Shown here one piece after another: positions 1 through 64,000 of a stretch of DNA of 64,000 nt. The notes under the pieces were generated by a model, which saw only the letters and a program-made list of their open reading frames with translations, did no database searches and had not been told where the DNA came from. The DNA is taken from sequence record OQ718158.1. One strand, written 5' to 3'. Each line of letters starts with the position of its first letter. The first letter of the stretch is position 1. The DNA is from Escherichia phage vB_Ec-M-J. The position numbers and the translations under genes are program-made.

Positions 1-187
1 TTGATTGGGAATAAAAAGGTATCGACATATAAATCAGATGCTGGTATAATAGCAAATGTAATATTGATAGTGGACCCCAAGACAAAGGATGGGGATATTT
101 ACATAGTCATTTATCAAGATTCGTCGAACAAACGCGATCAGGATATTGATAAATTGAATATTCATTGTGAACTGTAAGGTATAACAA

Positions 188-571
188 ATGATAAACGATG
201 TAATGCTTTATGTATTAATTACTCCGATTCTTATTAACTCAGTAATAACTATTTCAATGGCATTATTTGGTATAGTAGCAATTGTTTATGCGGTTAGTAC
301 TGGAAAGTATACTTTAATTAGTAAGGTTGATTCATGGTTCGCATCTGATAGTGTACCATATTCAGCTAGTATGATTACGATTGGTATTCTAATCGTTGCA
401 TTTACACTGCACTGTATTGGTTTTATTAATACAAGTATTTTTTCAGTTTTTATTGGTCTATCATTATATCCATCACTTTGGTACTTGATTTATGTAATCG
501 ATGTTTGGTATAATAACTACAAGCAGTACAAAGTGAAGAAATCCATTTTATCCAAAGGAAACAAATCATGA
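188..571 (+). CDS. small hydrophobic membrane protein (hypothetical)
   Basis: 127-aa track ORF, several hydrophobic segments; stop overlaps next start (ATGA). Confidence 0.5.
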   Translation: MINDVMLYVLITPILINSVITISMALFGIVAIVYAVSTGKYTLISKVDSWFASDSVPYSASMITIGILIVAFTLHCIGFINTSIFSVFIGLSLYPSLWYLIYVIDVWYNNYKQYKVKKSILSKGNKS

Positions 572-918
572 AAGTAATTTTGTTTTTTGTTTGTATGATT
601 ATATGTGGTATGTCTTATGCAGAACCATTACCTGGACTAGTCTGTACTGAAGGTGATATTAAACACATTTACCAAGGTGATAGCGATGACCATACTATCG
701 TTTATATCGATGGTGAAGTGTATAATTTTGTTAAAGAACATACTGTAGGTGACATTAGTTTTACGCAGTACTCGAATGATACTGATCCCAATATGCTTGC
801 ATTTCTTCAAGTTGATGTATATGAAGAAAGTAATGGTGAACAGTATGTTAAACTTGTGATGATGCGTAAGGCAGCAAAACAGGCAACATTCGGTGGCTTG
901 TGTAAATATGAGGACTAA
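568..918 (+). CDS. secreted hypothetical protein with N-terminal signal peptide
   Basis: N-terminus MKVILFFVCMIICGMSYA is signal-peptide-like; RBS GGAAAC before ATG. Confidence 0.55.
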   Translation: MKVILFFVCMIICGMSYAEPLPGLVCTEGDIKHIYQGDSDDHTIVYIDGEVYNFVKEHTVGDISFTQYSNDTDPNMLAFLQVDVYEESNGEQYVKLVMMRKAAKQATFGGLCKYED

Positions 919-922
919 ACAT

Positions 923-1114
923 ATGTTGATTTATCAATGTGATAACATTCGTGTTATGCAGCATCCCTACTTACAAATCTTTGATGTGCAGCAGTATATG
1001 GAAGGTGATGACCCAAGAACCTATGGTCGTAAGTATGATTACTTCACTGTAAAGCAGTGTCATAACATCAAAGAAGTACGACAATTAGTTCAAGAACTTC
1101 AAAATAAAGGTTGA
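923..1114 (+). CDS. hypothetical protein
   Basis: track ORF 893..1114 trimmed to first ATG after upstream stop; followed by terminator hairpin. Confidence 0.45.
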   Translation: MLIYQCDNIRVMQHPYLQIFDVQQYMEGDDPRTYGRKYDYFTVKQCHNIKEVRQLVQELQNKG

Positions 1115-1140
1115 CTTCGGTCAACCTTTTTTGTTATAAT
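1106..1140 (+). terminator. fused terminator-promoter module (UUCG-loop hairpin holding TTGACT -35, then TATAAT)
   Basis: AAAGGTTGAC-TTCG-GTCAACCTTTTTT followed by TATAAT. Confidence 0.65.
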
Positions 1141-1169
1141 TACTTCATCAACTACTGGGGATTTTAATT

Positions 1170-1610
1170 ATGTACGTATATCGTTTTGAACTTAAATTCA
1201 GTTATATTGAACCTAACTTAGATCCAGCAAAAACAGTAGGGCCGTTCGCACGGTACTCTTCACGATACAGTACTAAAAATGGATTTGACCGTTTGTGCAT
1301 GACCACGCCTTCGCAATTCCAACCAGAACCAACTGAAGATGGAATCTATTCAATCAAACGTGGCTGGGCATTTGGCTGTCAGAGTTTGAATGATTTGTTT
1401 AAGTTCTTTACTATGGACTTGGGTAAATTACATCGTGCAGGGTTTGCTGTATCAGTATATGAAGTTCCTGATAATCATGTTGACATTGGTCGTAGTCAGG
1501 TTCAGTACTATTGTGGTAGTGCCAATCTGGTTCGTATTATGTCAGTGAGAGAAGCAAAGGATGAGTACCGCCAAAGTAAAAGAGTAATACATGAGGCTGT
1601 ATATGGATAA
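1170..1610 (+). CDS. hypothetical protein
   Basis: 146-aa track ORF directly downstream of terminator/promoter module. Confidence 0.55.
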   Translation: MYVYRFELKFSYIEPNLDPAKTVGPFARYSSRYSTKNGFDRLCMTTPSQFQPEPTEDGIYSIKRGWAFGCQSLNDLFKFFTMDLGKLHRAGFAVSVYEVPDNHVDIGRSQVQYYCGSANLVRIMSVREAKDEYRQSKRVIHEAVYG

Positions 1611-1947
1611 GACTCAAATAGAATTAAAAAAATTTGTATCGTTTTATCTACCCAATGACCCACGTTGTACACAATATGATGTTGCATATTACAATGCATT
1701 GACTACACAGTTAATGAAGAAATTCAAACAGTGTTTGACTGTATTCAATGATGATGGTAGACGTAGATATAGAATCATTCCAATGAATGATGAAAACGAT
1801 AACTACTTTGACTTTGATGTTGTTTTTCGAGCATATAATGATGATAGAATAAAATTAAATTATGAGCAAATAATGCTTGACCTCAGTGTTATCTGTGTTA
1901 TAATTACTCACATAGCCGAACTTGATGGTTTAAAAGAATGGTATTAA
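1603..1947 (+). CDS. hypothetical protein
   Basis: track ORF 1591..1947 trimmed to ATG overlapping upstream stop (ATGGATAA). Confidence 0.5.
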   Translation: MDKTQIELKKFVSFYLPNDPRCTQYDVAYYNALTTQLMKKFKQCLTVFNDDGRRRYRIIPMNDENDNYFDFDVVFRAYNDDRIKLNYEQIMLDLSVICVIITHIAELDGLKEWY

Positions 1948-1961
1948 CTTAGAGGATAATC

Positions 1962-2228
1962 ATGAAGCTTAAATTACAATACAATGGTTTTACTTTGCGT
2001 AACGACACTGAGTTTGTCAATCGTTCACCAGGTGCTGAGTTGTTTTTGCGAGAGATGAACATTCCTTTCGTCATCACTACTGTTGGTGACCGTGAAGTGC
2101 TACAATACGCAGAGCATCCAGTTATTGATGTTCCGTGGTATTCTGAGCATATGTATATGGATATGGCCCGTCGCTACGACTGTAAGTTCGTAGTTGAAGG
2201 TGATAAAATTACAGTCCAATTCAAATAA
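1962..2228 (+). CDS. hypothetical protein
   Basis: 88-aa track ORF; RBS GAGGA before ATG. Confidence 0.55.
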   Translation: MKLKLQYNGFTLRNDTEFVNRSPGAELFLREMNIPFVITTVGDREVLQYAEHPVIDVPWYSEHMYMDMARRYDCKFVVEGDKITVQFK

Positions 2229-2239
2229 GGTAACTTAAA

Positions 2240-2533
2240 ATGATCAGTACTTCAGTAAATGCAAGCATCGTGGCAGACGTAGAAATGGTTAAAGAATGTA
2301 CAGACGAAACCCTTCGCAACATGTACATCAATGATTTGATTTCAGAGTACGGAAGTCGTGGTGTTCATGAGTTTGTTCGCCTAAGCGGTGAATTGATGAA
2401 GAATCGCATTCGTATGAAGCTTAATGTGCATCCAAAAGCATGGGCGTTTACAATGAAGTACGCTGAAGATATTGTTGAGTTGCGTCGCAATGATGTGTAT
2501 AATCGTTTACACAATGGTACATTAAAGGACTAA
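2240..2533 (+). CDS. hypothetical protein
   Basis: 97-aa track ORF; AAGG RBS. Confidence 0.55.
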   Translation: MISTSVNASIVADVEMVKECTDETLRNMYINDLISEYGSRGVHEFVRLSGELMKNRIRMKLNVHPKAWAFTMKYAEDIVELRRNDVYNRLHNGTLKD

Positions 2534-2583
2534 ATTATAGGAATCCGTAAAAGGATTCCTGTTCTTGTTTATAAGGTAATAAA

Positions 2584-2808
2584 ATGAAATATCTAGTACT
2601 AGTACTGCTATTCTTGAGTACTGTTGTATGTGCTAAACCAAAGTATCATGTAGTGTGTATCAACGAGATGGAAGGATATACTGAAACATATAAGAACCAT
2701 ATTGTTGAAGTTGCAGCCCAAGGTTCCTATGGGACCATCATCTTCCTTAAGAACAATGTGATTGTTCAGTACAAAAAAGATTCAAATTGTAAAGTGACTA
2801 AAAAATGA
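2584..2808 (+). CDS. secreted hypothetical protein (signal peptide)
   Basis: N-terminus MKYLVLVLLFLSTVVCA; AAGG RBS. Confidence 0.55.
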   Translation: MKYLVLVLLFLSTVVCAKPKYHVVCINEMEGYTETYKNHIVEVAAQGSYGTIIFLKNNVIVQYKKDSNCKVTKK

Positions 2809-2878
2809 TCTAGATCAATTTTTCAGATATTCTCTGTAAATAATAGCAGTACAGAACATTATTTTACGGAGGTGTAAT

Positions 2879-3115
2879 ATGGAAACTATAATCATCATAT
2901 GTGCGTTGTTTGCATTTTTGGTAATGTGGTCACCAACATTCATTGCATATAAAATGAAAAATAAAAATGCAGAAGCAATTATGTACGTAAACTTATGTTG
3001 CATACTAACTTATGGAATACTTTTATTCTTTACTGAATTTACATTAATCCCAGTAGTAGTTTGTTCATCAATGTTTATTTGGTTGTTTCTGCTTTATGAA
3101 TCTATTAAAAAATAA
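2879..3115 (+). CDS. small membrane protein (hypothetical)
   Basis: 78-aa ORF, two hydrophobic helices; GGAGG RBS. Confidence 0.5.
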   Translation: METIIIICALFAFLVMWSPTFIAYKMKNKNAEAIMYVNLCCILTYGILLFFTEFTLIPVVVCSSMFIWLFLLYESIKK

Positions 3116-3169
3116 AAGATATAGGGTTGGTAATATGCCATCCCTTTTACTTTATGTGGGGTTTAATTA

Positions 3170-3742
3170 ATGAATAGAAAAGGTAAGTTCAAAGTATCAA
3201 AGAAGAACAAAAGTTCTAGATTTAGACCTATAACTTTAACTTTTAAGGCTAAAGAAGAATTAACTGCACTTAGTAAAAAGATAATTTCATCTAAGATTAA
3301 AGTATCATACGTAAATTCGGTAAAATTTCAGAAGGTTAAACCACAAGACAAACTCATTTCACTTATATTTAAACGTAATGATTTTGAGATATTAGTAGAT
3401 GATTATAGAGCCTATAATGCTGGATTCATTCATGTCACTTGTAATACCGAACTAACTGAGTTGGAACATTTGACATGTATCATAAGTGTAGATAACGGTG
3501 TGGTGAAGTACAATTTTTTACATTTTACCAATATCAATAATGGAATGGGTGTACAATCCAGACCTATAGTACCTACATGTGATGTGACTAATTTAGCAAA
3601 GCTCAATGAAGAAGAATATTTTCAAGAAAGCATTGTAACTGAGCATTTAGATGCTATAATAGCAACTTACAAAGAATGCATATGGGTTTTGAATGCGATA
3701 AAGCCCAAATTGTGTTTAATGAATGTCGTTCGTGATTTATAA
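3170..3742 (+). CDS. hypothetical protein
   Basis: 190-aa track ORF; GGGG RBS. Confidence 0.55.
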   Translation: MNRKGKFKVSKKNKSSRFRPITLTFKAKEELTALSKKIISSKIKVSYVNSVKFQKVKPQDKLISLIFKRNDFEILVDDYRAYNAGFIHVTCNTELTELEHLTCIISVDNGVVKYNFLHFTNINNGMGVQSRPIVPTCDVTNLAKLNEEEYFQESIVTEHLDAIIATYKECIWVLNAIKPKLCLMNVVRDL

Positions 3743-3755
3743 CTGGAGATGTAGT

Positions 3756-4199
3756 ATGGGTTGGATTAACGTTAATAGCATTGAACTAAATGAGCAAGAC
3801 ATATTTGCCTTTGTTAATTTGGTAGAGAACATTGCTATTAAAGGTCGTCTGTTTAGTTCATCGGACGGTAAAAAATGGATCTCTCTTATGAACGACAATG
3901 GCGAGATTTATGACGTTATGCAACTACCTCATTGGGCTTATAAGAATACATCTGATGATGTGATGGCTGCTGTTATGCGTGAGTTTGAGAAGCTGCCAGG
4001 TGGTGATATTAAGAACATCGTATTCAATGCAGAACGCATGAACTACACACCAGAGCAGCTTCAACAGTTGGCAATTGCTGCCTATCAAGCTGCCATTAAG
4101 AAACCTGAATGTGTGATATTAAAGTACACACCGAACTTGAAGTTAACACTAGAAGATATGGATTCCTTTATCTTCAGTTCAGAACTTAAACAGTACTGA
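3756..4199 (+). CDS. hypothetical protein
   Basis: track ORF 3723..4199 trimmed to ATG after GGAG. Confidence 0.55.
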   Translation: MGWINVNSIELNEQDIFAFVNLVENIAIKGRLFSSSDGKKWISLMNDNGEIYDVMQLPHWAYKNTSDDVMAAVMREFEKLPGGDIKNIVFNAERMNYTPEQLQQLAIAAYQAAIKKPECVILKYTPNLKLTLEDMDSFIFSSELKQY

Positions 4200-4270
4200 T
4201 TTGACTTTGGAACAACCATTTCATATGTGATATAATCTTAAGTGTCTGTTGAAATAAACAGCACATGAAG

Positions 4271-4278
4271 TATAAATA
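4271..4278 (+). promoter_or_regulatory. T4-type late promoter motif TATAAATA (tentative)
   Basis: exact TATAAATA about 35 nt upstream of 4311 start; 8-mer alone expected by chance in AT-rich DNA. Confidence 0.3.
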
Positions 4279-4310
4279 TTAAAGTAATTTATCTCTTTAA
4301 GGAGTATGAA

Positions 4311-4694
4311 ATGGTTGATAAATGGAATAAGAAAGATCCATCGCATGATGTGGATATTTCTGGAATTGATAATGCACATAAGCATAAGTATCTTGATTCA
4401 CTAGGTCTACTAAAGCCTGACCAAAGTCTTGCACATGATCGTCCTTCACGCGAAAAAGCTTTCAGTTTAGAATCACTAGGCCATGAATTGAATCGTGTAT
4501 TTGAAGATCATCCAATTTATGTACGTGATATCATTGAGAAACTTAAAGTGACTCCTAAAGAGCACTTCAAGGCAACAGTACACGCAGCATTCCGTGCACT
4601 ACATGAAGCACTAAAGAAAACTCATAACCTTCGTAAGATTCATGATGATATCGTGAACTCTATTGAAGGCGAAAAACATAAGTTTAAAAAATAA
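4311..4694 (+). CDS. hypothetical protein with Y(L/V)(D/N)SLGLL motif
   Basis: 127-aa ORF; AAGGAG RBS; TATAAATA late-type motif about 35 nt upstream; motif shared with 5542..7053. Confidence 0.6.
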   Translation: MVDKWNKKDPSHDVDISGIDNAHKHKYLDSLGLLKPDQSLAHDRPSREKAFSLESLGHELNRVFEDHPIYVRDIIEKLKVTPKEHFKATVHAAFRALHEALKKTHNLRKIHDDIVNSIEGEKHKFKK

Positions 4695-4698
4695 TTAA

Positions 4699-4734
4699 AA
4701 GGGGTTGACTTCAGTCAGCCCTTTGTCGTATAAT
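4699..4734 (+). terminator. fused terminator-promoter module
   Basis: GGGGTTGACTTCAGTCAGCCC hairpin then TATAAT. Confidence 0.55.
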
Positions 4735-4781
4735 ATTTTCATCAAGTGATACAAAATACAAACAACGTGAGGTATTAAATT

Positions 4782-4895
4782 ATGCAAGGTACTAAATTCA
4801 TCATCGCTGCCCTAATCGCTGCTGTTGTAGTGGGTACAGTATGTTATTCAATTGACACCTATATCAATACACCTAGTGTTGAACAAACCAAATAA
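4782..4895 (+). CDS. small hydrophobic peptide (37 aa, hypothetical)
   Basis: hand-found ORF below track threshold; GAGG RBS; single TM-like segment. Confidence 0.35.
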   Translation: MQGTKFIIAALIAAVVVGTVCYSIDTYINTPSVEQTK

Positions 4896-4903
4896 GGGAT
4901 ATC

Positions 4904-5167
4904 ATGGCTGAAACATTATCACTATATGCGTTAGTACTGTTATTTGTCGGATTTCTTCCCGCACTCATTACAGCCATTCGTGTTGTTAAACATGAAGCTG
5001 CATTGATTGTATGTAGTATTGGGTCGAACATTCTATTGTATTTCTTTTTGACAAACACTATTGTACTGTTCGCTTTCTTTATCATGATTCTGTGGGTACT
5101 TGTAATTCTCGGATTCTTCATTTGGTCATTGGTTGATCCTAAGAAAAAAACAGGAGAAGTGAAATGA
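4904..5167 (+). CDS. small membrane protein (hypothetical)
   Basis: 87-aa hydrophobic ORF; stop overlaps next start. Confidence 0.5.
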   Translation: MAETLSLYALVLLFVGFLPALITAIRVVKHEAALIVCSIGSNILLYFFLTNTIVLFAFFIMILWVLVILGFFIWSLVDPKKKTGEVK

Positions 5168-5460
5168 AATTAATTATTGTAATGATGATGTTTTTGGCTT
5201 TCCCAGTACTGGCTACTCCTAATCTGGACTGCACACTGTTGCGTTCAGATGGTGACACACTTGAAATCAACACATATGAACTCTTTGGTCCAAGTGTAGT
5301 GGAGAATGAAACCACCTACAATTTCAAAGCTATTGACTTTGAAGGTAATGTTCCAGTACTAACTACAATGACTATTGACAAAACTACTTTACTCGGACGA
5401 ATCACCACACAACGCGGAGAAAGTAAAACATTCACAGCGAAAGCTGACTGTAACTACTAA
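5164..5460 (+). CDS. secreted hypothetical protein (signal peptide)
   Basis: N-terminus MKLIIVMMMFLAFPVLA; GGAG RBS. Confidence 0.55.
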   Translation: MKLIIVMMMFLAFPVLATPNLDCTLLRSDGDTLEINTYELFGPSVVENETTYNFKAIDFEGNVPVLTTMTIDKTTLLGRITTQRGESKTFTAKADCNY

Positions 5461-5481
5461 TGGTATAGTACAGTGAAAATA

Positions 5482-5513
5482 GGGTTGACTTCGGTCAACC
5501 TTTTCTTTATACT
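5482..5513 (+). terminator. fused terminator-promoter module
   Basis: GGGTTGAC-TTCG-GTCAACC then T-run and TATACT. Confidence 0.6.
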
Positions 5514-5520
5514 ATAAATA
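5513..5520 (+). promoter_or_regulatory. T4-type late promoter motif TATAAATA (tentative)
   Basis: exact TATAAATA about 25 nt upstream of 5542 start. Confidence 0.3.
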
Positions 5521-5541
5521 TAGTCATAGAGAATAAACAAT

Positions 5542-7053
5542 ATGAAATCTATGGAGAGAAATCAAATGCCAGGTCAATTTACTGATAAAAATGGCGGGAA
5601 CATGGCAGGTCACTCTGATAAATGGAGTGAACGCAATCGTCGTCAAAATAGCTACCAAGCAGGACAGGGGTCACGTGGTTCACGTAATCAAGGGACAGGT
5701 TTAGCTGGTAAGGCAAACGCAGAAGCAGGTGAAGTTAAGAGTACTGAGAACATGACTGAGCTAGAAAAGCTACGTTATGTTAACTCATTAGGTCTTCTTA
5801 ACGCAACACAGAAACAACGCCTTGCTGATATGGAACGTGCTGAGAAAGAACAAGAAGTTCCTAAAGAAGAACCAAAACCAGAAGCTCCTAAAGCAGCTAA
5901 CCCTGTTAAAGAGTTATCTGATAACTTAGGTAAGATCTTTGCTAACAAACCACAGTTGATTCAGGGTATTGTCAAAGCACTACAGGCAGTTCCTAAAGAA
6001 GAACTCAAAGGTAAAGCACAAGCTGTACTTGATGCAATGAAAGGTAATAAGAGCACTGAACCTACTGAAGTATTCAGTACTATCATGCGTGCACTTGAAG
6101 GTACACACAAAGAAGATTCCAAAGAACCTGAACAGGGTGAAGCAAGTCTTGATGGTATTCTTAAAACTTTTGATAGTATTGGTAAAGCAGACCGTGCTAA
6201 TGCCCAGCAAGTCAAGAATGTACTGGCTAAACTTGAAAACCGTTTAGAAGGTAAAGATGATAAGGTTAAGCTCGTATCAGATGCAGTTAACAGTGCACTT
6301 AAATCTTATGTACAAGGTGAGAAAAGTCGCTTCGTAACAGCTATGGATGCTGCATTCAACACTATGAAAAAGTATGAAGCAGAACATGGTGAGAAAGTGA
6401 CACCTGATGGATATCTACTACGTAAAGATGAAGAAGGTGCAGTTGAACAGAAAGATGTTGAGCCTGAGCAAGAAGATCTACCTGATACCGTTGATATGGA
6501 TGGATACATTCATCGTCCTGAGATGGAAGAGTTTGGGTCAGATAAAGAAGGTTTTGAACATGCAATGGCAGTATATAAAGCATTAGTTAAAAATCCAGAT
6601 TATGCTAACCGTTTTGTTGACGAGTTTGATAGTGCATGGAATAACTACAAAGAGAAAGGTTATGATTTCCCTGCTGAAGCTGCATTCTTTGAACTTGGTA
6701 AACTATTAGCTAAACATGGAATTGACGTTGGTTCATCTGATTCCGAAGGTATGGAAGAAGAACATCTTGAAATGACTGATAAATCAATTCATGAACTTCA
6801 AAAGTTAATGATGTGGATATCCGAGATTGGTAAAAAAGCAGGTGCTGATAGTAAAAGTATCAACAAAAATATTAGTTGGATTAAAGATAATGTTGGTAAC
6901 AATGCTCGTAAACTTCAAAAGGCTTGGGCTGATTTAGTAAATGGTGCAGATGATGTTGACATTGAATCACCAGAAGCATATGAGTATGCACTAACTACAC
7001 TTGATAACTCATTCAAAGAGTACGACCGTGGTGTTGGAAAGGATAAAAAATAA
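5542..7053 (+). CDS. acidic K/E-rich 503-aa protein (hypothetical; candidate late/virion protein)
   Basis: longest plus-strand ORF in part 1; TATAAATA at 5513; shares SLGLL motif with 4311..4694. Confidence 0.7.
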   Translation: MKSMERNQMPGQFTDKNGGNMAGHSDKWSERNRRQNSYQAGQGSRGSRNQGTGLAGKANAEAGEVKSTENMTELEKLRYVNSLGLLNATQKQRLADMERAEKEQEVPKEEPKPEAPKAANPVKELSDNLGKIFANKPQLIQGIVKALQAVPKEELKGKAQAVLDAMKGNKSTEPTEVFSTIMRALEGTHKEDSKEPEQGEASLDGILKTFDSIGKADRANAQQVKNVLAKLENRLEGKDDKVKLVSDAVNSALKSYVQGEKSRFVTAMDAAFNTMKKYEAEHGEKVTPDGYLLRKDEEGAVEQKDVEPEQEDLPDTVDMDGYIHRPEMEEFGSDKEGFEHAMAVYKALVKNPDYANRFVDEFDSAWNNYKEKGYDFPAEAAFFELGKLLAKHGIDVGSSDSEGMEEEHLEMTDKSIHELQKLMMWISEIGKKAGADSKSINKNISWIKDNVGNNARKLQKAWADLVNGADDVDIESPEAYEYALTTLDNSFKEYDRGVGKDKK

Positions 7054-7062
7054 ACATTTAAA

Positions 7063-7100
7063 AGGTTGACTTCGGTCAACCTTTTTTTGTAAATATTGTA
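7063..7100 (+). terminator. terminator hairpin of module type
   Basis: AAAGGTTGAC-TTCG-GTCAACCTTTTTTT. Confidence 0.65.
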
Positions 7101-7124
7101 GAGGGTTTTATAAGAGGTAATGCA

Positions 7125-7376
7125 ATGTTTAAATATGTTTTATTTTCACTTGTATTGTTTACTGATATAGTTTATAGTACTGAATACCAGTGCTCCATTG
7201 CTAGACAGGAGTTTAGAAACGGTGAGTTCTATACCAAGTCTTACACTAGAGGATTGGTACATGACAATAATAAAACTATAGGGTTCAATGCATTTGATAA
7301 CAAAGATCGATATACGTCTGGAATACTATCTGAACGTAAGTCTGATATACTAGGTATCGAGCGTGAATTCCGGTGA
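7125..7376 (+). CDS. secreted hypothetical protein (signal peptide)
   Basis: N-terminus MFKYVLFSLVLFTDIVYS; GAGG RBS. Confidence 0.5.
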   Translation: MFKYVLFSLVLFTDIVYSTEYQCSIARQEFRNGEFYTKSYTRGLVHDNNKTIGFNAFDNKDRYTSGILSERKSDILGIEREFR

Positions 7377-7386
7377 CACGGTTGCA

Positions 7387-7737
7387 ATGTGTAATGATAT
7401 TGAGAGTACTAAGAAAGTATATACTAATGGTGAAAATACTTTTAGATTCCACAATCTTACTACTAATGAAAGTTTATACTTCTACAACTGTAAAGAGTTC
7501 ATTAAACCTGTGGATAACTCATGTGATATGCCGGAGCCAAAAGCTGCTGTATGTGAGGAACCACAATCCAAAGCTGACAAAGATTCAAAAGATAAGAAAG
7601 ACAAAGCTGACAAATCGGATAAAAAAGAAAACAAAAAGAAAGCTAAAGATGATAAAGATAAAAAGTCCCCTAAGCCAAATCCATTTGAAAAGCCAAAGAA
7701 TGAAAAGCCAAAACCAGACATGACATGTAAAATATAA
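7387..7737 (+). CDS. hypothetical protein with Lys/Asp-rich low-complexity tail
   Basis: track ORF 7363 (GTG) trimmed to first ATG; may be a frameshifted continuation of 7125..7376. Confidence 0.4.
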   Translation: MCNDIESTKKVYTNGENTFRFHNLTTNESLYFYNCKEFIKPVDNSCDMPEPKAAVCEEPQSKADKDSKDKKDKADKSDKKENKKKAKDDKDKKSPKPNPFEKPKNEKPKPDMTCKI

Positions 7738-7742
7738 AAGAA

Positions 7743-7777
7743 AAGGGTTGACTTCGGTCGGCCTTTTTTGCTATAAT
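7743..7777 (+). terminator. fused terminator-promoter module
   Basis: GGGTTGACTTCGGTCGGCC then TTTTTTGCTATAAT. Confidence 0.6.
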
Positions 7778-7803
7778 CATTTCATCAACTACTGGAGGCA
7801 AAC

Positions 7804-8217
7804 ATGTTAAAAGTTATTTTCCGTTCTATCAGTTCATTACTTCTTATGATTAGTTCAGTTTGTTATGCAAATGAAGTATCTGATTTATTTGAGAAGAATT
7901 ACCCAACTGCACAAGAGATGGGTGTTTTAAAATGCAAGCTAACTTCGTACAACATCATCGGCAGTAAACTTGTACTAGAACATGAACGTAGTACACCAAT
8001 CCCTCTAGTAGAAGAAGGTAGTACCTTTAGCTTCAAGTACGGGGTGAACGTAACATCTGGTGTAATGAACAATGTTGATGCAGAGACTGGTTCAACATGG
8101 AGTACTAGCGGTAAAGATGTGTTTCATCGTATGCGTGAAAATGGTAAACTGAAGTACGTATATGAAAGTTCATTCATGAAACGTGTATTCATTATAAAAA
8201 ATTGTGTACCAGCATAA
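7804..8217 (+). CDS. secreted hypothetical protein (signal peptide)
   Basis: N-terminus with hydrophobic core before CYA; GGAGG RBS. Confidence 0.55.
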   Translation: MLKVIFRSISSLLLMISSVCYANEVSDLFEKNYPTAQEMGVLKCKLTSYNIIGSKLVLEHERSTPIPLVEEGSTFSFKYGVNVTSGVMNNVDAETGSTWSTSGKDVFHRMRENGKLKYVYESSFMKRVFIIKNCVPA

Positions 8218-8228
8218 GGAACAACATC

Positions 8229-8504
8229 ATGCGTTCATTTGAAAACTTAATAGGTAAACTTCGCTTACAAGAAATTGAAGCTGATGTGAAGGAATTATCT
8301 GAAACTAAGAGTTACATTCATTTAGATGAACTGTTTATTAAGTACGGTGAGATTGGTTTTAAGTCATTATTTGTGTTTGTCATGAAGGTGCATAGTTTAA
8401 AGTACTTTGATTTGAGTTCAAAAGACGGACAACCAAATCTGTATTACATGTATTATCTTAAGAACATAGACGAAGCTAATACATTATTCTTAGAATATAT
8501 GTAG
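8229..8504 (+). CDS. hypothetical protein
   Basis: track ORF trimmed to ATG after AAGGAACAA. Confidence 0.5.
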   Translation: MRSFENLIGKLRLQEIEADVKELSETKSYIHLDELFIKYGEIGFKSLFVFVMKVHSLKYFDLSSKDGQPNLYYMYYLKNIDEANTLFLEYM

Positions 8505-8513
8505 GGGTAAAAA

Positions 8514-8852
8514 ATGGAACAACATTTTGAATTAATTAATAAGGTATCATTTTATGTAGTATCATTAATTTGGGTGTATTACATGTTTTGTTACATTATT
8601 GCATTCTTCCGATACACGACCTTGTATCAACGCATATACTACGATGCACCCATTTCATTTATGATGTTCTGTGCATGTACGTGGGGGATAATTGAAGCAC
8701 TGGTATGTGGATATAGTACTGACGAATTAAATCTCGTATCGGGGTTGACATTACTAACAATTGCCATTATGATAGCTACTGTTCCGATATTTTTGCTCTT
8801 TAAACTGCTTCATCGTATCGATGAGTGGCGTAATAAAATCCCTGAAAAGTAA
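8514..8852 (+). CDS. small multi-pass membrane protein, family A paralog 1
   Basis: about 112 aa, hydrophobic, C-terminal basic tail ending KIPEK; tandem with two paralogs. Confidence 0.6.
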   Translation: MEQHFELINKVSFYVVSLIWVYYMFCYIIAFFRYTTLYQRIYYDAPISFMMFCACTWGIIEALVCGYSTDELNLVSGLTLLTIAIMIATVPIFLLFKLLHRIDEWRNKIPEK

Positions 8853-8861
8853 GGATTGATA

Positions 8862-9203
8862 ATGATTTTTTACACTAATGCGTTTGCTTATGCCGTTGCA
8901 TCAATCTACATTGTGTACTTCTTATTTGGTGGAGTACTGTACTTCTTTAAGTACAAAACATTGTTTAACCGAATGTATCCAAATCACCCAATTGTAGTAG
9001 TACTTTTGATGATTTCTGTTGCTCACATCATTGTAGAAACAATAATGGGTATCAGTGCAGTACATTACAGTCTAGGTACTATTGTGATTATTACTATGAT
9101 CATCGCATACATTTTAGTAATGGGTTCTGGTTTATTTGGGAATGTAGCAATGAAATTGTATAATCGAATTAAAACCTTACGTGATAATCTACCGGAGCGT
9201 TGA
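8862..9203 (+). CDS. small multi-pass membrane protein, family A paralog 2
   Basis: track ORF (TTG) trimmed to ATG; tail ends NLPER. Confidence 0.6.
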   Translation: MIFYTNAFAYAVASIYIVYFLFGGVLYFFKYKTLFNRMYPNHPIVVVLLMISVAHIIVETIMGISAVHYSLGTIVIITMIIAYILVMGSGLFGNVAMKLYNRIKTLRDNLPER

Positions 9204-9204
9204 G

Positions 9205-9549
9205 ATGTATAATTTAAATTTAATCTCATATATCATAACAACACTGTTTACTTTCTATACCTTTGTCGGTATACTCCTACTGTACTTTAAATTTTATAAA
9301 CTCTTTGACCGTTTATATCCATCATTGGAACATGAATTCTTATTGGTGATGTACATCTGTTTAACGTGTATGTCTACATTTTTCACTGTATTTGATGGTA
9401 TCATCGGTATTAAAGCTGAAGATCCAAATGGCAGTACACTTGTTGCCTTTATCCTGGTAGGATTCTTCGGTACTTATATCACTTTCATTTCAACATGGTC
9501 TGTGGTTGATTATCTCATTAGATTACGAGATAAAATGCCAAATCGATAG
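9205..9549 (+). CDS. small multi-pass membrane protein, family A paralog 3
   Basis: track ORF (GTG) trimmed to ATG right after upstream stop; tail ends KMPNR. Confidence 0.6.
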   Translation: MYNLNLISYIITTLFTFYTFVGILLLYFKFYKLFDRLYPSLEHEFLLVMYICLTCMSTFFTVFDGIIGIKAEDPNGSTLVAFILVGFFGTYITFISTWSVVDYLIRLRDKMPNR

Positions 9550-9558
9550 GGGATTGCT

Positions 9559-9816
9559 ATGTTTGCATTGCGTAATAAAAATACAAAAGAGATTCTATGT
9601 ATCTCAACAGTATGGGATTGTGCAGGAAGTGAAATGATCCTCGAAGAAGGTTCAGGTGATTGTGTTTATGTTGTTCATGATCGTCGCGAACTGGAATCAT
9701 TACTTGATGAATTTAATGCTGGTGGAAATCCTAAAAGTACTCAATTCCCTGAGATCAGGAATCCAGCACCACCAGGCTCTTATGAAATTCTACAACTGTG
9801 GGAGATGGATAAGTAA
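9559..9816 (+). CDS. hypothetical protein
   Basis: 85-aa track ORF; GGGG RBS. Confidence 0.5.
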   Translation: MFALRNKNTKEILCISTVWDCAGSEMILEEGSGDCVYVVHDRRELESLLDEFNAGGNPKSTQFPEIRNPAPPGSYEILQLWEMDK

Positions 9817-10196
9817 TGCGACAAATGCACAAAGTAACCGAGCTAAACAAGCGTCTGATTAAACAATCAATGTTTGAGGATAAAGAGTCTTACTATAACT
9901 TCAAACGTGCTGTAGAGGCTGCTATCCACATTCAGAAGCTTAAAGATAGTGGATGTATTATTCTCGAAAATGGTTCTGACGTTGTTACTGATGACTTCAG
10001 TGTAGCGTTTGATGTTTCACCTGATGGTTCGCTATCAATGCCACGCTTAGGGACTGGTGACATGACTGTGTGGGTAGGTTTCACTATGGGGAATGTACCA
10101 GGCACGGTGTATGTAGATGATGCTGAGTTGAAAGAAAGCTTTAAAAACTTATCGCATCTTGAACCACAATACGCACATGAAATGAATTTATTTTGA
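9816..10196 (+). CDS. hypothetical protein
   Basis: 126-aa ORF; start overlaps upstream stop (TAATG). Confidence 0.55.
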   Translation: MRQMHKVTELNKRLIKQSMFEDKESYYNFKRAVEAAIHIQKLKDSGCIILENGSDVVTDDFSVAFDVSPDGSLSMPRLGTGDMTVWVGFTMGNVPGTVYVDDAELKESFKNLSHLEPQYAHEMNLF

Positions 10197-10197
10197 G

Positions 10198-10225
10198 TTG
10201 ACAAACTCATTCAGTACTGTATAAT
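10198..10225 (+). promoter_or_regulatory. sigma70-type promoter followed by 5' GC hairpin (10235..10255)
   Basis: TTGACA-N16-TATAAT; hairpin GGGGATGAACTTCTCATCCCC. Confidence 0.6.
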
Positions 10226-10272
10226 GTTTATCAAGGGGATGAACTTCTCATCCCCACAATCGAGGAATTGTC

Positions 10273-10827
10273 ATGATTACTTTTAAGAAAACTGCTAACC
10301 ACATCCATGAGATCTACATTAACGGTCACAAAGCTGGCCTTCTTCGTTTACTCGCCCATCATCCGAATATTACCGTATCTGATAATGAACCTAAAGATTG
10401 GCGTGTATTTTTCTTTGGAAAGTACAGTGATTTTCAAGTATCAAACCTGAAGAACATTCGTTCAGTATGCACGTTAACTGAAATTAAAGAAAAGTTAACC
10501 AAAGCATTGAAAACTAATCCAGATGGTGTTCTTCCACCTGATAACTTTGTAGAGAAAGGATATGCCTTAGCTCATTTCAAAGATGGTACTATTCAATCTA
10601 TCAGTACTGAATATGAATATCAATGGACTGAGTACTTCACTTATGGATCGCGTAATACATTGATGGCTTCACGTAGTAAATTGGAAGAAGTACTGACTCG
10701 TATGAATGAACGCGAGCGTCAGTACTATGACAAACCAGAAATGTGGAGTTCAACTTACATTGACCGTATTGACTATGTTATTATGACTCCAATCTTTGAC
10801 ACTGCTTACTATGATTCTTTGAAATAA
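10273..10827 (+). CDS. hypothetical protein
   Basis: 184-aa ORF behind TTGACA-N16-TATAAT promoter and 5' GC hairpin. Confidence 0.6.
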   Translation: MITFKKTANHIHEIYINGHKAGLLRLLAHHPNITVSDNEPKDWRVFFFGKYSDFQVSNLKNIRSVCTLTEIKEKLTKALKTNPDGVLPPDNFVEKGYALAHFKDGTIQSISTEYEYQWTEYFTYGSRNTLMASRSKLEEVLTRMNERERQYYDKPEMWSSTYIDRIDYVIMTPIFDTAYYDSLK

Positions 10828-10838
10828 GGATAACTTAT

Positions 10839-11015
10839 ATGAAACTACGTACTCGTAATCGACTGATGGATGCACTGTACCATGAACAGCTTTCACTGAA
10901 TGAAGTGAAGCGACAGTTAATGTACACATATCTGTTACCCGCTCGCATTGCAAAACAACGTGCTAAAGAATTGCTGAAAGAAGCAATCGAGTACTGGGAA
11001 TCTGATTCGTACTAA
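10839..11015 (+). CDS. small hypothetical protein (58 aa)
   Basis: hand-found ORF below track threshold; AAGGA RBS. Confidence 0.35.
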   Translation: MKLRTRNRLMDALYHEQLSLNEVKRQLMYTYLLPARIAKQRAKELLKEAIEYWESDSY

Positions 11016-11043
11016 TTGTCACGTTAATTAAGTGAGGCGATAA

Positions 11044-11295
11044 ATGAAAATTTTATTAGTTCTAATACTACTAATTGTTTTACCATTTACGTTAGTATCC
11101 CCTGAACTTGCATGGAATGTGTTTGTGTACTTACTATGTACTATGATAGTAAATGGTATCTTGTTCTTAGTTCTATTCATAAATGGAATAGGACACGGTG
11201 GAGGATGGACCAGTACTGCTGATATTGTACATAAAACCACTATGTCTTTATTTGTAGTGTGGAATTTATTCTGGACTTGGTTTGTGTTCTTCTAA
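11044..11295 (+). CDS. small membrane protein (hypothetical)
   Basis: 83-aa hydrophobic ORF; GAGG RBS. Confidence 0.5.
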   Translation: MKILLVLILLIVLPFTLVSPELAWNVFVYLLCTMIVNGILFLVLFINGIGHGGGWTSTADIVHKTTMSLFVVWNLFWTWFVFF

Positions 11296-11305
11296 TTAAA
11301 AAAAT

Positions 11306-11677
11306 ATGAATATAGATTTGAAAGGTGCAACACGAACTGTCATACTCATTGGGGAATATGCTATCAAGATTCCAACCTTTAAAAGTTGGAAGCTATTCTT
11401 AACAGGGATGATAGCTAACCTCAATGAACGTTCGTGGATGCAGTACTCCAAGCGTAGTGATACTGGTATCTGTCCTACTTTGTGGTCATCATGTACTGGA
11501 CTAGTAACTGTACAGAAACGTTGTAAGCCAGTACAACATAGGGGTTTATTTTGGGTGGAGTTGTGTGCTTTAGCATTGAATTCAGAGTTAAGTACTGACT
11601 TCTTCTATTCAGATGCGAAGCCAGAAAACTTTGGGTATCTGTGTGGTAAGTTGGTTAAACTTGATTATGGAGATTAA
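11306..11677 (+). CDS. mini protein-kinase-like protein (hypothetical)
   Basis: YAIKIP (beta3 Lys-like), DAKPEN (catalytic-loop-like), KLDYGD (DFG-like) in kinase order; weak RBS. Confidence 0.45.
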   Translation: MNIDLKGATRTVILIGEYAIKIPTFKSWKLFLTGMIANLNERSWMQYSKRSDTGICPTLWSSCTGLVTVQKRCKPVQHRGLFWVELCALALNSELSTDFFYSDAKPENFGYLCGKLVKLDYGD

Positions 11678-11678
11678 T

Positions 11679-11948
11679 ATGTACGCATTGTATAATAAAG
11701 AAAAGAAACGATTTGCTAAGGTTGAAATTTCGATTGATACATTTGATATGTTGGAGTACTGTATTGTAACGGACTTATATGCTAACTTGTATTACGTTCT
11801 TGATGACGTATCAGTACTGCAACGATTGCTTGAGAATTCCAAAAGTCAATGCCAGGGCATCCATGATGGTTCATCTTATGAAACACCTGAGTGTTCCTAC
11901 GGCTATCTGGACGGGTATGAGATTGTGAAGTTGGGGATTGTTGAATAA
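11679..11948 (+). CDS. hypothetical protein
   Basis: track ORF trimmed to ATG immediately after upstream stop. Confidence 0.45.
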   Translation: MYALYNKEKKRFAKVEISIDTFDMLEYCIVTDLYANLYYVLDDVSVLQRLLENSKSQCQGIHDGSSYETPECSYGYLDGYEIVKLGIVE

Positions 11949-11960
11949 ATGGATTAAACA

Positions 11961-12374
11961 ATGAAGAAGTGTATCACGTGTAATATTGAAAAAGACATTA
12001 GTGAATTTGGTATAAGAAGTGATACTGGGAAACATAGAAATACATGCAAAGGTTGTAGTAATATTACCAGTAAGAAAACCAGAAATAAAAAAACTGATGT
12101 CAAAAAACTTGAAGAAATCAAAAGAAAAAATAAAGATTTCATGACCAGAGTTAAATCATTTTATGGTTGTAGTGTTTGTATGATGAAGTATCCAGAATGT
12201 TTAGACTTTCACCATCTTGACCCTAATACCAAAGAACATACACCAAGTTCTATGTTCAGTAAAAGTCGAGATGCTATCAAAGATGAAATTCGAAAGTGTA
12301 TGATTCTTTGTTCTAATCACCATCGCATGGTACATTCTGGTAGACTATGTTTGATTGAAAGAAAAAAGGGTTGA
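11961..12374 (+). CDS. HNH endonuclease (homing-endonuclease-like)
   Basis: Cys pairs plus HHLDP...CSNHHRMVH, an HNH-type motif; stop lies inside terminator hairpin. Confidence 0.75.
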   Translation: MKKCITCNIEKDISEFGIRSDTGKHRNTCKGCSNITSKKTRNKKTDVKKLEEIKRKNKDFMTRVKSFYGCSVCMMKYPECLDFHHLDPNTKEHTPSSMFSKSRDAIKDEIRKCMILCSNHHRMVHSGRLCLIERKKG

Positions 12375-12400
12375 CTTCGGTCAGCCCTTTTTGCTATAAT
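12366..12400 (+). terminator. fused terminator-promoter module
   Basis: AAAGGGTTGAC-TTCG-GTCAGCCCTTTTTGCTATAAT; HNH gene stop lies in stem. Confidence 0.65.
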
Positions 12401-12428
12401 CATTTCATCGAAACGAGAGGATGAATAC

Positions 12429-12944
12429 ATGACACGCATTAACTTAGTACACGTTAAAGAACTTGCTGACCAACATCTGATGGCTGAATATCGTGAACTC
12501 CCACGTGTGTTTGGTGCTGTACAAAAACATGTTCAAGCACGTAAGCGAGTCCGTGATTTCAAAATTAACAGTACTTACCTGTTAGGTTCAGGTCATGTAA
12601 CATTCTTCTACAACAAGTTATTGTACTTACAGAAGCGTCATATTGATATTGTTAACGAATGTTTGCGTCGTGGTATGAAGATTCAAAACACTGAAGTAAA
12701 CGACATTAGCGGATTCCCTGCTGAGTTTTGTAATGACTACGTACCATCGGAGTCAGAGATTAAAATGTCTCGTGAGCGTTTGATTGAGAAGCTCCAGATG
12801 AAGCCTACGTGGTATAAATTTACTGACGTTGAACGCCCACAGTACGTTAAAGATATGCAGGACGTAAGTAGTAATATAGAATCTAGTACTGATATGTTAG
12901 ACGAAATTGAAGAACAAATCAAAGATGAAATGAATAATTATTAA
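12429..12944 (+). CDS. denV: endonuclease V, pyrimidine-dimer DNA glycosylase (T4 DenV homolog)
   Basis: N-terminus [31 protein letters not shown] matches T4 DenV as recalled from memory. Confidence 0.85.
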
Positions 12945-12982
12945 AGGTAAGGGTTAACTTCGGTCACACAAAGGAACATAAC

Positions 12983-13177
12983 ATGTTATTAGTATATTCA
13001 AAGCGTTTCTGGATTTCTTTTATTGTACTATCGCTTATCGGCTTCGGTGTGAGTATACTCTTTTCGTGGGATGAATTGGGTACATGGTATTATGAAGTTC
13101 CGTGGTACATGAAGATAGCTCCTTGTTATGCGGCATTGTTCGTGTCATTCCTTATTGTTGTCTTCAGCGAGGATTAG
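12983..13177 (+). CDS. small membrane protein (hypothetical)
   Basis: 64-aa ORF with two hydrophobic segments. Confidence 0.45.
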   Translation: MLLVYSKRFWISFIVLSLIGFGVSILFSWDELGTWYYEVPWYMKIAPCYAALFVSFLIVVFSED

Positions 13178-13283
13178 TTGATGTAGTAGGTGCTACACCA
13201 AAGTATTTGGATATTTGAGATATAAACATTGACACCTGTTCTATCTTTCTGTATTATGTACATCACCAAATGAGGAATACCAC

Positions 13284-13643
13284 ATGGCATCTTTAAGTGA
13301 AATCGCGGAATACAACCCACTAACAATCTCAACAATTCAACGTACAAAAACTTTTTATTTCCGTCCTGCTGATGGATGGAAACGTGGAATGAATGGTGAC
13401 TATCGAGTACTGGAAGATGCACTCGTCGAGCGTATCAACTCTGAACTACATAAGTATGAAGGTGTTAAAGTTGTGCGTTCAACTTCTCGTTATTTTGAGT
13501 ACTACATTGAGTCTTCAACTGTAAATGAAAACTCATCATTCTCGGTGGATAACACTGATATTCTTCGCAATGCAGTTGGTCTGTTATGCAACATTGCTGA
13601 GGAAATGGGATTAACTATTACTACAATGAGTGAATTAGAATGA
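13284..13643 (+). CDS. hypothetical protein
   Basis: 119-aa ORF behind TTGACA-N17-TATTAT promoter; GAGGAA RBS. Confidence 0.55.
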   Translation: MASLSEIAEYNPLTISTIQRTKTFYFRPADGWKRGMNGDYRVLEDALVERINSELHKYEGVKVVRSTSRYFEYYIESSTVNENSSFSVDNTDILRNAVGLLCNIAEEMGLTITTMSELE

Positions 13644-13837
13644 TTAAAACTTTTATTCTTACTATGGTATTTGGGTCTTATGGGTATGGTGGTGGTGTAG
13701 CAACAGTTGAGTATCCATTATACGAAGATTGTAAGGCCGCCGCTGAAGTGTTTGTAAAAACAACCAAAGATTTAGCAACTGTCACTGATGCAAAAGCTTG
13801 GTGTACAACTAAAAATACACCAGAAACTAAGAAATAA
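13640..13837 (+). CDS. small hypothetical protein
   Basis: 65-aa ORF; ATGA overlap with upstream gene. Confidence 0.5.
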   Translation: MIKTFILTMVFGSYGYGGGVATVEYPLYEDCKAAAEVFVKTTKDLATVTDAKAWCTTKNTPETKK

Positions 13838-13843
13838 AAAATA

Positions 13844-13879
13844 AAGGGTTGACTTCGGTCAGCCCTTTTTGCTATAATT
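13844..13879 (+). terminator. fused terminator-promoter module
   Basis: same 36-nt module as at 12366 and 15256. Confidence 0.65.
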
Positions 13880-13904
13880 ATTTCATCAACTGATGAGGTA
13901 ACAA

Positions 13905-14141
13905 ATGAAACTATCTTTTATACGATTAGCTGAATTTTTCGGTACTAATGTAATTACTCTACAACAAATCGCAGATAATACATCATTAACTACTCAAGAA
14001 GTACTTGACTTAGATGTAATTCAGTGCGATAATACTTCCATCGATTACAAAGAAGGTCTTGTCGAAAAAGATAAGATTCAAGCTAAGATTAATGGTGCTG
14101 GACGGGTTCAGTACTGGAAAGGAGTTTTAAGTAATGTATAA
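13905..14141 (+). CDS. hypothetical protein
   Basis: 78-aa ORF after terminator/promoter module; GAGG RBS. Confidence 0.5.
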   Translation: MKLSFIRLAEFFGTNVITLQQIADNTSLTTQEVLDLDVIQCDNTSIDYKEGLVEKDKIQAKINGAGRVQYWKGVLSNV

Positions 14142-15249
14142 ATTTTATTTTAATGACGATGGTGAAAAAGTTTATTTCCACGAAGAACTTGGTATGCGTT
14201 TTGAATGGATGCACGCGGAAGACATTGAACAATTTTCTTGTGGAAAAACTGCCAAAGACCACGTTGATGACATAGAGGCATCATTCTATGATTTAGGAAT
14301 AACTGATATCACAATTTTGGGTATTGGTGTGTCAAACGCAGCTGAATTTGGTATTTCTGGAAATTCACATGCTAAAATCGTCTTAAAAAAAGACGATATC
14401 ATCTATAATAATTATAAAATAACTGCTTTTAAAACAAAGCTTAATAAGTTGTCAGAAGGTGATGGTATTAAGTTATCTTTTTCATACACAAATGATAATT
14501 ATTACTATTACGTAACCAAACTTGCAAAATTACAATCTAAAAACTGTCATATACATCCAAATGAAATAATTGATAATGGAATTTCATCTAAAATAAAATT
14601 CACATATAGTGATGGTGTAACTGTACCTAGAAGAATAAATGATATATTGACAAAAACTAAAATTAATGTGAGTTATTTTGTAGATGATGATATTAGAGAT
14701 GGGGTAGCTTTAAATCGATGTAGAGAATTGAAATATCATTTTCAGTCTATTTACAAGCATGAGAATGGACGATACTTTGTAAAATATGAGTGTACTAGAG
14801 GTCATCAATGTGATCAAGACTATCATGCATTTACTGGTACAGCGAAGCAATCATGTGGTGTGTGTTCTAAACTTAAGACACACTCATATGGTCATAATGA
14901 TACCATGAAATTTTTAAGGAATTTGCATATTACAATAACGGAAAAAACTTTCAATGATTTGAAAGATAAAATGAAACTTCCATATGATTTTTATGTGAAA
15001 GATTTAAATGCGTTGATAGAATATGACGGTAGTGATCATTTTAAAAATAAGTCATCTCGAAACAATTTTATTGATCGTCAGAAGAAAGATAAAATGAAAA
15101 CGGAGTACGCAATCAACAATGGATATAACTTCCTACGAATTGCATATTATGAAGGTCATCTTGAAGTACTGGAATCTTTCCTGAAACTCATCGAAGAGAA
15201 CCCAGGAAAGCAAATCGTACAGATTTATGGTGATGTGAAAATCATCTAA
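14134..15249 (+). CDS. putative nuclease (zinc-ribbon plus PD-(D/E)xK-like C-terminal domain)
   Basis: C-terminus IEYDGSDHF...DRQKKDKMK...GYNFLRIAY resembles restriction-endonuclease-like fold; Cys/His cluster. Confidence 0.5.
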   Translation: MYKFYFNDDGEKVYFHEELGMRFEWMHAEDIEQFSCGKTAKDHVDDIEASFYDLGITDITILGIGVSNAAEFGISGNSHAKIVLKKDDIIYNNYKITAFKTKLNKLSEGDGIKLSFSYTNDNYYYYVTKLAKLQSKNCHIHPNEIIDNGISSKIKFTYSDGVTVPRRINDILTKTKINVSYFVDDDIRDGVALNRCRELKYHFQSIYKHENGRYFVKYECTRGHQCDQDYHAFTGTAKQSCGVCSKLKTHSYGHNDTMKFLRNLHITITEKTFNDLKDKMKLPYDFYVKDLNALIEYDGSDHFKNKSSRNNFIDRQKKDKMKTEYAINNGYNFLRIAYYEGHLEVLESFLKLIEENPGKQIVQIYGDVKII

Positions 15250-15255
15250 AACAAA

Positions 15256-15290
15256 AAGGGTTGACTTCGGTCAGCCCTTTTTGCTATAAT
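15256..15290 (+). terminator. fused terminator-promoter module
   Basis: same module; GCTATAATCATTTCATCAACTGATGAGG continues to RBS. Confidence 0.65.
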
Positions 15291-15318
15291 CATTTCATCA
15301 ACTGATGAGGATAACGAA

Positions 15319-16089
15319 ATGACCAGAGAAGCACGTAGCATTCAAATCCAGAAAAACTTCAACTCCATGATGGTTGCTCTTGAGTGTTTGCTCGACGATA
15401 ACAGTACTGTAAAAAGTATGGTTGTCAGCGGTGCACCTGGTGTTGGTAAGACTTACACCCTGTCACAACGCCTCCAGAAAGCTCATGACGCAGCAGAATG
15501 GAACGTAGCTACTATCAGTGGTAAGATGACTACTCTTGCTCTGTACGAAGTTCTGTACAAGAATCGTCACAGCACTAACGTATTAGTACTGGATGATATG
15601 GACAGCATCTTTGATTCAGAAGACGGTATGAACCTGCTCAAAGCAGTACTGGACAGCGGTAAACGTACTGTGTCTTACATGACTAGCTCTAAGTACTTAA
15701 CTACCAACGGTATCCCTAACAGCTTTGATTTTAACGGTCGTATCGTATTCATTACTAACAAAGATTTAGCACTGAATGCTAAAGCTAAAACCAAAATGTC
15801 TGCTCACTATGCTGCTCTTATGTCTCGCTCTGTGTATGTTGACTTACAGATCCAGACTAAAAGCGATATCATGATTCACATTGAAAACGTAATGAACAAG
15901 ACCAACATCCTGTCAACTAAAGGTGTTAATAGTAATGGTAGCAAAGCAATCCTGAATTGGATGCTGAAACATGAAGATGCACTTCGTGCCCCTTCACTGC
16001 GTATGCCTCTGTTGATTTCAGCAGTATACAACAACAACCCGTATGATTGGGAAGAGCAGTGCGAAAACTTGTTCCTTGAGAAAATTTAA
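15319..16089 (+). CDS. P-loop NTPase (ATPase)
   Basis: Walker A GAPGVGKT and Walker B-like VLVLDDMD. Confidence 0.65.
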   Translation: MTREARSIQIQKNFNSMMVALECLLDDNSTVKSMVVSGAPGVGKTYTLSQRLQKAHDAAEWNVATISGKMTTLALYEVLYKNRHSTNVLVLDDMDSIFDSEDGMNLLKAVLDSGKRTVSYMTSSKYLTTNGIPNSFDFNGRIVFITNKDLALNAKAKTKMSAHYAALMSRSVYVDLQIQTKSDIMIHIENVMNKTNILSTKGVNSNGSKAILNWMLKHEDALRAPSLRMPLLISAVYNNNPYDWEEQCENLFLEKI

Positions 16090-16156
16090 TTACATGTATT
16101 GACAGCACTACACTATGGTAGTACTATAACTTAATATTCACCACCGGAGATACGAT

Positions 16157-16495
16157 ATGCTTGAGTTTTTTAATTCAGATACAATGCTTAGTATTACTTT
16201 GATTTATCTGTTTGGTTTTTTCTTTTATCATGCACTAGTTGTAGTACTATGGTATTTTAAAAAGAAAATTGTTTTCAAACTGTATCCTGATGGAAATATT
16301 TCACTACTTCTTTTCACTATTATCCAAGGTATGTTTGCAATTGTTGGTCTTATCGCACACTTAATTTATTGTGCTAATCCACAGTTGAACTCAATATCAC
16401 AATATATTGTTTTCCTTGGATTACTAATTTGGGTGCTGATATACTTGTTTAATCTCATCATTAATGGTAGAGCAAAAATTCGTGGGGACTTCTAA
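16157..16495 (+). CDS. small multi-pass membrane protein, family B paralog 1
   Basis: 112 aa, hydrophobic; first of 7 tandem paralogs with coupled starts. Confidence 0.6.
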   Translation: MLEFFNSDTMLSITLIYLFGFFFYHALVVVLWYFKKKIVFKLYPDGNISLLLFTIIQGMFAIVGLIAHLIYCANPQLNSISQYIVFLGLLIWVLIYLFNLIINGRAKIRGDF

Positions 16496-16842
16496 TGTTT
16501 GAATCTTATCTTGAGTTTTTAAAGAGTAGTTCTGTTGCACATTCAATTGCAGGGATTATTCTAACAGGTTATGTAACATTTTGGGTAGTTATGTTTCTAG
16601 GATGGTATTTTAAACGACAATTCTATAAGCGTAATGGTGAAGATTTTATGAATTCTTTCATTAATCAATCGTTGTTTGCATCAACATTGATAGCATGTAT
16701 TGTAGCAACACTCACAGGAAAGGTACTGCCAGCATTCTCCGCAGTTTACGGTACATTGGGTATGATATGTGTAGTTTTTTACTTGACCATTAAACTTTGT
16801 TGTGTTATGATTGAACTTCGAAACAAGATACCGGAGGAATGA
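16495..16842 (+). CDS. small multi-pass membrane protein, family B paralog 2
   Basis: tail ELRNKIPEE like family A; TAATG overlap. Confidence 0.6.
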   Translation: MFESYLEFLKSSSVAHSIAGIILTGYVTFWVVMFLGWYFKRQFYKRNGEDFMNSFINQSLFASTLIACIVATLTGKVLPAFSAVYGTLGMICVVFYLTIKLCCVMIELRNKIPEE

Positions 16843-17177
16843 TGGAATATTTTTTACACTTACTGCCGTGGTATATGAAAGTTAGTACTATGTACTATAT
16901 TCTTAGTGCTGGATTCTACTTTCTGATGTGGTTCTTCAAACGACCAATTTCAGTATTCATCTCTGATAACATGCTGCAATTAAAATTACACGCATGGTTT
17001 TTTATGGCGATGTTTATGCCTATTATTCACTACTCAATGATTAGTAGAGGTTTACGTTCTAATGGTGAACCAATTATATTAGTATTCTATTGGGGTTCAA
17101 CTATTGCATATGTAAGTTTGTTGTTGATCCCAGCCGTTCATAAATTGCGTTCTAAAGTTCCTGATGCGAGGTACTAA
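16839..17177 (+). CDS. small multi-pass membrane protein, family B paralog 3
   Basis: tail HKLRSKVPDARY; ATGA overlap. Confidence 0.6.
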   Translation: MMEYFLHLLPWYMKVSTMYYILSAGFYFLMWFFKRPISVFISDNMLQLKLHAWFFMAMFMPIIHYSMISRGLRSNGEPIILVFYWGSTIAYVSLLLIPAVHKLRSKVPDARY

Positions 17178-17491
17178 TGGATATCGTAACATTGATTTAC
17201 ACGTTGTATTCATTCTATTTTATTATGTGTTGGGTTGGATTTTTATTTGTACTGAAAATGTTTGATTATGTTGAAAAACAGATAAAAGAATTTTGTATTC
17301 CTTTTATTGGGTCAACCATAATTAGTATTACTTGTTTGTATTATTTGGTATGTGATCCACCTGTTAATACAGCAATGATTGACTTCATGTTATTACCAAC
17401 AACTGTTATTTTTTTATGTAGTCTGATGCCACCGATTAGTCGTGGGCTAACCGAATTTAGACGCAATCAAAAGCGTAAACGAGGGATGTGA
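17177..17491 (+). CDS. small multi-pass membrane protein, family B paralog 4
   Basis: 104-aa hydrophobic ORF; TAATG overlap. Confidence 0.55.
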   Translation: MDIVTLIYTLYSFYFIMCWVGFLFVLKMFDYVEKQIKEFCIPFIGSTIISITCLYYLVCDPPVNTAMIDFMLLPTTVIFLCSLMPPISRGLTEFRRNQKRKRGM

Positions 17492-17859
17492 TGGAAATTG
17501 CACTTATTATATTAACTGCTATGTTGTTTATTAGTACAATTGTTATTATTGGCAAGTTCTTCTGTGTATCCTTCTTGGAAACCGTATACGATGAAATTGC
17601 TGATGATTATGAATTACATGCGGGATTTTTTACTACGTATTGGATTAGTTTATTACTACTTATCACTGTATGGATTTTACATATATTCAAATGGGGTATG
17701 GTAGATGGTGATCCAGTACTGGCAATTATCTGTGTAGTGTTTGGTCTACTCGGTGGTGCTGTCCATAATCTGATGGTAATTTGGCAAACCGTACAATATG
17801 TATTAGTTCCACATTTTCAGAGAATGCACCAAAGCATCAAATACCGCAAACGAGGATAA
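17491..17859 (+). CDS. small multi-pass membrane protein, family B paralog 5
   Basis: track ORF 17488 (GTG) trimmed to ATG overlapping upstream stop. Confidence 0.55.
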   Translation: MEIALIILTAMLFISTIVIIGKFFCVSFLETVYDEIADDYELHAGFFTTYWISLLLLITVWILHIFKWGMVDGDPVLAIICVVFGLLGGAVHNLMVIWQTVQYVLVPHFQRMHQSIKYRKRG

Positions 17860-17860
17860 C

Positions 17861-18223
17861 ATGAATAATATTGAATTATCTTTTATTGGTCAATTAATGG
17901 TAATGGCGTATACATTTATCTTCTCACTGAATGCATTCGTGTGCATTGGGAAGTACTTCCATAAGCGACCATTATCAAATATATATGATGTAATACAAAG
18001 GAGATATAGTCCAGCATATACTGTGTTGAGTACAGCATTCAATTTTGGTTTTATTCTAATGCTGGTTGCATTATTAACATCGAGTTCGAATTTTATAACA
18101 TTTGGTATTATGGTATGTTCACTAACACTGTGTGTGGTTATTCTCTGTGCATCAGTTGAGTTGATGGCGTGGATGTATAATAAGATTTCCGAAATCCATG
18201 AGCGTTTAGGTAAGAGGAACTAA
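17861..18223 (+). CDS. small multi-pass membrane protein, family B paralog 6
   Basis: 120-aa hydrophobic ORF; GAGGA RBS. Confidence 0.55.
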   Translation: MNNIELSFIGQLMVMAYTFIFSLNAFVCIGKYFHKRPLSNIYDVIQRRYSPAYTVLSTAFNFGFILMLVALLTSSSNFITFGIMVCSLTLCVVILCASVELMAWMYNKISEIHERLGKRN

Positions 18224-18224
18224 A

Positions 18225-18596
18225 ATGAGTTATCGTGAAATATTTTCGATCATTACTATTATTGTGTTTAGTTTAGGTTCTTTGATTTGGTTATTGTATT
18301 ACTTCTGTGTAACCCCAGTATATAATATGCTAAATTCAGTACGCTCTGATGTTGGTATTGTTTCTTTTATTATCTTCATGGCATATTATATGCTAAGTAT
18401 CACAGGTTTGGTTTTGGTTGTTATCTTTGACCTTGGACCGAATCAAGATGGTATGGAGGTGTGGGAATTGATAACGATGTTTGCATGTATGATACCTGCA
18501 TTTGGTGTATGTGCTGGTGTATTTTATGGGTTATGTAAAGGTGTGAACTACTTAAAAAATATCCACAATACTATTCGTAAAAAACGTATGTTATAA
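18225..18596 (+). CDS. small multi-pass membrane protein, family B paralog 7
   Basis: 123-aa hydrophobic ORF; followed by bidirectional hairpin. Confidence 0.55.
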   Translation: MSYREIFSIITIIVFSLGSLIWLLYYFCVTPVYNMLNSVRSDVGIVSFIIFMAYYMLSITGLVLVVIFDLGPNQDGMEVWELITMFACMIPAFGVCAGVFYGLCKGVNYLKNIHNTIRKKRML

Positions 18597-18603
18597 TAAA
18601 AAA

Positions 18604-18626
18604 TCCAGTACTATAATAGTACTGGA
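18604..18626. terminator. bidirectional hairpin between convergent genes
   Basis: TCCAGTACTATAATAGTACTGGA in A/T-rich context. Confidence 0.55.
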
Positions 18627-18632
18627 TTAATT

Positions 18633-19757
18633 TTAATTATCTAAGCCACCAATTACACTGAACTGTGTGGTAACGTCTGAACTATTATCTATGTAAGTTC
18701 TTCGACCAACATAATATAGTTGTCCTTTTGCTTGAATAAAAGTTACGGTCCCTGTATTGAATGTTATAATATCATTGTATGTAATGTCAGGTGGTAGTGC
18801 TGCTGATAATGCAGTAACAGCACTTAATGCAGCACTAGCACTACCATTTATACCAGCAGCAATACTACCAGTACCATAGAACTTATTATCTTTACCAATG
18901 AATACGTTGGCTGATGCTTGTGTAGCTGATGTTATTGCCTTACCAATTTGGAATGCGGTTCCTATGGTGTATGGTGTGCTCCTGGCTGCGTCTATGCTTT
19001 GTGTATATCCATCCCCTAGCTGACCATTAACTTTGTCACCACATGAGTATAGAGTACCATTGAGGCTGTATATGATCCCACGGTTAGAGAAGCTAACAGC
19101 TTCTGCATTAGTCCATACTGGTGCGGTGTATGAGTTTACACGACTAGCGGTAGTTCCTAGACCTAGTATACCATATGTGTTATCACCACATCCAAACCAT
19201 TGTCCAGAACTGTTTTGATAGAACACTGAACGTTCTGTTGATTCCATGCGTACAGCATCCACAGCACCACTTTTAACGAACGAAGTGGATGAGGATGTAG
19301 TACCAGTACCCAATGCACCATAAGTGTTTGTACCAATCGCATAGATTGATCCTAGTGGTGTCATAACACGTATGCAGTTATATCCCAATTGAACTTTACA
19401 TTCAAATAGGTTGTCCCATATTTCAGGAACAGCAGAAAATAAATTTGTAATTTCGAACCATGATGTTGTCGAACCAGTTAATCCTATACTGCTTTTGTTT
19501 CCTAAAATGAAAACAGTTTTGTCCTTCTTAATTATCCATGATGATAGAAAGCCTATCTCACAGCTATGAACATTTGATTCGATTTGGGTAATATAATACT
19601 TAACGGTGTTATCACCCATAAATGCCGCAGCACCAGATGCAAAAAGGTTTCCAGTTTGTTTATTTAAAATGTAGTTATTGTTTCCATATACACTAACATC
19701 ATAAGAACTTTCTTGTTTTTCGTTCCCATAATCAAATAACAATACGAAAGGTAACAT
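18633..19757 (-). CDS. beta-propeller protein, RCC1-like repeats, divergent leader MLPFVLLFDYGN
   Basis: 374 aa; G/S/T/N-rich; motifs YGALGTG, YGILGLG, NGQLGDG. Confidence 0.75.
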   Translation of the reverse strand: MLPFVLLFDYGNEKQESSYDVSVYGNNNYILNKQTGNLFASGAAAFMGDNTVKYYITQIESNVHSCEIGFLSSWIIKKDKTVFILGNKSSIGLTGSTTSWFEITNLFSAVPEIWDNLFECKVQLGYNCIRVMTPLGSIYAIGTNTYGALGTGTTSSSTSFVKSGAVDAVRMESTERSVFYQNSSGQWFGCGDNTYGILGLGTTASRVNSYTAPVWTNAEAVSFSNRGIIYSLNGTLYSCGDKVNGQLGDGYTQSIDAARSTPYTIGTAFQIGKAITSATQASANVFIGKDNKFYGTGSIAAGINGSASAALSAVTALSAALPPDITYNDIITFNTGTVTFIQAKGQLYYVGRRTYIDNSSDVTTQFSVIGGLDN

Positions 19758-19834
19758 GATAAAATCTCCTTGTGTTATACTTTATTTAATCATTTTATAA
19801 TGTACAATTTTACAGCGATTTAATTGAGGTACTC

Positions 19835-20485
19835 ATGAATAAAAGAAGTAAGTTCTATCAAGAATATTTCACTAAACAGAAACGATTCACAAAAAAATAC
19901 TTTACATCATCCCACCGACCAGTTGCAAGTTACAAACGTCCTAATACTAACTATCTTACTGGTGGCAAGTTTAGTGCAAAGTTCGAATTACTTATGCGTG
20001 AAAAGAATATCAAGATGCATTACGCAGAGACAAGAAAAAACTCATCAATTATTTGTTCTGATTTTCTTGAGTACGGTTGCTTAACTTATAAATTCAATGA
20101 TGTATATTTGTATATTGATGTTGATTGTAACAGTACTCGTATGTTTGAGATTTCAATTCACCCAAATCACAACCGTTATATAAACATTAACTTGGTTGAT
20201 AAAGTACTGATTGGTATATCTAGTACTGATGGTGGTGGATTTGAATTTATTGCTTCAAAATATGATGAAGATTTCGTACTTTACCCAGTACTTGATGATG
20301 TGAAAGATATTCTCAATTCATTAAAAGGAAGTCAATACAAATTATCTGAAGAACAGCTATTTCAGTACTCACTTATTCATGATGATATCGAGATATACTT
20401 AGAGTGTGCGAGAATCTTGGAGTATCTTTATAATGAACTAACAACAACTGGTAAAGTGACAGCATTCACATTATATAATATGTAA
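19835..20485 (+). CDS. hypothetical protein (plus-strand gene embedded in propeller array)
   Basis: 216-aa ORF flanked by AGTACT hairpins on both sides. Confidence 0.55.
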   Translation: MNKRSKFYQEYFTKQKRFTKKYFTSSHRPVASYKRPNTNYLTGGKFSAKFELLMREKNIKMHYAETRKNSSIICSDFLEYGCLTYKFNDVYLYIDVDCNSTRMFEISIHPNHNRYININLVDKVLIGISSTDGGGFEFIASKYDEDFVLYPVLDDVKDILNSLKGSQYKLSEEQLFQYSLIHDDIEIYLECARILEYLYNELTTTGKVTAFTLYNM

Positions 20486-20493
20486 AAGAAAAA

Positions 20494-20512
20494 GCCAGTA
20501 CATAGTACTGGC
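20494..20512. terminator. bidirectional hairpin between convergent genes
   Basis: GCCAGTACATAGTACTGGC flanked by A and T runs. Confidence 0.55.
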
Positions 20513-20518
20513 TTTATA

Positions 20519-21652
20519 TTAAACTGGTGGAGAATTATATGGCTCAAATTTATAAGTTGTCGTAGCAGTACCAGCAATGGCGTTGTTAGCTAGTATGTAC
20601 ATAGTCCTATAGTCGATTACTACCACAGTAATACTACCACCAAAAGCATAGTCTGTTATGTTATTAGTGTTGAATGGTAAATTAGATGAACTGGTCCATG
20701 TATTAGCTGTTGTGCTATTTGTACCATTGGAATAGCCGACACTAGATGCACCAGTTGTCCATAAGTTTCCATCATTGAACAACGATACATGGTTAGCTGT
20801 ATATGATTTATTAGGTATAGAACTATCAATTGGCGTATTCCAAACTTTAGTAACCCATGTTGTGACGGCTGTATTATTAGTAACACCATTACCTAACGAA
20901 CCATTTATTGGTATACCTCTTATATAAGAAGTGTTAGTACTAGGGTCAACATATCCAAATGTATATGTATCAAATGCAAATTGAAAACAATCAGAACTCG
21001 GTAATGTGTACAGTAATGTATATGAAGACGTGATTATTGATGAATTTGTACCGTTCACGCCTTGGTATAAAATACCACTACCCAATATTTGATTATTATT
21101 TTTTGTTATAGCAGTCATAGATGGATATGTTTTTACTTCACGCACATCATTAGTTACATATGTTTGTGTTGATAATGCAACATTACTACCATTACCAATA
21201 ACACCTGTATTTGCACCGCTTCCATAAAGTGAACCATCATTCAAAAGTACCATTGTGGCATTACTATTTCCAGTAATTGTTTTAATATTACTAACATCCA
21301 CCGCAGCAAATACAGTTGATGTTAAATCAGTGAAACGTGTATAATGTGATGTTGTGCCATTGATTGGTGTCGCAAAACCAGAATACAAAATTCTATTTTC
21401 TTTGGTAATAAGGAATGTTCCAGTAACACCGTTTGAATGGATATCAATAATATTATCGCCCATTAATACCCAATCACTTACGAATGTTGTACCAGCACCC
21501 AACCCATATGTCGTATTGTATCCACGTCCATACACTCTACCATCACTGAGTAATGTTACCACACATTGACCACCACCACCAAGGATAACTTTTTGGATAG
21601 TACTCTTTACTTTTATATTCCCGTACTTAACCATTCTTGCAAAAGGTAACAT
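20519..21652 (-). CDS. beta-propeller protein, RCC1-like, leader MLPFARMVKYGN
   Basis: 377 aa; conserved leader and upstream cassette with AAGGAGG RBS. Confidence 0.8.
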   Translation of the reverse strand: MLPFARMVKYGNIKVKSTIQKVILGGGGQCVVTLLSDGRVYGRGYNTTYGLGAGTTFVSDWVLMGDNIIDIHSNGVTGTFLITKENRILYSGFATPINGTTSHYTRFTDLTSTVFAAVDVSNIKTITGNSNATMVLLNDGSLYGSGANTGVIGNGSNVALSTQTYVTNDVREVKTYPSMTAITKNNNQILGSGILYQGVNGTNSSIITSSYTLLYTLPSSDCFQFAFDTYTFGYVDPSTNTSYIRGIPINGSLGNGVTNNTAVTTWVTKVWNTPIDSSIPNKSYTANHVSLFNDGNLWTTGASSVGYSNGTNSTTANTWTSSSNLPFNTNNITDYAFGGSITVVVIDYRTMYILANNAIAGTATTTYKFEPYNSPPV

Positions 21653-21696
21653 AATTCCCTCCTTTATTCTTTATACTATATTTAATCAAAAAGAAA

Positions 21697-21715
21697 AGCC
21701 AGTACTCTGTACTGG
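21697..21715 (-). terminator. inter-cassette terminator hairpin of propeller array (representative)
   Basis: GCCAGTACAGAGTACTGGC followed by TTTTCTTTTT on minus strand; same design between most paralogs. Confidence 0.6.
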
Positions 21716-21722
21716 CATTATT

Positions 21723-22883
21723 TTAAATTGGTGAATCTTCAACAAATATAGTACTAGCAGTACCACCAGATACTAGGTTAGTACCACTTGAATATATTTT
21801 GTTTCCATCTGTCATATATGTTTTACCATAGCAACTTTGGATTTTAACATCTTTGAAATTCAAATCAGGAGTAATAGATTTAGTGTAAGTTAATACGTTA
21901 GTAGTTGAACCTGTACTTAATTGTCCATAGTATGAAGTCGCTGAGTTATTACCAGCAACGTATACACCTGTGTCAGTAATAACAAAGTTAGAGTAATATC
22001 CGTACCCATATCCTATATCTAATATATTTCCTTGTGGTTGATTTGCCACAACAGTTGTCAATATGTTGGTTGATGCTGCTGTATTAGTAGCAGCCTGTCC
22101 ATATGATTGGTCACCACCAGTATACACAGTAACAACAGACGTACTATTGTTTCTAGCAATACCTTGAACCATACCATTAACAGTACTTATAAATGCTATA
22201 GTACTAACAGTTGCTGGTAATCTATCTGATAATGCGAATACATTATAAAAACTCACGGTTGAAGTACTGTTAGTATCACCCTTAACTTCACCTGTGTAAT
22301 ATAGTCTACCACTTTCGGCAATAAACGAACACATGTTTATACCTGCAATAATCCTTTTCGGAACCGCACCACTTGGTATAATTGATTGTACTAAAGTAGA
22401 GAAACTGTTAGAATAAGAAGCATTCCCAAGCTGCCCTCCTGTGTTATAACCACCACTCCAAATTGTCCCATTACTCATAAGTATTGAAATGAAGTTATTC
22501 CCTAGTGATATTTCTGAAATTGTTCCTTGGGAATTAACTTGATTAATAACAGTTTGCATAGAAGTCCATGCATTAACAGATGATGTACCCATACACACAT
22601 TGTATTGTCGCCCTGTGTATTGATATGTACCATCTGATTTGTGAATCATTGTAGCATACTGACCACACCATACATCAATGACATCCGATGCAGTTACTGT
22701 CCATGATGTTCTGGTTGTATTGTCTCCTAAACCCAACTGACCACTTGAATTGGAACCACGGGTATATAATTTACCATTACTACCCAATACCATAACCCAG
22801 TTATACCCTGCAACTAATTTTTTAATGGCAGCAGGGGATGGTGCAATGTTCCCGTAATCAAACAATCTTACAAAAGGTAACAT
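21723..22883 (-). CDS. beta-propeller protein, RCC1-like, leader MLPFVRLFDYGN
   Basis: track ORF trimmed to MLPF start (AAGGAG RBS); motifs SGQLGLGDN, GGQLGN. Confidence 0.8.
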   Translation of the reverse strand: MLPFVRLFDYGNIAPSPAAIKKLVAGYNWVMVLGSNGKLYTRGSNSSGQLGLGDNTTRTSWTVTASDVIDVWCGQYATMIHKSDGTYQYTGRQYNVCMGTSSVNAWTSMQTVINQVNSQGTISEISLGNNFISILMSNGTIWSGGYNTGGQLGNASYSNSFSTLVQSIIPSGAVPKRIIAGINMCSFIAESGRLYYTGEVKGDTNSTSTVSFYNVFALSDRLPATVSTIAFISTVNGMVQGIARNNSTSVVTVYTGGDQSYGQAATNTAASTNILTTVVANQPQGNILDIGYGYGYYSNFVITDTGVYVAGNNSATSYYGQLSTGSTTNVLTYTKSITPDLNFKDVKIQSCYGKTYMTDGNKIYSSGTNLVSGGTASTIFVEDSPI

Positions 22884-22896
22884 TTTTTTCTCCTTA

Positions 22897-24045
22897 TTAT
22901 ATTGATGGCATATCCAACACATATGAGTTGCTAGTAATTGATGAATATGTAGAATTTAAACCTGTACTATAAACATAATCACCTGCCCATAAGAATGTTC
23001 TATCCAATGTTGTATGTATTTCAATATCATCATATGATGATAATGATATTTGTGCTAGTGTATATGTAGTAGCATCAATGTTTGAACCAATACCCAAAGT
23101 ACCATTGTATTGTGATTGGGAGTTTTGACCAGTTGCATATATACCAGATTTGGTTATTAAATGCTGATTGTACATTGACGTACCTTTAAACAATTTAATT
23201 AAATTAGAGTTAGGTGTAGTTATTGGTGCAGGAGCAAGTATTGTTGTTGTAGTGCCACCATCACCTAATTGTCCATATCGTTGGTAACCACCAGCGTATA
23301 CCTGTTTAACTCCAGCCGTAGTTTCAATAATAAAGAATGAACCATAGCCAGTAGTATTAAAGTCTATAATTTTATTTGTACTCAAACCAACATTATATCT
23401 AGTAAATGTTGTTGCATTTGCTGAACCACCAGCATTCCCACCTACCATTTGCCCACTATAATAAAATGCTCCAGTACTGTCAGTATAAGCCATACAGTTC
23501 TCACTACCATAGATTTTTACTGGTGTACTGGGGAAACTAGAGGTTATATTCACACATGTATTATATTTTGCAGTAGTTCCAGTAATTTCACCATTGTTGT
23601 TTTGCCCAATTACCCAAACTGTGTCATCCGAACGTATAGCCATTGAGCTATAAAACGAGGATACAAATTGTTTAATAAAGGAACCAGGGAGAGAAGTAAG
23701 CATACTATTGATTTGTGCACTCACATTGGTCCATGTATTCACAACTGAATTGACACCTGCGGCTGCACCTGAACCAGAACTCCACCATGATTCATCATTC
23801 TTTTTAATCAATGTACCATTAGCAGAGCAATAAACATCAGCAACTGAACTATTAACTAATATCCATGCCCTCGCTGCTGTTGTATTACCAGTACCTAGCT
23901 GTCCTGCTGCATTACTACCCTTAGCATATAAATCTCCATTCTGCGTTAAAAGCATAGCATGTTGGTATCCAGTTGACAATTTCTTTATTTTTGGTAATGC
24001 TGGTGCTTCATTTCCATAATCAAACATTCTAACAAAAGGTAACAT
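22897..24045 (-). CDS. beta-propeller protein, RCC1-like, leader MLPFVRMFDYGN
   Basis: 382 aa; motifs AGQLGTGN, YGQLGDGG. Confidence 0.8.
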   Translation of the reverse strand: MLPFVRMFDYGNEAPALPKIKKLSTGYQHAMLLTQNGDLYAKGSNAAGQLGTGNTTAARAWILVNSSVADVYCSANGTLIKKNDESWWSSGSGAAAGVNSVVNTWTNVSAQINSMLTSLPGSFIKQFVSSFYSSMAIRSDDTVWVIGQNNNGEITGTTAKYNTCVNITSSFPSTPVKIYGSENCMAYTDSTGAFYYSGQMVGGNAGGSANATTFTRYNVGLSTNKIIDFNTTGYGSFFIIETTAGVKQVYAGGYQRYGQLGDGGTTTTILAPAPITTPNSNLIKLFKGTSMYNQHLITKSGIYATGQNSQSQYNGTLGIGSNIDATTYTLAQISLSSYDDIEIHTTLDRTFLWAGDYVYSTGLNSTYSSITSNSYVLDMPSI

Positions 24046-24116
24046 AATTCCCTCCTTTATTCATTATACTATATTTAATCAAAAAGAAAAGCCAGTACTC
24101 AAGTACTGGCATTATC

Positions 24117-25295
24117 TTAAAATTGTGGTAGTTGGTATTCAGTTAATGTCCATGTACCTGTAACTGTTCCATTCGGGGACATCCCTGTGTAGTATAATTT
24201 GCCACCAGCGTATACAAATAATGCATTGTCATTAGCAGCAACCATCGAAGTTTCTGGATCAAATACTACAGAAATTGGTAATTGTGATTGAACAAATACT
24301 GACGCATTGGTAGTTGAATTGTTACCAAGTTGTCCATAGTTGTTATACCCAGTACTGAAAATACGGCTACCATTTCTATATAATATACCCCTAGTACTTT
24401 GTGAATGTAGATCTATAAATTCAAAATCGGAAACATTAGTTAATTGCAAATAAGTACTTTGTGGAGTTAGTGCTGTCTTATTCGTATTGGTTGTAACTCC
24501 ATTACCTAATTGACCGTAAAATTGTGATCCTAAACCATATAGCGGATAAGTACCATCTGAATAAAGAACTATACCCAACATCTTATTATGTGAAAGAATA
24601 TCTATTGGATATTTCCCTGTACCAAAGTCGTATCTAGTCCAAGACGTTAATGTAGCCGACGCTGCCCCAGTTAACAAAGTACCAGTGGTAGTTGTGCCAC
24701 ATCGCCACGCTGAATTATCATTCTTAATTATCCAAGTTGGACTATTAAAAAATGAACTAACCTTTTTAACATTAATATTGACCTGGGTTAATTCTGTAAG
24801 CATTGATGAACTTGAACCCAACTCATATGTGGAGTTATTACCTATTGCATAAAGAACCCCACTATTTGTTAGTACAAACAAATTACGAACATTAGGATAT
24901 ATCTCTTTAATATCATCAATATTAATACCCGAAAAATAAGAAGTACATTCCACAAAGGTAGTACTTTGTACTTCACTCGATGCACCTGTCCAGGTGTTCC
25001 ATCCTGCATAATAAAATTTATTATCATTAGTCTGTACTAAGCTATATGAAGAGTTCCTAGTGCACCAGAAATTTTTCACATTTTGCATTAATCGAACCCA
25101 TGATGTCTGTGTTGTAGTATTACCCAGTCCGAAAATACCAGCATTGTTTCCACCGATACCCCACAAATCACCGTTACTATACTGTAGCATCAATGTATTG
25201 TTGGTGAACGCTGATGGTGCTTGCATTTTAATTACATTAGCTGATGGTGCAGGTTTAATATTCCCGTACTTAACCATTCTTGCAAAAGGTAACAT
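24117..25295 (-). CDS. beta-propeller protein, RCC1-like, leader MLPFARMVKYGN
   Basis: 392 aa; motifs YGQLGNGV, YGQLGNNS. Confidence 0.8.
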   Translation of the reverse strand: MLPFARMVKYGNIKPAPSANVIKMQAPSAFTNNTLMLQYSNGDLWGIGGNNAGIFGLGNTTTQTSWVRLMQNVKNFWCTRNSSYSLVQTNDNKFYYAGWNTWTGASSEVQSTTFVECTSYFSGINIDDIKEIYPNVRNLFVLTNSGVLYAIGNNSTYELGSSSSMLTELTQVNINVKKVSSFFNSPTWIIKNDNSAWRCGTTTTGTLLTGAASATLTSWTRYDFGTGKYPIDILSHNKMLGIVLYSDGTYPLYGLGSQFYGQLGNGVTTNTNKTALTPQSTYLQLTNVSDFEFIDLHSQSTRGILYRNGSRIFSTGYNNYGQLGNNSTTNASVFVQSQLPISVVFDPETSMVAANDNALFVYAGGKLYYTGMSPNGTVTGTWTLTEYQLPQF

Positions 25296-25370
25296 ATATT
25301 TTTCCTCCTTTATTCATTATACTATATTTAATCAAAACGAAATGCCAGCACTCAAGTACTGGCATTATTG

Positions 25371-26561
25371 TTATAGTTGTCTTGGAGTATCAAGTACATA
25401 TCTATTTGTACTAGGACCACCATCATCATAAGTTCCGGTTGAATATATATTTTTCATATCAGCAGTTAGGAAAGTACGTAACGACCCTCGATATATTTTT
25501 ATTTTATCATACATAGAATATGTTATTTCTGACGGCAATGGACATGCAGTAAATTTACCAATGGTAACATTAGAACCAACACCCAATGAACCAGCATAAC
25601 TACTCGCATTTAAACCTGTTGCATATACACCAGAACTCGTAACTAGTATACTAGATTGTGCTGGGTATCCAGTATGAATTGAATACAAAGTACCGGGTGG
25701 TAAGGTTGTACTATTATTTCCTAATACTGCTCGTGCTGTACTAGACGTAGTGTTATTACCCCATGCCCCATTATTGGCGTTCCCACCCACTAGGAACTGA
25801 CGTGCTCCTGTACTTGGATTCTCCACTAAAGCACTGACTGCACCAATTGTACATACAACATATTGTAATGTTTTTGTATATGTTGTACTTGGCTGATATA
25901 AAGTATATTGATTGTATGGAGTCCATGTATCAGTAGTACTTATACCTGATGTACTACCACCAATATATAAATTATTTTGTGTATCATAAAACATTACACA
26001 GCTATTTGTTGACTGTATTCGTGCAATATCAACATTAGGCGTGACAGCTTTTACAAATGATCCATCTGTTATTTGCTGAGTACTACCAGTACCATCAGCG
26101 AATTGTCTAGCCCCACTCCAACCAGTACTCCATATTGTATTATTATCCATTAAGAAAGTAAACCAAGTAGTACCTGCATACATCTGTTTAATTGAAGTAC
26201 CTGAACTTTGTGTGTACAAATTTTCAATATATTGGTTATAACTTAAAAATGATGTAGTACTAGTTTCTAAACCAATATGACTACCATATCCACAATAAAA
26301 ATAATTTAAGTCCTTATCTTGAACTAACAAAGTTCCTTGTGTCATCCAGCAATCTTTGACATTTTCTCTAATTAATGTCCACGACCTTACTGCATTATTA
26401 TTTCCGCGACCGAACTTCCCATAACTATTATTTCCTCGTGCGTATAGTTGACCGTCAGTATAAAGTACAACCACATCAGTATCAGTTGGTATTATTTTCT
26501 TAATTAGAAGAGGTTCAGGTGTGATATTCCCATAATCAAACAATCTAACAAAAGGTAACAT
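25371..26561 (-). CDS. beta-propeller protein, RCC1-like, leader MLPFVRLFDYGN
   Basis: 396 aa; conserved leader and cassette. Confidence 0.8.
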   Translation of the reverse strand: MLPFVRLFDYGNITPEPLLIKKIIPTDTDVVVLYTDGQLYARGNNSYGKFGRGNNNAVRSWTLIRENVKDCWMTQGTLLVQDKDLNYFYCGYGSHIGLETSTTSFLSYNQYIENLYTQSSGTSIKQMYAGTTWFTFLMDNNTIWSTGWSGARQFADGTGSTQQITDGSFVKAVTPNVDIARIQSTNSCVMFYDTQNNLYIGGSTSGISTTDTWTPYNQYTLYQPSTTYTKTLQYVVCTIGAVSALVENPSTGARQFLVGGNANNGAWGNNTTSSTARAVLGNNSTTLPPGTLYSIHTGYPAQSSILVTSSGVYATGLNASSYAGSLGVGSNVTIGKFTACPLPSEITYSMYDKIKIYRGSLRTFLTADMKNIYSTGTYDDGGPSTNRYVLDTPRQL

Positions 26562-26631
26562 ATTTTCCTCCTTTATTCATAATACTATATTTAACCAAAA
26601 AGAAAAGCCAGTACTTGATACTGGCGTAATG

Positions 26632-27774
26632 TCAATAAGCTTCCCACGGTAAGGGTGTCTTCCTAAATCCATACCTGGTTGTGGTCGCACCATCACCAGC
26701 AATGTATCGACCGATACCACATTGGTATAACTCTGTACTACTACATATAGCACCACCAATAGTACCACTACTCCACAGAATTATATTAGAATATGTTATT
26801 GGTAAATCACTACATTTAGTATATACACCAACGGTAGCAGTCCCACTAATACCACCAAACATACTTCGGTTAGCACCAGTATAATATATACCATCTGGAC
26901 TCATAAATGCAGAGGTGTAAGTTGTACTACAATCCACTGGACTTCTTATAGTATTAAGATCGCCTGGGTATGTCCTGACACCAAAGGTGTATACATTACC
27001 ATCAGTTGTAATACCATTACCTAACTGCCCACTGTTTTGTCCACCACATGTAAGCAACAATGCAGAACCAGAAACAATTGCAGTAGCATTATACGAAGTA
27101 CCCATCGCAATAGAAGCACCAGACAATAGTTTTGGAGTAACAATAGCTGTTGTATTACCCTGGCCTAATTCACCATTGATATTTCGTCCCCATGCGTATA
27201 TAGAAGTTGTATCCAATCGACATAGTACTGAACCATAACTAAACGTATATCGCATGTCAATTACCGCATTAGGCAAATTAACCTTAGTTGCAACACTAAT
27301 AACACCACCAGTAACACCACTGTTTGCGTTCATGTTACGACCATATGCATATAAAGAACCATCTGAAGTTTTAATATGCATCATACCATCTGTACAATAC
27401 AATGCATCTATACTATCCACTGCAACCGGACCCATACTGGTAGTTATATCGGTCCACCCAAGCGTGGTAGTACTGGAAATTAAGTTATTTCCGGCGTATA
27501 GTATTCTATTATTATTAGTAACTACAACTGTATATCTGGCAGTAACACCAATTAATCGAACATCAGTATATATCTTAGACCACGCACCTAATGAATTGGT
27601 GTTTGCATCCAAAAAGCCCAACTGCCCATCTGTATTGTATCCAATACCCCATACATCACCTGCACTGTCCAATAACACTTCATGTGAAAATCCAATCTTA
27701 AAATCTTTTATTGTAGGAACTACCGGAACTGGTGCAATATTCCCGTACTTAACCATTCTAGCAAAAGGTAACAT
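26632..27774 (-). CDS. beta-propeller protein, RCC1-like, leader MLPFARMVKYGN
   Basis: 380 aa; motifs DGQLGF, SGQLGNG, NGELGQGN. Confidence 0.8.
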   Translation of the reverse strand: MLPFARMVKYGNIAPVPVVPTIKDFKIGFSHEVLLDSAGDVWGIGYNTDGQLGFLDANTNSLGAWSKIYTDVRLIGVTARYTVVVTNNNRILYAGNNLISSTTTLGWTDITTSMGPVAVDSIDALYCTDGMMHIKTSDGSLYAYGRNMNANSGVTGGVISVATKVNLPNAVIDMRYTFSYGSVLCRLDTTSIYAWGRNINGELGQGNTTAIVTPKLLSGASIAMGTSYNATAIVSGSALLLTCGGQNSGQLGNGITTDGNVYTFGVRTYPGDLNTIRSPVDCSTTYTSAFMSPDGIYYTGANRSMFGGISGTATVGVYTKCSDLPITYSNIILWSSGTIGGAICSSTELYQCGIGRYIAGDGATTTRYGFRKTPLPWEAY

Positions 27775-27850
27775 AATTCCCTCCTTTATTCATTATACTA
27801 TATTTAATACAAAAAAGAAAAGCCAGCACTCAAGTACTGGCATTTTAATT

Positions 27851-28999
27851 TTAACGAGGTATAACTATTTTTTTGAATAATCCAGTATTTCCTGCATTTT
27901 CTTCTTCATATGGAATTGTACCCATACCAGCAGTTCTGCCACCATTCCCTGAACCATACAGTTCTCCATTCTTAATCATGAATGTTATCATATAACCATG
28001 TGTCATTTTATCATATGGAACTGGTTCAGTTATATTATTACATGCTCGCCATGTACTAATAACACTAGAGTTCGTTATACCATCACCTGATGCGTTTCCT
28101 CGACCAGCGAAATACCATATCCCACCTGCTCTAACGTGTGCTTCATAATTAGAACCACCTATGTAATCAATCGCAGTACTAGGAATACTAGAAGCTGGTA
28201 TCTTTGTGATTGTTCTAAGACTGTTAATAGTGCCATTAGTACCATCACCCAACTGTCCATATATTTGTGAACCGAATACATATAGCCCATCACTCTTTAA
28301 TACGTAATTAGCACTATATGCATTTTCTGAATTTACCTGTAATACTCCAGTAGTAACAGTAGTCAATGTGGTGGTAGTTGTACCAGTCGAACCAATACTA
28401 GATTTATTCCCACTGTACTTTAATATTCCATTATTGTATAATACAAATGAAGCATTATCAGCGGTTACACCAATATCTTTAACATCAACTTCTGGTGTCA
28501 ATGTCAGTACTGATACTCTTTGGTCAACAGCCCCAGTAAAAACTTCACCGTTGTTATTGTAACCCATCTTATATAATTTATTATCTATTGTTAATAATAA
28601 TGTAACGCCGTTTCCTATAACTATTTTACTATATGTGTCATTCACATCATCAAAAATACCAAGTATTTCTGTCCATACACGATAAGTAGTATTAACACCA
28701 CGATAGATTTGAGCACCAGTACTCCACCATGTGCCATCATTTTTACGTACTAATATTCCATGTGTATTACCAGTAGTCCAAAATTCCTTTACATCAGTTA
28801 AACATAAAACCCACTCTTCAACTATAGTAGGAGAACTACTACCAGTACCTAATTGATAGTAAAAATTATGCCCTCTGCCATATAATCTTCCGTCTTCTAA
28901 TAAAATAAACACATTATTCTGTAAAACTTTTACCATCTTTATACCAACTGGCACAGGTGCTTCATTCCCATAATCAAACATTCTAACAAAAGGTAACAT
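27851..28999 (-). CDS. beta-propeller protein, RCC1-like, leader MLPFVRMFDYGN
   Basis: 382 aa; motifs YYQLGTGS, YGQLGDGT. Confidence 0.8.
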   Translation of the reverse strand: MLPFVRMFDYGNEAPVPVGIKMVKVLQNNVFILLEDGRLYGRGHNFYYQLGTGSSSPTIVEEWVLCLTDVKEFWTTGNTHGILVRKNDGTWWSTGAQIYRGVNTTYRVWTEILGIFDDVNDTYSKIVIGNGVTLLLTIDNKLYKMGYNNNGEVFTGAVDQRVSVLTLTPEVDVKDIGVTADNASFVLYNNGILKYSGNKSSIGSTGTTTTTLTTVTTGVLQVNSENAYSANYVLKSDGLYVFGSQIYGQLGDGTNGTINSLRTITKIPASSIPSTAIDYIGGSNYEAHVRAGGIWYFAGRGNASGDGITNSSVISTWRACNNITEPVPYDKMTHGYMITFMIKNGELYGSGNGGRTAGMGTIPYEEENAGNTGLFKKIVIPR

Positions 29000-29070
29000 A
29001 TTTCCCTCCTTTATTCATTATACTATATTTAATTCAAAAAGAAAAGCCAGTATCAAGTACTGGCATTATG

Positions 29071-30180
29071 TTATTTTGGTAAATCAATTTTAGTAAAGAC
29101 TGCAACATCCTCGCTTGCCCCTGGGATGGCGTAATAAGAACCAGTACTATATACATCTCCGTCTTTTGTTAATATTGAAGTTAAACCATCACTAAAAAGA
29201 ACATCACTAATCTCACTAACTGAAACAGGTAATTGTAAATTAGTAGCACTATATATTGCACCAGTTTGAGAATTGTTTAATCCCAAACCACGGTTCGCCC
29301 CAACACCCTTCTGATATGTACTAGTAATTATAATTTGTGTAGCAGTATTTAATGCAGGTGAATTCGTCATAAACAACGGAGAACTATTAGGCAAAGAACT
29401 TACAGGAACTGCACGAAATGTAGTTGTATCTGAACTAAGAAAGTTTGGCGTTTGACCACATACGAAATATGATGTACCATTATAGTAATTAAATGCATTA
29501 CCACCTATAGCTGCATCTATTACTCCAGTACTACGTAATCCCCACGTGTTAATTTGTGTTCGGTTCCCCGTGCCATGCTGACCCCTGTCATTCCACCCAG
29601 AACTATATAACTTATTATCTAATGTAATATACATACTGTCATTTGAATTCGTCATTACTTTACGCACATTAGTAGCACATTGAGTTAATGTGTAAATTGA
29701 TGATGAACCAATACCTAAAGCACCACGATATCCATTAGCCCCTGCACCATAGAGTACTGAACTAGTGCTAAGTACAAATATTAAACCATACGAACATACT
29801 ATATCAGCAATTTCATTTACCGATAGTACACTCGTAAACCACGCAGTCCTATCAACTAATACAGTACTGTAAGAAGTCCCAGTAGAAGACGAAAACCAAT
29901 AAGTCTCACCAGCAGTCCATATAGTATTGTCACTCTTAATAACAACAACTGTACGATCACCAGCAAAAAAATTAGTAACTTCTGTACTCACTAATCTCCA
30001 TGAAGATACAGTGTTGGTATTACCATTTCCAGATTCACCACCTTGATTTCTACCTATGTAATATAAATCATGTGAATCAGTCAATAAGAATTGACCCTGT
30101 GTAGACGCACCAACTTTTATTATATTTTTAGGACCAGGTGTGATATTCCCATAATCAAACATTCTTACAAAAGGTAACAT
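29071..30180 (-). CDS. beta-propeller protein, RCC1-like, leader MLPFVRMFDYGN
   Basis: 369 aa; motif RGQHGTGN; only 10 nt from upstream paralog (co-transcribed). Confidence 0.8.
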   Translation of the reverse strand: MLPFVRMFDYGNITPGPKNIIKVGASTQGQFLLTDSHDLYYIGRNQGGESGNGNTNTVSSWRLVSTEVTNFFAGDRTVVVIKSDNTIWTAGETYWFSSSTGTSYSTVLVDRTAWFTSVLSVNEIADIVCSYGLIFVLSTSSVLYGAGANGYRGALGIGSSSIYTLTQCATNVRKVMTNSNDSMYITLDNKLYSSGWNDRGQHGTGNRTQINTWGLRSTGVIDAAIGGNAFNYYNGTSYFVCGQTPNFLSSDTTTFRAVPVSSLPNSSPLFMTNSPALNTATQIIITSTYQKGVGANRGLGLNNSQTGAIYSATNLQLPVSVSEISDVLFSDGLTSILTKDGDVYSTGSYYAIPGASEDVAVFTKIDLPK

Positions 30181-30190
30181 ATTTCTCTCC

Positions 30191-31321
30191 TTAATTTAAT
30201 AATGCCCCTGGCAAATCCACTTTGACGAATTGTGCATATGCTGAGGAATTTTGATCAAAGTTTGGTCCCAATCCATAAAATGAGCTAATGCCGTCTTCAT
30301 TTGTGTATATGATATAAACGTTCTTTACATCATTTCCGCATATAAATCGAATGTCTTTCGTTTGTGTTCCCGCTGGAACATTACGAAGGTTCACAACGCC
30401 ATTACTTGCATTGTTATCAGCCGACGCAATTGGTAATTGATTTTGACCATATTGACCACGCATATTTTTTGCATCTAAACCAAACACAGTATCTGATACC
30501 GCACCAACTTTCAAAAATGAACCAAAACTATTATTGAATGACTTTGGAAATGTACCACTATAAACACTTCTCCCATCTGATAATACCGCTGAACTGAATT
30601 TCCCGCTATTCGATATGGCAAATTCATTGTAAGGAAGTGTACCCATTTTGGTATATACAGAATATGAATTAGTGGAAGTATTATCAATAATCTTATTACC
30701 ATTATATCCAATACCATACTGGTATCCGTCTGCATCTTGAACTATACACAAAGGACCACTTGGGGTTTGTGTCAACGAAACAACACGTTCAACTTGTATA
30801 TCACCAAATGTATTTCTTCGCCATGTTCTATCTATTATAGTACTAGTATTACCCAAAGATAATGCCACACTATATAATAGATTGTTTTCAGTAAAAATGG
30901 CAACATAATATGCGTGGTTAATAACTTGCTTCATCCCAGCATCAATAACTTCCTGTGGAATATGATCAGTAACATCCAACCAATCAAGGTTAGATGATGC
31001 AATATCTGGAGTACTGAATTTGTCAAATCTAGTTGAGCCACAAACTAGCACTCTATCATCATTTGTCAAAGCCACTGTGCTAGTCTGCATATTAGAACTG
31101 AATGATTTAACATTACTAATGTTAGACTTGTACCAACCCTTATCAGCAGCACCCACCGTGAATCCGGTTCCCATTGATCCACTTGTACTTGTACCATAAG
31201 CCCACATCTCACCACTATATGTTAGTGCCATACAGTGGCTTCCATTTGCTTGGAAATCCTTTATACCAGTGGGAGCAACCACTGTATTCCCATAATCAAA
31301 CATTCTAACAAAAGGTAACAT
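30191..31321 (-). CDS. beta-propeller-like protein, leader MLPFVRMFDYGN
   Basis: 376 aa; same leader; variant upstream cassette. Confidence 0.75.
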   Translation of the reverse strand: MLPFVRMFDYGNTVVAPTGIKDFQANGSHCMALTYSGEMWAYGTSTSGSMGTGFTVGAADKGWYKSNISNVKSFSSNMQTSTVALTNDDRVLVCGSTRFDKFSTPDIASSNLDWLDVTDHIPQEVIDAGMKQVINHAYYVAIFTENNLLYSVALSLGNTSTIIDRTWRRNTFGDIQVERVVSLTQTPSGPLCIVQDADGYQYGIGYNGNKIIDNTSTNSYSVYTKMGTLPYNEFAISNSGKFSSAVLSDGRSVYSGTFPKSFNNSFGSFLKVGAVSDTVFGLDAKNMRGQYGQNQLPIASADNNASNGVVNLRNVPAGTQTKDIRFICGNDVKNVYIIYTNEDGISSFYGLGPNFDQNSSAYAQFVKVDLPGALLN

Positions 31322-31398
31322 AACTAATTCTCCAAATTCAAATAATTATAATGTATTTACAAAAAAAATACCAGCACATATTTCAGTACTGGTATCAT

Positions 31399-32580
31399 TT
31401 ATGGTAAAATGATAGATTGTAACGAACTCATACCCAATGCTGGAACACTAGCCTGTGGTGCTGGAGAATTCAATTTTGGTGATGAAACCGCATATGACAT
31501 TCCTGAACCCAAATCTGGATCAAAAACTACAGCACAATAATTCCCACTATATATAAGTCCATTCTTGTATCCTTGTGCACTTTGAATGCATTTCGTGAAC
31601 GTACCAATATCTGTAGTGGCATTTATTAAGTTCCTCCCACGATAACCGCAGGTGTATATGAAATTATCATCGCCTATGTACATACTAGAATCCCCAGAAG
31701 AACTACATAGATACGACATATAAGCACGCATGTTTTTAGGAGCAACTGACAATGTACCTGCATAGAATTTATTATTCGAACCCGTAATATCACCATCACC
31801 CAATGCACCAAAACTTCCCCAGCCAGTACCATAATATCTCTTATCACTCAAGAATATAATACAGTTGTTATTACACATCTTGACTTGATATATCAATGAA
31901 GGATCAACCCCAGGGAATGATTCAGTGTATGTTAGAACAGCCAGATCAGTACTAGCATTACATTGATGATATGTATTAGTACCAGCGGACAAGATTGTTC
32001 CATTAGCTAACAGAATTCTCGCAGTACCAGTACCAGCAGTACAAGCAACTGCACTTCCTGCACTTCCGGTGTATATTTGTCTGAAAGTAAAGAAACCAAC
32101 AGTTTTACTTCCCTGCCCACTCCAACCAGTATTATCAACTCCACACGCCCATACTGAACCATCTTGCATGATCATCATTACACCAAAGCGTTCTATTGAA
32201 ATATAAACAATCTTCGTTGTATCAACTGCACTAAATCTAGAAGTTATATCAGTCCATACCTTAACACTTACCGCCGTCGCACTGGAAGTAGGATCTTCAC
32301 CAGCTATCATTATCCTCCCATTGTTAGTAAGATACATTGTCTGACTATAACCAGTACTACAAAACTTAACACTATCAGTCTCTGGAACTTTTAACCACTC
32401 GTTGTAACGTGTTACGTTAGTGTTATTACCTAACTGATAATAGTTATTCATCCCAGATACATATAACACACCATCCTTTATTAAACTATAAGTCGCACTA
32501 TAGTCACTACAGGTATAACGTGTACCCACAGGTCGCTCAACGACGTTCCCATAATCAAACATTCTAACAAAAGGTAACAT
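31399..32580 (-). CDS. beta-propeller protein, RCC1-like, leader MLPFVRMFDYGN
   Basis: 393 aa; motif YYQLGNNT. Confidence 0.8.
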   Translation of the reverse strand: MLPFVRMFDYGNVVERPVGTRYTCSDYSATYSLIKDGVLYVSGMNNYYQLGNNTNVTRYNEWLKVPETDSVKFCSTGYSQTMYLTNNGRIMIAGEDPTSSATAVSVKVWTDITSRFSAVDTTKIVYISIERFGVMMIMQDGSVWACGVDNTGWSGQGSKTVGFFTFRQIYTGSAGSAVACTAGTGTARILLANGTILSAGTNTYHQCNASTDLAVLTYTESFPGVDPSLIYQVKMCNNNCIIFLSDKRYYGTGWGSFGALGDGDITGSNNKFYAGTLSVAPKNMRAYMSYLCSSSGDSSMYIGDDNFIYTCGYRGRNLINATTDIGTFTKCIQSAQGYKNGLIYSGNYCAVVFDPDLGSGMSYAVSSPKLNSPAPQASVPALGMSSLQSIILP

Positions 32581-32653
32581 AATAAAATCTCCGTAATTAA
32601 ATTATATAGTATTTACAAAAAATACCAGTACATATTTCAGTACTGACCTATTA

Positions 32654-33775
32654 TTAAAAGGGCAACGGTAACTCAGTAAAAGTACTTACGTCCGGTAAAC
32701 CATACATTGAATTAGCATCACCACAGTAATACCACTTCGTAGAATCATGTACCACCGATAAACGCTGTGCACATAACACTTCCTGTATGTCATTAAACAC
32801 CATCGGGACTAACTCATATGTATCCGCAAATGAAGATACACCACCACTCGCATGAAAAGTATTCGTCCCAGCATAAAATAACTGATTAGTGTTCTTACCC
32901 ACAGCAAATGTCATCAATATCCCATCATTCTCCCATAAAGAAGAAAACTTATCAACACTACCAGAAAGCTCTGTGTAAGTACTCGTAATGGCACTCGCAG
33001 CCGCCGCATTACCCATCTGTTTATTCAAGTTCTGTCCAGCAATAAAATATCTCGTGCGTGCACTAGAATCAGTATATAATAACCCAGTGTTCGTAGTCAT
33101 CATTCCAATGTCCTTAATCGTCATACCAGTCTGTGAATAACTTAGATACGAAGTTAAACTACCATTATTACCCAACGAACCGTTATCACTCATGCCACAA
33201 CGATGTAATATACCACTTGTATCAACGTAGATAGTACTAACTAAACTCGTATACAACTCTTGTACATTATTCGCAATAAACACAGCAGTCGCCTTATTAC
33301 TAACCCCACCAAATGATAGGTTATTATCAAATCCCTTAGCGTATAATTGATTATTAGTAGTCAATAATCCAATCGTGAAATAAGACATTTTCATATCCCT
33401 TACTGTACTCAAATCTACTGCCCCAAATTGGTGCGTAACATCTGTCCATGTGAAAATCTGTGCACTACCAACACCACCCGTTTCAAACCATTTGTCACCA
33501 CAGTACAATATGCGATTACCCTTAGTAAAGATAACTGTTACCAATCCACTACCACACGCAAACTTTACATCACTTCTAACCTTCGTCCAATCAAGTACAT
33601 AGGTAGTGGTGTTATTACCTATACCTAACTTGCCATAACGGTTATAACCACGCACCCACAAATCACCACTCTTAGTAATTAATAGTAATGCGTCTCCTGT
33701 ACTTATTATTCGAAATCCCGAACTAGGATCAGGTACTTCATTTCCATAATCAAACATTCTAACAAAAGGTAACAT
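32654..33775 (-). CDS. beta-propeller-like protein, leader MLPFVRMFDYGN
   Basis: 373 aa; conserved leader and cassette. Confidence 0.75.
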   Translation of the reverse strand: MLPFVRMFDYGNEVPDPSSGFRIISTGDALLLITKSGDLWVRGYNRYGKLGIGNNTTTYVLDWTKVRSDVKFACGSGLVTVIFTKGNRILYCGDKWFETGGVGSAQIFTWTDVTHQFGAVDLSTVRDMKMSYFTIGLLTTNNQLYAKGFDNNLSFGGVSNKATAVFIANNVQELYTSLVSTIYVDTSGILHRCGMSDNGSLGNNGSLTSYLSYSQTGMTIKDIGMMTTNTGLLYTDSSARTRYFIAGQNLNKQMGNAAAASAITSTYTELSGSVDKFSSLWENDGILMTFAVGKNTNQLFYAGTNTFHASGGVSSFADTYELVPMVFNDIQEVLCAQRLSVVHDSTKWYYCGDANSMYGLPDVSTFTELPLPF

Positions 33776-33848
33776 ATATCCCTCCTTTATTCATTATACT
33801 ATATTTAATCAAAAAAGAAATGCCAGTACTCAAGTACTGGCATAGTAT

Positions 33849-34976
33849 TCAAAAAGGTAAATCAATTTGCTTAGTAATAATAGTATCTAACGGTATTGAA
33901 CACAATGAGAAATTCTTTCCACCCGTATTTTCAGGATTATATCCATTCATCCATACATTATTACCTTCGTAAAATGTATTCCAGTATAAAGACCCACTAT
34001 ATCGTGTATTCGAATTGAACGATGTAAAATTGAATTCTTGAAATGCTGTAAAATATGGAAGGGAACTTGAACTACTTCCCGTAAATGGGGTATGCCCAGT
34101 TGCTATTAGTTTGTTTGTATCTGCATTAATTAAAAATACAACACTAGTCGAATAGTCCAACGAATCAGGATGATATATATTACTCATATCACCTATAGTA
34201 AAACCAACATCAAAAACTTTACTATGTGCACCACTACCAGCAAAAGTAGTTCCAGTTGCATATATTTTATTATCAGATGTTATCATTACAAAACCAACAC
34301 CAGAAACAAAACTGCATTTTATATCATAAGATATATCATCAAACAACGGAACAAATGTGGTTGCATCACCCGATGTTGCTTTAACTTGAAAGCTGTTATT
34401 TGAACCTGAACCATATACAGTTCCATCGTTTTTAATCTTAAACAATGTATCGCCAAGGTAACCGCCAAATATATTATCCACATTAGTGTCAAGTACAGTC
34501 CACGCTGAAACATAATTTTTATGTCCTAAACCTAATGTACCACTTCGATTCCATCCTCTTCCATAAAGTGTTCCGTCTTTCATTAATATAAATGCTGTAT
34601 AACCACATAACATTTTTTTAATTTGGGTAACATCTATACCAGTGAAATACACAGCCCAGTCAGTATATCCTTGTTGGAAAGTATTAGAATTCGTGAATGC
34701 ATATGTTGAACCTGAACCATATATTTTATCACCTTTAATAACAACGGAAAACGATCCTAACCATAAGTCATCAACTTCAGTTGTGATTTGTTGAACTGCT
34801 CCTAACGATACAAACTGTGTACTTAAACCCGCATTATAGTTTGAATCTTCACCGTGTGCATATACAGTGCCATCTTGCATTAGAAACATTTCAAGAGTGT
34901 AACTAACAACACTTTTCTTTATATTATTAACTTCGATTATATTCCCATAATCAAACATTCTAACAAAAGGTAACAT
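33849..34976 (-). CDS. beta-propeller protein, RCC1-like, leader MLPFVRMFDYGN
   Basis: 375 aa; motifs YGRGWNRSGTLGLGH, YGSGSNNS. Confidence 0.8.
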   Translation of the reverse strand: MLPFVRMFDYGNIIEVNNIKKSVVSYTLEMFLMQDGTVYAHGEDSNYNAGLSTQFVSLGAVQQITTEVDDLWLGSFSVVIKGDKIYGSGSTYAFTNSNTFQQGYTDWAVYFTGIDVTQIKKMLCGYTAFILMKDGTLYGRGWNRSGTLGLGHKNYVSAWTVLDTNVDNIFGGYLGDTLFKIKNDGTVYGSGSNNSFQVKATSGDATTFVPLFDDISYDIKCSFVSGVGFVMITSDNKIYATGTTFAGSGAHSKVFDVGFTIGDMSNIYHPDSLDYSTSVVFLINADTNKLIATGHTPFTGSSSSSLPYFTAFQEFNFTSFNSNTRYSGSLYWNTFYEGNNVWMNGYNPENTGGKNFSLCSIPLDTIITKQIDLPF

Positions 34977-35045
34977 AATTCCCTCCTTTATTCATTATAC
35001 TATATTTAATCAAAAAAAGCCAGTATCAAGTACTGGCATATTAAT

Positions 35046-36194
35046 TTACTGCAAAAATGACATATCGACTTCTGTATAATTAAGAACGTTCTGTCCAGAA
35101 ATACCACCCATTACTACTATTGCAAGGCCACAATAATATAATTTTCCAGTATCAGTAAGTATAAGTGAACCAGATGGGGTGCGTACCAAATTACAAGAGG
35201 TATTAAACGAAGTATATGAAGGAGTATAGGAGTACTGATTAATATTATTACCAACACCTAATTGACCAGACGCGTTGCTTCCAGATGCATAAAGTACTTC
35301 ATCACCTTTAACTATATGTGATGCCATGTTACCAACACAAGTATATAAACTATAAACACCTGCACTCAATAATGTGGGGGTTTTATATTGTATATCAGTA
35401 GAAGAGGAAGTACCACCTGTACCAAATTCGTTCCCATATTGTGCACCGAACTGTTTACCACAAGCGTACAAATTATTATCCGATTTGATAAAAAATGTAC
35501 TCTGATAACTTACATTAAAATCTATAACATCCGAAGAAATCATCGTCACCCCAGTAATAGAAGTTTGATTACCCGTGCCCAACTGGTAGTAATAGTTAAA
35601 ACCACAACCCCATAAAGTATTATCTTCTCGCAAATAAATGTTACCAACTGCCTTTTTAACCGAAGTTATAGTATCTACTCTTTTGAATGTGTTAAAAGAA
35701 TTAATGTTTGTGCCATCACCAAATGATGATATGTTCGATATATTGTTAGCTCCACAACAATACAATGTACCATCGTTTGTTATCAAATTCACCTTCATAT
35801 CATAAAAACTACTCATGTATTTTATATCAGAAACATTAATACCACTTGATGTTATCCACGTAGTACAGTCCGTCCACAAAGTTTTTCTATCAGTTACACC
35901 AGTGAATGCCTTCGTGTTACCAGTGATAAAAACTTTTCCAGTACCTTTCTCTTCATACAATTGACAATCACTACTGTTATCTTCCAATAGAACTCGTTTA
36001 ACATTCTCCGCACAAAGAATAAATTTACTCGATGCTACACCTGTACCAGTACCCCAATTCGTCGCAGAAGATGCATACAACTTATCAGTATAAGTATCAT
36101 GAAGATACATAGAATCACTGGAATATATTTTAAAACGCCCAGAGTTGGTAGGTGCTTCATTCCCATAATCAAACATTCTTACAAAAGGTAACAT
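35046..36194 (-). CDS. beta-propeller protein, RCC1-like, leader MLPFVRMFDYGN
   Basis: 382 aa; motifs YYQLGTGN, SGQLGVGN. Confidence 0.8.
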   Translation of the reverse strand: MLPFVRMFDYGNEAPTNSGRFKIYSSDSMYLHDTYTDKLYASSATNWGTGTGVASSKFILCAENVKRVLLEDNSSDCQLYEEKGTGKVFITGNTKAFTGVTDRKTLWTDCTTWITSSGINVSDIKYMSSFYDMKVNLITNDGTLYCCGANNISNISSFGDGTNINSFNTFKRVDTITSVKKAVGNIYLREDNTLWGCGFNYYYQLGTGNQTSITGVTMISSDVIDFNVSYQSTFFIKSDNNLYACGKQFGAQYGNEFGTGGTSSSTDIQYKTPTLLSAGVYSLYTCVGNMASHIVKGDEVLYASGSNASGQLGVGNNINQYSYTPSYTSFNTSCNLVRTPSGSLILTDTGKLYYCGLAIVVMGGISGQNVLNYTEVDMSFLQ

Positions 36195-36206
36195 ATTTCC
36201 TCCAAA

Positions 36207-37112
36207 TTATTTAAAAACATACTGCGTATTAACACGTGTCCCGTTGTCGTAACCAAGTACGTAAAATATTTCAGCACTATTATTAGAGCCAAATAATGCA
36301 CCAGTACTATTACTCAACGTTGTATTGATAGCTAATGGTATCCATTTGTTTTGCTCGGCATCATATTTTAATAAATTTAATGCACCATAAGATACTGCAT
36401 ATATACCTTTGTCATATCTATTGTAAATTATCTTACTAGGGTTAGCTCCACCAACTGCTGCCATTCTTGACCAAACCGCACTCTCTATGTGATATTTTTG
36501 TGCAGGAGTAGATCCTTGTCCTGTAAAATATATGTAAGTACCATCAGTGCACATATCACCACCACCATTGTTTGTTGTATTCCCAGTAGTACCTAACGAT
36601 GTCCATGTATTAGTACTCGGCGTATAACTATATAATGCAGTATTAGACGGTGAACCCCACAAATATATCTTATCCCCTGTAGTAATCATCTTACTATATA
36701 CTGCCTGGTTAGGTTTGCCAACACTTGTATTATTCAGTGTCCATGTATCAGAGCTTATGTCATATACATAAAAATTATTATTAGCAACATTCGCTGCACC
36801 TAAACCACCGAACAAATATATTTTTCCTTGATAGGCACACAATGCACTTCCATAGGTGGATACTGGTGGTGATGATAATTGTACCCATATTCTAGAATTT
36901 AAATTAAAACTCCATAACTGATTATCCTGGTTCGAAGTATTCATTATACCACCAAATATATAAGCAGTATTTCTTGATGCATCATACGTATAACCAAAGT
37001 TATTTCGTGCTGAAGGTACTGGTGATGTGGTAAATTGAGTTCGTATACCACCATTTGGGGCTGGTAATGGAGCTTCATTCCCATAATCAAACATTCTAAC
37101 AAAAGGTAACAT
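36207..37112 (-). CDS. Kelch-type beta-propeller protein with the same leader MLPFVRMFDYGN
   Basis: track ORF trimmed to MLPF start; Kelch-like blades YIFGG, IYLFGG, IYLWG, YIYFTG. Confidence 0.75.
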   Translation of the reverse strand: MLPFVRMFDYGNEAPLPAPNGGIRTQFTTSPVPSARNNFGYTYDASRNTAYIFGGIMNTSNQDNQLWSFNLNSRIWVQLSSPPVSTYGSALCAYQGKIYLFGGLGAANVANNNFYVYDISSDTWTLNNTSVGKPNQAVYSKMITTGDKIYLWGSPSNTALYSYTPSTNTWTSLGTTGNTTNNGGGDMCTDGTYIYFTGQGSTPAQKYHIESAVWSRMAAVGGANPSKIIYNRYDKGIYAVSYGALNLLKYDAEQNKWIPLAINTTLSNSTGALFGSNNSAEIFYVLGYDNGTRVNTQYVFK

Positions 37113-37159
37113 ATTTCCTCCTTTATTCATTATATCATATTTACCCCATAAACAAAACC

Positions 37160-37188
37160 CTTGACATCCTTTCAGTACTGGTGTACTA
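37160..37188 (+). promoter_or_regulatory. sigma70-type promoter for the plus-strand small-gene array
   Basis: TTGACA-N17-TACTAT in divergent region between Kelch gene start and array. Confidence 0.55.
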
Positions 37189-37214
37189 TAGAAGGAATAC
37201 AAGGAGAACTACAC

Positions 37215-37442
37215 ATGACAGCTACACTTAAGTACTACATTAATACTCTAAATGAACTAGAGTACGGTAAGTTTCTCGCGGATAGTTCGTGGCTAATTGA
37301 GCTAAAAACACATAACAGTACTGGATGTAACCTTATGCTGAACAATGCACTTGATACCCTTGTAGTGAGTATTTTACACAGCACCATCTGCGGGGATAGC
37401 AATAAACAATTATCAAAAATCTTAGTACTGGTAGCTCTATGA
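37215..37442 (+). CDS. small protein, EYY-family-like (first gene of plus-strand array)
   Basis: track ORF trimmed to ATG after AAGGAG; N-terminal KYYINTL; behind TTGACA-N17-TACTAT promoter. Confidence 0.5.
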   Translation: MTATLKYYINTLNELEYGKFLADSSWLIELKTHNSTGCNLMLNNALDTLVVSILHSTICGDSNKQLSKILVLVAL

Positions 37443-37651
37443 ACACTATGAACATTGAACAGTACTACATTGATGCACTGCCAACAAAAGGTCTACGAGA
37501 AAGCCTACTGTATACACAAAATAATTATATAAACCTCAAACATTGTCCTAAACTATTGAACTCGTACAGGAATAATAAAATAAGAAATGCTGTACAAGGG
37601 GTAGAAAGTATGCAATACTATTACATCCTAACCCTTTTAATCGAGCACTAA
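37439..37651 (+). CDS. small protein, EYY-family paralog
   Basis: about 70 aa; N-terminal QYYIDAL, C-terminal YYYILTLLIEH. Confidence 0.55.
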   Translation: MNTMNIEQYYIDALPTKGLRESLLYTQNNYINLKHCPKLLNSYRNNKIRNAVQGVESMQYYYILTLLIEH

Positions 37652-37652
37652 T

Positions 37653-37838
37653 ATGTATAAAGAATTCTACTGTAGTAAGCTGCACAAACAATACAGAGAT
37701 TCATTTCCCAATGAACCTATGGATATGAATAGTCCCTTTTATAAATTTGACTTCAGACTGGAGACACGTTATGCAATAGAACATCAATTTCCTGAAACTA
37801 AGTACTTATCTATCATGAACCTCATCTTTAAGTTCTAA
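37653..37838 (+). CDS. small protein, EYY-family paralog
   Basis: N-terminal MYKEFY; hydrophobic C-terminal motif. Confidence 0.55.
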   Translation: MYKEFYCSKLHKQYRDSFPNEPMDMNSPFYKFDFRLETRYAIEHQFPETKYLSIMNLIFKF

Positions 37839-37849
37839 AAGAGTACTAT

Positions 37850-38062
37850 ATGAAAACTATGAACATACACCAGTACTACTTAGATATTCTCCCTAAAGAT
37901 GTACAGTTCATCCTTAAACAAGAATACAGTACTTTAAAAAACCTTAAAAGATCCGCACCGAATGTATTAATCCTGCACCAAGAAAATGTAGTTGATAATA
38001 TTCTACAAGGTGTACCAGGGACCGAGTACTTTAACATAATAAGGCTAATTACATTACCATGA
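37850..38062 (+). CDS. small protein, EYY-family paralog
   Basis: N-terminal HQYYLDILP; C-terminal EYFNIIRLITLP. Confidence 0.55.
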   Translation: MKTMNIHQYYLDILPKDVQFILKQEYSTLKNLKRSAPNVLILHQENVVDNILQGVPGTEYFNIIRLITLP

Positions 38063-38244
38063 ATCATATATTATACTATTACCAAAATCTATCCGACAGG
38101 GACAAGTACACCCACAACTCCAATGTATGGTACTACAAACGCGGTAGTATAAGAGACAAACAACATTACTTCTGTATTGCTATAAAAGAAGCACTAACAA
38201 CTAAGTACACGTACAGAGCAGTACTGAAACTTATTGATATGTAA
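38059..38244 (+). CDS. small protein, EYY-family paralog
   Basis: C-terminal YTYRAVLKLIDM; ATGA overlap. Confidence 0.55.
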   Translation: MNHILYYYQNLSDRDKYTHNSNVWYYKRGSIRDKQHYFCIAIKEALTTKYTYRAVLKLIDM

Positions 38245-38254
38245 AGAGAATACT

Positions 38255-38437
38255 ATGAGCATTGAATTGTACTTAAGTAAATTACAGCCTGGCGATAGAT
38301 TCATCTACAATAAGTTCGAATTCAACTACAAGAACGGGAGCAACAAATATCGTCGAGGATACCTATATACAAGCACAAGAGATGCACAAAACGAAAAGTA
38401 CACATACAGAGAAGTACTTAAACTAATCTCTATTTGA
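38255..38437 (+). CDS. small protein, EYY-family paralog
   Basis: track ORF trimmed to ATG; C-terminal YTYREVLKLISI. Confidence 0.5.
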   Translation: MSIELYLSKLQPGDRFIYNKFEFNYKNGSNKYRRGYLYTSTRDAQNEKYTYREVLKLISI

Positions 38438-38445
38438 GGTAATAT

Positions 38446-38631
38446 ATGAATACATTTGAGTACTATACAAATAAACTATCTATGCCTGAAAGATCTCATC
38501 TCTATGTGTGGAGAAATGCGTATAAAAGCGGCAATAAACTTATACAAAGAAATTCCCTTACAGTGTGTACAAATTTAATTAAAGCAGAGTACCGCACATA
38601 TATTGAAGTACTCAAACTGATAGCAATCTAA
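38446..38631 (+). CDS. small protein, EYY-family paralog
   Basis: N-terminal MNTFEYYTNKL; C-terminal EVLKLIAI. Confidence 0.55.
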   Translation: MNTFEYYTNKLSMPERSHLYVWRNAYKSGNKLIQRNSLTVCTNLIKAEYRTYIEVLKLIAI

Positions 38632-38639
38632 GGTACTCT

Positions 38640-38819
38640 ATGCAAGAATTCTATATCTATAACCTCCAGCACAAAGATAGATACAACTATAATAAATTCC
38701 AAAGGTACTACACAGTCGGGAACAAAAGAGATAAAAAACGTTATCTACTCTCGTGTACAGTAGAAGCACAAAACGAAAAGTACACGTACAGAGAAGTACT
38801 TAAACTAATCTTAATCTAA
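38640..38819 (+). CDS. small protein, EYY-family paralog (59 aa)
   Basis: hand-found ORF below track threshold; MQEFYIYNL...YTYREVLKLILI. Confidence 0.5.
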   Translation: MQEFYIYNLQHKDRYNYNKFQRYYTVGNKRDKKRYLLSCTVEAQNEKYTYREVLKLILI

Positions 38820-38826
38820 GGTAGAC

Positions 38827-39015
38827 ATGAACACTTTTGAGTACTACTTCAATAAACTAAACCACATAGAACAAAGTATGCACAACTCATTTATTCAGCA
38901 CCATCAATCATCTGCACATGGAATTAAAAATATATCGATTGAGATTATCACTACCCGTGTACTGTCATCTGAACGTTATATGTATATTGATGTACTGAAA
39001 CTCATCTCTATGTAA
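38827..39015 (+). CDS. small protein, EYY-family paralog
   Basis: N-terminal MNTFEYYFNKL; C-terminal DVLKLISM. Confidence 0.55.
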   Translation: MNTFEYYFNKLNHIEQSMHNSFIQHHQSSAHGIKNISIEIITTRVLSSERYMYIDVLKLISM

Positions 39016-39023
39016 GGAATAAT

Positions 39024-39203
39024 ATGCAAGAATACTATATAGAACACATAAGCATTAAAGACCGTTTCATGTACGACACCTTCGTGAAGTACTACAACCT
39101 GGCAACTAATAGTACTAAAAATATTAATCTCAATAGCTGCATTCATCACGCACTAACAAAAGATAATCCCTTCAGGGAAATCCTCGCTCTCGCATCTGTA
39201 TAA
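39024..39203 (+). CDS. small protein, EYY-family paralog (59 aa)
   Basis: hand-found ORF below track threshold; N-terminal MQEYYIEHI. Confidence 0.45.
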   Translation: MQEYYIEHISIKDRFMYDTFVKYYNLATNSTKNINLNSCIHHALTKDNPFREILALASV

Positions 39204-39213
39204 AGGAAACCAA

Positions 39214-39873
39214 ATGAAACTTAATGCACACAGCAAACAATACCTTAAGCACTTTAAATACCTCAACAGTATTCAAGCAGAATCAGTTACATCATCTTAT
39301 ACGTATCACCCGAATATACTAAAGAAACGAAATAAAAAGAAAAAATCCAGAAATGTTCTCGTATCTAAGAACCTCAAATCGTACTTGAAGAAAAATAATA
39401 TAGCTCTTGCTTTTATTAATATCTATAATACTGATTTAAAAGTATTGAGTACTAATACCAGCACAAAAGCACTAAAGAATGCATCTATCTATATACACAT
39501 GGATAATATCCCGTGCACTATAATTCTATCTTTCGGGAATGTATACTTCTTCGGGAATTGTAATAGCACCCATGATATCAGTACTGCACAATTCCAAATC
39601 GGCGATATGTACTGCATGGGTTCAGAAAAAATACACGATAACATGCACTTCTTCCAAAAGCAACGTACTAACGAAACTGATACAGTACTGCAATTCCTCA
39701 AAGAATTACCAGGCAAAGAATTAACACCAGAAGAAGAATTCATGTACAGTACTGTAATCGATAATCCAGGACTCTATAAAAACGCGTACAAACTAACAAA
39801 ACATGTACAGGAACTTATCAGTACTGATAAGAAAATTCATCACCTCATTACGTATATTACAAACTATGTATAA
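39214..39873 (+). CDS. hypothetical protein (219 aa) interrupting the small-gene array
   Basis: track ORF; basic N-terminal region; GGAAAC RBS. Confidence 0.55.
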   Translation: MKLNAHSKQYLKHFKYLNSIQAESVTSSYTYHPNILKKRNKKKKSRNVLVSKNLKSYLKKNNIALAFINIYNTDLKVLSTNTSTKALKNASIYIHMDNIPCTIILSFGNVYFFGNCNSTHDISTAQFQIGDMYCMGSEKIHDNMHFFQKQRTNETDTVLQFLKELPGKELTPEEEFMYSTVIDNPGLYKNAYKLTKHVQELISTDKKIHHLITYITNYV

Positions 39874-40048
39874 AGAATACTACAAAGATAAAATCCCAAT
39901 GCATCTACAACACCATATACCAAACGTTGCATTGGGTATCAAAGATCACGCAAAGATAATGTTCCAACAATGTACTAAGTACACGCTCATATACGATGAT
40001 AATCCATATATGCTGTACTACGTAGTAATGCTAACATTCAGGTACTAA
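39866..40048 (+). CDS. small protein, EYY-family paralog
   Basis: track ORF trimmed to MYKEYYKDKIP; C-terminal YYVVMLTFRY. Confidence 0.5.
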   Translation: MYKEYYKDKIPMHLQHHIPNVALGIKDHAKIMFQQCTKYTLIYDDNPYMLYYVVMLTFRY

Positions 40049-40049
40049 T

Positions 40050-40229
40050 ATGCACAAACATAAAGAATTCTACCTCTCGTACCTTAATTCCGATATAGTA
40101 ACATCCAATACCTTCAGTACTAAAATTATCTATAATGAATTAATGAAAGAGTGTATTAAAGGTGCTATTAACCCTAAAGATACGTATGACTTGTACTATG
40201 CAGTACTAACCCTTGTTTTCACGAAATAA
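40050..40229 (+). CDS. small protein, EYY-family paralog (59 aa)
   Basis: hand-found ORF below track threshold; N-terminal MHKHKEFYLSYL. Confidence 0.45.
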   Translation: MHKHKEFYLSYLNSDIVTSNTFSTKIIYNELMKECIKGAINPKDTYDLYYAVLTLVFTK

Positions 40230-40237
40230 CACATAAT

Positions 40238-40429
40238 ATGAATAACCACAAAGAATACTACATAGATAAACTCCCAATGCATCTACAATACCTTGTACCA
40301 ACAGAACCATTGGGTATAGAAAAAGACTACGAAAAAGACTACTTCGTTAAGTGCACTAAATCCTCGATAGATATTGAGGACTATAATCGAGTACTGTATC
40401 ACATCCTTTTACTAATATATAAGTACTAA
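40238..40429 (+). CDS. small protein, EYY-family paralog
   Basis: N-terminal MNNHKEYYIDKLP; C-terminal ILLLIYKY. Confidence 0.55.
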   Translation: MNNHKEYYIDKLPMHLQYLVPTEPLGIEKDYEKDYFVKCTKSSIDIEDYNRVLYHILLLIYKY

Positions 40430-40430
40430 T

Positions 40431-40619
40431 ATGAATAACCACAAAGAATACTACATACAATTTCTCCCCAGTATTTTTGAACACTACGCCAGATATAAAG
40501 TCCCCCTGGATAACGATTTGGCAGTACTGGGATTCAATAACTGCATAGAACGAAGTATAGAAAATAGTAGTAGTTATGACCAATTATATAACACTATCCT
40601 ACTTATATTCAGGTACTAA
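40431..40619 (+). CDS. small protein, EYY-family paralog
   Basis: N-terminal MNNHKEYYIQFLP; C-terminal ILLIFRY. Confidence 0.55.
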   Translation: MNNHKEYYIQFLPSIFEHYARYKVPLDNDLAVLGFNNCIERSIENSSSYDQLYNTILLIFRY

Positions 40620-40620
40620 T

Positions 40621-40812
40621 GTGTATAAAGAATACTACATAAAAGATTTACCACCGCACCTTCAAGGTAATCTGTTAGAAGATGAACCTCGCGGTATCAA
40701 TGCTCAAAACGATAAAGTGTACTTTACTATGTGCACTAAAGCATGTATACTAGATTTTGACAGCTATCATCGAGTACTGTATCATGTACTGTACCTAGCT
40801 TTCGTGTACTAA
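40621..40812 (+). CDS. small protein, EYY-family paralog (probable GTG start)
   Basis: paralog alignment places start at GTG giving (M)YKEYYIKDLP; C-terminal VLYLAFVY. Confidence 0.45.
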   Translation: MYKEYYIKDLPPHLQGNLLEDEPRGINAQNDKVYFTMCTKACILDFDSYHRVLYHVLYLAFVY

Positions 40813-40822
40813 AGAGGCCAAT

Positions 40823-41029
40823 ATGAACGAACAGAAAGAATTTTACACCAAACACCTCAGTGCATCAGAACAAATGTTTCTAAGGAGTGTATCACCTTTA
40901 AGTTTAGATACACCACACGCCAGAGATTGTTTTAATAATTGTATACGTATTACTCTAGAAGCTTTAGAAAATAATAACAAAAATATTCAGTACTCAGGCG
41001 TAATGGGACTAATATTCTTCTATGAATAA
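40823..41029 (+). CDS. small protein, EYY-family paralog
   Basis: N-terminal MNEQKEFYTKHL; C-terminal GLIFFYE. Confidence 0.55.
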   Translation: MNEQKEFYTKHLSASEQMFLRSVSPLSLDTPHARDCFNNCIRITLEALENNNKNIQYSGVMGLIFFYE

Positions 41030-41210
41030 CAAAGAATTCTACATAAACCATCTGGAACTAAACTCCCAAATGCTTATACCACTAAACCCAATAGATATCA
41101 AGGATAAGAAAAATACCCAACAATTCATTTACCATACACAGTGTGCTATCACTCCAGATTATAATACATATAAACTGTACTACATTCTCGCCCTAATATA
41201 CAGGTACTAA
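41022..41210 (+). CDS. small protein, EYY-family paralog
   Basis: N-terminal MNNKEFYINHL; start overlaps upstream stop. Confidence 0.55.
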   Translation: MNNKEFYINHLELNSQMLIPLNPIDIKDKKNTQQFIYHTQCAITPDYNTYKLYYILALIYRY

Positions 41211-41211
41211 T

Positions 41212-41397
41212 ATGCATAGAGAATACTACACACAATTTGTTAAAGGGAACTACAAACACGCCGTCCCCGTAAACCCCTTAAATTCTAATGACCCAAGTAC
41301 TATATTCTTGTTCCATGACGCAATACGTACAGTACTCAATACTAAAGATGAACAGGTGCAGTACGTATTCTTACTATTACTTATATACAGACACTAA
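41212..41397 (+). CDS. small protein, EYY-family paralog
   Basis: N-terminal MHREYYTQF; C-terminal LLLLIYRH. Confidence 0.55.
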   Translation: MHREYYTQFVKGNYKHAVPVNPLNSNDPSTIFLFHDAIRTVLNTKDEQVQYVFLLLLIYRH

Positions 41398-41402
41398 CTA
41401 AT

Positions 41403-41612
41403 ATGAATAAAGAACATAAAGAATACTACTCCAAACACCTCAGCCCCTCAGAACAAATGTTTCTAAGGACTACAGCACCTTTAAGTACTGATACATATTT
41501 CGGCAGATTATGCTACAATAATTGTATTCAAATGACTTTAAACGCAAACGACAATAATAACAGTACTAACCTGTACTCAGGCATCATAGGTATACTATTT
41601 CTATATGAATAA
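41403..41612 (+). CDS. small protein, EYY-family paralog
   Basis: N-terminal MNKEHKEYYSKHL; close paralog of 40823..41029. Confidence 0.55.
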   Translation: MNKEHKEYYSKHLSPSEQMFLRTTAPLSTDTYFGRLCYNNCIQMTLNANDNNNSTNLYSGIIGILFLYE

Positions 41613-41787
41613 AGAACATAAAGACTTCTATATAAGAAAACTAACATTCGTCCCCGTAAAAATATATAAAGAATGCGACCCAAGATTATACCTATGGCAC
41701 TTCAATGAGTGCATAAAAGATTCTATATACCCTAAGAACTACAAAGAACAATTGTGCTCAGTACTAACCCTAGTACTATCATATTAA
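41605..41787 (+). CDS. small protein, EYY-family paralog
   Basis: N-terminal MNKEHKDFYIRKL. Confidence 0.55.
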   Translation: MNKEHKDFYIRKLTFVPVKIYKECDPRLYLWHFNECIKDSIYPKNYKEQLCSVLTLVLSY

Positions 41788-41800
41788 TAGAGATAATACT

Positions 41801-41983
41801 ATGCATAAAGACTTCTATATAAGTAAACTCAAAGAGAATGAACAAGCATGGGTTAACAATTTAATCCCCCTGGCAATGACTCAATACGAATTTAATATGT
41901 GTACAAAGATTGTTTTAACTAGTAATGATATCTCTAATACGTACTACTTCCTATTAAGAGTACTATATGGTACTTTGAAATAA
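41801..41983 (+). CDS. small protein, EYY-family paralog
   Basis: N-terminal MHKDFYISKL. Confidence 0.55.
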   Translation: MHKDFYISKLKENEQAWVNNLIPLAMTQYEFNMCTKIVLTSNDISNTYYFLLRVLYGTLK

Positions 41984-41994
41984 TAAGGTATACT

Positions 41995-42201
41995 ATGCAG
42001 AACATAAAAAACTATAAAGAGTACTATATAAGTAAACTACCACCGACTGACCAAGCATGGATTAGATCTATAATAGTACTGGCATTTAATAGATATGCAT
42101 TTAACAGATGTACCGAGATTGCTATAGACCCTTATAATATTAAAGAGAATGTACAGCATAATCAGTACTACTATATGTTAATGCTTATATATAGGAAGTA
42201 A
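41995..42201 (+). CDS. small protein, EYY-family paralog (last of array)
   Basis: N-terminal KEYYISKLP; C-terminal YYYMLMLIYRK. Confidence 0.55.
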   Translation: MQNIKNYKEYYISKLPPTDQAWIRSIIVLAFNRYAFNRCTEIAIDPYNIKENVQHNQYYYMLMLIYRK

Positions 42202-42547
42202 TTCAACATATAGACAGGGGGAAGCTCCGCAGGGAAAGCATTGGACAGGCTTTAACATATGTTATATATGTTAAAATTCAGCCTGGACAAATGCGATCAC
42301 TAGGATTCTCCCCAGGCTAAACCCCGTAATCATATGTAGTCATAAGTAATCATATATAAACATTTAAGTAATCATTTATAATCACTGTAGTGATCAGTAG
42401 TGAGTACTAGAGTGTAATAGAGTACAGGAATGTGCACGTTTAATCAAGAACGTAGCAGTACTGATATGTCACTAAAGTAGGCAGAGGAAGTCTGCCGTAC
42501 TTTGTAGTTTCCAAGCTCCTTTTCCATTTTGCAAATTACATCAAATG

Positions 42548-42574
42548 TAATCAAAAGTAATCAAAAGTAATCAC
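42548..42574. repeat. short tandem repeat GTAATCAAAA x2.7
   Basis: AATGTAATCAAAAGTAATCAAAAGTAATCA. Confidence 0.6.
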
Positions 42575-43263
42575 GCAATGATTAGTACTGAATTATTACT
42601 TTCACCTTAATTTCAATTACCCCTTTACCCTTCGGGGTAAAATTCCATTACCCCTTGAGGCTCCAGCAAAAAGTTGGTTAGTACTCCATCCTAAATCTCG
42701 ATCCTAAAAATTTTGGAGTACCTATGAAATAAAAGTTGGATCTTCGAAATTTGAAATTTACGTTGGGACGTTTATGATTTGTGGGATATAATGATGTTTG
42801 TAGTCGGGTAGTTTTCAAGAATATCAGCACTGAATAATGAAAGAAAGCTATTGACATTATGATTCAGTACTGTATAATGTTCTACATAGGGTGATGAGTT
42901 GCTGCGAACAATTCATTTACTCTACCTCCTGTCGTGAGACAGTACAGAAAAGATAGTTCCTCCTGTGGTGGTACATCTTTTTGAACCTCATATGAAAATC
43001 GTAATAACAGTACTGATATTAACAGAATGGTGTCAGTACTGATTTTAATCTAAAGCATTATGCCACCAGCACAAGCTGGTGGATTCCCTCTAACAGTATT
43101 CAGTACTACATGATGGTCTTCATCCTCCTAGGGTAACATAGTGAGGGCTATGATGGCAGTACTGAATACTCCCTTTCAAAAGATAGATCTATGGTATAGT
43201 ACTGACGGATTTTGGGCGTAGTTACCCTGGATGGATTTTGGACGTAGATATGTCTAGCCCTCC

Positions 43264-43395
43264 AGAAGTCTGGAAGTAAAGATGGCTATCCATCTAGACG
43301 GCTAAACGGCTAGATTTCTGGATGGCTAGATGGCTAGACGTTTGGACGGCTAAACGGCTAGATGGTTACACGTCTGGAAGTATAGACGGCTAAAT
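43264..43395. repeat. iteron-like direct repeats of (C/T)GGCTA(A/G)A
   Basis: about 9 copies of GGCTAGA/GGCTAAA within 130 bp, plus repeated TCTGGAAGT. Confidence 0.6.
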
Positions 43396-44151
43396 CAAAA
43401 TTTTATTTTGTTTTTCCAATAGTTCCCCTACCGCGTGGGGATAGTTTCCCCGCAGTATCTGGAGTTAGATTTTTCTGAATCTGGAATCATTATCTTATAA
43501 ACTGGGGGCAATGTCAACGACCTGGACGGATATTTTTAAAAATTTTTTCAGTACTGAATTTTGGGCGTAACTATGCACCCGGTGGGCTTGAGTCTTTCTC
43601 GACTTGATGGAACTATTATACAGTACTGAAAAAATAAAGCAATACCCTGGAAGCAAAAAAGTTTTAATTAATTTGCTTGCTATCCTGGGCCGGACTATGG
43701 TACTATATTTCAGTACTGAGAAAGTGCGTTTACCTGCTAGGGTGCGGGAGTGTATCCTTTTTTTATATCTTGAATTTTGGGCGTAATTCCGCACCCTCTG
43801 GGGTTTCCGCTTTCTCGCGTCTATGTAGTAATTATACGCTTTTTCAGGATCAAGTCAATACCTAAAAACAAAATAATTGAAAATAATTTAACGCGTTTAA
43901 ACGGCCCGTAAAGCCCTGGAATGATTGGAATGGTGCAAATGTATAGCTTAGGTGTATTAATGCGTTAGAATGCGTCTGAGGCCGTTTTACGGGGTATAGG
44001 GATGATTTGGTGGATTGATTCAGTACTGAATGATAGTACTACTATATAGAAAGATAGTTCCCCTGGATGGTTGCAGTACTGAATGATAGTACTGAATAAT
44101 AGTTCCCCTATATAGAAAGAAAACTATTTTAAAAGTATTTGTAGAAAGTAC

Positions 44152-44179
44152 TTGCAAACTAAGTTTAACGGCGTATAAT
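44152..44179 (+). promoter_or_regulatory. class-A early promoter
   Basis: AAAGTACTTGCAA-N16-TATAATGTTTTACATC, one of about 30 near-identical copies. Confidence 0.7.
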
Positions 44180-44234
44180 GTTTTACATCGAGAGCGGGAA
44201 CACTTCCCGCTACATATTACGAGAGATTAAAACG

Positions 44235-44597
44235 ATGGCGACTCAAATCACTAAAATTATTGCTAACCTGGTTAACTTTCGCGACGAGATGAAAGATCTT
44301 CCGGCAGAAACGGTAAAAATTCACATTTCAGCTTATCGGGAACTTATTGCAATGTTACCGCTTAAGCGTGAACAATACGCCGCGACCGTGATGCTTGATG
44401 CGATGATCCATAAGATGATCGCCAGTGATTTAACGATGGTTTATCAGTATATGGGCGAAAATTTCGCGGTGTATAGTAAACCAGTACCAGGAATGGAAAG
44501 TACAGAAGTATTACACGGTTTAAATTTAAAACAAGATGCATGGGATAATATGCCTCGTTTCCTGGTATGGGCTGACAGTGGCAAGATTTACGAATAA
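44235..44597 (+). CDS. small early-type ORF (hypothetical)
   Basis: track ORF trimmed to ATG after class-A promoter and GC hairpin. Confidence 0.55.
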   Translation: MATQITKIIANLVNFRDEMKDLPAETVKIHISAYRELIAMLPLKREQYAATVMLDAMIHKMIASDLTMVYQYMGENFAVYSKPVPGMESTEVLHGLNLKQDAWDNMPRFLVWADSGKIYE

Positions 44598-44611
44598 GTT
44601 TTAAAAAGTAC

Positions 44612-44639
44612 TTGCAAACTAAGTTTAAAAGCGTATAAT
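44612..44639 (+). promoter_or_regulatory. class-A early promoter
   Basis: same consensus; hairpin at 44651..44671. Confidence 0.7.
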
Positions 44640-44691
44640 GTTTTACATCAGGTGGGGAATAGTTCCCCACTATAATTAAGAGATTAATTTC

Positions 44692-44925
44692 ATGAGTACT
44701 ATTTTAACTGTTTCTCAATCCGTTGCACTGACTGACCTATTAAACGCTTTAAGCCGTTGCACTGAGGTTGGCTTGTTTGATGTGGTAGACGTTGCACCGG
44801 ACGTTATTAATCATTTTTGTGATGCGATGGAAGAATGTAAGGAAGATGATAGCCGTATGATGGCGGTCGCCTTTGAGGAAGTACAACCAGGTGAGATCAA
44901 AGGTTTACCAGTACTGAAAAAATAG
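44692..44925 (+). CDS. small early-type ORF (hypothetical)
   Basis: behind class-A promoter and hairpin GGTGGGGAATAGTTCCCCACT. Confidence 0.55.
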   Translation: MSTILTVSQSVALTDLLNALSRCTEVGLFDVVDVAPDVINHFCDAMEECKEDDSRMMAVAFEEVQPGEIKGLPVLKK

Positions 44926-44928
44926 TAC

Positions 44929-44956
44929 TTGCAAACTAAGTTTAAAAGCGTATAAT
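44929..44956 (+). promoter_or_regulatory. class-A early promoter
   Basis: same consensus; hairpin at 44968..44988. Confidence 0.7.
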
Positions 44957-45007
44957 ACTTTCTATCAGGTGGGGAATAGTTCCCCACTATATAAGAGGAT
45001 TTAAAAA

Positions 45008-45247
45008 ATGGCTAAATCAAAAATGTTCTTAGGTCACAAAAACAAAACTCATTGGAATGTAAGCCTTTGGATTAATAACGATGAGTCATTGTACCGGTTG
45101 GCCCAGGACTTTATTAACGATAGCACTAATCGCAATGATGCGGCCCGTCATATGATGTTATTTTTAGAACAGACTGGACAAGATAAAACACCGGACGGAT
45201 TCAAATATAGCACTACTGCGATCCGTGCGGCGATGGTTGGAATGTAA
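45008..45247 (+). CDS. small early-type ORF, paralog of 47111..47350
   Basis: shared HKNKTHWNVSLWINN and C-terminal TPDGFKYSTTAIRAAMVGM. Confidence 0.65.
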   Translation: MAKSKMFLGHKNKTHWNVSLWINNDESLYRLAQDFINDSTNRNDAARHMMLFLEQTGQDKTPDGFKYSTTAIRAAMVGM

Positions 45248-45335
45248 TAGAATAGAATTTATTTAAAGTACTATTGCACGGGGATAGTACTTTATAATAG
45301 TGTTTTATTCATACACCAACGATAAGGGCAACAGC

Positions 45336-45602
45336 ATGAATATTAAGTATTTTGCGACGCGTGAACAAGCTCGGATCGCCGCACGGCAGGACGGGGCAAC
45401 GTTTAAAGATATGGGCGTACAATCGGAACGTGGTAAACGTTGGGCCATTGTAAAGCGTAGTACCGCCAGATCATTACAGTACTGGTTAGCGGCCTTAAAA
45501 AGTCCCGATAGTGTATCGCGTCGAGTGGTAGAAATAAAGCTCGACCGAAAGGGCAACCGCGTGACTGTGTACCGTACTAAAAAGATTGCAGTACTTGAAT
45601 AA
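45336..45602 (+). CDS. small early-type ORF, paralog of 57850..58245
   Basis: track ORF trimmed to ATG after AAGGGCAACAGC; shared FATREQARI...RKGNRVTVY. Confidence 0.6.
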   Translation: MNIKYFATREQARIAARQDGATFKDMGVQSERGKRWAIVKRSTARSLQYWLAALKSPDSVSRRVVEIKLDRKGNRVTVYRTKKIAVLE

Positions 45603-45609
45603 AAAGTAC

Positions 45610-45637
45610 TTGCAAACTATGTTTAATGGCGTATAAT
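45610..45637 (+). promoter_or_regulatory. class-A early promoter
   Basis: TTGCAA-N16-TATAAT then GCGGGAACACTTCCCGC hairpin. Confidence 0.7.
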
Positions 45638-45689
45638 GTTTTACATCGAGAGCGGGAACACTTCCCGCCTATAACCTGGAGTAATAAAA

Positions 45690-45920
45690 ATGACTAATAT
45701 GTATATGACTGAAGTTAAAACCGTAAAAGATACTACCACGAATAAAACTACTTACTTACAGCGGATCTGCGGTGTATGGCAACGTATCAGCAAATCAAAG
45801 TACTTTAAATTAACATCATATGCAAACCGTTCGGATTCATTCAGTACTGAAATAAAAGGTAATAAAGTACACCAATACGGCACTTATTATTATTATAGCC
45901 TGGACGCGATTGCAGTCTAA
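45690..45920 (+). CDS. small early-type ORF (hypothetical)
   Basis: behind class-A promoter and hairpin; GGAG RBS. Confidence 0.55.
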   Translation: MTNMYMTEVKTVKDTTTNKTTYLQRICGVWQRISKSKYFKLTSYANRSDSFSTEIKGNKVHQYGTYYYYSLDAIAV

Positions 45921-46201
45921 GCAGTTTACAAATCTTTACAATTGCCGGTATTGACTTATTTTGTCAGTACTGGCATAATGTATTCATTGGCAGATAAGCC
46001 GTAGCCCATAGGGTGCGGGAGTGTATCTATAGAAAAATTAGTTTAGTACAGTTACAATTGTGCACCCGGTGGGTTAGCTGTTGTCATGGGGTATATTATG
46101 CCAGTACTTGATAATGCTGTCAATACTTTTTTAATATTCAGTACTGAAAACTATTTTTAAAAAGTACTTGCAAACTATGTTTAAAGGCGTATAATGTTTT
46201 A

Positions 46202-46276
46202 CATCAGGACGGGGAACGAAATAAGTAACTTCCCGTTAAGTAGCCCAGGAGTAAGGCACACGAAAAACTCCCCTGA
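46202..46276 (+). ncRNA. candidate structured leader or small RNA, copy A
   Basis: ORF-free transcribed segment between two promoters; ATCAGG...CCTGAT closing stem plus inner ACGGG/CCCGT stem. Confidence 0.35.
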
Positions 46277-46327
46277 TAAAATAGTTTGACAATTGTTTTT
46301 AAAAGCGTATAATACTTACATCAACTA

Positions 46328-46453
46328 CTGAATGAGGGTTACAAAATGAAAACTATCACTACTACTACTTTCGTTATGGATTTTTCTGAATTGAATGAGG
46401 GTTGCAAAGCGAAAACTGTCACTAATACTACTTTCGTTATGGATTTTTCTGAA
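46328..46453 (+). repeat. 63-bp tandem duplication spanning the start of gene 46346
   Basis: TGAATGAGGGTT(A/G)CAAA...TTTCGTTATGGATTTTTCTGAAT occurs twice. Confidence 0.7.
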
Positions 46454-47020
46454 TTGAACGCAGAACAAAAAACGTCAGCTATCGAACTGGTTCGGGAACG
46501 TGAAAAAAACTTAAACGATGATTATTTTTCTGAAAGTGAAATTGAATACTATAAAGAAACAGTACTACCGGAATATGGCATTAATGACGCTGAAATACAA
46601 TTCAGTGGTTTTTGGTCCCAGGGTGACGGTGCATCAATCAGTACTGACCACGTTGACGCAGTGAAGTTTTTACGCAAGGTAAGAGCATTAACTAAATATC
46701 GCTCAATCCGTCACTTGCTGAATGAAGATGATTTGGCGATGAGTGTAAAGCGTTCTCACTCCCACTACTCGCATGAGAATACTGTAAGCGGGTACATTGA
46801 ATCGGCTTACACTGATTTAACCGCAAAACAAGAAACGTTAGTTAATGAGCTTGAGGAACTACTCACTGAAACTATTCGTGAATTATCCCGCAAGTTGTAC
46901 CGTGATTTAGAGAATGCATATGAGGATCAATTCACTACTGAAAACATTACGGCACTGATTGAGGGTAACGAATATCAATTCAATGTTATTAATGGCGTAG
47001 TAGAATCAATCGAATATTAA
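46346..47020 (+). CDS. hypothetical protein with 21-aa N-terminal tandem duplication
   Basis: 224-aa track ORF; 63-bp direct duplication spans the start region. Confidence 0.6.
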   Translation: MKTITTTTFVMDFSELNEGCKAKTVTNTTFVMDFSELNAEQKTSAIELVREREKNLNDDYFSESEIEYYKETVLPEYGINDAEIQFSGFWSQGDGASISTDHVDAVKFLRKVRALTKYRSIRHLLNEDDLAMSVKRSHSHYSHENTVSGYIESAYTDLTAKQETLVNELEELLTETIRELSRKLYRDLENAYEDQFTTENITALIEGNEYQFNVINGVVESIEY

Positions 47021-47110
47021 TTTAAAAAGTACTTGCAAACTAAGTTTAAAGGCGTATAATACTTTATATCGAGGCGGGGAGTGGTTCCCCGCTCAAACGA
47101 GGATTAAAAA

Positions 47111-47350
47111 ATGGCTAGTACTAAAACTTACAACGGGCACAAAAACAAAACTCATTGGAATGTTTCCTTATGGATTAATAACGGTGAGTCATTGTATCGG
47201 CTTGCTCAAAGTTGCATCGCACAAAGTAGAACTAAAGATATTGCTGCGGAATGTATGTACCGCAGATTAAAAGCCAACGGTACTACTACAACGCCGGACG
47301 GATTCAAGTATAGCACTACGGCGATCCGTGCTGCAATGGTTGGAATGTAA
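47111..47350 (+). CDS. small early-type ORF, paralog of 45008..45247
   Basis: near-identical N- and C-terminal blocks; own promoter and hairpin. Confidence 0.65.
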   Translation: MASTKTYNGHKNKTHWNVSLWINNGESLYRLAQSCIAQSRTKDIAAECMYRRLKANGTTTTPDGFKYSTTAIRAAMVGM

Positions 47351-47408
47351 TATTCAGTACTGTAACAATGGCGGGGAATGGTTCCCGCCTTTATTGAGGG
47401 TTTATCTA

Positions 47409-47669
47409 ATGAGTAAAGTAATTAGCTATACAGTACTAAGCAAGTCATTATCTATTAGCCAGTGCACCGATGGTTATTGGCTATTTGATGAAACGCGTGG
47501 AATGAATTTAGCTATGCGTGCAAAAACTGCTGAGGCGGCGTATCTTGAGGCACTGGAATACTACCAGGAACGTTTAACGGAAGTAGAAGAAGATTATAAA
47601 AGCCTCAAAGCGAAAGTAGATCATTTCGTCGGTCAATTCATCGAGGAAGACGACGACAAACAATATTGA
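47409..47669 (+). CDS. small early-type ORF (hypothetical)
   Basis: track ORF trimmed to ATG after GAGGG; acidic C-terminus. Confidence 0.5.
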   Translation: MSKVISYTVLSKSLSISQCTDGYWLFDETRGMNLAMRAKTAEAAYLEALEYYQERLTEVEEDYKSLKAKVDHFVGQFIEEDDDKQY

Positions 47670-47755
47670 AAAAGTACTTGCAATTAGTTTTAAGTACTGT
47701 ATAATGGTTTACATCAAAGGGAGAAATGGTTCTCCCTGGTAATGAGGAAAATAAA

Positions 47756-47977
47756 ATGGCTAATATCACTACTCTTTCCCAACTGGAAGCACTGGTTAAA
47801 TCTATGCGGGAACATGCCGACAAAATCGGCGTACAAGATCCAGCCGTTTGCTTCTGCGACGAATTGAATGATGATACCCTGGTAATAGCAGAAGTCCAGG
47901 ACGTTTCTAACTATTCCTCGCGTTACACTGGCGGCGTAGCAAATAAAGGTGACTTCTGTTTATACCTTACAAAATAA
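47756..47977 (+). CDS. small early-type ORF (hypothetical)
   Basis: track ORF trimmed to ATG after promoter and hairpin. Confidence 0.55.
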   Translation: MANITTLSQLEALVKSMREHADKIGVQDPAVCFCDELNDDTLVIAEVQDVSNYSSRYTGGVANKGDFCLYLTK

Positions 47978-48220
47978 CAACGCGGGGAGATAATAACTCC
48001 CCGTTACTTTTTCAGTACTGAATCATTTAATAGACGGATCTCGGCACCCGGTGGGTTAGTGACTGTTTCGTCTTGATGTAGTAATTATGCCAGTACTGGA
48101 TGCACTTGTCAACAATTATTTTTCAAATACTTTTTATTAAAATACTTGCAATTAGTTTTTAAACGCGTATAATGTTTTGCATAGGGGGAGCGGTTCCCCT
48201 GGTAACTAAGGAATAAGAAA

Positions 48221-48457
48221 ATGGTCGAACAAATCAAATCAACGTCTTCGAATGTAACGGGAACGGTAGCACACTTTACTAGTGATGAATCGCGGGGCGT
48301 TCCCTATTGTGCTGTACATGTAAACACTGAGGGTAACTACTGGTTTACGGTTTACGGATCATATTCATTTGGACGGCCAGGGCATCAAAAAATTCTGGAT
48401 AAAGTACAACCAACGGGTAAAAATATCACTGCCGAAATGTTTTATAAAAAATCATAA
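48221..48457 (+). CDS. small early-type ORF (hypothetical)
   Basis: behind promoter and hairpin; AAGGAATAAG RBS. Confidence 0.55.
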   Translation: MVEQIKSTSSNVTGTVAHFTSDESRGVPYCAVHVNTEGNYWFTVYGSYSFGRPGHQKILDKVQPTGKNITAEMFYKKS

Positions 48458-48541
48458 AGTACTTGCAATTAGTTTTTAGTACTGTATAATATTTTACATC
48501 GCAAGGGGGAGCGGTTCCCCCTGGTAACTAAGGATAATCAA

Positions 48542-48841
48542 ATGAAAATTGCAATCATCGCCCTGGCTTTATCTGTTTCCTCTTTCGCTGTTAATGCGTC
48601 ATTAGATGTAAGTAGTGAAAAATTCATTCAGTGCACTGTTGCAATGACCGATGAAAGAACTGGCGAGATTGTATTAAAGGATTTAGAGATCCAGCCGGAA
48701 GCATTTAAAAACGGGCCGTTCCATGAAGAAGACGAAAAAGGTAGCACGACAATTTATTACGATGCCAGTACTAAACGCGGTTCGGTCACTGTAATGGATA
48801 CTGAGAAAGTAACTCATACTGGCGTTATTAATTGCCGTTGA
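48542..48841 (+). CDS. secreted small protein (signal peptide)
   Basis: N-terminus MKIAIIALALSVSSFAVNA; own promoter and hairpin. Confidence 0.6.
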   Translation: MKIAIIALALSVSSFAVNASLDVSSEKFIQCTVAMTDERTGEIVLKDLEIQPEAFKNGPFHEEDEKGSTTIYYDASTKRGSVTVMDTEKVTHTGVINCR

Positions 48842-48862
48842 TAGATACTACGGGGTAACATC

Positions 48863-49093
48863 ATGACTAAGCGAATTGTTTTACTTAACGAAAGCAGTAC
48901 TACACAACTACTTAACGCCGTGCATTATGATATTGAAACGAGCGTTAATCTTATCAGTACTGTCGTACTGTTGGACACTGGAAAGGTCGCCAATGATAAA
49001 GCGATTGCAGGTATATTAACGGATCTTGAGCCTGGTAGCAGTGCACCCATAACGTTAAATGGTAAAGTGTTTAATATTTTACTCACTGATTAA
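48863..49093 (+). CDS. small ORF (hypothetical)
   Basis: 76-aa track ORF co-directional with neighbours. Confidence 0.5.
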   Translation: MTKRIVLLNESSTTQLLNAVHYDIETSVNLISTVVLLDTGKVANDKAIAGILTDLEPGSSAPITLNGKVFNILLTD

Positions 49094-49327
49094 GTACATA
49101 GCCCACCTGGTGGGCTTTTTTTGTTTTTGTAGTATCGTAGTACTGAGATACTTTGAAAATAGTTTTAAAAAAGTAGTTGACATTACCGCAGAAAAGCGTA
49201 GAATGTATTACATCAAGACGGGGAGCACTAAGTAGACCGCCAGTAAGTCGAACGAAAAACTGGACACGTCGAGAAAACTTTGATACACTAATAAACGTAA
49301 ACTAAACTTTAATTGAGGATTTATAAA

Positions 49328-49810
49328 ATGGCTAATGTAAAATCATTCATCAAAGCACTGGTAGCAAATGAAACTAACGTCGCGGCTGAGATCCTGGCTG
49401 AACTGGATAACGATACCATGAAAGCGGTACGCAATAATTTTAACATCGCGTACAGTACTGCGAAAGAACTACAAGCAAATAAAGCGGCAGAAATTGAAGC
49501 GGCAAAGGCTGCCCGTGAAGCAGAACTACAAGCAACAATCGAAAGTATTCAGGCGGCAGTAGTTGGATTGGATCTGGAAGTAGTTACAGAGATGGCACAA
49601 AAAGCCCTGGCGGTTAAGTATGGGGAAGACAAGCCAGAAGTAAAAGCCAAAAAATGGATTCAGGAACGCGTAGCGGTAGTACTGGATAATGGGGAAGAAT
49701 ATCTGATTCCGGTGCGTGGTAACTGTATTGCGGTAGTACTGGACGCGATTAACGCCAGCGGTATGACTCGCGAGGAATGGATCGAATCTCATCGCAAAGT
49801 TGAAGCATAA
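49328..49810 (+). CDS. hypothetical protein (161 aa), Ala/Glu-rich
   Basis: track ORF trimmed to ATG after GAGGA; followed by strong terminator. Confidence 0.6.
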   Translation: MANVKSFIKALVANETNVAAEILAELDNDTMKAVRNNFNIAYSTAKELQANKAAEIEAAKAAREAELQATIESIQAAVVGLDLEVVTEMAQKALAVKYGEDKPEVKAKKWIQERVAVVLDNGEEYLIPVRGNCIAVVLDAINASGMTREEWIESHRKVEA

Positions 49811-49831
49811 CAATTAAAGTACTGAATCACT

Positions 49832-49857
49832 AGCCCACTGTATAAGTGGGCTTTTTT
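49832..49857 (+). terminator. rho-independent terminator
   Basis: AGCCCACTGTATAAGTGGGCT then TTTTTT. Confidence 0.7.
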
Positions 49858-50094
49858 GTGTTTATCGTTTACCAGGCCACCAGCACCGCCTAGAAACGAT
49901 TCTAACGTATTAAACTGTTTATCTGATGCATTGCCCTAGCTGGTGGCGTGAAGGTCGTTAGAATGCGATTGAGAGCGTTTAAAGTATTTTGCAAAAAGTA
50001 ATAAAAAGTACTTGCACGATTAAGAGATTAGCGTATAATGTTTTACATCGAGAGGGGGAAACGGTTCTCCTTCCAAATCAAAGGAATCAAAACA

Positions 50095-50322
50095 ATGGCT
50101 ATCGTAATCACTCGCGTAACTGGTACTACTGGCAATTCTTCTACTGTTGCTGTAATTACTAATAAGAAAGGTGCGGAATTGCATTTTGCAATGGATAAAT
50201 GGGCCGTTAATGAGTTCGGTCAGTGGGCAAGTGTAGCATACATTGAAACCTATCAAGTGCCGTCGATTAGTTTAACTGATTTGGGCGTTGAGCGTATCCT
50301 TTGCCTTGATGAATTAAATTAA
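50095..50322 (+). CDS. small early-type ORF (hypothetical)
   Basis: track ORF trimmed to ATG after promoter and hairpin. Confidence 0.55.
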   Translation: MAIVITRVTGTTGNSSTVAVITNKKGAELHFAMDKWAVNEFGQWASVAYIETYQVPSISLTDLGVERILCLDELN

Positions 50323-50407
50323 AAAAGTACTTGCAAAGTAAATCGAATAAAGTATAATACATTACATCAAGGGGAGAAATGGTTCTCCCCACTACAAGGA
50401 AACTAAA

Positions 50408-50551
50408 ATGAAAACTTGTCAATGTGGTCAGAAATCTATTACGGGTTTAAAGCGGGGCGTTGCTCTTTGCCAGTACCATTATAATTTACAAGTATGGGGT
50501 AAAGAATGGGCCGACCAGGTGGAAGCAGCAAAGAAAGCAAAAAGTAAGTAA
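50408..50551 (+). CDS. small Cys-containing ORF (47 aa)
   Basis: hand-found ORF below track threshold; CQCG...CQYH; own promoter and hairpin. Confidence 0.45.
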   Translation: MKTCQCGQKSITGLKRGVALCQYHYNLQVWGKEWADQVEAAKKAKSK

Positions 50552-50569
50552 AATATTATCACAGTACTA

Positions 50570-50598
50570 TTGACATAGTTTGATAGTACTGGCATAAT
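50570..50598 (+). promoter_or_regulatory. class-B promoter (TTGACA-N17-CATAAT flanked by AGTACT)
   Basis: CAGTACTATTGACATAGTTTGATAGTACTGGCATAAT; repeated at 50864, about 53706 and about 61900. Confidence 0.65.
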
Positions 50599-50631
50599 AG
50601 ATTTTATCAAGACAACTAAGAGGAAACAATA

Positions 50632-50844
50632 ATGGCTATCATCACAAAAATCAAAGTTAACAAATCACTGGTTAAACTTGAACAAGTGAAAGCAGGTTAT
50701 AAAGTATCGTGGTGCGGTATGTATCGGATGTTCACCGATATAGACAATGCAATCAAGTACTACACTGACACCGTTGCCTCATTCGTTCGTGCTGATGTGG
50801 TTATGGCAGTGGCAACGCACAAAGCAGCGAAAGAAAGTAAGTAA
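50632..50844 (+). CDS. small early-type ORF (hypothetical)
   Basis: behind class-B promoter TTGACA-N17-CATAAT; AAGAGGAAAC RBS. Confidence 0.55.
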   Translation: MAIITKIKVNKSLVKLEQVKAGYKVSWCGMYRMFTDIDNAIKYYTDTVASFVRADVVMAVATHKAAKESK

Positions 50845-50863
50845 AAATATTATCACAGTACTA

Positions 50864-50892
50864 TTGACATAGTTTGATAGTACTGGCATAAT
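50864..50892 (+). promoter_or_regulatory. class-B promoter
   Basis: identical block to 50570..50598. Confidence 0.65.
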
Positions 50893-50933
50893 AGATTTTA
50901 TCAAGACAACATATTAATTTAAGGAATACAAAA

Positions 50934-51257
50934 ATGGCTAAAACTATCATTAACACCGTTTCCCTGGCTGCAATCCGTGCAATCAATGTTGACGGTAAAC
51001 GTTGGACTGATTCATATGGCAATACTTATCATTCTTGTCATGTAAGCGTTGAACTGGATAACGGTTTGAATGATCTGGCGGTTGAATCATTTACTTATGG
51101 CTATGAAGATGCATATCAACAAACGGCGTTATCTCTCTTAAAGGAATCAGTAGACGGGCTTAATACTGATGAAACCTCCCTTACTCGTGTGTGCAATGAT
51201 CTTAATATCCCGTTGCATTGTACTGTACAGAATGTTAAACGCAAAAAAGATCTTTAA
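50934..51257 (+). CDS. small early-type ORF, paralog of 57431..57754
   Basis: shared RWTDSYGNTYHSCHVS and C-terminal VKRKKDL. Confidence 0.65.
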   Translation: MAKTIINTVSLAAIRAINVDGKRWTDSYGNTYHSCHVSVELDNGLNDLAVESFTYGYEDAYQQTALSLLKESVDGLNTDETSLTRVCNDLNIPLHCTVQNVKRKKDL

Positions 51258-51336
51258 TTAGCTTTACTTTATGCAGATACTTTGATATAGTGTCTGCATA
51301 GGGGAAAGAAATTAAACTACTTAAGAGGATCGTATA

Positions 51337-51606
51337 ATGAAAAATATCAGTACTTTAATCGATGCAGGTACTCATGTTCGTCGGTCTATGGTTGCAACCA
51401 GTACTACAAAACAAGTAGCGAGCGGTTATCTTGTATTTGTGCACGATGGTAAACTCCTGGAACGTTCAATCAATTTTGATGTTAAAAACAATTGCCGTTT
51501 TATTATCTTTAAGCGTGAGCAATATAAAATTGATTTACCAGCAAAGCCCATTAGTGGGGCGTACAACGTGCAATCATTGTTTGAACGTCAACCATACACC
51601 TATTAA
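51337..51606 (+). CDS. small ORF (hypothetical)
   Basis: 89-aa track ORF; AAGAGGA RBS. Confidence 0.55.
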   Translation: MKNISTLIDAGTHVRRSMVATSTTKQVASGYLVFVHDGKLLERSINFDVKNNCRFIIFKREQYKIDLPAKPISGAYNVQSLFERQPYTY

Positions 51607-51657
51607 TCAAAACATCGTTAGCGGTCGATTCAGGCCGCTTATATTGGGGATTATACC

Positions 51658-51930
51658 ATGAACGTTAATCAAGTACTGAATGAGATCGAAAGCATCATTA
51701 AACCGATGAAGCGTACTGATGCTATGTTAACACCGGAAGAATGCCGCCTTTATGAGCGTTACAGCGTCGAACAAGTCCAGGCAATGGCTATGGCTACCCC
51801 AGCCGTTAAACCGCCTGAGAATGCGTTACAGGACGTTACAGGGGATTATATCATCAATCCAGTACTAGGGAAGATGGCTGCAATCACCGAAGATCAACAA
51901 GACTACTTAAGCCAGTACTTAAAAGGTTAA
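51658..51930 (+). CDS. small ORF (hypothetical)
   Basis: 90-aa track ORF; GGGG RBS. Confidence 0.5.
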   Translation: MNVNQVLNEIESIIKPMKRTDAMLTPEECRLYERYSVEQVQAMAMATPAVKPPENALQDVTGDYIINPVLGKMAAITEDQQDYLSQYLKG

Positions 51931-51935
51931 TTAAT

Positions 51936-52145
51936 ATGCTTACTGTACAGGATAAGATCGACATCTTAAAGGTTAATATGTATGTGATTGATGCAGTACC
52001 TGGTAAAGTATTTGCCTACGATGACACCACTGTAAGCGATTTCTACTATAGCCAGGCCGTGGGGGATCTTTCTGTACAGTCGGTTATTGAAAACGTAGTT
52101 AATGCAGCGTATGAGCATTTACTTTCAAATAGTACTTGCAATTAG
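51936..52145 (+). CDS. small ORF (hypothetical)
   Basis: 69-aa ORF; stop falls inside next promoter. Confidence 0.5.
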   Translation: MLTVQDKIDILKVNMYVIDAVPGKVFAYDDTTVSDFYYSQAVGDLSVQSVIENVVNAAYEHLLSNSTCN

Positions 52146-52214
52146 TTTTTAAACGCGTATAATGTTTTACATGAAGGGGAGAAATGATTCTCCCCACTAA
52201 TTAAGGAATATGAA

Positions 52215-52361
52215 ATGAAAGCATCAAAAAAGAGTACTAACAAGAAAGCACGTTCAACCTTAGATGGGGTATTCCCTTTACGTTTCGTTGATGAAGTGGT
52301 TTCCTACCCGCCTGGCCTTACTCCTGAGATGGTAGAAAGTTTGCGTAAATCTAAAAAATAG
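52215..52361 (+). CDS. small basic ORF (48 aa)
   Basis: hand-found ORF below track threshold; own promoter and hairpin. Confidence 0.45.
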   Translation: MKASKKSTNKKARSTLDGVFPLRFVDEVVSYPPGLTPEMVESLRKSKK

Positions 52362-52442
52362 TACTTGCAATTAGTTTTTAGTACTGTATAATGTTTTACA
52401 TGAAGGGGAGAAATGATTCTCCCCAATAACAGGAGAAACAAA

Positions 52443-52595
52443 ATGAAACAATACAACGCTCGGTTTGATGTTACTATCGGTAACGGCAAAGGTCAATTCT
52501 CTTTCAGTACTCGCAAAAGTTATACAGAAAACTTCCTGCGTAATTGTGCACTGACCGCCGCACAAATTAAACATTACTTTCAGGCTAAAAAATGA
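52443..52595 (+). CDS. small ORF (50 aa)
   Basis: track ORF trimmed to ATG after promoter and hairpin. Confidence 0.5.
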   Translation: MKQYNARFDVTIGNGKGQFSFSTRKSYTENFLRNCALTAAQIKHYFQAKK

Positions 52596-52681
52596 AATCA
52601 TTAGCTTACTATAGTTCTGCGGTGATCGGTGCATTGATCGCGGCGTTGTTAGTAACCTATCTATTCTTTATGGTGATTTAA

Positions 52682-52825
52682 ATGAATCCAACAGGTTTAA
52701 ACTATAAAAGTTGTTCGGCGTTTACGAAAGCAAATAAAGCGAATGCACGTAAAGCGAAAGTACAGGAATACATCAAGCAAGGCATGACGCGAAAAGCGGC
52801 GATTATAAAAGCTAAAAATAAATGA
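52682..52825 (+). CDS. small basic ORF (47 aa)
   Basis: hand-found ORF; preceded by a 29-aa hydrophobic mini-ORF at about 52592..52681. Confidence 0.4.
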   Translation: MNPTGLNYKSCSAFTKANKANARKAKVQEYIKQGMTRKAAIIKAKNK

Positions 52826-52831
52826 AAAAAG

Positions 52832-52862
52832 TGGTTGACTCCGGTCAGCCATTTTGCTATTA
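52832..52862 (+). terminator. fused terminator-promoter module, UCCG-loop variant
   Basis: GGTTGAC-TCCG-GTCAGCC then TTTTGCTATTATAT. Confidence 0.55.
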
Positions 52863-53036
52863 TATATTCATTGAGAGATAGCTCACTAGCCCACAGGGTG
52901 CATAAGTGTATCTATTATATGAGTATTGAGTACTGAAAACTATTTTTAAAAAGTACTTGCAAACTATCTCAATAAGCGTATAATGTTTTACATCGAGAGG
53001 GGGAAACGGTTTCCCCTGGTAATAAGGAAACAAATC

Positions 53037-53378
53037 ATGACTATCTCAATTGCTCAATCTAACTTTGAAAATGAAATCATCGCCCAGGCACTGCGTTTAA
53101 ATGATGGTCGGGCCGAAATTAATTACGGTTTCAATTCAGGCGGTTGCGAAAACTATCAGTACTTTGTAACGGCTGATGGCGGTGTCCTGGGTATCAATAC
53201 AGTTATTGTAAACATCCAAAAAATTAATTTCAATGATCCAGACGATAGCCAGTTTTACATCACTGGCGTAGACGTGAACTATGAGGATGACTCACTAACT
53301 GATGATCACACTGGCGAGCGGTTAGAAAGTGCATACGGTGAAGATGATTATCAGTCCGGTCCAGAAGATTTCGAATAA
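53037..53378 (+). CDS. small acidic early-type ORF
   Basis: track ORF trimmed to ATG after promoter and hairpin. Confidence 0.55.
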   Translation: MTISIAQSNFENEIIAQALRLNDGRAEINYGFNSGGCENYQYFVTADGGVLGINTVIVNIQKINFNDPDDSQFYITGVDVNYEDDSLTDDHTGERLESAYGEDDYQSGPEDFE

Positions 53379-53473
53379 TATAAAAAATAGTTTGACAATA
53401 GATTATAGTACTGTATAATTAATTACATCAAGGGGAGAAAAACTTCTCCCCACTAACAGAGAGAGAAAACAAA

Positions 53474-53686
53474 ATGGCTAATATCCGGTCGAAATTAAAA
53501 AATGCAAAACAAGTTTTATTTTCAGATCATGAATACTTTAATAAAGATATTACAGGAGTTACAAGTATCAAGGAAGTAAAAGAAAAAACCGGCGTTTTGT
53601 GTGATGTGCGATTAGTTGGGACATTTGGGAATAACGTGCTATATCGCTGCGGTGATTACAATTTTACACTGACTATCATTAACTAA
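53474..53686 (+). CDS. small early-type ORF (hypothetical)
   Basis: behind TTGACA-variant promoter and hairpin. Confidence 0.55.
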   Translation: MANIRSKLKNAKQVLFSDHEYFNKDITGVTSIKEVKEKTGVLCDVRLVGTFGNNVLYRCGDYNFTLTIIN

Positions 53687-53769
53687 AAATATTATCACAG
53701 TACTATTGACATAGTTTGATAGTACTGACATAATAACTTTTATCAACTACACTACTAAGGAATTAAAAA

Positions 53770-53949
53770 ATGGCTATCATCGCAAAAACTGAAATCGTTG
53801 GTCTGGATTCTATCATCATGACGTTTGAAGATCAAAAAGGTATGTATGTAGTTTCCTATGGTGATTATGTTCGGGAGTATGAAACGGTAGACGAAGCCTT
53901 TGAAAGTTATATTCGCCAGGTGAATAAAGCATACGACGACTACCGCTAA
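53770..53949 (+). CDS. small ORF (59 aa), loosely similar to 50632..50844
   Basis: hand-found ORF below track threshold; behind class-B promoter; N-terminal MAII. Confidence 0.45.
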   Translation: MAIIAKTEIVGLDSIIMTFEDQKGMYVVSYGDYVREYETVDEAFESYIRQVNKAYDDYR

Positions 53950-54048
53950 AATATATTACCAGTACTATTAAATCTATTGACAACGTTTGATAGTACTGTA
54001 TAATAAGTTTTATAAACAGTAGTTAACTTAACCTAAGAGAGAAACAAA

Positions 54049-54192
54049 ATGATCGCACTGGATTCATTCATCGACGCAGTACTGGCAAAAACTGGCGAGG
54101 ATCTGACCGCAGAACAATACGCGATGATCGAGCAATGTCAGCAAAACGGTAAATCGGTGAAAGATACTGTTAAGATTATCCGCAAGATGTAA
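54049..54192 (+). CDS. small ORF (47 aa)
   Basis: hand-found ORF; class-B-like promoter upstream; terminator hairpin downstream. Confidence 0.4.
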   Translation: MIALDSFIDAVLAKTGEDLTAEQYAMIEQCQQNGKSVKDTVKIIRKM

Positions 54193-54198
54193 TATTAT

Positions 54199-54226
54199 AG
54201 CCCACTGGTTAACGCTGGTGGGCTTT
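54199..54226 (+). terminator. terminator-like hairpin containing a Chi octamer
   Basis: AGCCCACTGGTTAACGCTGGTGGGCT then TTT. Confidence 0.5.
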
Positions 54227-54297
54227 AATCATTTACCCTATACAATGCCAGTACTAAACCGTTTATCTCGTTAGAATGCGTTACAGGACGTTTGACA

Positions 54298-54495
54298 ATG
54301 ATTAGCATGAAATCAGTACAAAAACAAATAGAAACATTATCAAAAATTAAACGTAAACAATACTCGTTAGAATATACAATCAATGGTAACTATCATCTAA
54401 TGAAAGAAAATAATTTTATAGTCATTGATGAATCATTGCAAGTTATTAGTATAGTACTGAAAGCATTAATTAATGATAGAAAAAAATTAAAATAA
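54298..54495 (+). CDS. small AT-rich ORF (hypothetical)
   Basis: track ORF (TTG) trimmed to ATG; composition differs from neighbours. Confidence 0.4.
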   Translation: MISMKSVQKQIETLSKIKRKQYSLEYTINGNYHLMKENNFIVIDESLQVISIVLKALINDRKKLK

Positions 54496-54823
54496 TTGTT
54501 GACATACAATGCCAGTACTGGCATAATACTTACATCAAGACGAGAACGTCACTAACCCATAGGGTGCACAAATGTAACTATATAATATCGATCAATAAAT
54601 GATCAAAAAAGTACTGGATCAATTTAGCATAAGGAGTATAATTCTGATCAATTCTTGATCAAAGGCAATATACGCAGTTGAATTTATATAGACAGTACAA
54701 AGGCGTTACTATCCGTGGTAATGCTGATGGATATGTAGTATCATACGGTTTGAATAAGATAAGCACTAGTAGTATTATTGTAGCATTACAGTACTATAGT
54801 ATTTTTATAATGAGGTTAAAATA

Positions 54824-55081
54824 ATGGCTGTTGGATTCGCGAAGGACGGGGCCGAGCAAGACGAGATTAACGCAGTTATTCAGGCCGCTGTAAACCACGC
54901 TAGAACGCAAATTAACGCACAAATAGAATCACTGATACATTGCCTCGACTGTGGCGATAAAATCCCTGAGAATCGCCGCCAGGTCGTTAAGGGGTGTAAG
55001 TACTGTATCACTTGCCAGGAGGATCATGATAGTACTTTTAAACGTCAACCGCGTAATTGTTGGCATAGATCTATGAGATAA
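54824..55081 (+). CDS. TraR/DksA-family-like C4 zinc-finger protein
   Basis: CLDCG...(17 aa)...CITCQ, the CxxC-N17-CxxC spacing typical of TraR/DksA. Confidence 0.55.
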   Translation: MAVGFAKDGAEQDEINAVIQAAVNHARTQINAQIESLIHCLDCGDKIPENRRQVVKGCKYCITCQEDHDSTFKRQPRNCWHRSMR

Positions 55082-55144
55082 AAAGTATTGACAGTACTAT
55101 CCAGTAGTGTATAATGTTTTATATCTTAACTGAGGATAGAAATC

Positions 55145-55501
55145 ATGGGAATACAACATATCACGCGTACTACTGACAATGGCGAGATCACTGGCTATCA
55201 AGTACAGGGCAAAGTAGCACAATTGCAGTACTGGTTTGTTAAACGTGGAATCATTGCACCGGATCTTGATTATGACCGTGTAGCGTTTATTGATTCTCTT
55301 TATGTTGATCCTGATAGTCGGGGGAATGGTGAAGGTAACGAATTAATGAATGCCTTTATTGATGCCGCCGATGATTCAGATTGTATCATCTTAGAATGCG
55401 ATACGGGAGAAGATAACGCCTTTAATCTTAAAGAATGGTATGAAGGTTTCGGATTCGAGGTACTGATCGATAGTGAATATCCTATCATGATTTTATCATA
55501 G
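55145..55501 (+). CDS. small GNAT-like acetyltransferase (putative)
   Basis: LYVDPDSRGNGEGNELMNAFIDAA resembles GNAT acetyl-CoA-binding motif A. Confidence 0.4.
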   Translation: MGIQHITRTTDNGEITGYQVQGKVAQLQYWFVKRGIIAPDLDYDRVAFIDSLYVDPDSRGNGEGNELMNAFIDAADDSDCIILECDTGEDNAFNLKEWYEGFGFEVLIDSEYPIMILS

Positions 55502-55580
55502 TACTTGCATTTAGTTTTCAGTACTGTATAATAGTTTACATGAAGGGGAGAATAGTTCTCCCCACTACAAGGAAAGACAA

Positions 55581-55769
55581 ATGGAAAACTTATCAAGTAT
55601 TTTAGTACAAGATGATTTCGGTAATCCTGGAAGTGCTATCATTGTTCGGGGTAATAAAGCAACGTTTGTTATTGCTGGTGGACCCGTACAGCGTAGCATT
55701 AAAAATAATGCTGTTACCATTAATAATGTACGCTATCGCTTAGATAAAGAATTAATTCATAAACTGTAA
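55581..55769 (+). CDS. small early-type ORF (hypothetical)
   Basis: behind class-A promoter and hairpin. Confidence 0.55.
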   Translation: MENLSSILVQDDFGNPGSAIIVRGNKATFVIAGGPVQRSIKNNAVTINNVRYRLDKELIHKL

Positions 55770-55855
55770 AAAAGTACTGGACAATAGATTATAGTACTGT
55801 ATAATAAGTTACATGAAGGGGAGAAAATGATTCTCCCCACTAAGAGGAAAGAAAA

Positions 55856-56068
55856 ATGCAAGGTCAACTAATCGTTCGTAAATGGTCTGATACTAACGCT
55901 AAACCGTGGGATGTACAATACATCGCCCCCAATGGTGAATCCAGATATCAACCAGGTGTAACGCATAGTACTGAGCAATTCGCCGCCGCTCATCGTGAAC
56001 GTCTGTTACAATCAATGCAGCAAGGTTTCGGTGAAAAATTCATTCAGGATCATTGGCTGAAAGATTAA
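55856..56068 (+). CDS. small early-type ORF (hypothetical)
   Basis: behind TTGGACA-type promoter and hairpin. Confidence 0.55.
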   Translation: MQGQLIVRKWSDTNAKPWDVQYIAPNGESRYQPGVTHSTEQFAAAHRERLLQSMQQGFGEKFIQDHWLKD

Positions 56069-56154
56069 AAAGTTCTTGCACAGTACTGAATAAAGTGTAT
56101 AATGTTTTATATCGAGAGGGGAATAGTTCCCCTCCTAACAAAAAGGAAAGTATA

Positions 56155-56328
56155 ATGATCCAAGTAGAATTATCAGTACTGAAAGATCTATTTTATCGGT
56201 TAGGTACTAATGGCGAGTATCCTAAAAGTGATACCGCAAAACTTTTTGTATCACTCGACTTATGGCAACGCGAACAATTAGTAATGTCGTGGCGTAAAGG
56301 TAAAGCAGATCGCGAGGTGAAAGCATGA
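56155..56328 (+). CDS. small early-type ORF (57 aa)
   Basis: track ORF trimmed to ATG after promoter and hairpin. Confidence 0.5.
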   Translation: MIQVELSVLKDLFYRLGTNGEYPKSDTAKLFVSLDLWQREQLVMSWRKGKADREVKA

Positions 56329-56474
56329 AAGAATTCTTATTTGAAGTAGTGTTTCAAGGTGTCGGTAGTAACCAACTGATTCGCTCAAGTGGTTACAATG
56401 TTAACCAGGCATGGAATAACATTAAACAAATGTACCCGAACGCTATCACATATCGCAACCCGAAAGAAGTTTAA
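56325..56474 (+). CDS. small ORF (49 aa), translationally coupled
   Basis: hand-found ORF; ATGA overlap; followed by terminator/promoter module. Confidence 0.45.
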   Translation: MKEFLFEVVFQGVGSNQLIRSSGYNVNQAWNNIKQMYPNAITYRNPKEV

Positions 56475-56488
56475 AAATAATTGAAAAA

Positions 56489-56521
56489 GGGATTGACTCC
56501 GGTCAGTCCCTTTGCTATTAT
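56489..56521 (+). terminator. fused terminator-promoter module, UCCG-loop variant
   Basis: GGGATTGAC-TCCG-GTCAGTCCC then TTTGCTATTATAT. Confidence 0.6.
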
Positions 56522-56656
56522 ATACGCATAGAAACAAATTAGCCCACCGGGTGCATAAATGTATCTATTGTTTGCTGGTGGCTAGTACTATCAAGTACTG
56601 AAAACTATTTTTAAAAAGTACTTGCAAAGTATCACGATAAGCGTATAATGTTTTAC

Positions 56657-56729
56657 ATCAGGACGGGGAACGAAACAAGTAACCCCGTTAAGTAGTCCAG
56701 GAGTAAGACATACGAAAAACTCCCCTGAT
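56657..56729 (+). ncRNA. candidate structured leader or small RNA, copy B
   Basis: about 90% identical to copy A, with stem-preserving differences. Confidence 0.35.
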
Positions 56730-56798
56730 AAAATAGTTTGACAATAGAAAGTAAACGAGTATAATACTTACATCAACCACTGATAAGGAAACATTAAA

Positions 56799-57074
56799 AT
56801 GCGGATTCTACTGACAGCTAACGAAATCGAACAAGTACTGACTACTAACCTGGAAGACTGGAAACGTGAAGCAGATATCCAGGCGGTTCAATGGCTTAAT
56901 GATAAGTTAACGCCGGATGATTTAAGTAAGATTGTAGATCCTCAATTCTACGAAGATATTCACGACACCGCGTTAAGCGTCGAGGATGTACTTGATAAGC
57001 ACTACATTGATACTGATTTACATGTTTACGGTCGTAAAAACTTTATCACTATTCACGACATTTACAATACTTAA
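56799..57074 (+). CDS. small acidic early-type ORF
   Basis: downstream of duplicated dual-promoter cassette. Confidence 0.55.
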   Translation: MRILLTANEIEQVLTTNLEDWKREADIQAVQWLNDKLTPDDLSKIVDPQFYEDIHDTALSVEDVLDKHYIDTDLHVYGRKNFITIHDIYNT

Positions 57075-57160
57075 GTATTGACAAAGTATCTTAGTACTGT
57101 ATAATAGTTTACATCGAGAGGGGAAACGGTTCCCCTCCTAACAAAGAGAGAGAAATAAAA

Positions 57161-57343
57161 ATGGCTAAGTGCACTATCTGCAAGAAAGAAATAGTATTAG
57201 TTCCAAGTGCCCGTGAACGTGCCGCTCGGTTTGGTGGCAAAGCGTCAGACTATACAAAAATGTTTACTGCCCATACAGCTTGCCAGGTAGCAAAACGTTC
57301 ACAAGAAAGCGTAGAATTAATGCGTAAACTTTCCAAAAAATAA
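57161..57343 (+). CDS. small early-type ORF with Cys pairs
   Basis: CTICKK...HTACQ; behind promoter and hairpin. Confidence 0.55.
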   Translation: MAKCTICKKEIVLVPSARERAARFGGKASDYTKMFTAHTACQVAKRSQESVELMRKLSKK

Positions 57344-57430
57344 GTATTGACAAAGTATCTTAGTACTGTATAATAGTTTACATCAAGCGAGGGGAATGGT
57401 TCCCCTCCTAACAAAGAGAGAGAAATAAAA

Positions 57431-57754
57431 ATGGCTATGATCCTTACCCAGAAAGTAGAACTGAAAATTGTAACCTCCTTTGACATTAACGTTAATCGGT
57501 GGACTGATTCACACGGCAATACTTACCACTCTTGCTACGTGTCTGCGTTAATTGGCGACCGCTGGGAAGACCTGGGACACGAAACCTTTACATACGGTTA
57601 CGGTACACAAGGCGAATACACGGGCTTGGAGATCATTAAAGAAACCGTTATAGGTTTCAACCCGAAAGAAAAAGTTATTCACCGCATCGAGGAAGAGATC
57701 AACAAAGAAATAACAGTTCGATACAACGATGTAAAACGTAAGAAAGACATGTAA
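57431..57754 (+). CDS. small early-type ORF, paralog of 50934..51257
   Basis: shared RWTDSHGNTYHSCYVS and VKRKKDM; upstream region duplicated from 57161 gene. Confidence 0.65.
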   Translation: MAMILTQKVELKIVTSFDINVNRWTDSHGNTYHSCYVSALIGDRWEDLGHETFTYGYGTQGEYTGLEIIKETVIGFNPKEKVIHRIEEEINKEITVRYNDVKRKKDM

Positions 57755-57849
57755 TAGAATCCATTTAAAGTACTATTTGACATTGCCCAGATAGTACTTT
57801 ATAATAGACTCTAACTTGTAGTACTAACTCAACTAATAGGATGTATACC

Positions 57850-58245
57850 ATGATTACTAAATTCTACGCTACCCGTGAAGCTGCCCGTATTGTTGCACGC
57901 GAGGAAGGAGCAGCATTTAAAGACATGGGCAAAGATGCACCGAAAGGTCAACGCTGGGCCGTACAGTTCAAAGAAATCTCTGATATTGTGAATTCACCTG
58001 AGCCAGTACTGACAGCAGCAGAACTAAAACGAGCGGATATGCTGGCGGCAATACTTGACGCACAAGATGAGTTTATCGCTGATTCTGATATCAAAGTACA
58101 GGTAAACCACACCGCATGGACTCACGCGGATCACCTGGCAAACCTTAAGCGTCCAAGTGAACTGATTCGCAACCAGAAAGAGATCCGACACGACCGTAAG
58201 GGTAATCGTGTAACAGTATACAGTAAACGCCGCCAGGTTATCTAA
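57850..58245 (+). CDS. small early-type ORF, paralog of 45336..45602
   Basis: start set by paralog alignment; shared FYATREAARI...RKGNRVTVY; terminator follows. Confidence 0.6.
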   Translation: MITKFYATREAARIVAREEGAAFKDMGKDAPKGQRWAVQFKEISDIVNSPEPVLTAAELKRADMLAAILDAQDEFIADSDIKVQVNHTAWTHADHLANLKRPSELIRNQKEIRHDRKGNRVTVYSKRRQVI

Positions 58246-58267
58246 TAACTTGCAGTACTAACAACAC

Positions 58268-58292
58268 GGCGGGATCAGTTCCCGCCTTTTTT
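58268..58292 (+). terminator. rho-independent terminator
   Basis: GGCGGGATCAGTTCCCGCC then TTTTTT. Confidence 0.7.
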
Positions 58293-58306
58293 ATAGGACA
58301 AACAAC

Positions 58307-58561
58307 ATGATTAAGGTTCAACTATCAAACGATAATGTATTACGGGTACACTATAAAGCACCTCAGAGAATCATCACAAAGGCCGTACAGCTTGCTAATG
58401 AGTTTATTAATGGTAACCTATTACCTAGGAAGTTAAGCAACGGGAAACTGCGTGTAATCGACGTGGACACTAACAACAGGATAGTAATCGAGAACACAGG
58501 AAAGATAAACCTTTATGAGCATCAACAATACAATAAGAAAATAAAACTAATATCACGTTGA
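58307..58561 (+). CDS. small ORF (hypothetical)
   Basis: 84-aa track ORF; AGGA RBS. Confidence 0.5.
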   Translation: MIKVQLSNDNVLRVHYKAPQRIITKAVQLANEFINGNLLPRKLSNGKLRVIDVDTNNRIVIENTGKINLYEHQQYNKKIKLISR

Positions 58562-58614
58562 CAGTACTCAATTGTTTTAGTACTATGTACACATACCAAC
58601 ACGGGAGAAACAAA

Positions 58615-58833
58615 ATGAAATTATCTAAAATCGAAAAGAAAACTATTGATGAAGCAGTTAAGCACGGTTATACCTTTCGTAATGATTCACATTTTACCAA
58701 TTTTCAACAAGGGTATCGTACTATTAAAAAACTAATTGACAAAGGTTTATTAGTTGAAGTCAATAACGGTAACGGTATCGAGTATCAACCAACACAGGAC
58801 GCATTTTATTTTAAGAAATATAATATTATCTAA
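58615..58833 (+). CDS. small ORF, promoter-duplicate partner of 58891..59133
   Basis: track ORF trimmed to ATG; identical upstream TTGACA promoter block. Confidence 0.5.
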   Translation: MKLSKIEKKTIDEAVKHGYTFRNDSHFTNFQQGYRTIKKLIDKGLLVEVNNGNGIEYQPTQDAFYFKKYNII

Positions 58834-58890
58834 TTGACAGTACTCAAATGTTTTAGTACTATATGTACATACCAACACGGGGGAAACAAA

Positions 58891-59133
58891 ATGATTACTT
58901 TAGAAAAACGTATCAAAGAAACTACATCGCTGGTGGAACTGTTAACAGTACTCAAATGTAAAACAACACCATTCAGCACGCCGGACTTTATTAATATGGT
59001 TGATGTTAATGGTCGCTATCGTATCACGGTCGAACAAGGAGCGGCGAAAGTATTCAGTACTAAAAACACTAAGGAAGTGATCCACGCCGTTAATGTTAAA
59101 AAAGTAGTTGCCATTGATAGTAAAGTACTGTAA
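58891..59133 (+). CDS. small ORF, promoter-duplicate partner of 58615..58833
   Basis: track ORF trimmed to ATG after GGGGGAAAC. Confidence 0.5.
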   Translation: MITLEKRIKETTSLVELLTVLKCKTTPFSTPDFINMVDVNGRYRITVEQGAAKVFSTKNTKEVIHAVNVKKVVAIDSKVL

Positions 59134-59164
59134 TATAGTTTCATTAACTCAAGGAGAACATGCA

Positions 59165-59749
59165 ATGCGTAATTATACTAAATTCATCCGTACACTGTCA
59201 GAAATGGAAACCAACAAAGAGATCCTTTCAGCTTGTCGGTTAGCTGGACTGGAGATCATCGGTGCTGGTTCTTCCCGTATAGTATTCGCTTTAAATGATC
59301 GGTTAGTGATTAAGGTCGCGAATTGTGATGCGGGTGTAGAACAAAATGAAACTGAATGTAAGGTATGGAATTTTTTAGACTATGACCGCCCTCAGTTGAA
59401 ACAGTACTTTGCAAAGGTGCATATGCATTTATGCGATCCTGATAATATGTTTATCGTTATGGATCGGTTGAGTACTGCAAGTAAAGGCAGTGTGAAGCAC
59501 GTTAACGCGTGCAATGAATTAAAGTACAATATTAAACGTAATGCAATTGAACGCCAGCACCGCTTTGCTGATGCACTACAACACGTCGATGATACATTAT
59601 CAACACTAACGATAAGAGATATCAGAAAACAGAATATCGGCCAGGATCGTAATGGCCTTATTAAAGTACTTGATTACGGTTTAACCTGCAATATCTGGAA
59701 TCAGTACTATAAAAAGCGTGATGTGGCAGCAAGTAAGGTAACACGATAA
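59165..59749 (+). CDS. mini protein-kinase-like protein (putative)
   Basis: IGAGSSRIVF (Gly loop), VIKVA (Lys), IRDIRKQNIG (catalytic loop), KVLDYG (DFG-like); AAGGAG RBS. Confidence 0.5.
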   Translation: MRNYTKFIRTLSEMETNKEILSACRLAGLEIIGAGSSRIVFALNDRLVIKVANCDAGVEQNETECKVWNFLDYDRPQLKQYFAKVHMHLCDPDNMFIVMDRLSTASKGSVKHVNACNELKYNIKRNAIERQHRFADALQHVDDTLSTLTIRDIRKQNIGQDRNGLIKVLDYGLTCNIWNQYYKKRDVAASKVTR

Positions 59750-59763
59750 AAAAGATTAAAAAA

Positions 59764-59796
59764 GGGATTGACTCCGGTCAGTCCCTTTGCTATTAT
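59764..59796 (+). terminator. fused terminator-promoter module, UCCG-loop variant
   Basis: identical to module at 56489. Confidence 0.6.
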
Positions 59797-59973
59797 ATAT
59801 TCATTGAGAGATAACTCACTGACCCATAGGGTGCGGAAGTGTATCTATTATATAAGTATTCAGTACTGAAAACTATTTTAAAAAAAAGTACTTGCATTGT
59901 ACTTAGAATCAAGTATAATGTTTTATATCGAGAGGGGGAAATGGTTCTCCCTGGTATATTAAGGAATAAAATC

Positions 59974-60195
59974 ATGACTACAATGACTTGCATTTACGCT
60001 TCCAATCTTCTGAATGATGCGGCCTTTAATGTTGATTCAGAATATCAATGTTATCGGGATGAAAATAAAAAAGTTTTTGTAGTTGATAATAATGGTTTCC
60101 ATATTGAATTACAATCCGGCTTCACTGGCGTTGATGGTAAATCAGTATGGGGCGTACAGGATGATAAAGGTACATATCATTTTAAACGTAATTAA
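59974..60195 (+). CDS. small early-type ORF (hypothetical)
   Basis: track ORF trimmed to ATG after promoter and hairpin. Confidence 0.55.
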   Translation: MTTMTCIYASNLLNDAAFNVDSEYQCYRDENKKVFVVDNNGFHIELQSGFTGVDGKSVWGVQDDKGTYHFKRN

Positions 60196-60278
60196 GTATT
60201 GACAAAGTATCTTAGTACTGTATAATAGTTTACATCAAGGGGAGAATAGTTCTCCCCGATACTAAAAGGAATAAAATC

Positions 60279-60686
60279 ATGACTACTACTAATCAAGCTC
60301 GGTCCATCGCCAACGATAAAAATCATGCTGAAATGGTCGCTGGTTACATTGAAGCTATGCAATTCAGTACTGTACACAATGAGAACGGCGAATACCTGGA
60401 AGATTATGAATTATCAGAGCAAGCCCATCAAGCGGCAGTGATTGCATGTTCACGTTTCCTTGCTGTACATGGTGAAGATATGGAAACAGTACAAAAACAC
60501 CATAATCCTGATTATACTTATAGTCATGCGGGTCATGATCTCTTTCTTACTCGCGAAGGTCACGGCACTGGTTTTTGGGATCGTGATATCGGTCACTATG
60601 ATGATATATTCACTAAGTACTGCGAAGAAATCAACGTTTGCGATCCCTATGTAGGCGATGATAATCTAATCTATATGGGCGAATAA
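60279..60686 (+). CDS. small early-type ORF, His/Asp-rich
   Basis: 135-aa track ORF behind promoter and hairpin. Confidence 0.55.
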   Translation: MTTTNQARSIANDKNHAEMVAGYIEAMQFSTVHNENGEYLEDYELSEQAHQAAVIACSRFLAVHGEDMETVQKHHNPDYTYSHAGHDLFLTREGHGTGFWDRDIGHYDDIFTKYCEEINVCDPYVGDDNLIYMGE

Positions 60687-60773
60687 AAGTATTTGACAAA
60701 GTATATCAGTACTGTATAATAGTTTACATCAAGGGGAGAATAGTTCTCCCCACCAATAAAAGGAAACAAAATT

Positions 60774-61046
60774 ATGTCCAGCTACTCCGCTACTATGATC
60801 ATTAAAGATATGAACGGTAATCCTACTTCTGCTGGTGGATCATTTGGAAACATTAATTTAGATGGTCGGTTATCCATGCAATCAGCCATCGATGCAGCGA
60901 AAGAAGTTTTTAAGAATGAATGTACTGTAAGTAAGCTGGATTATATGGGATTCGCTATCGAAAAAACTAATCGTTTTGTGAACTACAAAAATCCACTGAT
61001 GATCGATACTAACCTGAAAGCAAACGAAGTGGGGTACTTATTATGA
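60774..61046 (+). CDS. small early-type ORF (hypothetical)
   Basis: behind promoter and hairpin. Confidence 0.55.
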   Translation: MSSYSATMIIKDMNGNPTSAGGSFGNINLDGRLSMQSAIDAAKEVFKNECTVSKLDYMGFAIEKTNRFVNYKNPLMIDTNLKANEVGYLL

Positions 61047-61234
61047 CAGTAGAAGAAGTTAAAAAAGTACTGGCAGTACTACGCTATCATAATCATTGCA
61101 AGGTGAAGAATGATCCTGATTATCTCGATTCATCCCTGGAAGAGGATACACTACAAGCAATAAGCCATATGCAAAAAATGCTTAAGCGTATGACCGAAAA
61201 GAATAGGCCGGACTATATCGGAAATAAAATTTAA
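61043..61234 (+). CDS. small ORF, translationally coupled
   Basis: ATGA overlap with upstream gene. Confidence 0.5.
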   Translation: MTVEEVKKVLAVLRYHNHCKVKNDPDYLDSSLEEDTLQAISHMQKMLKRMTEKNRPDYIGNKI

Positions 61235-61321
61235 AAAGTACTTGCATTGTAGTTAGATTAACGTATAATGTTTTATATCGAGAGGGGGAAATGGTTTCCC
61301 CTCAAGTCCAGGAGATACACC

Positions 61322-61585
61322 ATGAACACTATCGAAATCACTATCAATGCACACGTATACGACAACGTAGTACTGCAAACTACTATGACCGCTAATGATA
61401 CCAGTACTTTGCGGAATACTGTTATTAGTGCCGTATGTGCTGCAATCGGTGATGTCGCCCTGGAAAATGCAGAACACATCAACAACGGTTTCACTATGTG
61501 CAAACGTGATAACGCAAAACATATCATCGTAGAAGGTTACGGCGGTGTAGAATTTAATGTTTATATGAAAAAAGTACTTGCATAA
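61322..61585 (+). CDS. small early-type ORF (hypothetical)
   Basis: track ORF trimmed to ATG after promoter and hairpin. Confidence 0.55.
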   Translation: MNTIEITINAHVYDNVVLQTTMTANDTSTLRNTVISAVCAAIGDVALENAEHINNGFTMCKRDNAKHIIVEGYGGVEFNVYMKKVLA

Positions 61586-61652
61586 TAACTAAAACAAAGT
61601 ATAATGTTTTGCATAGGGGGAGATATCCTCCCCCACTAAAAGGAGTAATAAA

Positions 61653-61877
61653 ATGGCTAACTTTGATGAACTGATGCGGGAAGTAGCTAACCTGGCAGAA
61701 GAGAAGAAATCATTCGATTCTATCTATAACACCGCTCACCGTGATTCAGTACTGGCATGTAACCAGGATCAAAAAGATGAACTAATCGCCACCTATCATG
61801 AAGCATGGAAGTACTACCGACAATGGGAGAAAGAAGAAAGTGAGTCTACCATCGAAGGTATCAATAATCTAATCTAA
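61653..61877 (+). CDS. small early-type ORF (hypothetical)
   Basis: behind promoter and hairpin; AAGGAG RBS. Confidence 0.55.
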   Translation: MANFDELMREVANLAEEKKSFDSIYNTAHRDSVLACNQDQKDELIATYHEAWKYYRQWEKEESESTIEGINNLI

Positions 61878-61953
61878 AAGTTTTATTTCAGTACTATTGA
61901 CATAGCTTGATAGTACTGATGTAATAACTTTACTAACTACAAGGGGAAACATA

Positions 61954-62211
61954 ATGGATCAATTCACACAATATCGGGTAAATCCTCAATCTATGGCCTA
62001 CGTAGAAGACCATAAAACGTTACCAGTACTGCAACCAGTTAAAGGCCGTATCTATCGTGGCCTTGCCTGGGATACGGCCCAGGATGGATATAAAACCGTC
62101 GCCGTGGGGATGTATTGCGGGAATGGTGAATGGTTTGATCCTAACAATCCGATTGCACTTGACAGTACTGAAAAAATGAAATGGGCCGACTACATCGAAG
62201 ATATTTCATAA
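61954..62211 (+). CDS. small early-type ORF (hypothetical)
   Basis: behind class-B promoter. Confidence 0.55.
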   Translation: MDQFTQYRVNPQSMAYVEDHKTLPVLQPVKGRIYRGLAWDTAQDGYKTVAVGMYCGNGEWFDPNNPIALDSTEKMKWADYIEDIS

Positions 62212-62301
62212 AAACTATTTGACAGTACTAACCAGTAATGTATAATGTTTTACATAGAGCGGGGGAATAGTTCTCCCGCCAATAGTTTGGAGTTAAACAT
62301 T

Positions 62302-62502
62302 ATGTCTATCGCTATCGCCCTGGTTGAAGTACTGAAAGAAGCTAAAGCCAACCTTATCGATGTACAGATTAAGGAATTGCAAAACGGCTTAATCGGCTGT
62401 ACTTGTACCGCTGGTGGAGCGGCAGACTATCGAGAACACGAATCACTCGAATCACTGGTTCGGTATCTTACCATGATCGTTGATGATTGGAGAATCATCT
62501 AA
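62302..62502 (+). CDS. small early-type ORF (hypothetical)
   Basis: track ORF trimmed to ATG after promoter and hairpin. Confidence 0.5.
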   Translation: MSIAIALVEVLKEAKANLIDVQIKELQNGLIGCTCTAGGAADYREHESLESLVRYLTMIVDDWRII

Positions 62503-62519
62503 CAAAAAAGAATAAAAAA

Positions 62520-62552
62520 GGGATTGACTCCGGTCAGTCCCTTTGCTATTAT
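62520..62552 (+). terminator. fused terminator-promoter module, UCCG-loop variant
   Basis: identical to module at 56489. Confidence 0.6.
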
Positions 62553-62746
62553 ATACGCATAGACAAAAACTAGCCCACAGGGTGCATAAGTGTATCCAAA
62601 ATATATAGTTAATAACGGTGAGTAACTATCTGCTGGTGGAGTGAAAACTATTAATAAAAAAGTATTGACAAAGTATATCAGTACTGCAATAATGTATCTC
62701 GTAGGGCGGCAATGGTGCGACGGCCCACAAAGTTAGGAGCTTCAAA

Positions 62747-63079
62747 ATGACTACTTCAATCGCTATCGTTAAAGCTTTCATCCGTACTAATGTTTCCTCT
62801 GTATTCATCGACGGCCTCGACCGTAACGTAGAATACTCAATCATTATCGCACAAACGGCAAACGGTTCTCGGTACATCCTGAATGATAGTGAAGCAAATC
62901 ACTACTACTTCACTAAAGCCACTGGCTTTAAACGCATCGATGCTGATGTAGTATACGCTAAGATGAATAAGCTGGTAGATAAGATTAACGCTAAAGGTAC
63001 TATAGATTTACAGTACTGGACCGAAACCGATCCAGAATATGGATCTCACCGCTACCTGAATCCAGGTATTAAAATGTAA
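62747..63079 (+). CDS. small early-type ORF (hypothetical)
   Basis: 110-aa track ORF; AGGAG RBS. Confidence 0.55.
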   Translation: MTTSIAIVKAFIRTNVSSVFIDGLDRNVEYSIIIAQTANGSRYILNDSEANHYYFTKATGFKRIDADVVYAKMNKLVDKINAKGTIDLQYWTETDPEYGSHRYLNPGIKM

Positions 63080-63168
63080 AAAGTACTTGCATAGTACTTA
63101 GATTCATGTATAATGTTTTACATAGAGAGGGGGAAATGGTTCTCCCTCCTAAATTAAGGAGTTTTATC

Positions 63169-63570
63169 ATGACCTTCTCAATCACTTCCTTCGCTGACGT
63201 TTTAGTACTGGCTCGGACTTTTGGTAAAGATGCACTGGAGTACGCTGTAAGTAATGGCACTATCCAACCGGAACAGTGCCGCATCATTGGAAACTGCAAA
63301 CGTTGGGCGGTATCCAATACTATTGCACTGGAAAACTTCAACGATGGCAACAATGAATATTCTGTTGATGCAGTATTCGAAGCCGTAGACCTGGGCGGTA
63401 TCTATAACACTAACCTGAATGATGTGCGTATCGTTCGCACGGGGTTCGGTGCTTATGATGTATCTATCCGTGAAGCTATGGACAATGGATACATTAGCAA
63501 GGACTTACTTGCTCACATCATGCAGCTATGGACGGAACGTAACGAAGCACGCACTATCTTAGGGCTGTAA
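63169..63570 (+). CDS. small early-type ORF (hypothetical)
   Basis: track ORF trimmed to ATG after promoter and hairpin. Confidence 0.55.
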   Translation: MTFSITSFADVLVLARTFGKDALEYAVSNGTIQPEQCRIIGNCKRWAVSNTIALENFNDGNNEYSVDAVFEAVDLGGIYNTNLNDVRIVRTGFGAYDVSIREAMDNGYISKDLLAHIMQLWTERNEARTILGL

Positions 63571-63638
63571 GCGTTACACATCACTAAACATCATAGGCCG
63601 CTCTCTAGCGGCCTTAACTATATCAGGAGGGCATACAT

Positions 63639-63848
63639 ATGTTCTATACAGTATATAGCGTTATAGGCACTATTGCAGGCGTACATGATAACGTCGATAG
63701 TGCTATGCGTACAGTACTGCAACAGGTTCCACTTAAGCCTAAGACCATTAAGCAGATGACAGCACGACTAACCAGGGCGACGGCTGGCGTGGAAGTATGG
63801 CAGGACTATGGGGATACACAGATAATCGTAAGCGTAACGAAGGATTAA
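63639..63848 (+). CDS. small ORF (hypothetical)
   Basis: 69-aa track ORF; AGGAGG RBS; hairpin upstream. Confidence 0.5.
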   Translation: MFYTVYSVIGTIAGVHDNVDSAMRTVLQQVPLKPKTIKQMTARLTRATAGVEVWQDYGDTQIIVSVTKD

Positions 63849-64000
63849 TGCGTAAAAGGATTTAGTACTGAATCATAAAAAAGTCAAGGTATTTTTAAAC
63901 TTCAGCGTTAAAAAAATGCATAGGTAATCCCTTGACTTTTATGAATAAAAAGGGATTGGACTATGGCAAAATGCGTAGGGGGCTAAAGGGCGGGTAACCT

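Follow-up and report, generated by a model that had tools for sequence, protein, structure and literature searches.

Fifteen beta-propeller genes of a jumbo coliphage share a leader peptide that may address their products to the virion

In phage T4, the internal proteins IPI, IPII and IPIII and the Alt protein are diverse but carry a common short N-terminal leader, which is sufficient for entry into the particle, and the set of internal proteins varies between related phages. PeSL cassettes of T4-type phages are elements of approximately 100 bp that combine a stem-loop terminator with a promoter and flank non-essential genes of plastic regions (Arbiol et al. 2010, PMC2839356). In KP32-type Klebsiella podophages, a 29-residue N-terminal 'conserved peptide' precedes a variable receptor-binding body; its deletion abolishes virion incorporation and its fusion docks an unrelated body, making it both necessary and sufficient (PMC6872550, PMC13352976). 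RCC1 propellers make up the distal part of tail-fibre proteins of two Pseudomonas phages, Littlefix and PollyC, and of gp40, which stands at the end of the PVP-SE1 tail-fibre module. Paralogues labelled 'RCC1 / DNA condensation' are an existing annotation in Asteriusvirus, and the papers on phAPEC6 and CBB already described the paralogue array studied here, reporting the same family and locus (11 copies in phAPEC6; several in both 121Q and PBECO4), with some of the products detected by mass spectrometry. As far as we read them, these two papers make no mention of a shared leader, of its presence on Kelch and lectin proteins, of per-gene regulatory cassettes or of cassette exchange.

We analysed a window of 64,000 nucleotides from Escherichia phage vB_Ec-M-J (OQ718158.1), an Asteriusvirus of the 121Q/phAPEC6 type of jumbo coliphage. 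The array occupies positions 18633-37112 on the minus strand, exactly as given in a preliminary description of this DNA, which had counted 16 genes, 15 RCC1-like and one Kelch-like. A six-frame scan found 15 leader copies, all on the minus strand, with start codons at the upper coordinate of each gene in Table 1. Pfam profile searches bore out both fold identities, with 14 RCC1-like bodies and one Kelch body, so that the array stands and the gene and RCC1 counts each fall by one. Counted from the leader methionine, the proteins are 301-396 residues long, and their bodies share 20-31% pairwise identity. For two of the listed open reading frames, start codons further upstream would give products of 399 aa and 331 aa; the leader methionine is the likely start, because an AAGGAGG ribosome-binding site lies immediately 5' of the leader ATG. 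Gene 15 is set apart from the other 14 by a plus-strand open reading frame that lacks the leader and is 98% conserved in BF17.

Table 1. Features of the array.
Feature	Position	Strand	Basis and remarks
Junction 5' of gene 1: TAAATATGATATAATGAATAAAGGAGG; late-type TAAATA at -31, ribosome-binding site	37113-37145	-	
Gene 1: leader + Kelch-like six-bladed propeller, 301 aa	36207-37112	-	Leader scan, Pfam, AF2, Foldseek; Kelch families over cut-off (PF24681, 94 bits); 99% identity to a BF17 protein
Gene 2: leader + RCC1-like propeller, 382 aa	35046-36194	-	Leader scan, Pfam; coupled to gene 1 (12-nt spacer), without own promoter or terminator
Junction: hairpin 35037-35019 + T-run, TAAATA at -32, AAGGAGG	34977-35045	-	
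Gene 3: leader + RCC1-like propeller, 375 aa	33849-34976	-	Leader scan, Pfam; without BF17 orthologue (28%); EJP2 63%
Junction: hairpin ATGCCAGTACTTGAGTACTGGCAT 33843-33820 + T-run, then GATTAAATATAGTATAATGAATAAAGGAGG	33776-33848	-	
Gene 4: leader + RCC1-like propeller, 373 aa	32654-33775	-	Leader scan, Pfam (PF25390 only, 56 bits, under curated cut-off); missing in BF17; 95-98% in EJP2 and CMSTMSU
Variant-type junction: hairpin 32647-32624, GTAAATAC at -35, GGAG	32581-32653	-	
Gene 5: leader + RCC1-like propeller, 393 aa	31399-32580	-	Leader scan, Pfam
Variant-type junction: hairpin 31396-31367, GTAAATAC at -38	31322-31398	-	
Gene 6: leader + RCC1-like propeller, 376 aa	30191-31321	-	Leader scan, Pfam
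Gene 7: leader + RCC1-like propeller, 369 aa	29071-30180	-	Leader scan, Pfam; coupled to gene 6 (10-nt spacer)
Junction: hairpin 29064-29046, TAAATA at -32, AAGGAGG	29000-29070	-	
Gene 8: leader + RCC1-like propeller, 382 aa	27851-28999	-	Leader scan, Pfam; BF17 orthologue at another array position
Junction: hairpin 27841-27822, TAAATA at -32, AAGGAGG	27775-27850	-	
Gene 9: leader (ARMVK variant) + RCC1-like propeller, 380 aa	26632-27774	-	Leader scan, Pfam; 83% to phAPEC6 gp005, also close to JP4_582 (both detected by mass spectrometry, gp005 in virions)
Junction: hairpin 26625-26607, TAAATA at -32, AAGGAGG	26562-26631	-	
Gene 10: leader + RCC1-like propeller, 396 aa	25371-26561	-	Leader scan, Pfam
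Junction: hairpin 25366-25341, TAAATA at -35, AAGGAGG	25296-25370	-	
Gene 11: leader (ARMVK variant) + RCC1-like propeller, 392 aa	24117-25295	-	Leader scan, Pfam; no close orthologue found among five relatives compared (<=31%)
Junction: hairpin 24110-24091, TAAATA at -32, AAGGAGG	24046-24116	-	
Gene 12: leader + RCC1-like propeller, 382 aa; copy modelled	22897-24045	-	Pfam, AF2, Foldseek
Gene 13: leader + RCC1-like propeller, 386 aa	21723-22883	-	Leader scan, Pfam; coupled to gene 12 (13-nt spacer); no close orthologue found among relatives compared
Junction: hairpin 21716-21698, TAAATA at -32, AAGGAGG	21653-21722	-	
Gene 14: leader (ARMVK variant) + RCC1-like propeller, 377 aa	20519-21652	-	Leader scan, Pfam
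Hairpin terminator 3' of gene 14	20491-20515	-	
Open reading frame, 216 aa, interrupting the array	19835-20485	+	phrog_34359
Gene 15 upstream region: GATTAAATAAAGTATAAC...AAGGAG, TAAATA at -31; divergent from plus-strand open reading frame	19758-19834	-	
Gene 15: divergent leader MLPFVLLFDYGN + RCC1-like propeller, 374 aa	18633-19757	-	Leader scan, Pfam
Bidirectional hairpin terminator, convergent array end	18602-18628	both	

All 15 genes begin with the 12-residue consensus MLPF[VA][RL][ML][FV][DK]YGN, with leucine at position 6 in a single copy (start 19757). A 33-nt string of leader DNA recurs exactly in five copies, with one mismatch in five more and three mismatches in another (11 matches against 0.00 expected in shuffles); the other four, three ARMVK variants and the copy at 19757, diverge more. 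The leader DNA had been called identical in most copies, which overstates its conservation, although that conservation is far beyond chance. Across relatives, the leader takes the form MLPF-x-R-[MLI]-hydrophobic-x-Y-G-N and was found in 121Q, phAPEC6, BF17, GAP32, CBB, Serratia BF, Yersinia fHe-Yen9-04 and four metagenomic jumbo contigs, and genuine leader ORFs in IMG/VR were confined to contigs of 348-378 kb. Judged from these sequences, the leader is restricted to the Rak2-like jumbo clade. Its codons differ between genera (CCA/CCT, AGA/AGG/CGT, GGA/GGG/GGT) while its residues are kept, a pattern indicating selection at the peptide level across genera. The leader string was found in none of the papers of the library searched. 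The bodies that follow it in this clade include RCC1, Kelch, an RCC1+Kelch fusion, Laminin_G_3/ConA-like lectins, Gly-rich and other types, at least five of them unrelated, and homologues of the same bodies in Vequintavirinae lack the leader.

Structure prediction of two copies confirms the propeller folds proposed from the sequence. The gene 12 model (pLDDT 87.9, pTM 0.87) matched UVR8 (TM 0.77) in Foldseek, as well as RPGR, HERC2 and RCC1; that of gene 1 (pLDDT 88.3) matched the Kelch domain of NS1-BP (TM 0.75) and those of LZTR1 and KLHDC2. In AlphaFold, residues 1-10 of the leader are low-confidence coil in both models (pLDDT 48-49 across the two, 49 in gene 12), with the first strand starting at residue 20 in gene 12 and residue 24 in gene 1. 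Low confidence alone is no proof of a free peptide; the models nevertheless predict that the leader lies outside both propeller folds. The suggestion that it might be the 'velcro' strand closing the propeller is not supported, given this coil and the presence of the leader on non-propeller lectins. The bodies are lectin-like in composition, with approximately 40% S/T/N/G, a pI of 4.8-8.6 and 5-7.6% K+R; because of this pI range and S/T/N/G content, they do not resemble DNA-binding proteins. The array products are apparently monomeric binding-type beta-propellers.

Twelve of the 15 genes have their own hairpin terminator, a [GT]TAAATA motif at -31 to -38 and AAGGAGG, and each of these self-contained units follows the same order: terminator, T4-late-like TAAATA, strong ribosome-binding site, leader. 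The array holds 15 genes in 12 predicted transcription units. The junction is near-identical across units and covers approximately 110 bp, from the terminator through the late promoter and the ribosome-binding site to the 36 nt that encode the leader, and terminator-like sites number 21, against 7.2 +/- 2.7 expected. Motifs of the TAAATA type are scarce outside the array (8 sites in 45 kb of the window). In phAPEC6, xTAAATA lies 36-53 nt upstream of the genes for the major capsid protein, the baseplate and other structural proteins, and ATAAATA is the proposed late promoter in CBB and GAP32; the array genes are probably expressed late. A TATAAT hexamer is also present in the junction cassette. 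No enrichment of sigma-70-like sites was found here.

Comparison with BF17 revealed whole-gene replacements and one reordering: four of the 15 cassettes have no orthologue there and one has been relocated. Every replacement block ends in the leader or the junction, which shows that the cassette is the unit of exchange without thereby establishing the junction as its driver, as such ends are partly expected under any whole-gene replacement when the junction is conserved in all paralogues. Five genomes hold 9-16 cassettes each, from a pool of 29-36 types. Orthologous cassettes have dN/dS values of 0.08-0.25, indicating purifying selection on each. The replacements, the reordering and the size of the pool favour the earlier picture of a cassette-type arsenal, whereas the dN/dS values do not support the epithet 'hypervariable' if it means hypermutation in place. 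Injected effectors, receptor-binding modules and anti-defence modules, the roles first suggested for the array, are all candidates. As with PeSL cassettes, whole open reading frames are inserted, deleted or replaced between close relatives within module boundaries. PeSL promoters, however, are strong, sigma-70-like and early, whereas the array motif is T4-late-like; and the array junction, unlike PeSL, extends 36 nt into coding sequence, so that recombination module and protein tag are one unit.

Leader-tagged proteins have been detected in four published virion proteomes. In phAPEC6, 8 of 13 tagged proteins were found in virions, compared with 54 of 538 others (Fisher p = 1.4e-5), at a coverage of just 3-17%. 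In CBB, 8 of the 10 tagged ORFs that were mapped to CBB gene numbers were detected, with coverage up to 51%; GAP32_001 and GAP32_002, and JP4_577, JP4_581 and JP4_582, are the tagged proteins detected in the other two proteomes. The claim that the array contains no virion genes is misleading, since the products of such genes are virion-associated in relatives. Of six CBB-specific structural proteins weighed by the CBB authors as whisker candidates, five carry the leader. Hairs on head and tail, with genes unassigned, are described for 121Q, phAPEC6 and CBB; GAP32 has tagged proteins, and hairs are not reported for it.

We favour, at about even chances, the reading that the leader serves as a tag for virion addressing or docking and that the array is a late-expressed set of binding modules, reshuffled by recombination, whose most likely place is on display at the particle. 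As relatives' virions contain tagged proteins, the tag probably directs proteins to the particle, and the earlier proposal of a common signal for targeting or assembly, given a leader modular over unrelated folds and tagged proteins in four proteomes, is the best supported. The proteome link could also stem from the bodies, or from abundant late proteins that co-purify. As a flexible extension outside the folded body, the leader would itself cause incorporation, so that any body placed behind it is taken into the virion as the particle assembles. This would be the mechanism of the KP32 conserved peptide, although sequence and phage group differ; the KP32 docking partner is a T4gp10-like branching domain, and the KP32 bodies are depolymerase spikes that form trimers, each phage having a single secondary protein, whereas the array offers at least 15 alternative, apparently monomeric propellers.

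A less likely but serious alternative is that the leader is instead a T4-type capsid-targeting sequence that binds the prohead scaffold or core, placing the propellers inside the head as part of an inner body or as ejected proteins such as anti-defence effectors. The logic is that of T4, with a short identical leader, diverse proteins and a plastic locus; genes for a prohead protease of the T4 gp21 type and for a scaffold are present in these phages; 121Q and phAPEC6 contain an inner body of undefined composition; and virion proteomes contain tagged proteins. The T4 prohead protease prefers L/I-x-Glu sites. The array leader, however, has no sequence similarity to the T4 capsid-targeting sequence, and no conserved protease site was found after it: Glu occupies position 13 in only 8 of 77 distinct leaders and is invariant nowhere. 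T4 internal proteins are small, charged and DNA-associated, whereas the array bodies are rigid propellers (lectins in relatives) of 30-43 kDa and neutral pI, and a folded seven-bladed propeller would probably be too wide for the tail tube. Moreover, RCC1 domains and lectin-like folds occur in external tail fibres of other phages.

An improbable alternative is that the leader addresses nothing, being an intrinsic feature (a folding nucleus, N-terminal cap or closing strand) or a translation-initiation feature that gene conversion keeps identical, with bodies reaching the virion by their own surfaces or never. In Asteriusvirus even the synonymous sites of the leader are conserved, contrary to body codon usage (CCT in 15/15 copies against 29% in bodies, GGG in 13/15 against 11%), and a conserved ribosome-binding site directly adjoins the leader; both features fit homogenisation at the DNA or RNA level. 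Against this stand the coil outside both models, the unrelated bodies that bear the leader, non-propellers included, the codon changes across genera under a constant peptide, and the homologous Vequintavirinae bodies, which fold and enter virions without it.

Still less probable is that the proteins act in the infected cell, for example by binding and taking over host factors or by blocking defence, with the leader as a regulatory tag (a degron or chaperone handle, for instance) and their detection by mass spectrometry due to carry-over. Propellers of the RCC1 and Kelch types classically serve as scaffolds for protein-protein interactions, Clp-type proteases are encoded by these phages, and coverage in phAPEC6 is low; yet four independent proteomes contain tagged proteins, coverage in CBB reaches 41-51%, a late-type promoter is common to array and structural genes, and ConA-like lectin bodies suggest carbohydrate ligands. 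That the annotations 'DNA condensation proteins' and 'regulators of chromosome condensation' are right, with the products organising the packaged genome, is scarcely credible: the sole basis is the family name and a speculation of the phAPEC6 authors, but the name was taken from the RCC1 of eukaryotes, which is an exchange factor for Ran, the closest structural match is UVR8, not RCC1, the pI is neutral to acidic with few K and R residues, CBB and GAP32 fill the same slot with lectins and Kelch proteins, and repertoire turnover between near-identical phages is unexpected for a genome-packing component.

If the leader is a docking tag, the bodies would most likely dock at a common site on the particle exterior, with the hair-like fibres, a capsid decoration site and the tail as candidates. 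An external location is suggested by the fold types and by other phages: PVP-SE1 gp40 and the Littlefix and PollyC proteins place the same propeller fold in an external tail appendage, although they are long multidomain proteins with their own anchors (such as T7-fibre N-terminal or Ig-like domains), lack the MLPF leader and occur in one copy. There, propellers and lectins would serve as interchangeable adhesins for host-surface ligands. The junction may drive recombination rather than just bound it, supplying the homology by which co-infecting relatives exchange, lose, gain and rearrange whole cassettes; the pool would therefore be far larger than the set in any one phage, and that set would differ from phage to phage.

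A six-frame scan of the array found 15 minus-strand open reading frames (ORFs) starting M-L-P-F-x-x-x-x-x-Y-G-N, one fewer than the 16 genes of the preliminary description. Measured from the leader methionine, the encoded proteins are 301-396 amino acids long. Upstream alternative start codons extend two of the ORFs, but every copy has a strong ribosome-binding site of the AAGGAGG type, placed 5-8 nt ahead of the leader ATG, so the leader methionine is likely the start. The leader DNA had been described as identical over about 33 nt in most copies. This 33-nt string occurs 11 times at three mismatches or fewer (five exact, five with one mismatch and one with three, against 0.00 in shuffles), so that its conservation is far above chance but exact identity is confined to five copies; the other four leaders are variants (ARMVKYGN in three and VLLFDYGN in one). 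Pfam searches identified RCC1-type repeats in 14 array proteins and Kelch repeats in one, so the single Kelch member stands and the RCC1-like count falls from 15 to 14. As had been noted from the sequence, the bodies diverge strongly, being mutually 20-31% identical, behind a nearly invariant leader.

By megablast, the window belongs to the genus Asteriusvirus, jumbo coliphages of about 350-385 kb (among them 121Q, PBECO4, phAPEC6, BF17 and EJP2), with flanks that are 92-98% identical and patchy coverage within the array. Records from this genus label the array genes "regulator of chromosome condensation", "DNA condensation protein" or "GTPase regulator". Plus-strand runs of small genes border the array on both sides (see the table), and no tRNA genes were found in the window. 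In CBB, small membrane proteins (L023, 12095-13133) are likewise followed by a convergent leader-tagged cluster (14197-19465); because a membrane-protein run converges on tagged genes in both phages, the two groups may be linked.

Features in and around the leader-tagged array, in window coordinates
Feature	Position	Strand	Remarks
503-aa protein	5542-7053	plus	PHROG 'virion structural protein' families (phrog_20398, E = 8e-245); surroundings otherwise small ORFs without assigned function
371-aa HNH/homing endonuclease	14134-15249	plus	surroundings as for the 503-aa protein
Seven small predicted membrane proteins	16157-18596	plus	left of array, convergent with it; tandem paralogous ORFs of 104-123 aa, resembling small multi-pass membrane proteins
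Leader-tagged array	18633-37112	minus
216-aa ORF	19835-20485	plus	interrupts array; phrog_34359, without Pfam match, without leader; 98% conserved in BF17
Modelled RCC1-like paralogue	22897-24045	minus
RCC1-like copy with PF25390 match only	32654-33775	minus
Junction cassette with TATAAT	33776-33848		example
Kelch protein	36207-37112	minus
Long series of ~60-aa ORFs	37439-42201	plus	right of array, divergent from it; 20 or more small ORFs (59-78 aa) in tandem, sharing the motif M(N)..KE(Y/F)Y..L at the N-terminus and a hydrophobic tail, ..L(K/L)LI.., at the C-terminus
Stretch almost without long ORFs	42200-44100
Short tandem repeat	43284-43392		period 24/32 nt (GGCTAGAC..GGACGGCTAAAC), ~3 copies
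63-nt repeat unit	46329-46458		2.1 copies (92% matches), at start of ORF 46346-47020

Among the RCC1 families (PF00415, PF13540 and PF25390), 13 of the 14 proteins score above the PF00415 or PF13540 gathering scores; the remaining copy matches PF25390 only, at 56 bits and thus below the cut-off of 150, and aligns with its paralogues. The Kelch protein matches PF24681 (94 bits, cut-off 50) as well as PF13415, PF13964 and PF01344, and weakly, below the Pfam cut-off, the NanM Kelch family PF24996. Structures were predicted for one RCC1 paralogue and the Kelch protein, and both show the propeller fold that had been proposed from the sequence. The RCC1 model (pLDDT 87.9, pTM 0.87) is predicted to be a seven-bladed RCC1-like beta-propeller, with UVR8 as the best Foldseek match (E = 2.5e-24, TM 0.77), followed by RPGR, HERC2 and RCC1. 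The other model (pLDDT 88.3, pTM 0.87) is predicted to be a six-bladed Kelch propeller and matches the Kelch proteins NS1-BP (TM 0.75/0.79), LZTR1 and KLHDC2. Neither sequence nor fold searches of the PDB turned up a solved structure from a phage that includes any of these proteins. The bodies consist of about 40% S/T/N/G and have a neutral-to-acidic pI, a composition that is not DNA-binding-like and lends no support to a DNA-condensation role; nothing points to the activities of RCC1 proper, Ran-GEF or chromatin binding.

The leader is the sole low-confidence stretch of both models: residues 1-10 have a mean pLDDT of 48-49 and form no strand, and the first strand is a conserved I-K-K-hydrophobic stretch at about residues 20-25, beginning at residue 20 (RCC1 model) or 24 (Kelch model). 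The alternative raised earlier, that the leader is the velcro strand closing the propeller, is therefore unsupported, and it was rejected on the strength of this coil together with the presence of the leader on non-propeller bodies.

We found the leader well beyond this array. Every array member of phAPEC6 starts MLPF[AG]RM[VIL]KYGN. In GAP32, a phage of another genus, the single RCC1-like protein (GAP32_001) starts MLPFSRIIQYGN; next to it, GAP32_002 encodes a "virion structural protein" of 210 aa that is not a propeller and starts MLPFARIFRYGD. Ten tagged ORFs of CBB were mapped to gene numbers 247, 536, 537 and 548-554; the tagged bodies of this phage are Kelch propellers, Laminin_G_3/ConA-like lectins or unassigned, and further tagged ORFs beyond the mapped ten include a 254-aa Gly-rich one. 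Two degenerate-DNA scans of IMG/VR for long ORFs starting with the leader returned such ORFs only on contigs of 348-378 kb, namely 121Q, Serratia BF, GAP32, CBB, Yersinia fHe-Yen9-04 and four metagenomic jumbo contigs; about 20 other matches were short or internal, at chance expectation. Other tagged bodies in this census were an RCC1 and Kelch fusion of 667-676 aa, more Laminin_G_3 proteins, Gly-rich proteins and small unknown ones. The fusion occurs on three metagenomic contigs (L013 at 8416, minus strand; L042 at 1903 and L058 at 140, plus strand), where one leader precedes an RCC1-like and then a Kelch propeller, so the two body types of the window can be joined in one chain. In BF17, two array members (L024, 12545-13696 and 16163-16900) carry Phe at leader position 10 (MLPFARMVKFGN), where all others have Tyr; of the two, one is a 245-aa Gly-rich non-propeller that is also found in 121Q and phAPEC6 and is not in the window. 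The leader is a module rather than part of one protein family.

RCC1 and lectin body homologues in the ~145-kb Vequintavirinae (PVP-SE1 gp40, PBES 02 and GAP31) lack the leader. The ConA-like homologues of PBES 02 (L028, 5995-6645) and GAP31 (L029, 5953-6603) have a common N-terminus of their own, M(N/E)EML(M/L)xG, which might be an analogous tag. Two profile searches were uninformative on the leader: a 42-aa N-terminal profile run against a 5.8-billion-protein database for the leader census gave 13 candidates and two trivial matches, and an exhaustive HMMER search with a 45-aa N-terminal profile was swamped by matches to RCC1 blades, the best 150 all starting at profile positions ~8-22 and lying in long multi-repeat proteins.

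Across 77 distinct leaders, position 2 is always L (77/77), position 6 is R in 68, position 7 is M, L or I in 76, position 8 is usually hydrophobic (71), position 11 is G in 74 and position 12 is N in 76; the invariance of positions 1, 3, 4 and 10 carries less weight, as the search pattern fixed them. Within Asteriusvirus the leader codons are fixed against body usage (CCT in 15/15 versus 29%, GGG in 13/15 versus 11%), whereas in other genera the codons differ (CCA, AGG, CGT, GGA and GGT) and the residues are unchanged. This variation of codons with retention of residues shows that selection acts on the peptide across the clade, and the leader DNA is additionally homogenised within Asteriusvirus.

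Tagged proteins are present in four published virion proteomes. In phAPEC6, gp003, 005, 006, 007, 009, 010, 549 and 551 are all tagged and were detected in virions, so that detection extends to 8 of 13 tagged proteins versus 54 of 538 others (Fisher p = 1.4e-5). Tagged proteins detected in CBB virions are 247, 536, 537, 548, 549, 551, 552 and 553 (1-8 peptides, coverage of at most 51%). GAP32_001 was detected by mass spectrometry and GAP32_002 is annotated as a virion structural protein; JP4_577, JP4_581 and JP4_582, detected in JP4 virions, all start with the leader. The CBB authors proposed that whisker genes be sought among the CBB proteins detected by mass spectrometry and missing from GAP32; five of these six are tagged. 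The association of the leader with virions is strong but correlational. Annotation of tagged genes is uneven: three tagged ORFs of 244-396 aa in the phAPEC6 record (L001 at 2434, 6063 and 7325) are unannotated, and phAPEC6 gp002 (L001, 3506-4810) and JP4_581 are annotated from upstream starts that place ~27-36 spurious residues before the leader.

Twelve of the 15 array genes are self-contained units. After the preceding stop codon comes a conserved hairpin (GCCAGTACT..AGTACTGGC) followed by a T-run, then a stretch with promoter motif and ribosome-binding site (GATTAAATATAGTATAATGAATAAAGGAGG or the variant GTAAATAC...GGAG), and then the ATG and leader. The analysis counted 21 terminator-like sites, where shuffles gave 7.2 +/- 2.7. 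Every one of the 12 free-standing units has the hexamer TAAATA between -31 and -38; on the coding strand of the rest of the window it is rare (eight sites in 45 kb). The idea of a sigma-70 promoter before each gene was rejected, as such promoters are not enriched (81 found versus 97.7 expected). Junction cassettes also contain a perfect TATAAT about 17-22 nt before the ATG, beside TAAATA and with no -35 element at proper spacing; this hexamer may be a second promoter element or may belong to the context of the late promoter. In phAPEC6, the major capsid gene and many other structural genes have [TA]ATAAATA 36-53 nt upstream, and the CBB paper gives ATAAATA as the putative late promoter for structural genes in both CBB and GAP32, together with a gp55-like late sigma factor. 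Because the motif is common to the structural genes of these three phages, we infer that the array is transcribed late. The remaining three genes (starts at 36194, 30180 and 22883) begin 10-13 nt after their upstream neighbours, with which they are presumably co-transcribed.

Comparison with BF17, the closest relative at the array locus, found orthologues at least 89% identical for 11 of the 15 cassettes, one of them at a different array position, and none for the other four (at most 32%). One of these four is 95-98% identical to a gene of EJP2 and CMSTMSU; the CMSTMSU array is full of frameshifts and served for best-match identities only. Collinear megablast blocks with BF17 span 15247-21652, 22846-24119, 25259-27844, 27738-29066, 28964-32580 and 34941-39598. 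Their internal ends all fall at an ATG, ~36 nt into the leader or inside the ~70-nt upstream cassette, and EJP2 block ends likewise fall in leader or junction, as is partly expected because the junction is common to all paralogues. This comparison of leaders and flanks with bodies, called for in the preliminary description, shows that the whole cassette is the unit of exchange, with no breakpoints inside bodies. Orthologous cassettes have dN/dS values of 0.08-0.25, like flanking genes, which rules out in-place hypermutation and argues that each cassette is a conserved functional gene and that diversity arises by replacement. Clustering of the 65 array proteins from five genomes gave 29 clusters at a threshold of 60% identity and 36 at one of 80%, and only one cluster is found in all five. 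Independently, the fEgEco12 paper counts two "chromosome condensation regulators" among the few highly divergent proteins between two phages of the same species.

We propose that the leader would be a virion-addressing or docking tag, and the array a late-expressed, recombining repertoire of binding modules. That the leader is a tag in one form or the other is probable. Display of the tagged proteins outside the particle as adhesins has close to an even chance. The bodies are lectin-type or propeller binding folds, including a Kelch member with weak resemblance to NanM, and their composition and pI also favour an outside location. RCC1 propellers occur in tail-fibre or tail proteins of Littlefix, PollyC and PVP-SE1, and turnover of the repertoire among phages that are nearly identical is a typical trait of host-range determinants. 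Long hairs on the head and tail sheath of 121Q, phAPEC6 and CBB have no assigned genes, a folded seven-bladed propeller would be poorly suited to pass a tail tube, and KP32 RBP2 provides a precedent for docking by an N-terminal peptide.

The main rival is that the leader would be a packaging signal like the T4 CTS, delivering its proteins into the head. The T4 CTS is likewise a short N-terminal leader on otherwise unrelated proteins, a likeness by analogy without sequence similarity, and the inner body seen in 121Q and phAPEC6 speaks for this rival. The T4 leader ends in a gp21 prohead-protease site with Glu at P1. No conserved protease site follows the leader here, however: there is no invariant Glu, and position 13 is Glu in 8 of the 77 distinct leaders. 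This and the nature of the bodies make the packaging signal the less likely reading. A more specific form of the docking reading, tentative and on the doubtful side, is that, in Rak2-like jumbo phages, docking sites of one class on the hairs, capsid or tail would take the MLPF peptide as their universal 'plug'. At least a dozen monomeric lectin-type heads (RCC1, Kelch or ConA-like) would compete for these sites, giving each particle a mixed, perhaps stochastic adhesin set that junction-mediated cassette exchange would re-deal.

The array also resembles two other systems. PeSL regulatory cassettes mediate modular shuffling; as in PeSL, a conserved ~100-bp module of promoter and stem-loop terminator flanks variable ORFs, and it bounds gene-content differences between close relatives (BF17 and EJP2). 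The strong sigma-70-like early promoter of PeSL is absent, however, and the array motif resembles the late TAAATA type. The 29-residue "conserved peptide" of KP32 RBP2 is needed for virion incorporation and docks a foreign endosialidase. Here, too, a short conserved N-terminal peptide precedes a variable binding body, but the array bodies are propellers and KP32gp38-type proteins are beta-helix depolymerases, so the likeness lies in mechanism and not in membership. The array's logic combines T4 CTS leaders, PeSL cassettes and the docking peptides of branched receptor-binding proteins. The array belongs to none of these three systems, given that there is no sequence relation and that both the CTS protease site and the PeSL sigma-70 promoter are lacking.

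The paralogue array itself is already known: eleven RCC1-like proteins were reported for phAPEC6, and those of 121Q and PBECO4 are listed in the CBB paper. In the literature covered, which is incomplete, the leader string had no match, and we found no description of the shared leader or its position outside the fold, of its presence on Kelch, lectin and other virion proteins across the Rak2-like clade, or of the per-gene cassette of terminator, late promoter and ribosome-binding site and junction-bounded exchange.

In 121Q and the Rak2-like jumbo phages, the function of the "RCC1 / DNA condensation" paralogues has been in question, and wrongly annotated, since 2013-2020, and the conspicuous hairs of these phages lack assigned genes. 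A 12-residue tag common to a whole fold-diverse set of virion proteins makes the function of the paralogues a testable model, and the fused regulatory and coding junction is a clean example of how phage gene cassettes are kept exchangeable. If the leader is a docking peptide, it would account for the ability of very large phages to bear numerous alternative adhesins, tie repertoire turnover to host range and offer a short display tag for jumbo-phage engineering, a use to which the T4 CTS and the conserved peptide of KP32 are already put in their own phages. If the universal plug also proves true, it would amount to a combinatorial host-adhesion system without a described phage equivalent, with a ready-made display tag.

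Follow-up and report, generated by a model that had tools for sequence, protein, structure and literature searches.

A repeated hairpin, late-type promoter, and ribosome-binding-site junction with a coding leader as likely portable homology in a beta-propeller gene array of a jumbo coliphage

The DNA analyzed here (the window) is a stretch of 64,000 nt from Escherichia phage vB_Ec-M-J (OQ718158.1), an Asteriusvirus-type jumbo coliphage. Its minus strand carries an array of 15 beta-propeller genes (A to O), 14 of them RCC1-like and one, gene A, of the Kelch type. Pfam matches were to RCC1, RCC1_2, and WD40_RLD in the 14 genes and to Kelch families in gene A. An AF2 model, built on an alignment of 14 sequences only, matched UVR8/RCC1 (4dnw) in Foldseek with E = 1.5e-24 and TM 0.77-0.80, and the Pfam repeats and the fold together place the products among the 6-7-bladed RCC1-like/Kelch propellers. 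The true start of gene A is at 37112, not the TTG at 37202 given by the ORF list. The array is broken once, by a plus-strand gene (19835-20485) that was considered as a conserved partner and rejected; it belongs to phrog_34359 (function unassigned), lacks a Pfam match, and shares no homology with the DUF1190 gene that CBB has in the corresponding position. No tRNAs were found in the 64-kb window.

RCC1-like arrays of the 121Q/PBECO4/phAPEC6 type are on record only as puzzling "DNA condensation proteins" from tandem duplication (PMC7247149). Eight RCC1-like proteins were detected by mass spectrometry (MS) in the phAPEC6 virion, with low peptide counts of 1-5 (PMC7247149, Table 1), and GAP32 gp1 and CBB_548, CBB_549, CBB_551, and CBB_552 are virion-associated by MS (PMC5259590); the CBB supplements confirmed this status for the CBB proteins.

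Near-identical units of ~70 nt lie at eight gene boundaries, variant units at two, and the promoter/RBS half alone at one; three junctions are 10-13 nt long (Table 1). A unit consists of a terminator-like hairpin and T-run, then TAAATA-N3-TATAAT, and then AAGGAGG, which lies 4-7 nt 5' of the ATG. A first-pass annotation had placed one such unit, with its hairpin, promoter-like element, and AAGGAGG RBS, at 21653-21722, and it was confirmed there on the minus strand, where it reads TAA, AATAAT, GCCAGTAC-AGA-GTACTGGC, TTTTCTTTTT, GAT, TAAATA, TAG, TATAAA, GAAT, AAGGAGGG, AATT, ATG (21650-21652). The seven further copies that it listed are all exactly the spacers between consecutive ORFs, and the three junctions listed as lacking the unit hold a Shine-Dalgarno sequence only. 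A variant with GTAAATAC...TATAAT is present as described, but its direction was slightly wrong: the two spacers are not upstream of genes at 31399 and 32654 but upstream of the ATGs at 31321 and 32580, since 31399 and 32654 are the low coordinates of the genes that they follow. Overlooked in that annotation were a ninth promoter/RBS copy at 37113-37143, a degenerate copy at 19758-19800, a relic at 20470-20484, and the presence of the leader at all 15 genes. The half-unit 5' of gene A lacks a terminator because it stands at the head of the array; it adjoins a divergent sigma-70-like promoter for a plus-strand gene at 37215.

Table 1. Features of the propeller gene array and its junctions in the window.
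Feature	Position	Strand	Details
Array of 15 tag-bearing beta-propeller genes A-O	18633-37112	minus	ORFs, Pfam, AF2 + Foldseek
Gene A (Kelch), ATG	37112	minus	
Gene O, ATG	19757	minus	
Promoter/RBS half-unit 5' of gene A	37113-37150	minus	GGGGTAAATATGATATAATGAATAAAGGAGG
Short junction A>B	36195-36206	minus	RBS only; moves with cassette A in three genomes
Type-1 unit, B>C	34977-35045	minus	hairpin 35019-35037
Type-1 unit, C>D	33776-33848	minus	hairpin 33820-33843
Type-2 unit, D>E	32581-32653	minus	hairpin 32624-32647; GTAAATACTATATAAT; GGAG RBS
Type-2 unit, E>F	31322-31398	minus	ACCAGTAC..GTGCTGGT hairpin 31367-31396; T-run; GTAAATACATTATAAT; weaker GGAG RBS
Short junction F>G	30181-30190	minus	RBS only; moves with cassette F in four genomes
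Type-1 unit, G>H	29000-29070	minus	hairpin 29046-29064
Type-1 unit, H>I	27775-27850	minus	hairpin 27822-27841
Type-1 unit, I>J	26562-26631	minus	hairpin 26607-26625 in "flop" orientation; -10-like hexamer TATTAT
Type-1 unit, J>K	25296-25370	minus	hairpin 25341-25366, 11 pairs
Type-1 unit, K>L	24046-24116	minus	hairpin 24091-24110
Short junction L>M	22884-22896	minus	RBS only (TAATAAGGAGAAAAAA)
Type-1 unit, M>N	21653-21722	minus	hairpin 21698-21716; T-run 21688-21697; TAAATA 21679-21684; TATAAA 21670-21675; AAGGAGGG 21657-21664
Gene N putative terminator	20491-20515	minus	11 pairs
Relic promoter-like sequence after gene N	20470-20484	minus	TACATATTATATAAT; overlaps 3' end of convergent gene 19835-20485
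Degenerate promoter/RBS copy 5' of last gene O	19758-19800	minus	GATTAAATAAAGTATAACACAAGGAG
Leader, VK allele	N 21617-21652; K 25260-25295; I 27739-27774	minus	MLPFARMVKYGN
Leader, FD allele	L 24010-24045	minus	MLPFVRMFDYGN
Leader, same or near-identical FD allele	O 19722-19757; M 22848-22883; J 26526-26561; H 28964-28999; G 30145-30180; F 31286-31321; E 32545-32580; D 33740-33775; C 34941-34976; B 36159-36194; A 37077-37112	minus	O, MLPFVLLFDYGN

The repetition is far above chance. The 26-mer AAATATAGTATAATGAATAAAGGAGG had nine matches at ≤3 mismatches (0.00 expected, 100 shuffles), the strict hairpin pattern four (0.00 expected), and the looser pattern CAGTRY-N2-10-RYACTG 14 (0.8 expected). 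Related genomes carry 7-16 copies of the unit each. Rfam, scanned over 18-38 kb at E ≤ 1, yielded just four matches, all below threshold and attributable to chance.

The hairpin has the form (A/T)GCCAGTAC-loop-GTACTGGC(A/T) followed by TTTTCTTTTT. Its stem begins 6-22 nt past the stop codon, and a run with 8-10 T always lies 3' of it, on the coding strand only. A scan with a terminator consensus returned 21 sites against 8.3 expected, 15 of which are in array spacers on the coding strand. Four hairpins were folded; three gave -13 to -17 kcal/mol (z -3.6 to -6.5), and the fourth, at 32624-32647, gave -8.1 kcal/mol (z -1.6). Across 37 distinct variants from seven genomes, pairing is retained in 258 of 259 stem cells, with compensatory (GC>AU) and wobble substitutions, and the equivalent hairpins are annotated as ARNold terminators in the vB_EcoM_G17 record. 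The GC-rich stem of 5-11 bp, loop of 3-8 nt, U-run, and position just past the stop are those of rho-independent terminators, and we read the hairpin and T-run, both named correctly in the first-pass annotation, as a predicted terminator of this class for the upstream propeller gene.

Between the hairpin and the RBS, all 12 junction promoters carry TAAATA without change; the second hexamer, 3 nt downstream, varies in its last base (T/A/C), and in nine it is TATAAT, a perfect -10 consensus. The composite TAAATA-N3-TATAAT has 14 matches (3.8 expected), with only one, a single-mismatch match at 47691, outside the array in the 64-kb window. In the region -75 to -12, TAAATA precedes 13/15 array genes, 13/20 genes of the phAPEC6 structural module, and 9/10 of the module genes that were MS-confirmed in virions; none of 47 early-type upstream regions in the 64 kb has it, and its frequency in random windows is 0.6% (Fisher p = 3e-9). 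In phAPEC6, (T)ATAAATA or NTAAATA stands 5' of the genes for the major head protein, the scaffold, gp228, gp231, gp238, gp244, gp245, and gp253; TAAATA-TTTC-TATAAT lies upstream of gp231 and gp244, and gp237c carries the annotation of a late sigma factor. No -35 was found at 16-18 nt, where the unit has its T-run (match 3/6 at best), nor was a TG extension, the sequence there being TAGTATAAT. Relative to the T4 late consensus TATAAATA, TAAATA covers 6/8 positions, and the first two are AT, TG, or GG, not TA; the unit reads TTAAATA or GTAAATA, and most other late genes read ATAAATA/TATAAATA. The other features of T4-type late promoters are present, namely, lack of a -35, association with late/virion genes, and a gp55-like sigma factor (by annotation). 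We read TAAATA-N3-TATAAT as a putative late-class promoter of the T4 TATAAATA type, probably recognized by host RNA polymerase with a phage gp55-like sigma factor.

All 15 genes, including those without a unit, open with a common 36 nt encoding MLPFxRxxxYGN, in agreement with the conserved 5' coding leader noted in the first-pass annotation. Pairwise identity between the array proteins is only 14-31%, yet residues 1-12 are near-invariant; AF2 left residues 1-19 unstructured and outside the propeller, with pLDDT of about 50-70. In the syntenic CBB array, 7/7 genes begin MLPF...Y(G/A)N, with synonymous differences. ORFs with the tag number 49 across about 10 jumbo-phage contigs, and the 34 outside 121Q comprise 11 RCC1-like, 6 Kelch, 6 Laminin_G_3, and about 11 proteins without a Pfam match, only M1, L2, P3, F4, Y10, and N12 being invariant. 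The tag is thus common to RCC1, Kelch, and Laminin_G_3 proteins of CBB, GAP32, and metagenomic relatives, and the leader appears to owe its conservation mainly to this encoded tag, which occurs on unrelated folds. Pro3 is encoded by CCT in every Asteriusvirus cassette listed and by CCT, CCA, and CCG in CBB. Leader identity is 0.878 within a genome and 0.850 across clades, a modest homogenization signal. Folding of the RBS and coding leader as a regulatory mRNA structure gave -5.8 kcal/mol (z = +0.13), which is not more stable than shuffled sequence; a 121-nt fold showed long-range pairing that would occur only in read-through RNA. From the co-occurrence of the tag with MS-detected proteins, we infer a role in directing or docking binder-type domains to one shared site in or on the virion.

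Array content is not invariant among related phages. Seven arrays were compared (WIN, this window; WPEC5; BF17; G17; EC.P1; Turkey5; and phAPEC6); the CMSTMSU record (L006) was left out of the counts owing to many frameshifts in its array and its UNVERIFIED mark. The cassette orders are ABCDEFGHIJKLMNO in WIN, BPEGIJQXTZLMaNO in WPEC5, ABHREFGIJQPXSLNO in BF17, bRGUBSJQTcVW in G17, BPDEFGHJdYNO in EC.P1, RGASUeEFJIVYf in Turkey5, and gSGRUJQITVPW in phAPEC6, giving >30 cassette types in differing orders. All 49 internal homology-block ends fall at -74 to +52 of a cassette ATG, a zone of about 10% of each 1.2-kb period, although the genomes share ancestry and the ends are not independent. This shows that rearrangements respect gene boundaries; blocks necessarily end with homology, and the ends do not locate single crossovers. 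Block identity is mosaic, the I-J block being 92.5% identical to WPEC5 and 98.7% to BF17. Leader alleles and bodies are not tied to each other: from genome to genome, each of the types B, G, J, P, S, U, and Y occurs with differing alleles. Junction class agrees with the upstream cassette in 71/73 cases, against 48/65 for the downstream one, from which crossovers map to the RBS and leader. Cassette shuffling through conserved flanks, as first proposed, is supported by the junction-bounded breakpoints, but the main crossover site is predicted to be the RBS with the 36-nt leader and not the terminator/promoter unit, which would travel as the 3' tail of the upstream gene.

The hairpin and the promoter-like element each admit another reading. 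The stems are built around AGTACT, a hexamer with 288 copies in 64 kb, 13-fold the number predicted from base composition, in promoters and coding DNA as well, and the loops are found in both orientations, so that loop sequence seems unimportant; a hairpin serving mainly in RNA processing or stability, or as a DNA site for an AGTACT-recognizing factor, is nevertheless very unlikely given its fixed place past the stop with the T-run on the coding strand only, pairing kept through compensatory and wobble changes, the ARNold call in G17, and the different GC hairpins with T-runs that other gene classes of the window have at the equivalent position. The promoter-like -10 of the first-pass annotation does lie between hairpin and RBS, where the element groups with the late T4-type (TATAAATA-like) promoters of the lineage and not with the sigma-70 class. 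We regard as improbable a host sigma-70 promoter for early or constitutive genes in which TATAAT, perfect at nine junctions, is the -10 and TAAATA is incidental AT-rich sequence: besides the missing -35 and TG extension, the clear sigma-70 promoters of the window are TTGACA/TTGCAA-N17-TATAAT and never carry TAAATA (0/47), the invariant hexamer is TAAATA and the variable one the supposed -10, relatives outside the genus retain GGGTAAATAC and not TATAAT, and the gene products are virion proteins. A sigma-70 scan of the array gave 84 sites against 103 expected in shuffles, none of them at units. An experimental late-promoter motif was sought in the PA5oct transcriptome paper, where only TATAATA/TTGAC promoters were found.

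The repeats could also be ordinary spacers from tandem duplication that are kept alike by selection, with arrays differing by differential loss and no role for recombination. This agrees with the treatment of the array in the literature (PMC7247149), with regulatory motifs shared by other genes of the lineage, and with protein-level selection on the leader, which is indicated by CBB leaders differing at synonymous sites. The Asteriusvirus leader, however, is kept at synonymous sites too (Pro3 CCT), which protein-level selection does not require. Nor does loss account for permuted order (H stands third in BF17 and eighth in the window; the Turkey5 array runs G..A..E F J I), for one body combined with more than one leader allele and more than one type of upstream junction, or for adjacent blocks with different closest relatives, and differential loss would itself need recombination between these repeats; on balance, we hold this account to be unlikely. 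A ~70-nt sequence that recurs at many gene boundaries and contains an inverted repeat also recalls a small mobile element inserted between genes, for example, a MITE, the target of a homing endonuclease, or an attC of the integron kind. The units lack both terminal inverted repeats and target-site duplications, and no integrase, transposase, homing endonuclease, or other recombinase is encoded in the array; the unit has a single orientation always, in register with stop and start codons, without an Rfam match, and the breakpoints are at the leader and not the hairpin. The mobile-element reading was rejected as scarcely credible.

The reading that we consider likely is that the composite terminator/late-promoter/RBS cassette and the tag leader act as portable homology for gene shuffling. 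The hairpin and TTTTCTTTTT would end the transcript of the upstream propeller gene, TAAATA-N3-TATAAT would initiate the mRNA of the next gene with only a short leader, AAGGAGG would serve as its ribosome-binding site, and the first 36 coding nt would give a 12-residue N-terminal tag outside the propeller fold. Direct repeats recur every ~1.2 kb, about 45-50 nt long for RBS and leader (every gene) and about 110 nt for unit and leader (most genes), and could therefore act as portable homology for the phage recombination machinery. Crossovers within them would delete, insert, replace, or reorder whole genes, leaving each gene in frame, tagged, and expressed, and such shuffling may be selected or a by-product. 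The exchanged module would be body, stop, and 3' junction, and a gene may consequently land behind a type-1 unit, behind a type-2 unit, or coupled to its neighbor. A bolder proposal, which we put forward tentatively and at somewhat less than even odds, is that MLPFxRxxxYGN is a universal plug docking any binder domain (RCC1 propellers, Kelch propellers, ConA-like lectin domains, and still unclassified folds) on one virion site, its DNA and the unit doubling as a recombination handle by which phages of the lineage would exchange binder cassettes. The shared docking site may be the unusual "hairy" fibers of phAPEC6 and CBB.

No description of the unit or the tag was found in searches of the literature on RCC1 in jumbo phages, Asteriusvirus, 121Q, and "MLPF". 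The array as a tandem duplication, the hairpins as terminators in one GenBank record, and the promoter-early stem-loop (PeSL) idea for early ORFan regions were already known. What is new is a repeated terminator/promoter/RBS junction as putative portable homology on a presumably late-expressed, virion-associated family of a jumbo phage, the extension of the repeat into coding sequence, and an N-terminal tag that does not depend on the fold and is retained from genus to genus (Asteriusvirus, Mimasvirus CBB, GAP32, and metagenomic relatives). The "chromosome condensation" paralogs may thereby be recast as an exchangeable repertoire of tagged binder domains. If the tag does act as a plug, the array would be a natural plug-and-play display system diversifying the binding targets of the virion. 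The leader may also be of use in engineering: joining the 36 nt to the coding sequence of a foreign domain should give late expression and, provided that the tag hypothesis is right, loading of the product onto virions.

Several known systems share parts of this arrangement. T4 late promoters are given as TATAAATA and gp55-dependent (Geiduschek and Kassavetis 2010, as cited in PMC5259590), and an ATAAATA motif was predicted for structural genes of CBB and GAP32 (PMC5259590). The array promoter is likewise a single AT-rich element without a -35, in front of virion genes, in a lineage with a gp55-like sigma factor; it differs in having T/G before TAAATA and an extra TATAAT 3 nt downstream. No gp33/gp45 homologues are known in this lineage (PMC5259590), so the activation mechanism may differ from that of T4.

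The capsid-targeting sequence (CTS) of T4 is a short N-terminal peptide of the internal proteins IPI-III and Alt that ends in a prohead-protease site (L/I-x-E). Both it and the array tag are N-terminal peptides of about 10-12 residues common to otherwise unrelated virion proteins. The array tag differs in having no conserved L/I-x-E, residues 11-13 being G-N-(E/I/V/T/K). The exchangeable anchors of tailspikes and fibers (K1-5, G7C, CBA120, and PhiK64-1) are folded domains of about 100+ residues on fibrous trimers, adaptors for the baseplate or another fiber, whereas the array tag has 12 residues, is predicted to be unstructured (AF2 gave no secondary structure for residues 1-19), and sits on globular propeller or lectin-like domains. 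Both combine a conserved N-terminus with a highly variable C-terminal binding domain, with alternatives side by side and an apparent hotspot of horizontal exchange at the boundary.

The closest parallel is with the PeSLs of T4-type phages (Arbiol et al. 2010, PMC2839356; Comeau et al. 2014, PMC4122927). Both are intergenic composites of ~70-100 bp, with a terminator stem-loop (in the array, a putative one), a promoter, and a Shine-Dalgarno sequence, present in many copies (8 full, 2 variants, and 1 half in the array) in a plastic region. Cassettes bound the insertions, deletions, and replacements between close relatives in both, as in the seven arrays with 49 block ends. PeSLs carry a strong sigma-70-like early promoter (-35, -10, and AT-rich upstream sequence), whereas the array promoter has no -35 and belongs to the putative late TAAATA class; true PeSL-like early cassettes were seen elsewhere in the window, at 44-63 kb. 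PeSL genes are small ORFans, and array genes are paralogous virion-associated propellers of about 1.1 kb. Reporter and mini-circle evidence exists for PeSLs, whereas the array unit is known from its sequence. The array repeat runs 36 nt into coding sequence as a tag, and crossovers would fall mainly there. For both systems, portable homology for the shuffling of whole expression-ready genes is proposed.

In megablast, matches to 20400-26700 were confined to the PBECO4/121Q/phAPEC6 group (Asteriusvirus) of jumbo coliphages and Salmonella phages. WPEC5 matched best (97% identity across 60% of the query) and coverage of 80% was reached by no record, so the phage is related to known isolates and differs from them in its array. 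This array consists of 15 genes of 301-396 aa, running on the minus strand from 37112 to 18633 and lettered A-O in the direction of transcription. Automatic ORF calls were too far upstream at two genes, and the position of the RBS, together with the start sequence common to the genes, puts the real starts at 37112 (not 37202) and 22883 (not 22922). Pfam matches were to RCC1, RCC1_2 or RCC1-like domains for all RCC1-type paralogs tested and to Kelch families for gene A, and pairwise identity among the 15 proteins is only 14-31%. The AlphaFold2 model of gene L, built on a shallow alignment of 14 paralogs, had a pLDDT of 84 and a pTM of 0.85 and matched UVR8 and RCC1 structures (E = 1.5e-24, TM 0.77-0.80). 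Between N and O, on the opposite strand, lies a 216-aa gene (phrog_34359, function unknown) that had no Pfam match and is kept in all relatives with N-O; a relic of the array promoter overlaps its 3' end, which suggests that it was inserted into a former array junction.

Coordinates of the array, its junctions and other features of the window
Feature	Position	Strand
ATGs of genes A-E	37112, 36194, 34976, 33775, 32580	minus
ATGs of genes F-J	31321, 30180, 28999, 27774, 26561	minus
ATGs of genes K-O	25295, 24045, 22883, 21652, 19757	minus
Type-1 (near-identical) units	21653-21722, 24046-24116, 25296-25370, 26562-26631, 27775-27850, 29000-29070, 33776-33848, 34977-35045	
Type-2 (variant) units	31322-31398, 32581-32653	
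Short junctions	22884-22896, 30181-30190, 36195-36206	
Ninth promoter/RBS core, upstream of gene A	37117-37142	
Fourth tested hairpin	32624-32647	
Hairpin ending the array bidirectionally	18602-18628	
Hairpin in both orientations, example	26607-26625 vs 29046-29064 and 35019-35037	
Gene between N and O	19835-20485	plus
Array-promoter relic	20470-20484	
Region of divergent transcription	37150-37215	
First gene of small-gene run	37215	plus
Single-mismatch bipartite match	47691	
Virion-protein homologue	5542	
Early-type cassettes	44000-63900	plus
Third junction type	1100-16100 (upstream of 1170, 7804, 12429, 13905, 15319)	plus
ORF-poor region	42200-43600	
24-mer repeat	43284-43362	
22-mer repeats	42326-42396	

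The first-pass annotation had described a near-identical unit between the paralogs, a second variant with TATAAT and three gene pairs without the unit. All were found, as eight type-1 spacers of 69-76 nt at the positions noted there, two type-2 spacers and three junctions of 10-13 nt with a Shine-Dalgarno sequence only. The feature is real, and its interpretation as a set-up for cassette shuffling is supported, with refinements. On the coding strand, type-1 units contain the stop codon followed by 6-13 nt, a stem of (A/T)GCCAGTAC and GTACTGGC(A/T) with a loop of 3-5 nt, TTTTCTTTTT and G(A/T)TT, then TAAATA, TAG and TATAAT, and finally GAATAAAGGAGG, 4-7 nt and ATG. The 26-nt promoter/RBS core had 9 matches at <=3 mismatches (0.00 expected), the ninth being upstream of the Kelch gene. 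Type-2 units have the stem ACCAGTAC..GT(A/G)CTGGT, then GTAAATAC(A/T)(T/A)TATAAT and a weaker GGAG. A degenerate copy precedes the last gene, O, and a relic copy follows the terminator of gene N. The conserved 5' coding leader around divergent bodies, also noted earlier, is present in 15/15 genes, with or without a unit upstream. The ATG-anchored profile gave mean pairwise identities of 0.81-1.00 at +4 to +33, falling to ~0.33 by +46; therefore, the first 36 coding nt are conserved in all 15 genes.

By every available test, the hairpin of the unit is a predicted terminator. The consensus scan of 18-38 kb gave 21 terminator-like sites (8.3 expected), 15 of which lie within array spacers, on the coding strand. 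Folding energies were -13.3 to -16.8 kcal/mol (z -3.6 to -6.5) for three of the four hairpins tested and -8.1 kcal/mol (z -1.6) for the fourth. Across 37 distinct hairpin versions from seven genomes, 258/259 stem cells are paired, with GC>AU compensation at one stem pair in three sequences and wobble changes at others. The same hairpins are annotated as ARNold terminators in the public record of vB_EcoM_G17, and a similar hairpin serves as a predicted bidirectional terminator at the array end. Terminator hairpins occur in both orientations in the window and in loci L002-L007 of related phages (GCCAGTACTTGATACTGGC 17 times, its exact reverse complement 3 times), as do three other loop variants (6 vs 4, 4 vs 3 and 2 vs 2), which looks like flip/flop loop inversion of a palindrome. 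The palindrome AGTACT has 288 copies in the 64 kb, a 13-fold excess over the number expected from base composition; they are densest at 36-64 kb and lie in terminator stems, in coding DNA and beside the -35 and -10 boxes of early promoters (AGTACTTGCAA, TAGTACTGTATAAT); CAGTACTG occurs 61 times.

The promoter-like -10 of the first-pass annotation is present in 12 junctions, all with invariant TAAATA-N3-TATAA, and judging from its sequence and gene associations it probably belongs to a late class with a TAAATA core. A sigma-70 promoter was rejected, the unit having neither a -35 box at 16-18 nt nor a TG extension; the clear sigma-70 promoters of the window differ (TTGACA/TTGCAA-N17-TATAAT, at 44-63 kb, where they precede small genes by the dozen). 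The bipartite TAAATA/TATAAT pattern had 14 matches in the whole window (3.8 expected), confined to the array except for one single-mismatch match. The virion-protein homologue at 5542 has an upstream terminator followed by ACTATAAATATAGT. In the phAPEC6 structural module, the genes of the major head protein, the scaffold, gp228, gp231, gp232, gp234, gp238, gp244, gp245 and gp253 have (T)ATAAATA or NTAAATA at a distance of 25-55 nt upstream of their ATG, in the form TAAATA-TTTC-TATA(TA)TAAT for gp231 and gp244. Counted in the -75..-12 region of each gene, TAAATA was present in 13/15 array genes, 13/20 structural-module genes, 9/10 MS-confirmed virion genes within that module, 0/47 early-type upstream regions in the window and 0.6% of random 63-nt windows (structural module vs early-type regions, Fisher p = 3e-9). 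For CBB and GAP32, ATAAATA has been predicted to be the late promoter and likened to T4's TATAAATA (PMC5259590), and phAPEC6 has an annotated late sigma factor, gp237c. A late class also fits the detection of tag-bearing proteins in virions of related phages.

Other transcription signals and repeats were observed in the window. The array head adjoins a divergent sigma-70-like promoter, TTGACATCCTTTCAGTACTGGTGTACTAT, which probably serves the first of a series of small genes, themselves probably early. Divergent late and early transcription units would share this single region of ~100 bp. At 44000-63900, near-identical cassettes (AAAAGTACTTGCAA or TTGACA, N17, (G)TATAAT, the 5'-UTR hairpin GGGGAGAAnnnnTTCTCCCC and an RBS) precede dozens of ORFs of 60-130 aa, one cassette to each ORF; these look like genuine early cassettes of the PeSL (promoter-early stem-loop) type. 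A third repeated junction (GGGTTGACTTCGGTCAACCC, TTTTTGC, TATAAT) has terminator and promoter physically nested, the terminator stem holding a TTGACT -35 box 17-18 nt before the -10 box. The ORF-poor region of ~1.4 kb has tandem repeats (the 24-mer GGCTAGACATCTGGACGGCTAAAC 3.3 times, the 8-mer CTAGACGG ~12 times, and 22-mers); its counterpart in relatives also has few annotated genes, and it could be an origin, packaging site or terminus-related site.

Cassette types were defined by clustering tag-initiated ORFs at >=60% amino-acid identity; >30 types were obtained across seven genomes, the assignment depending on this threshold. Array content is variable among relatives, as expected from the proposed shuffling, and all seven arrays differ in content and order.

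Order of cassette types in the arrays compared (phAPEC6 partial)
Genome	Order
Window	A B C D E F G H I J K L M N O
WPEC5	B P E G I J Q X T Z L M a N O
BF17	A B H R E F G I J Q P X S L N O
G17	b R G U B S J Q T c V W
EC.P1	B P D E F G H J d Y N O
Turkey5	R G A S U e E F J I V Y f
phAPEC6	g S G R U J Q I T V P W

Besides insertions, deletions and replacements there are true permutations (H from position 8 to 3, the Kelch gene from position 1 to 3, I-J to J-I); sequence flanking the arrays is 98-99% identical from genome to genome. When the window array was compared by BLASTN with each of the other six, 49 internal block ends were obtained, which are not independent events; all fall in the interval from -74 to +52 around the ATG of a cassette, and no end (0/49) is inside a gene body. 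Since such blocks extend only as far as homology does, the comparison shows that rearrangements respect gene boundaries and does not pinpoint individual crossovers. Identity varies in a mosaic way from block to block; I-J, for example, is 92.5% identical in WPEC5 and 98.7% in BF17. The array of Escherichia phage CMSTMSU (MH494197, flagged UNVERIFIED) is broken into many short ORFs, likely by sequencing frameshifts rather than biology.

The same body can follow different junctions: in front of cassette G the junction is short where F or R comes before it, of type 2 where E does and of type 1 where S does. For cassettes with >=2 different partners, junction class agreed with the upstream cassette in 71/73 cases and with the downstream cassette in only 48/65, which indicates that the exchanged module is body, stop and 3' junction. 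The predicted crossover site is the RBS plus the 36-nt leader, the only homology available at short and type-2 junctions. The main leader alleles, FD (MLPFVRMFDYGN), VK (MLPFARMVKYGN) and MN (MLPFARMMNYGN), are decoupled from bodies, varying by genome for B, G, J, P, S, U and Y. Some within-genome homogenisation of leaders is suggested because those of B, G and J are closer to own-genome leaders (0.88-0.92) than to the 121Q-clade orthologue (0.78-0.89); the overall signal is modest (0.878 vs 0.850).

The leader encodes an N-terminal protein tag. The Kelch and RCC1-like proteins share the same 12 N-terminal residues, and in the gene L model residues 1-19 are without secondary structure (pLDDT ~50-70), with the propeller starting at residue 20. 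In Pectobacterium phage CBB, of another genus, the syntenic array comprises three Kelch genes, two Laminin_G_3 genes and two that are unclassified, and each of the seven begins MLPF(S/P/A)(R/I)xxxY(G/A)N. Their leader codons differ at synonymous sites (Pro3 is CCT, CCA or CCG), a sign of selection at the peptide level. Three more CBB genes (loci L012, L020 and L022; 219-254 aa) begin MLPF...Y(G/A)N outside its array; therefore, the tag is not confined to the array. An IMG/VR scan with a degenerate leader pattern found 21 loci on ~10 jumbo-phage contigs, including CBB, GAP32, 121Q and four metagenomic contigs of 355-371 kb. These contigs carry 49 tag-initiated ORFs of 168-676 aa, excluding a few that are truncated, cut by contig ends or probably due to chance. 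The 34 non-redundant ORFs outside 121Q comprise 11 RCC1-like, 6 Kelch, 6 Laminin_G_3 and ~11 without a match, and only M1, L2, P3, F4, Y10 and N12 are invariant among them. GGGTAAATAC was found upstream of many tag-bearing genes in CBB and the IMG/VR contigs; thus, the TAAATA promoter core travels with the tag across genera. Tag-bearing proteins detected in virions by mass spectrometry include phAPEC6 gp003, gp005, gp006, gp007, gp009, gp010, gp549 and gp551 (PMC7247149, Table 1), GAP32 gp1 (PMC5259590) and CBB_548, 549, 551 and 552 (PMC5259590 supplement). No conserved protease site was found 3' of the tag when array and related leaders were compared.

In the literature searched, the RCC1-like paralogs appear only as duplicated "DNA condensation" proteins, and neither the unit nor the tag is mentioned. 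The main interest lies in a fold-independent tag combined with a clear, testable cassette-exchange architecture. The closest known concept is the PeSL of T4-type phages, a repeated cassette of terminator stem-loop, early promoter and SD that bounds indels and replacements and for which a role in modular shuffling has been proposed (PMC2839356; PMC4122927). The array unit resembles it in composite anatomy and in its position at breakpoints, but has no sigma-70 early promoter and extends into the coding sequence, carrying a protein tag; therefore, it works like a PeSL and is not filed as one.
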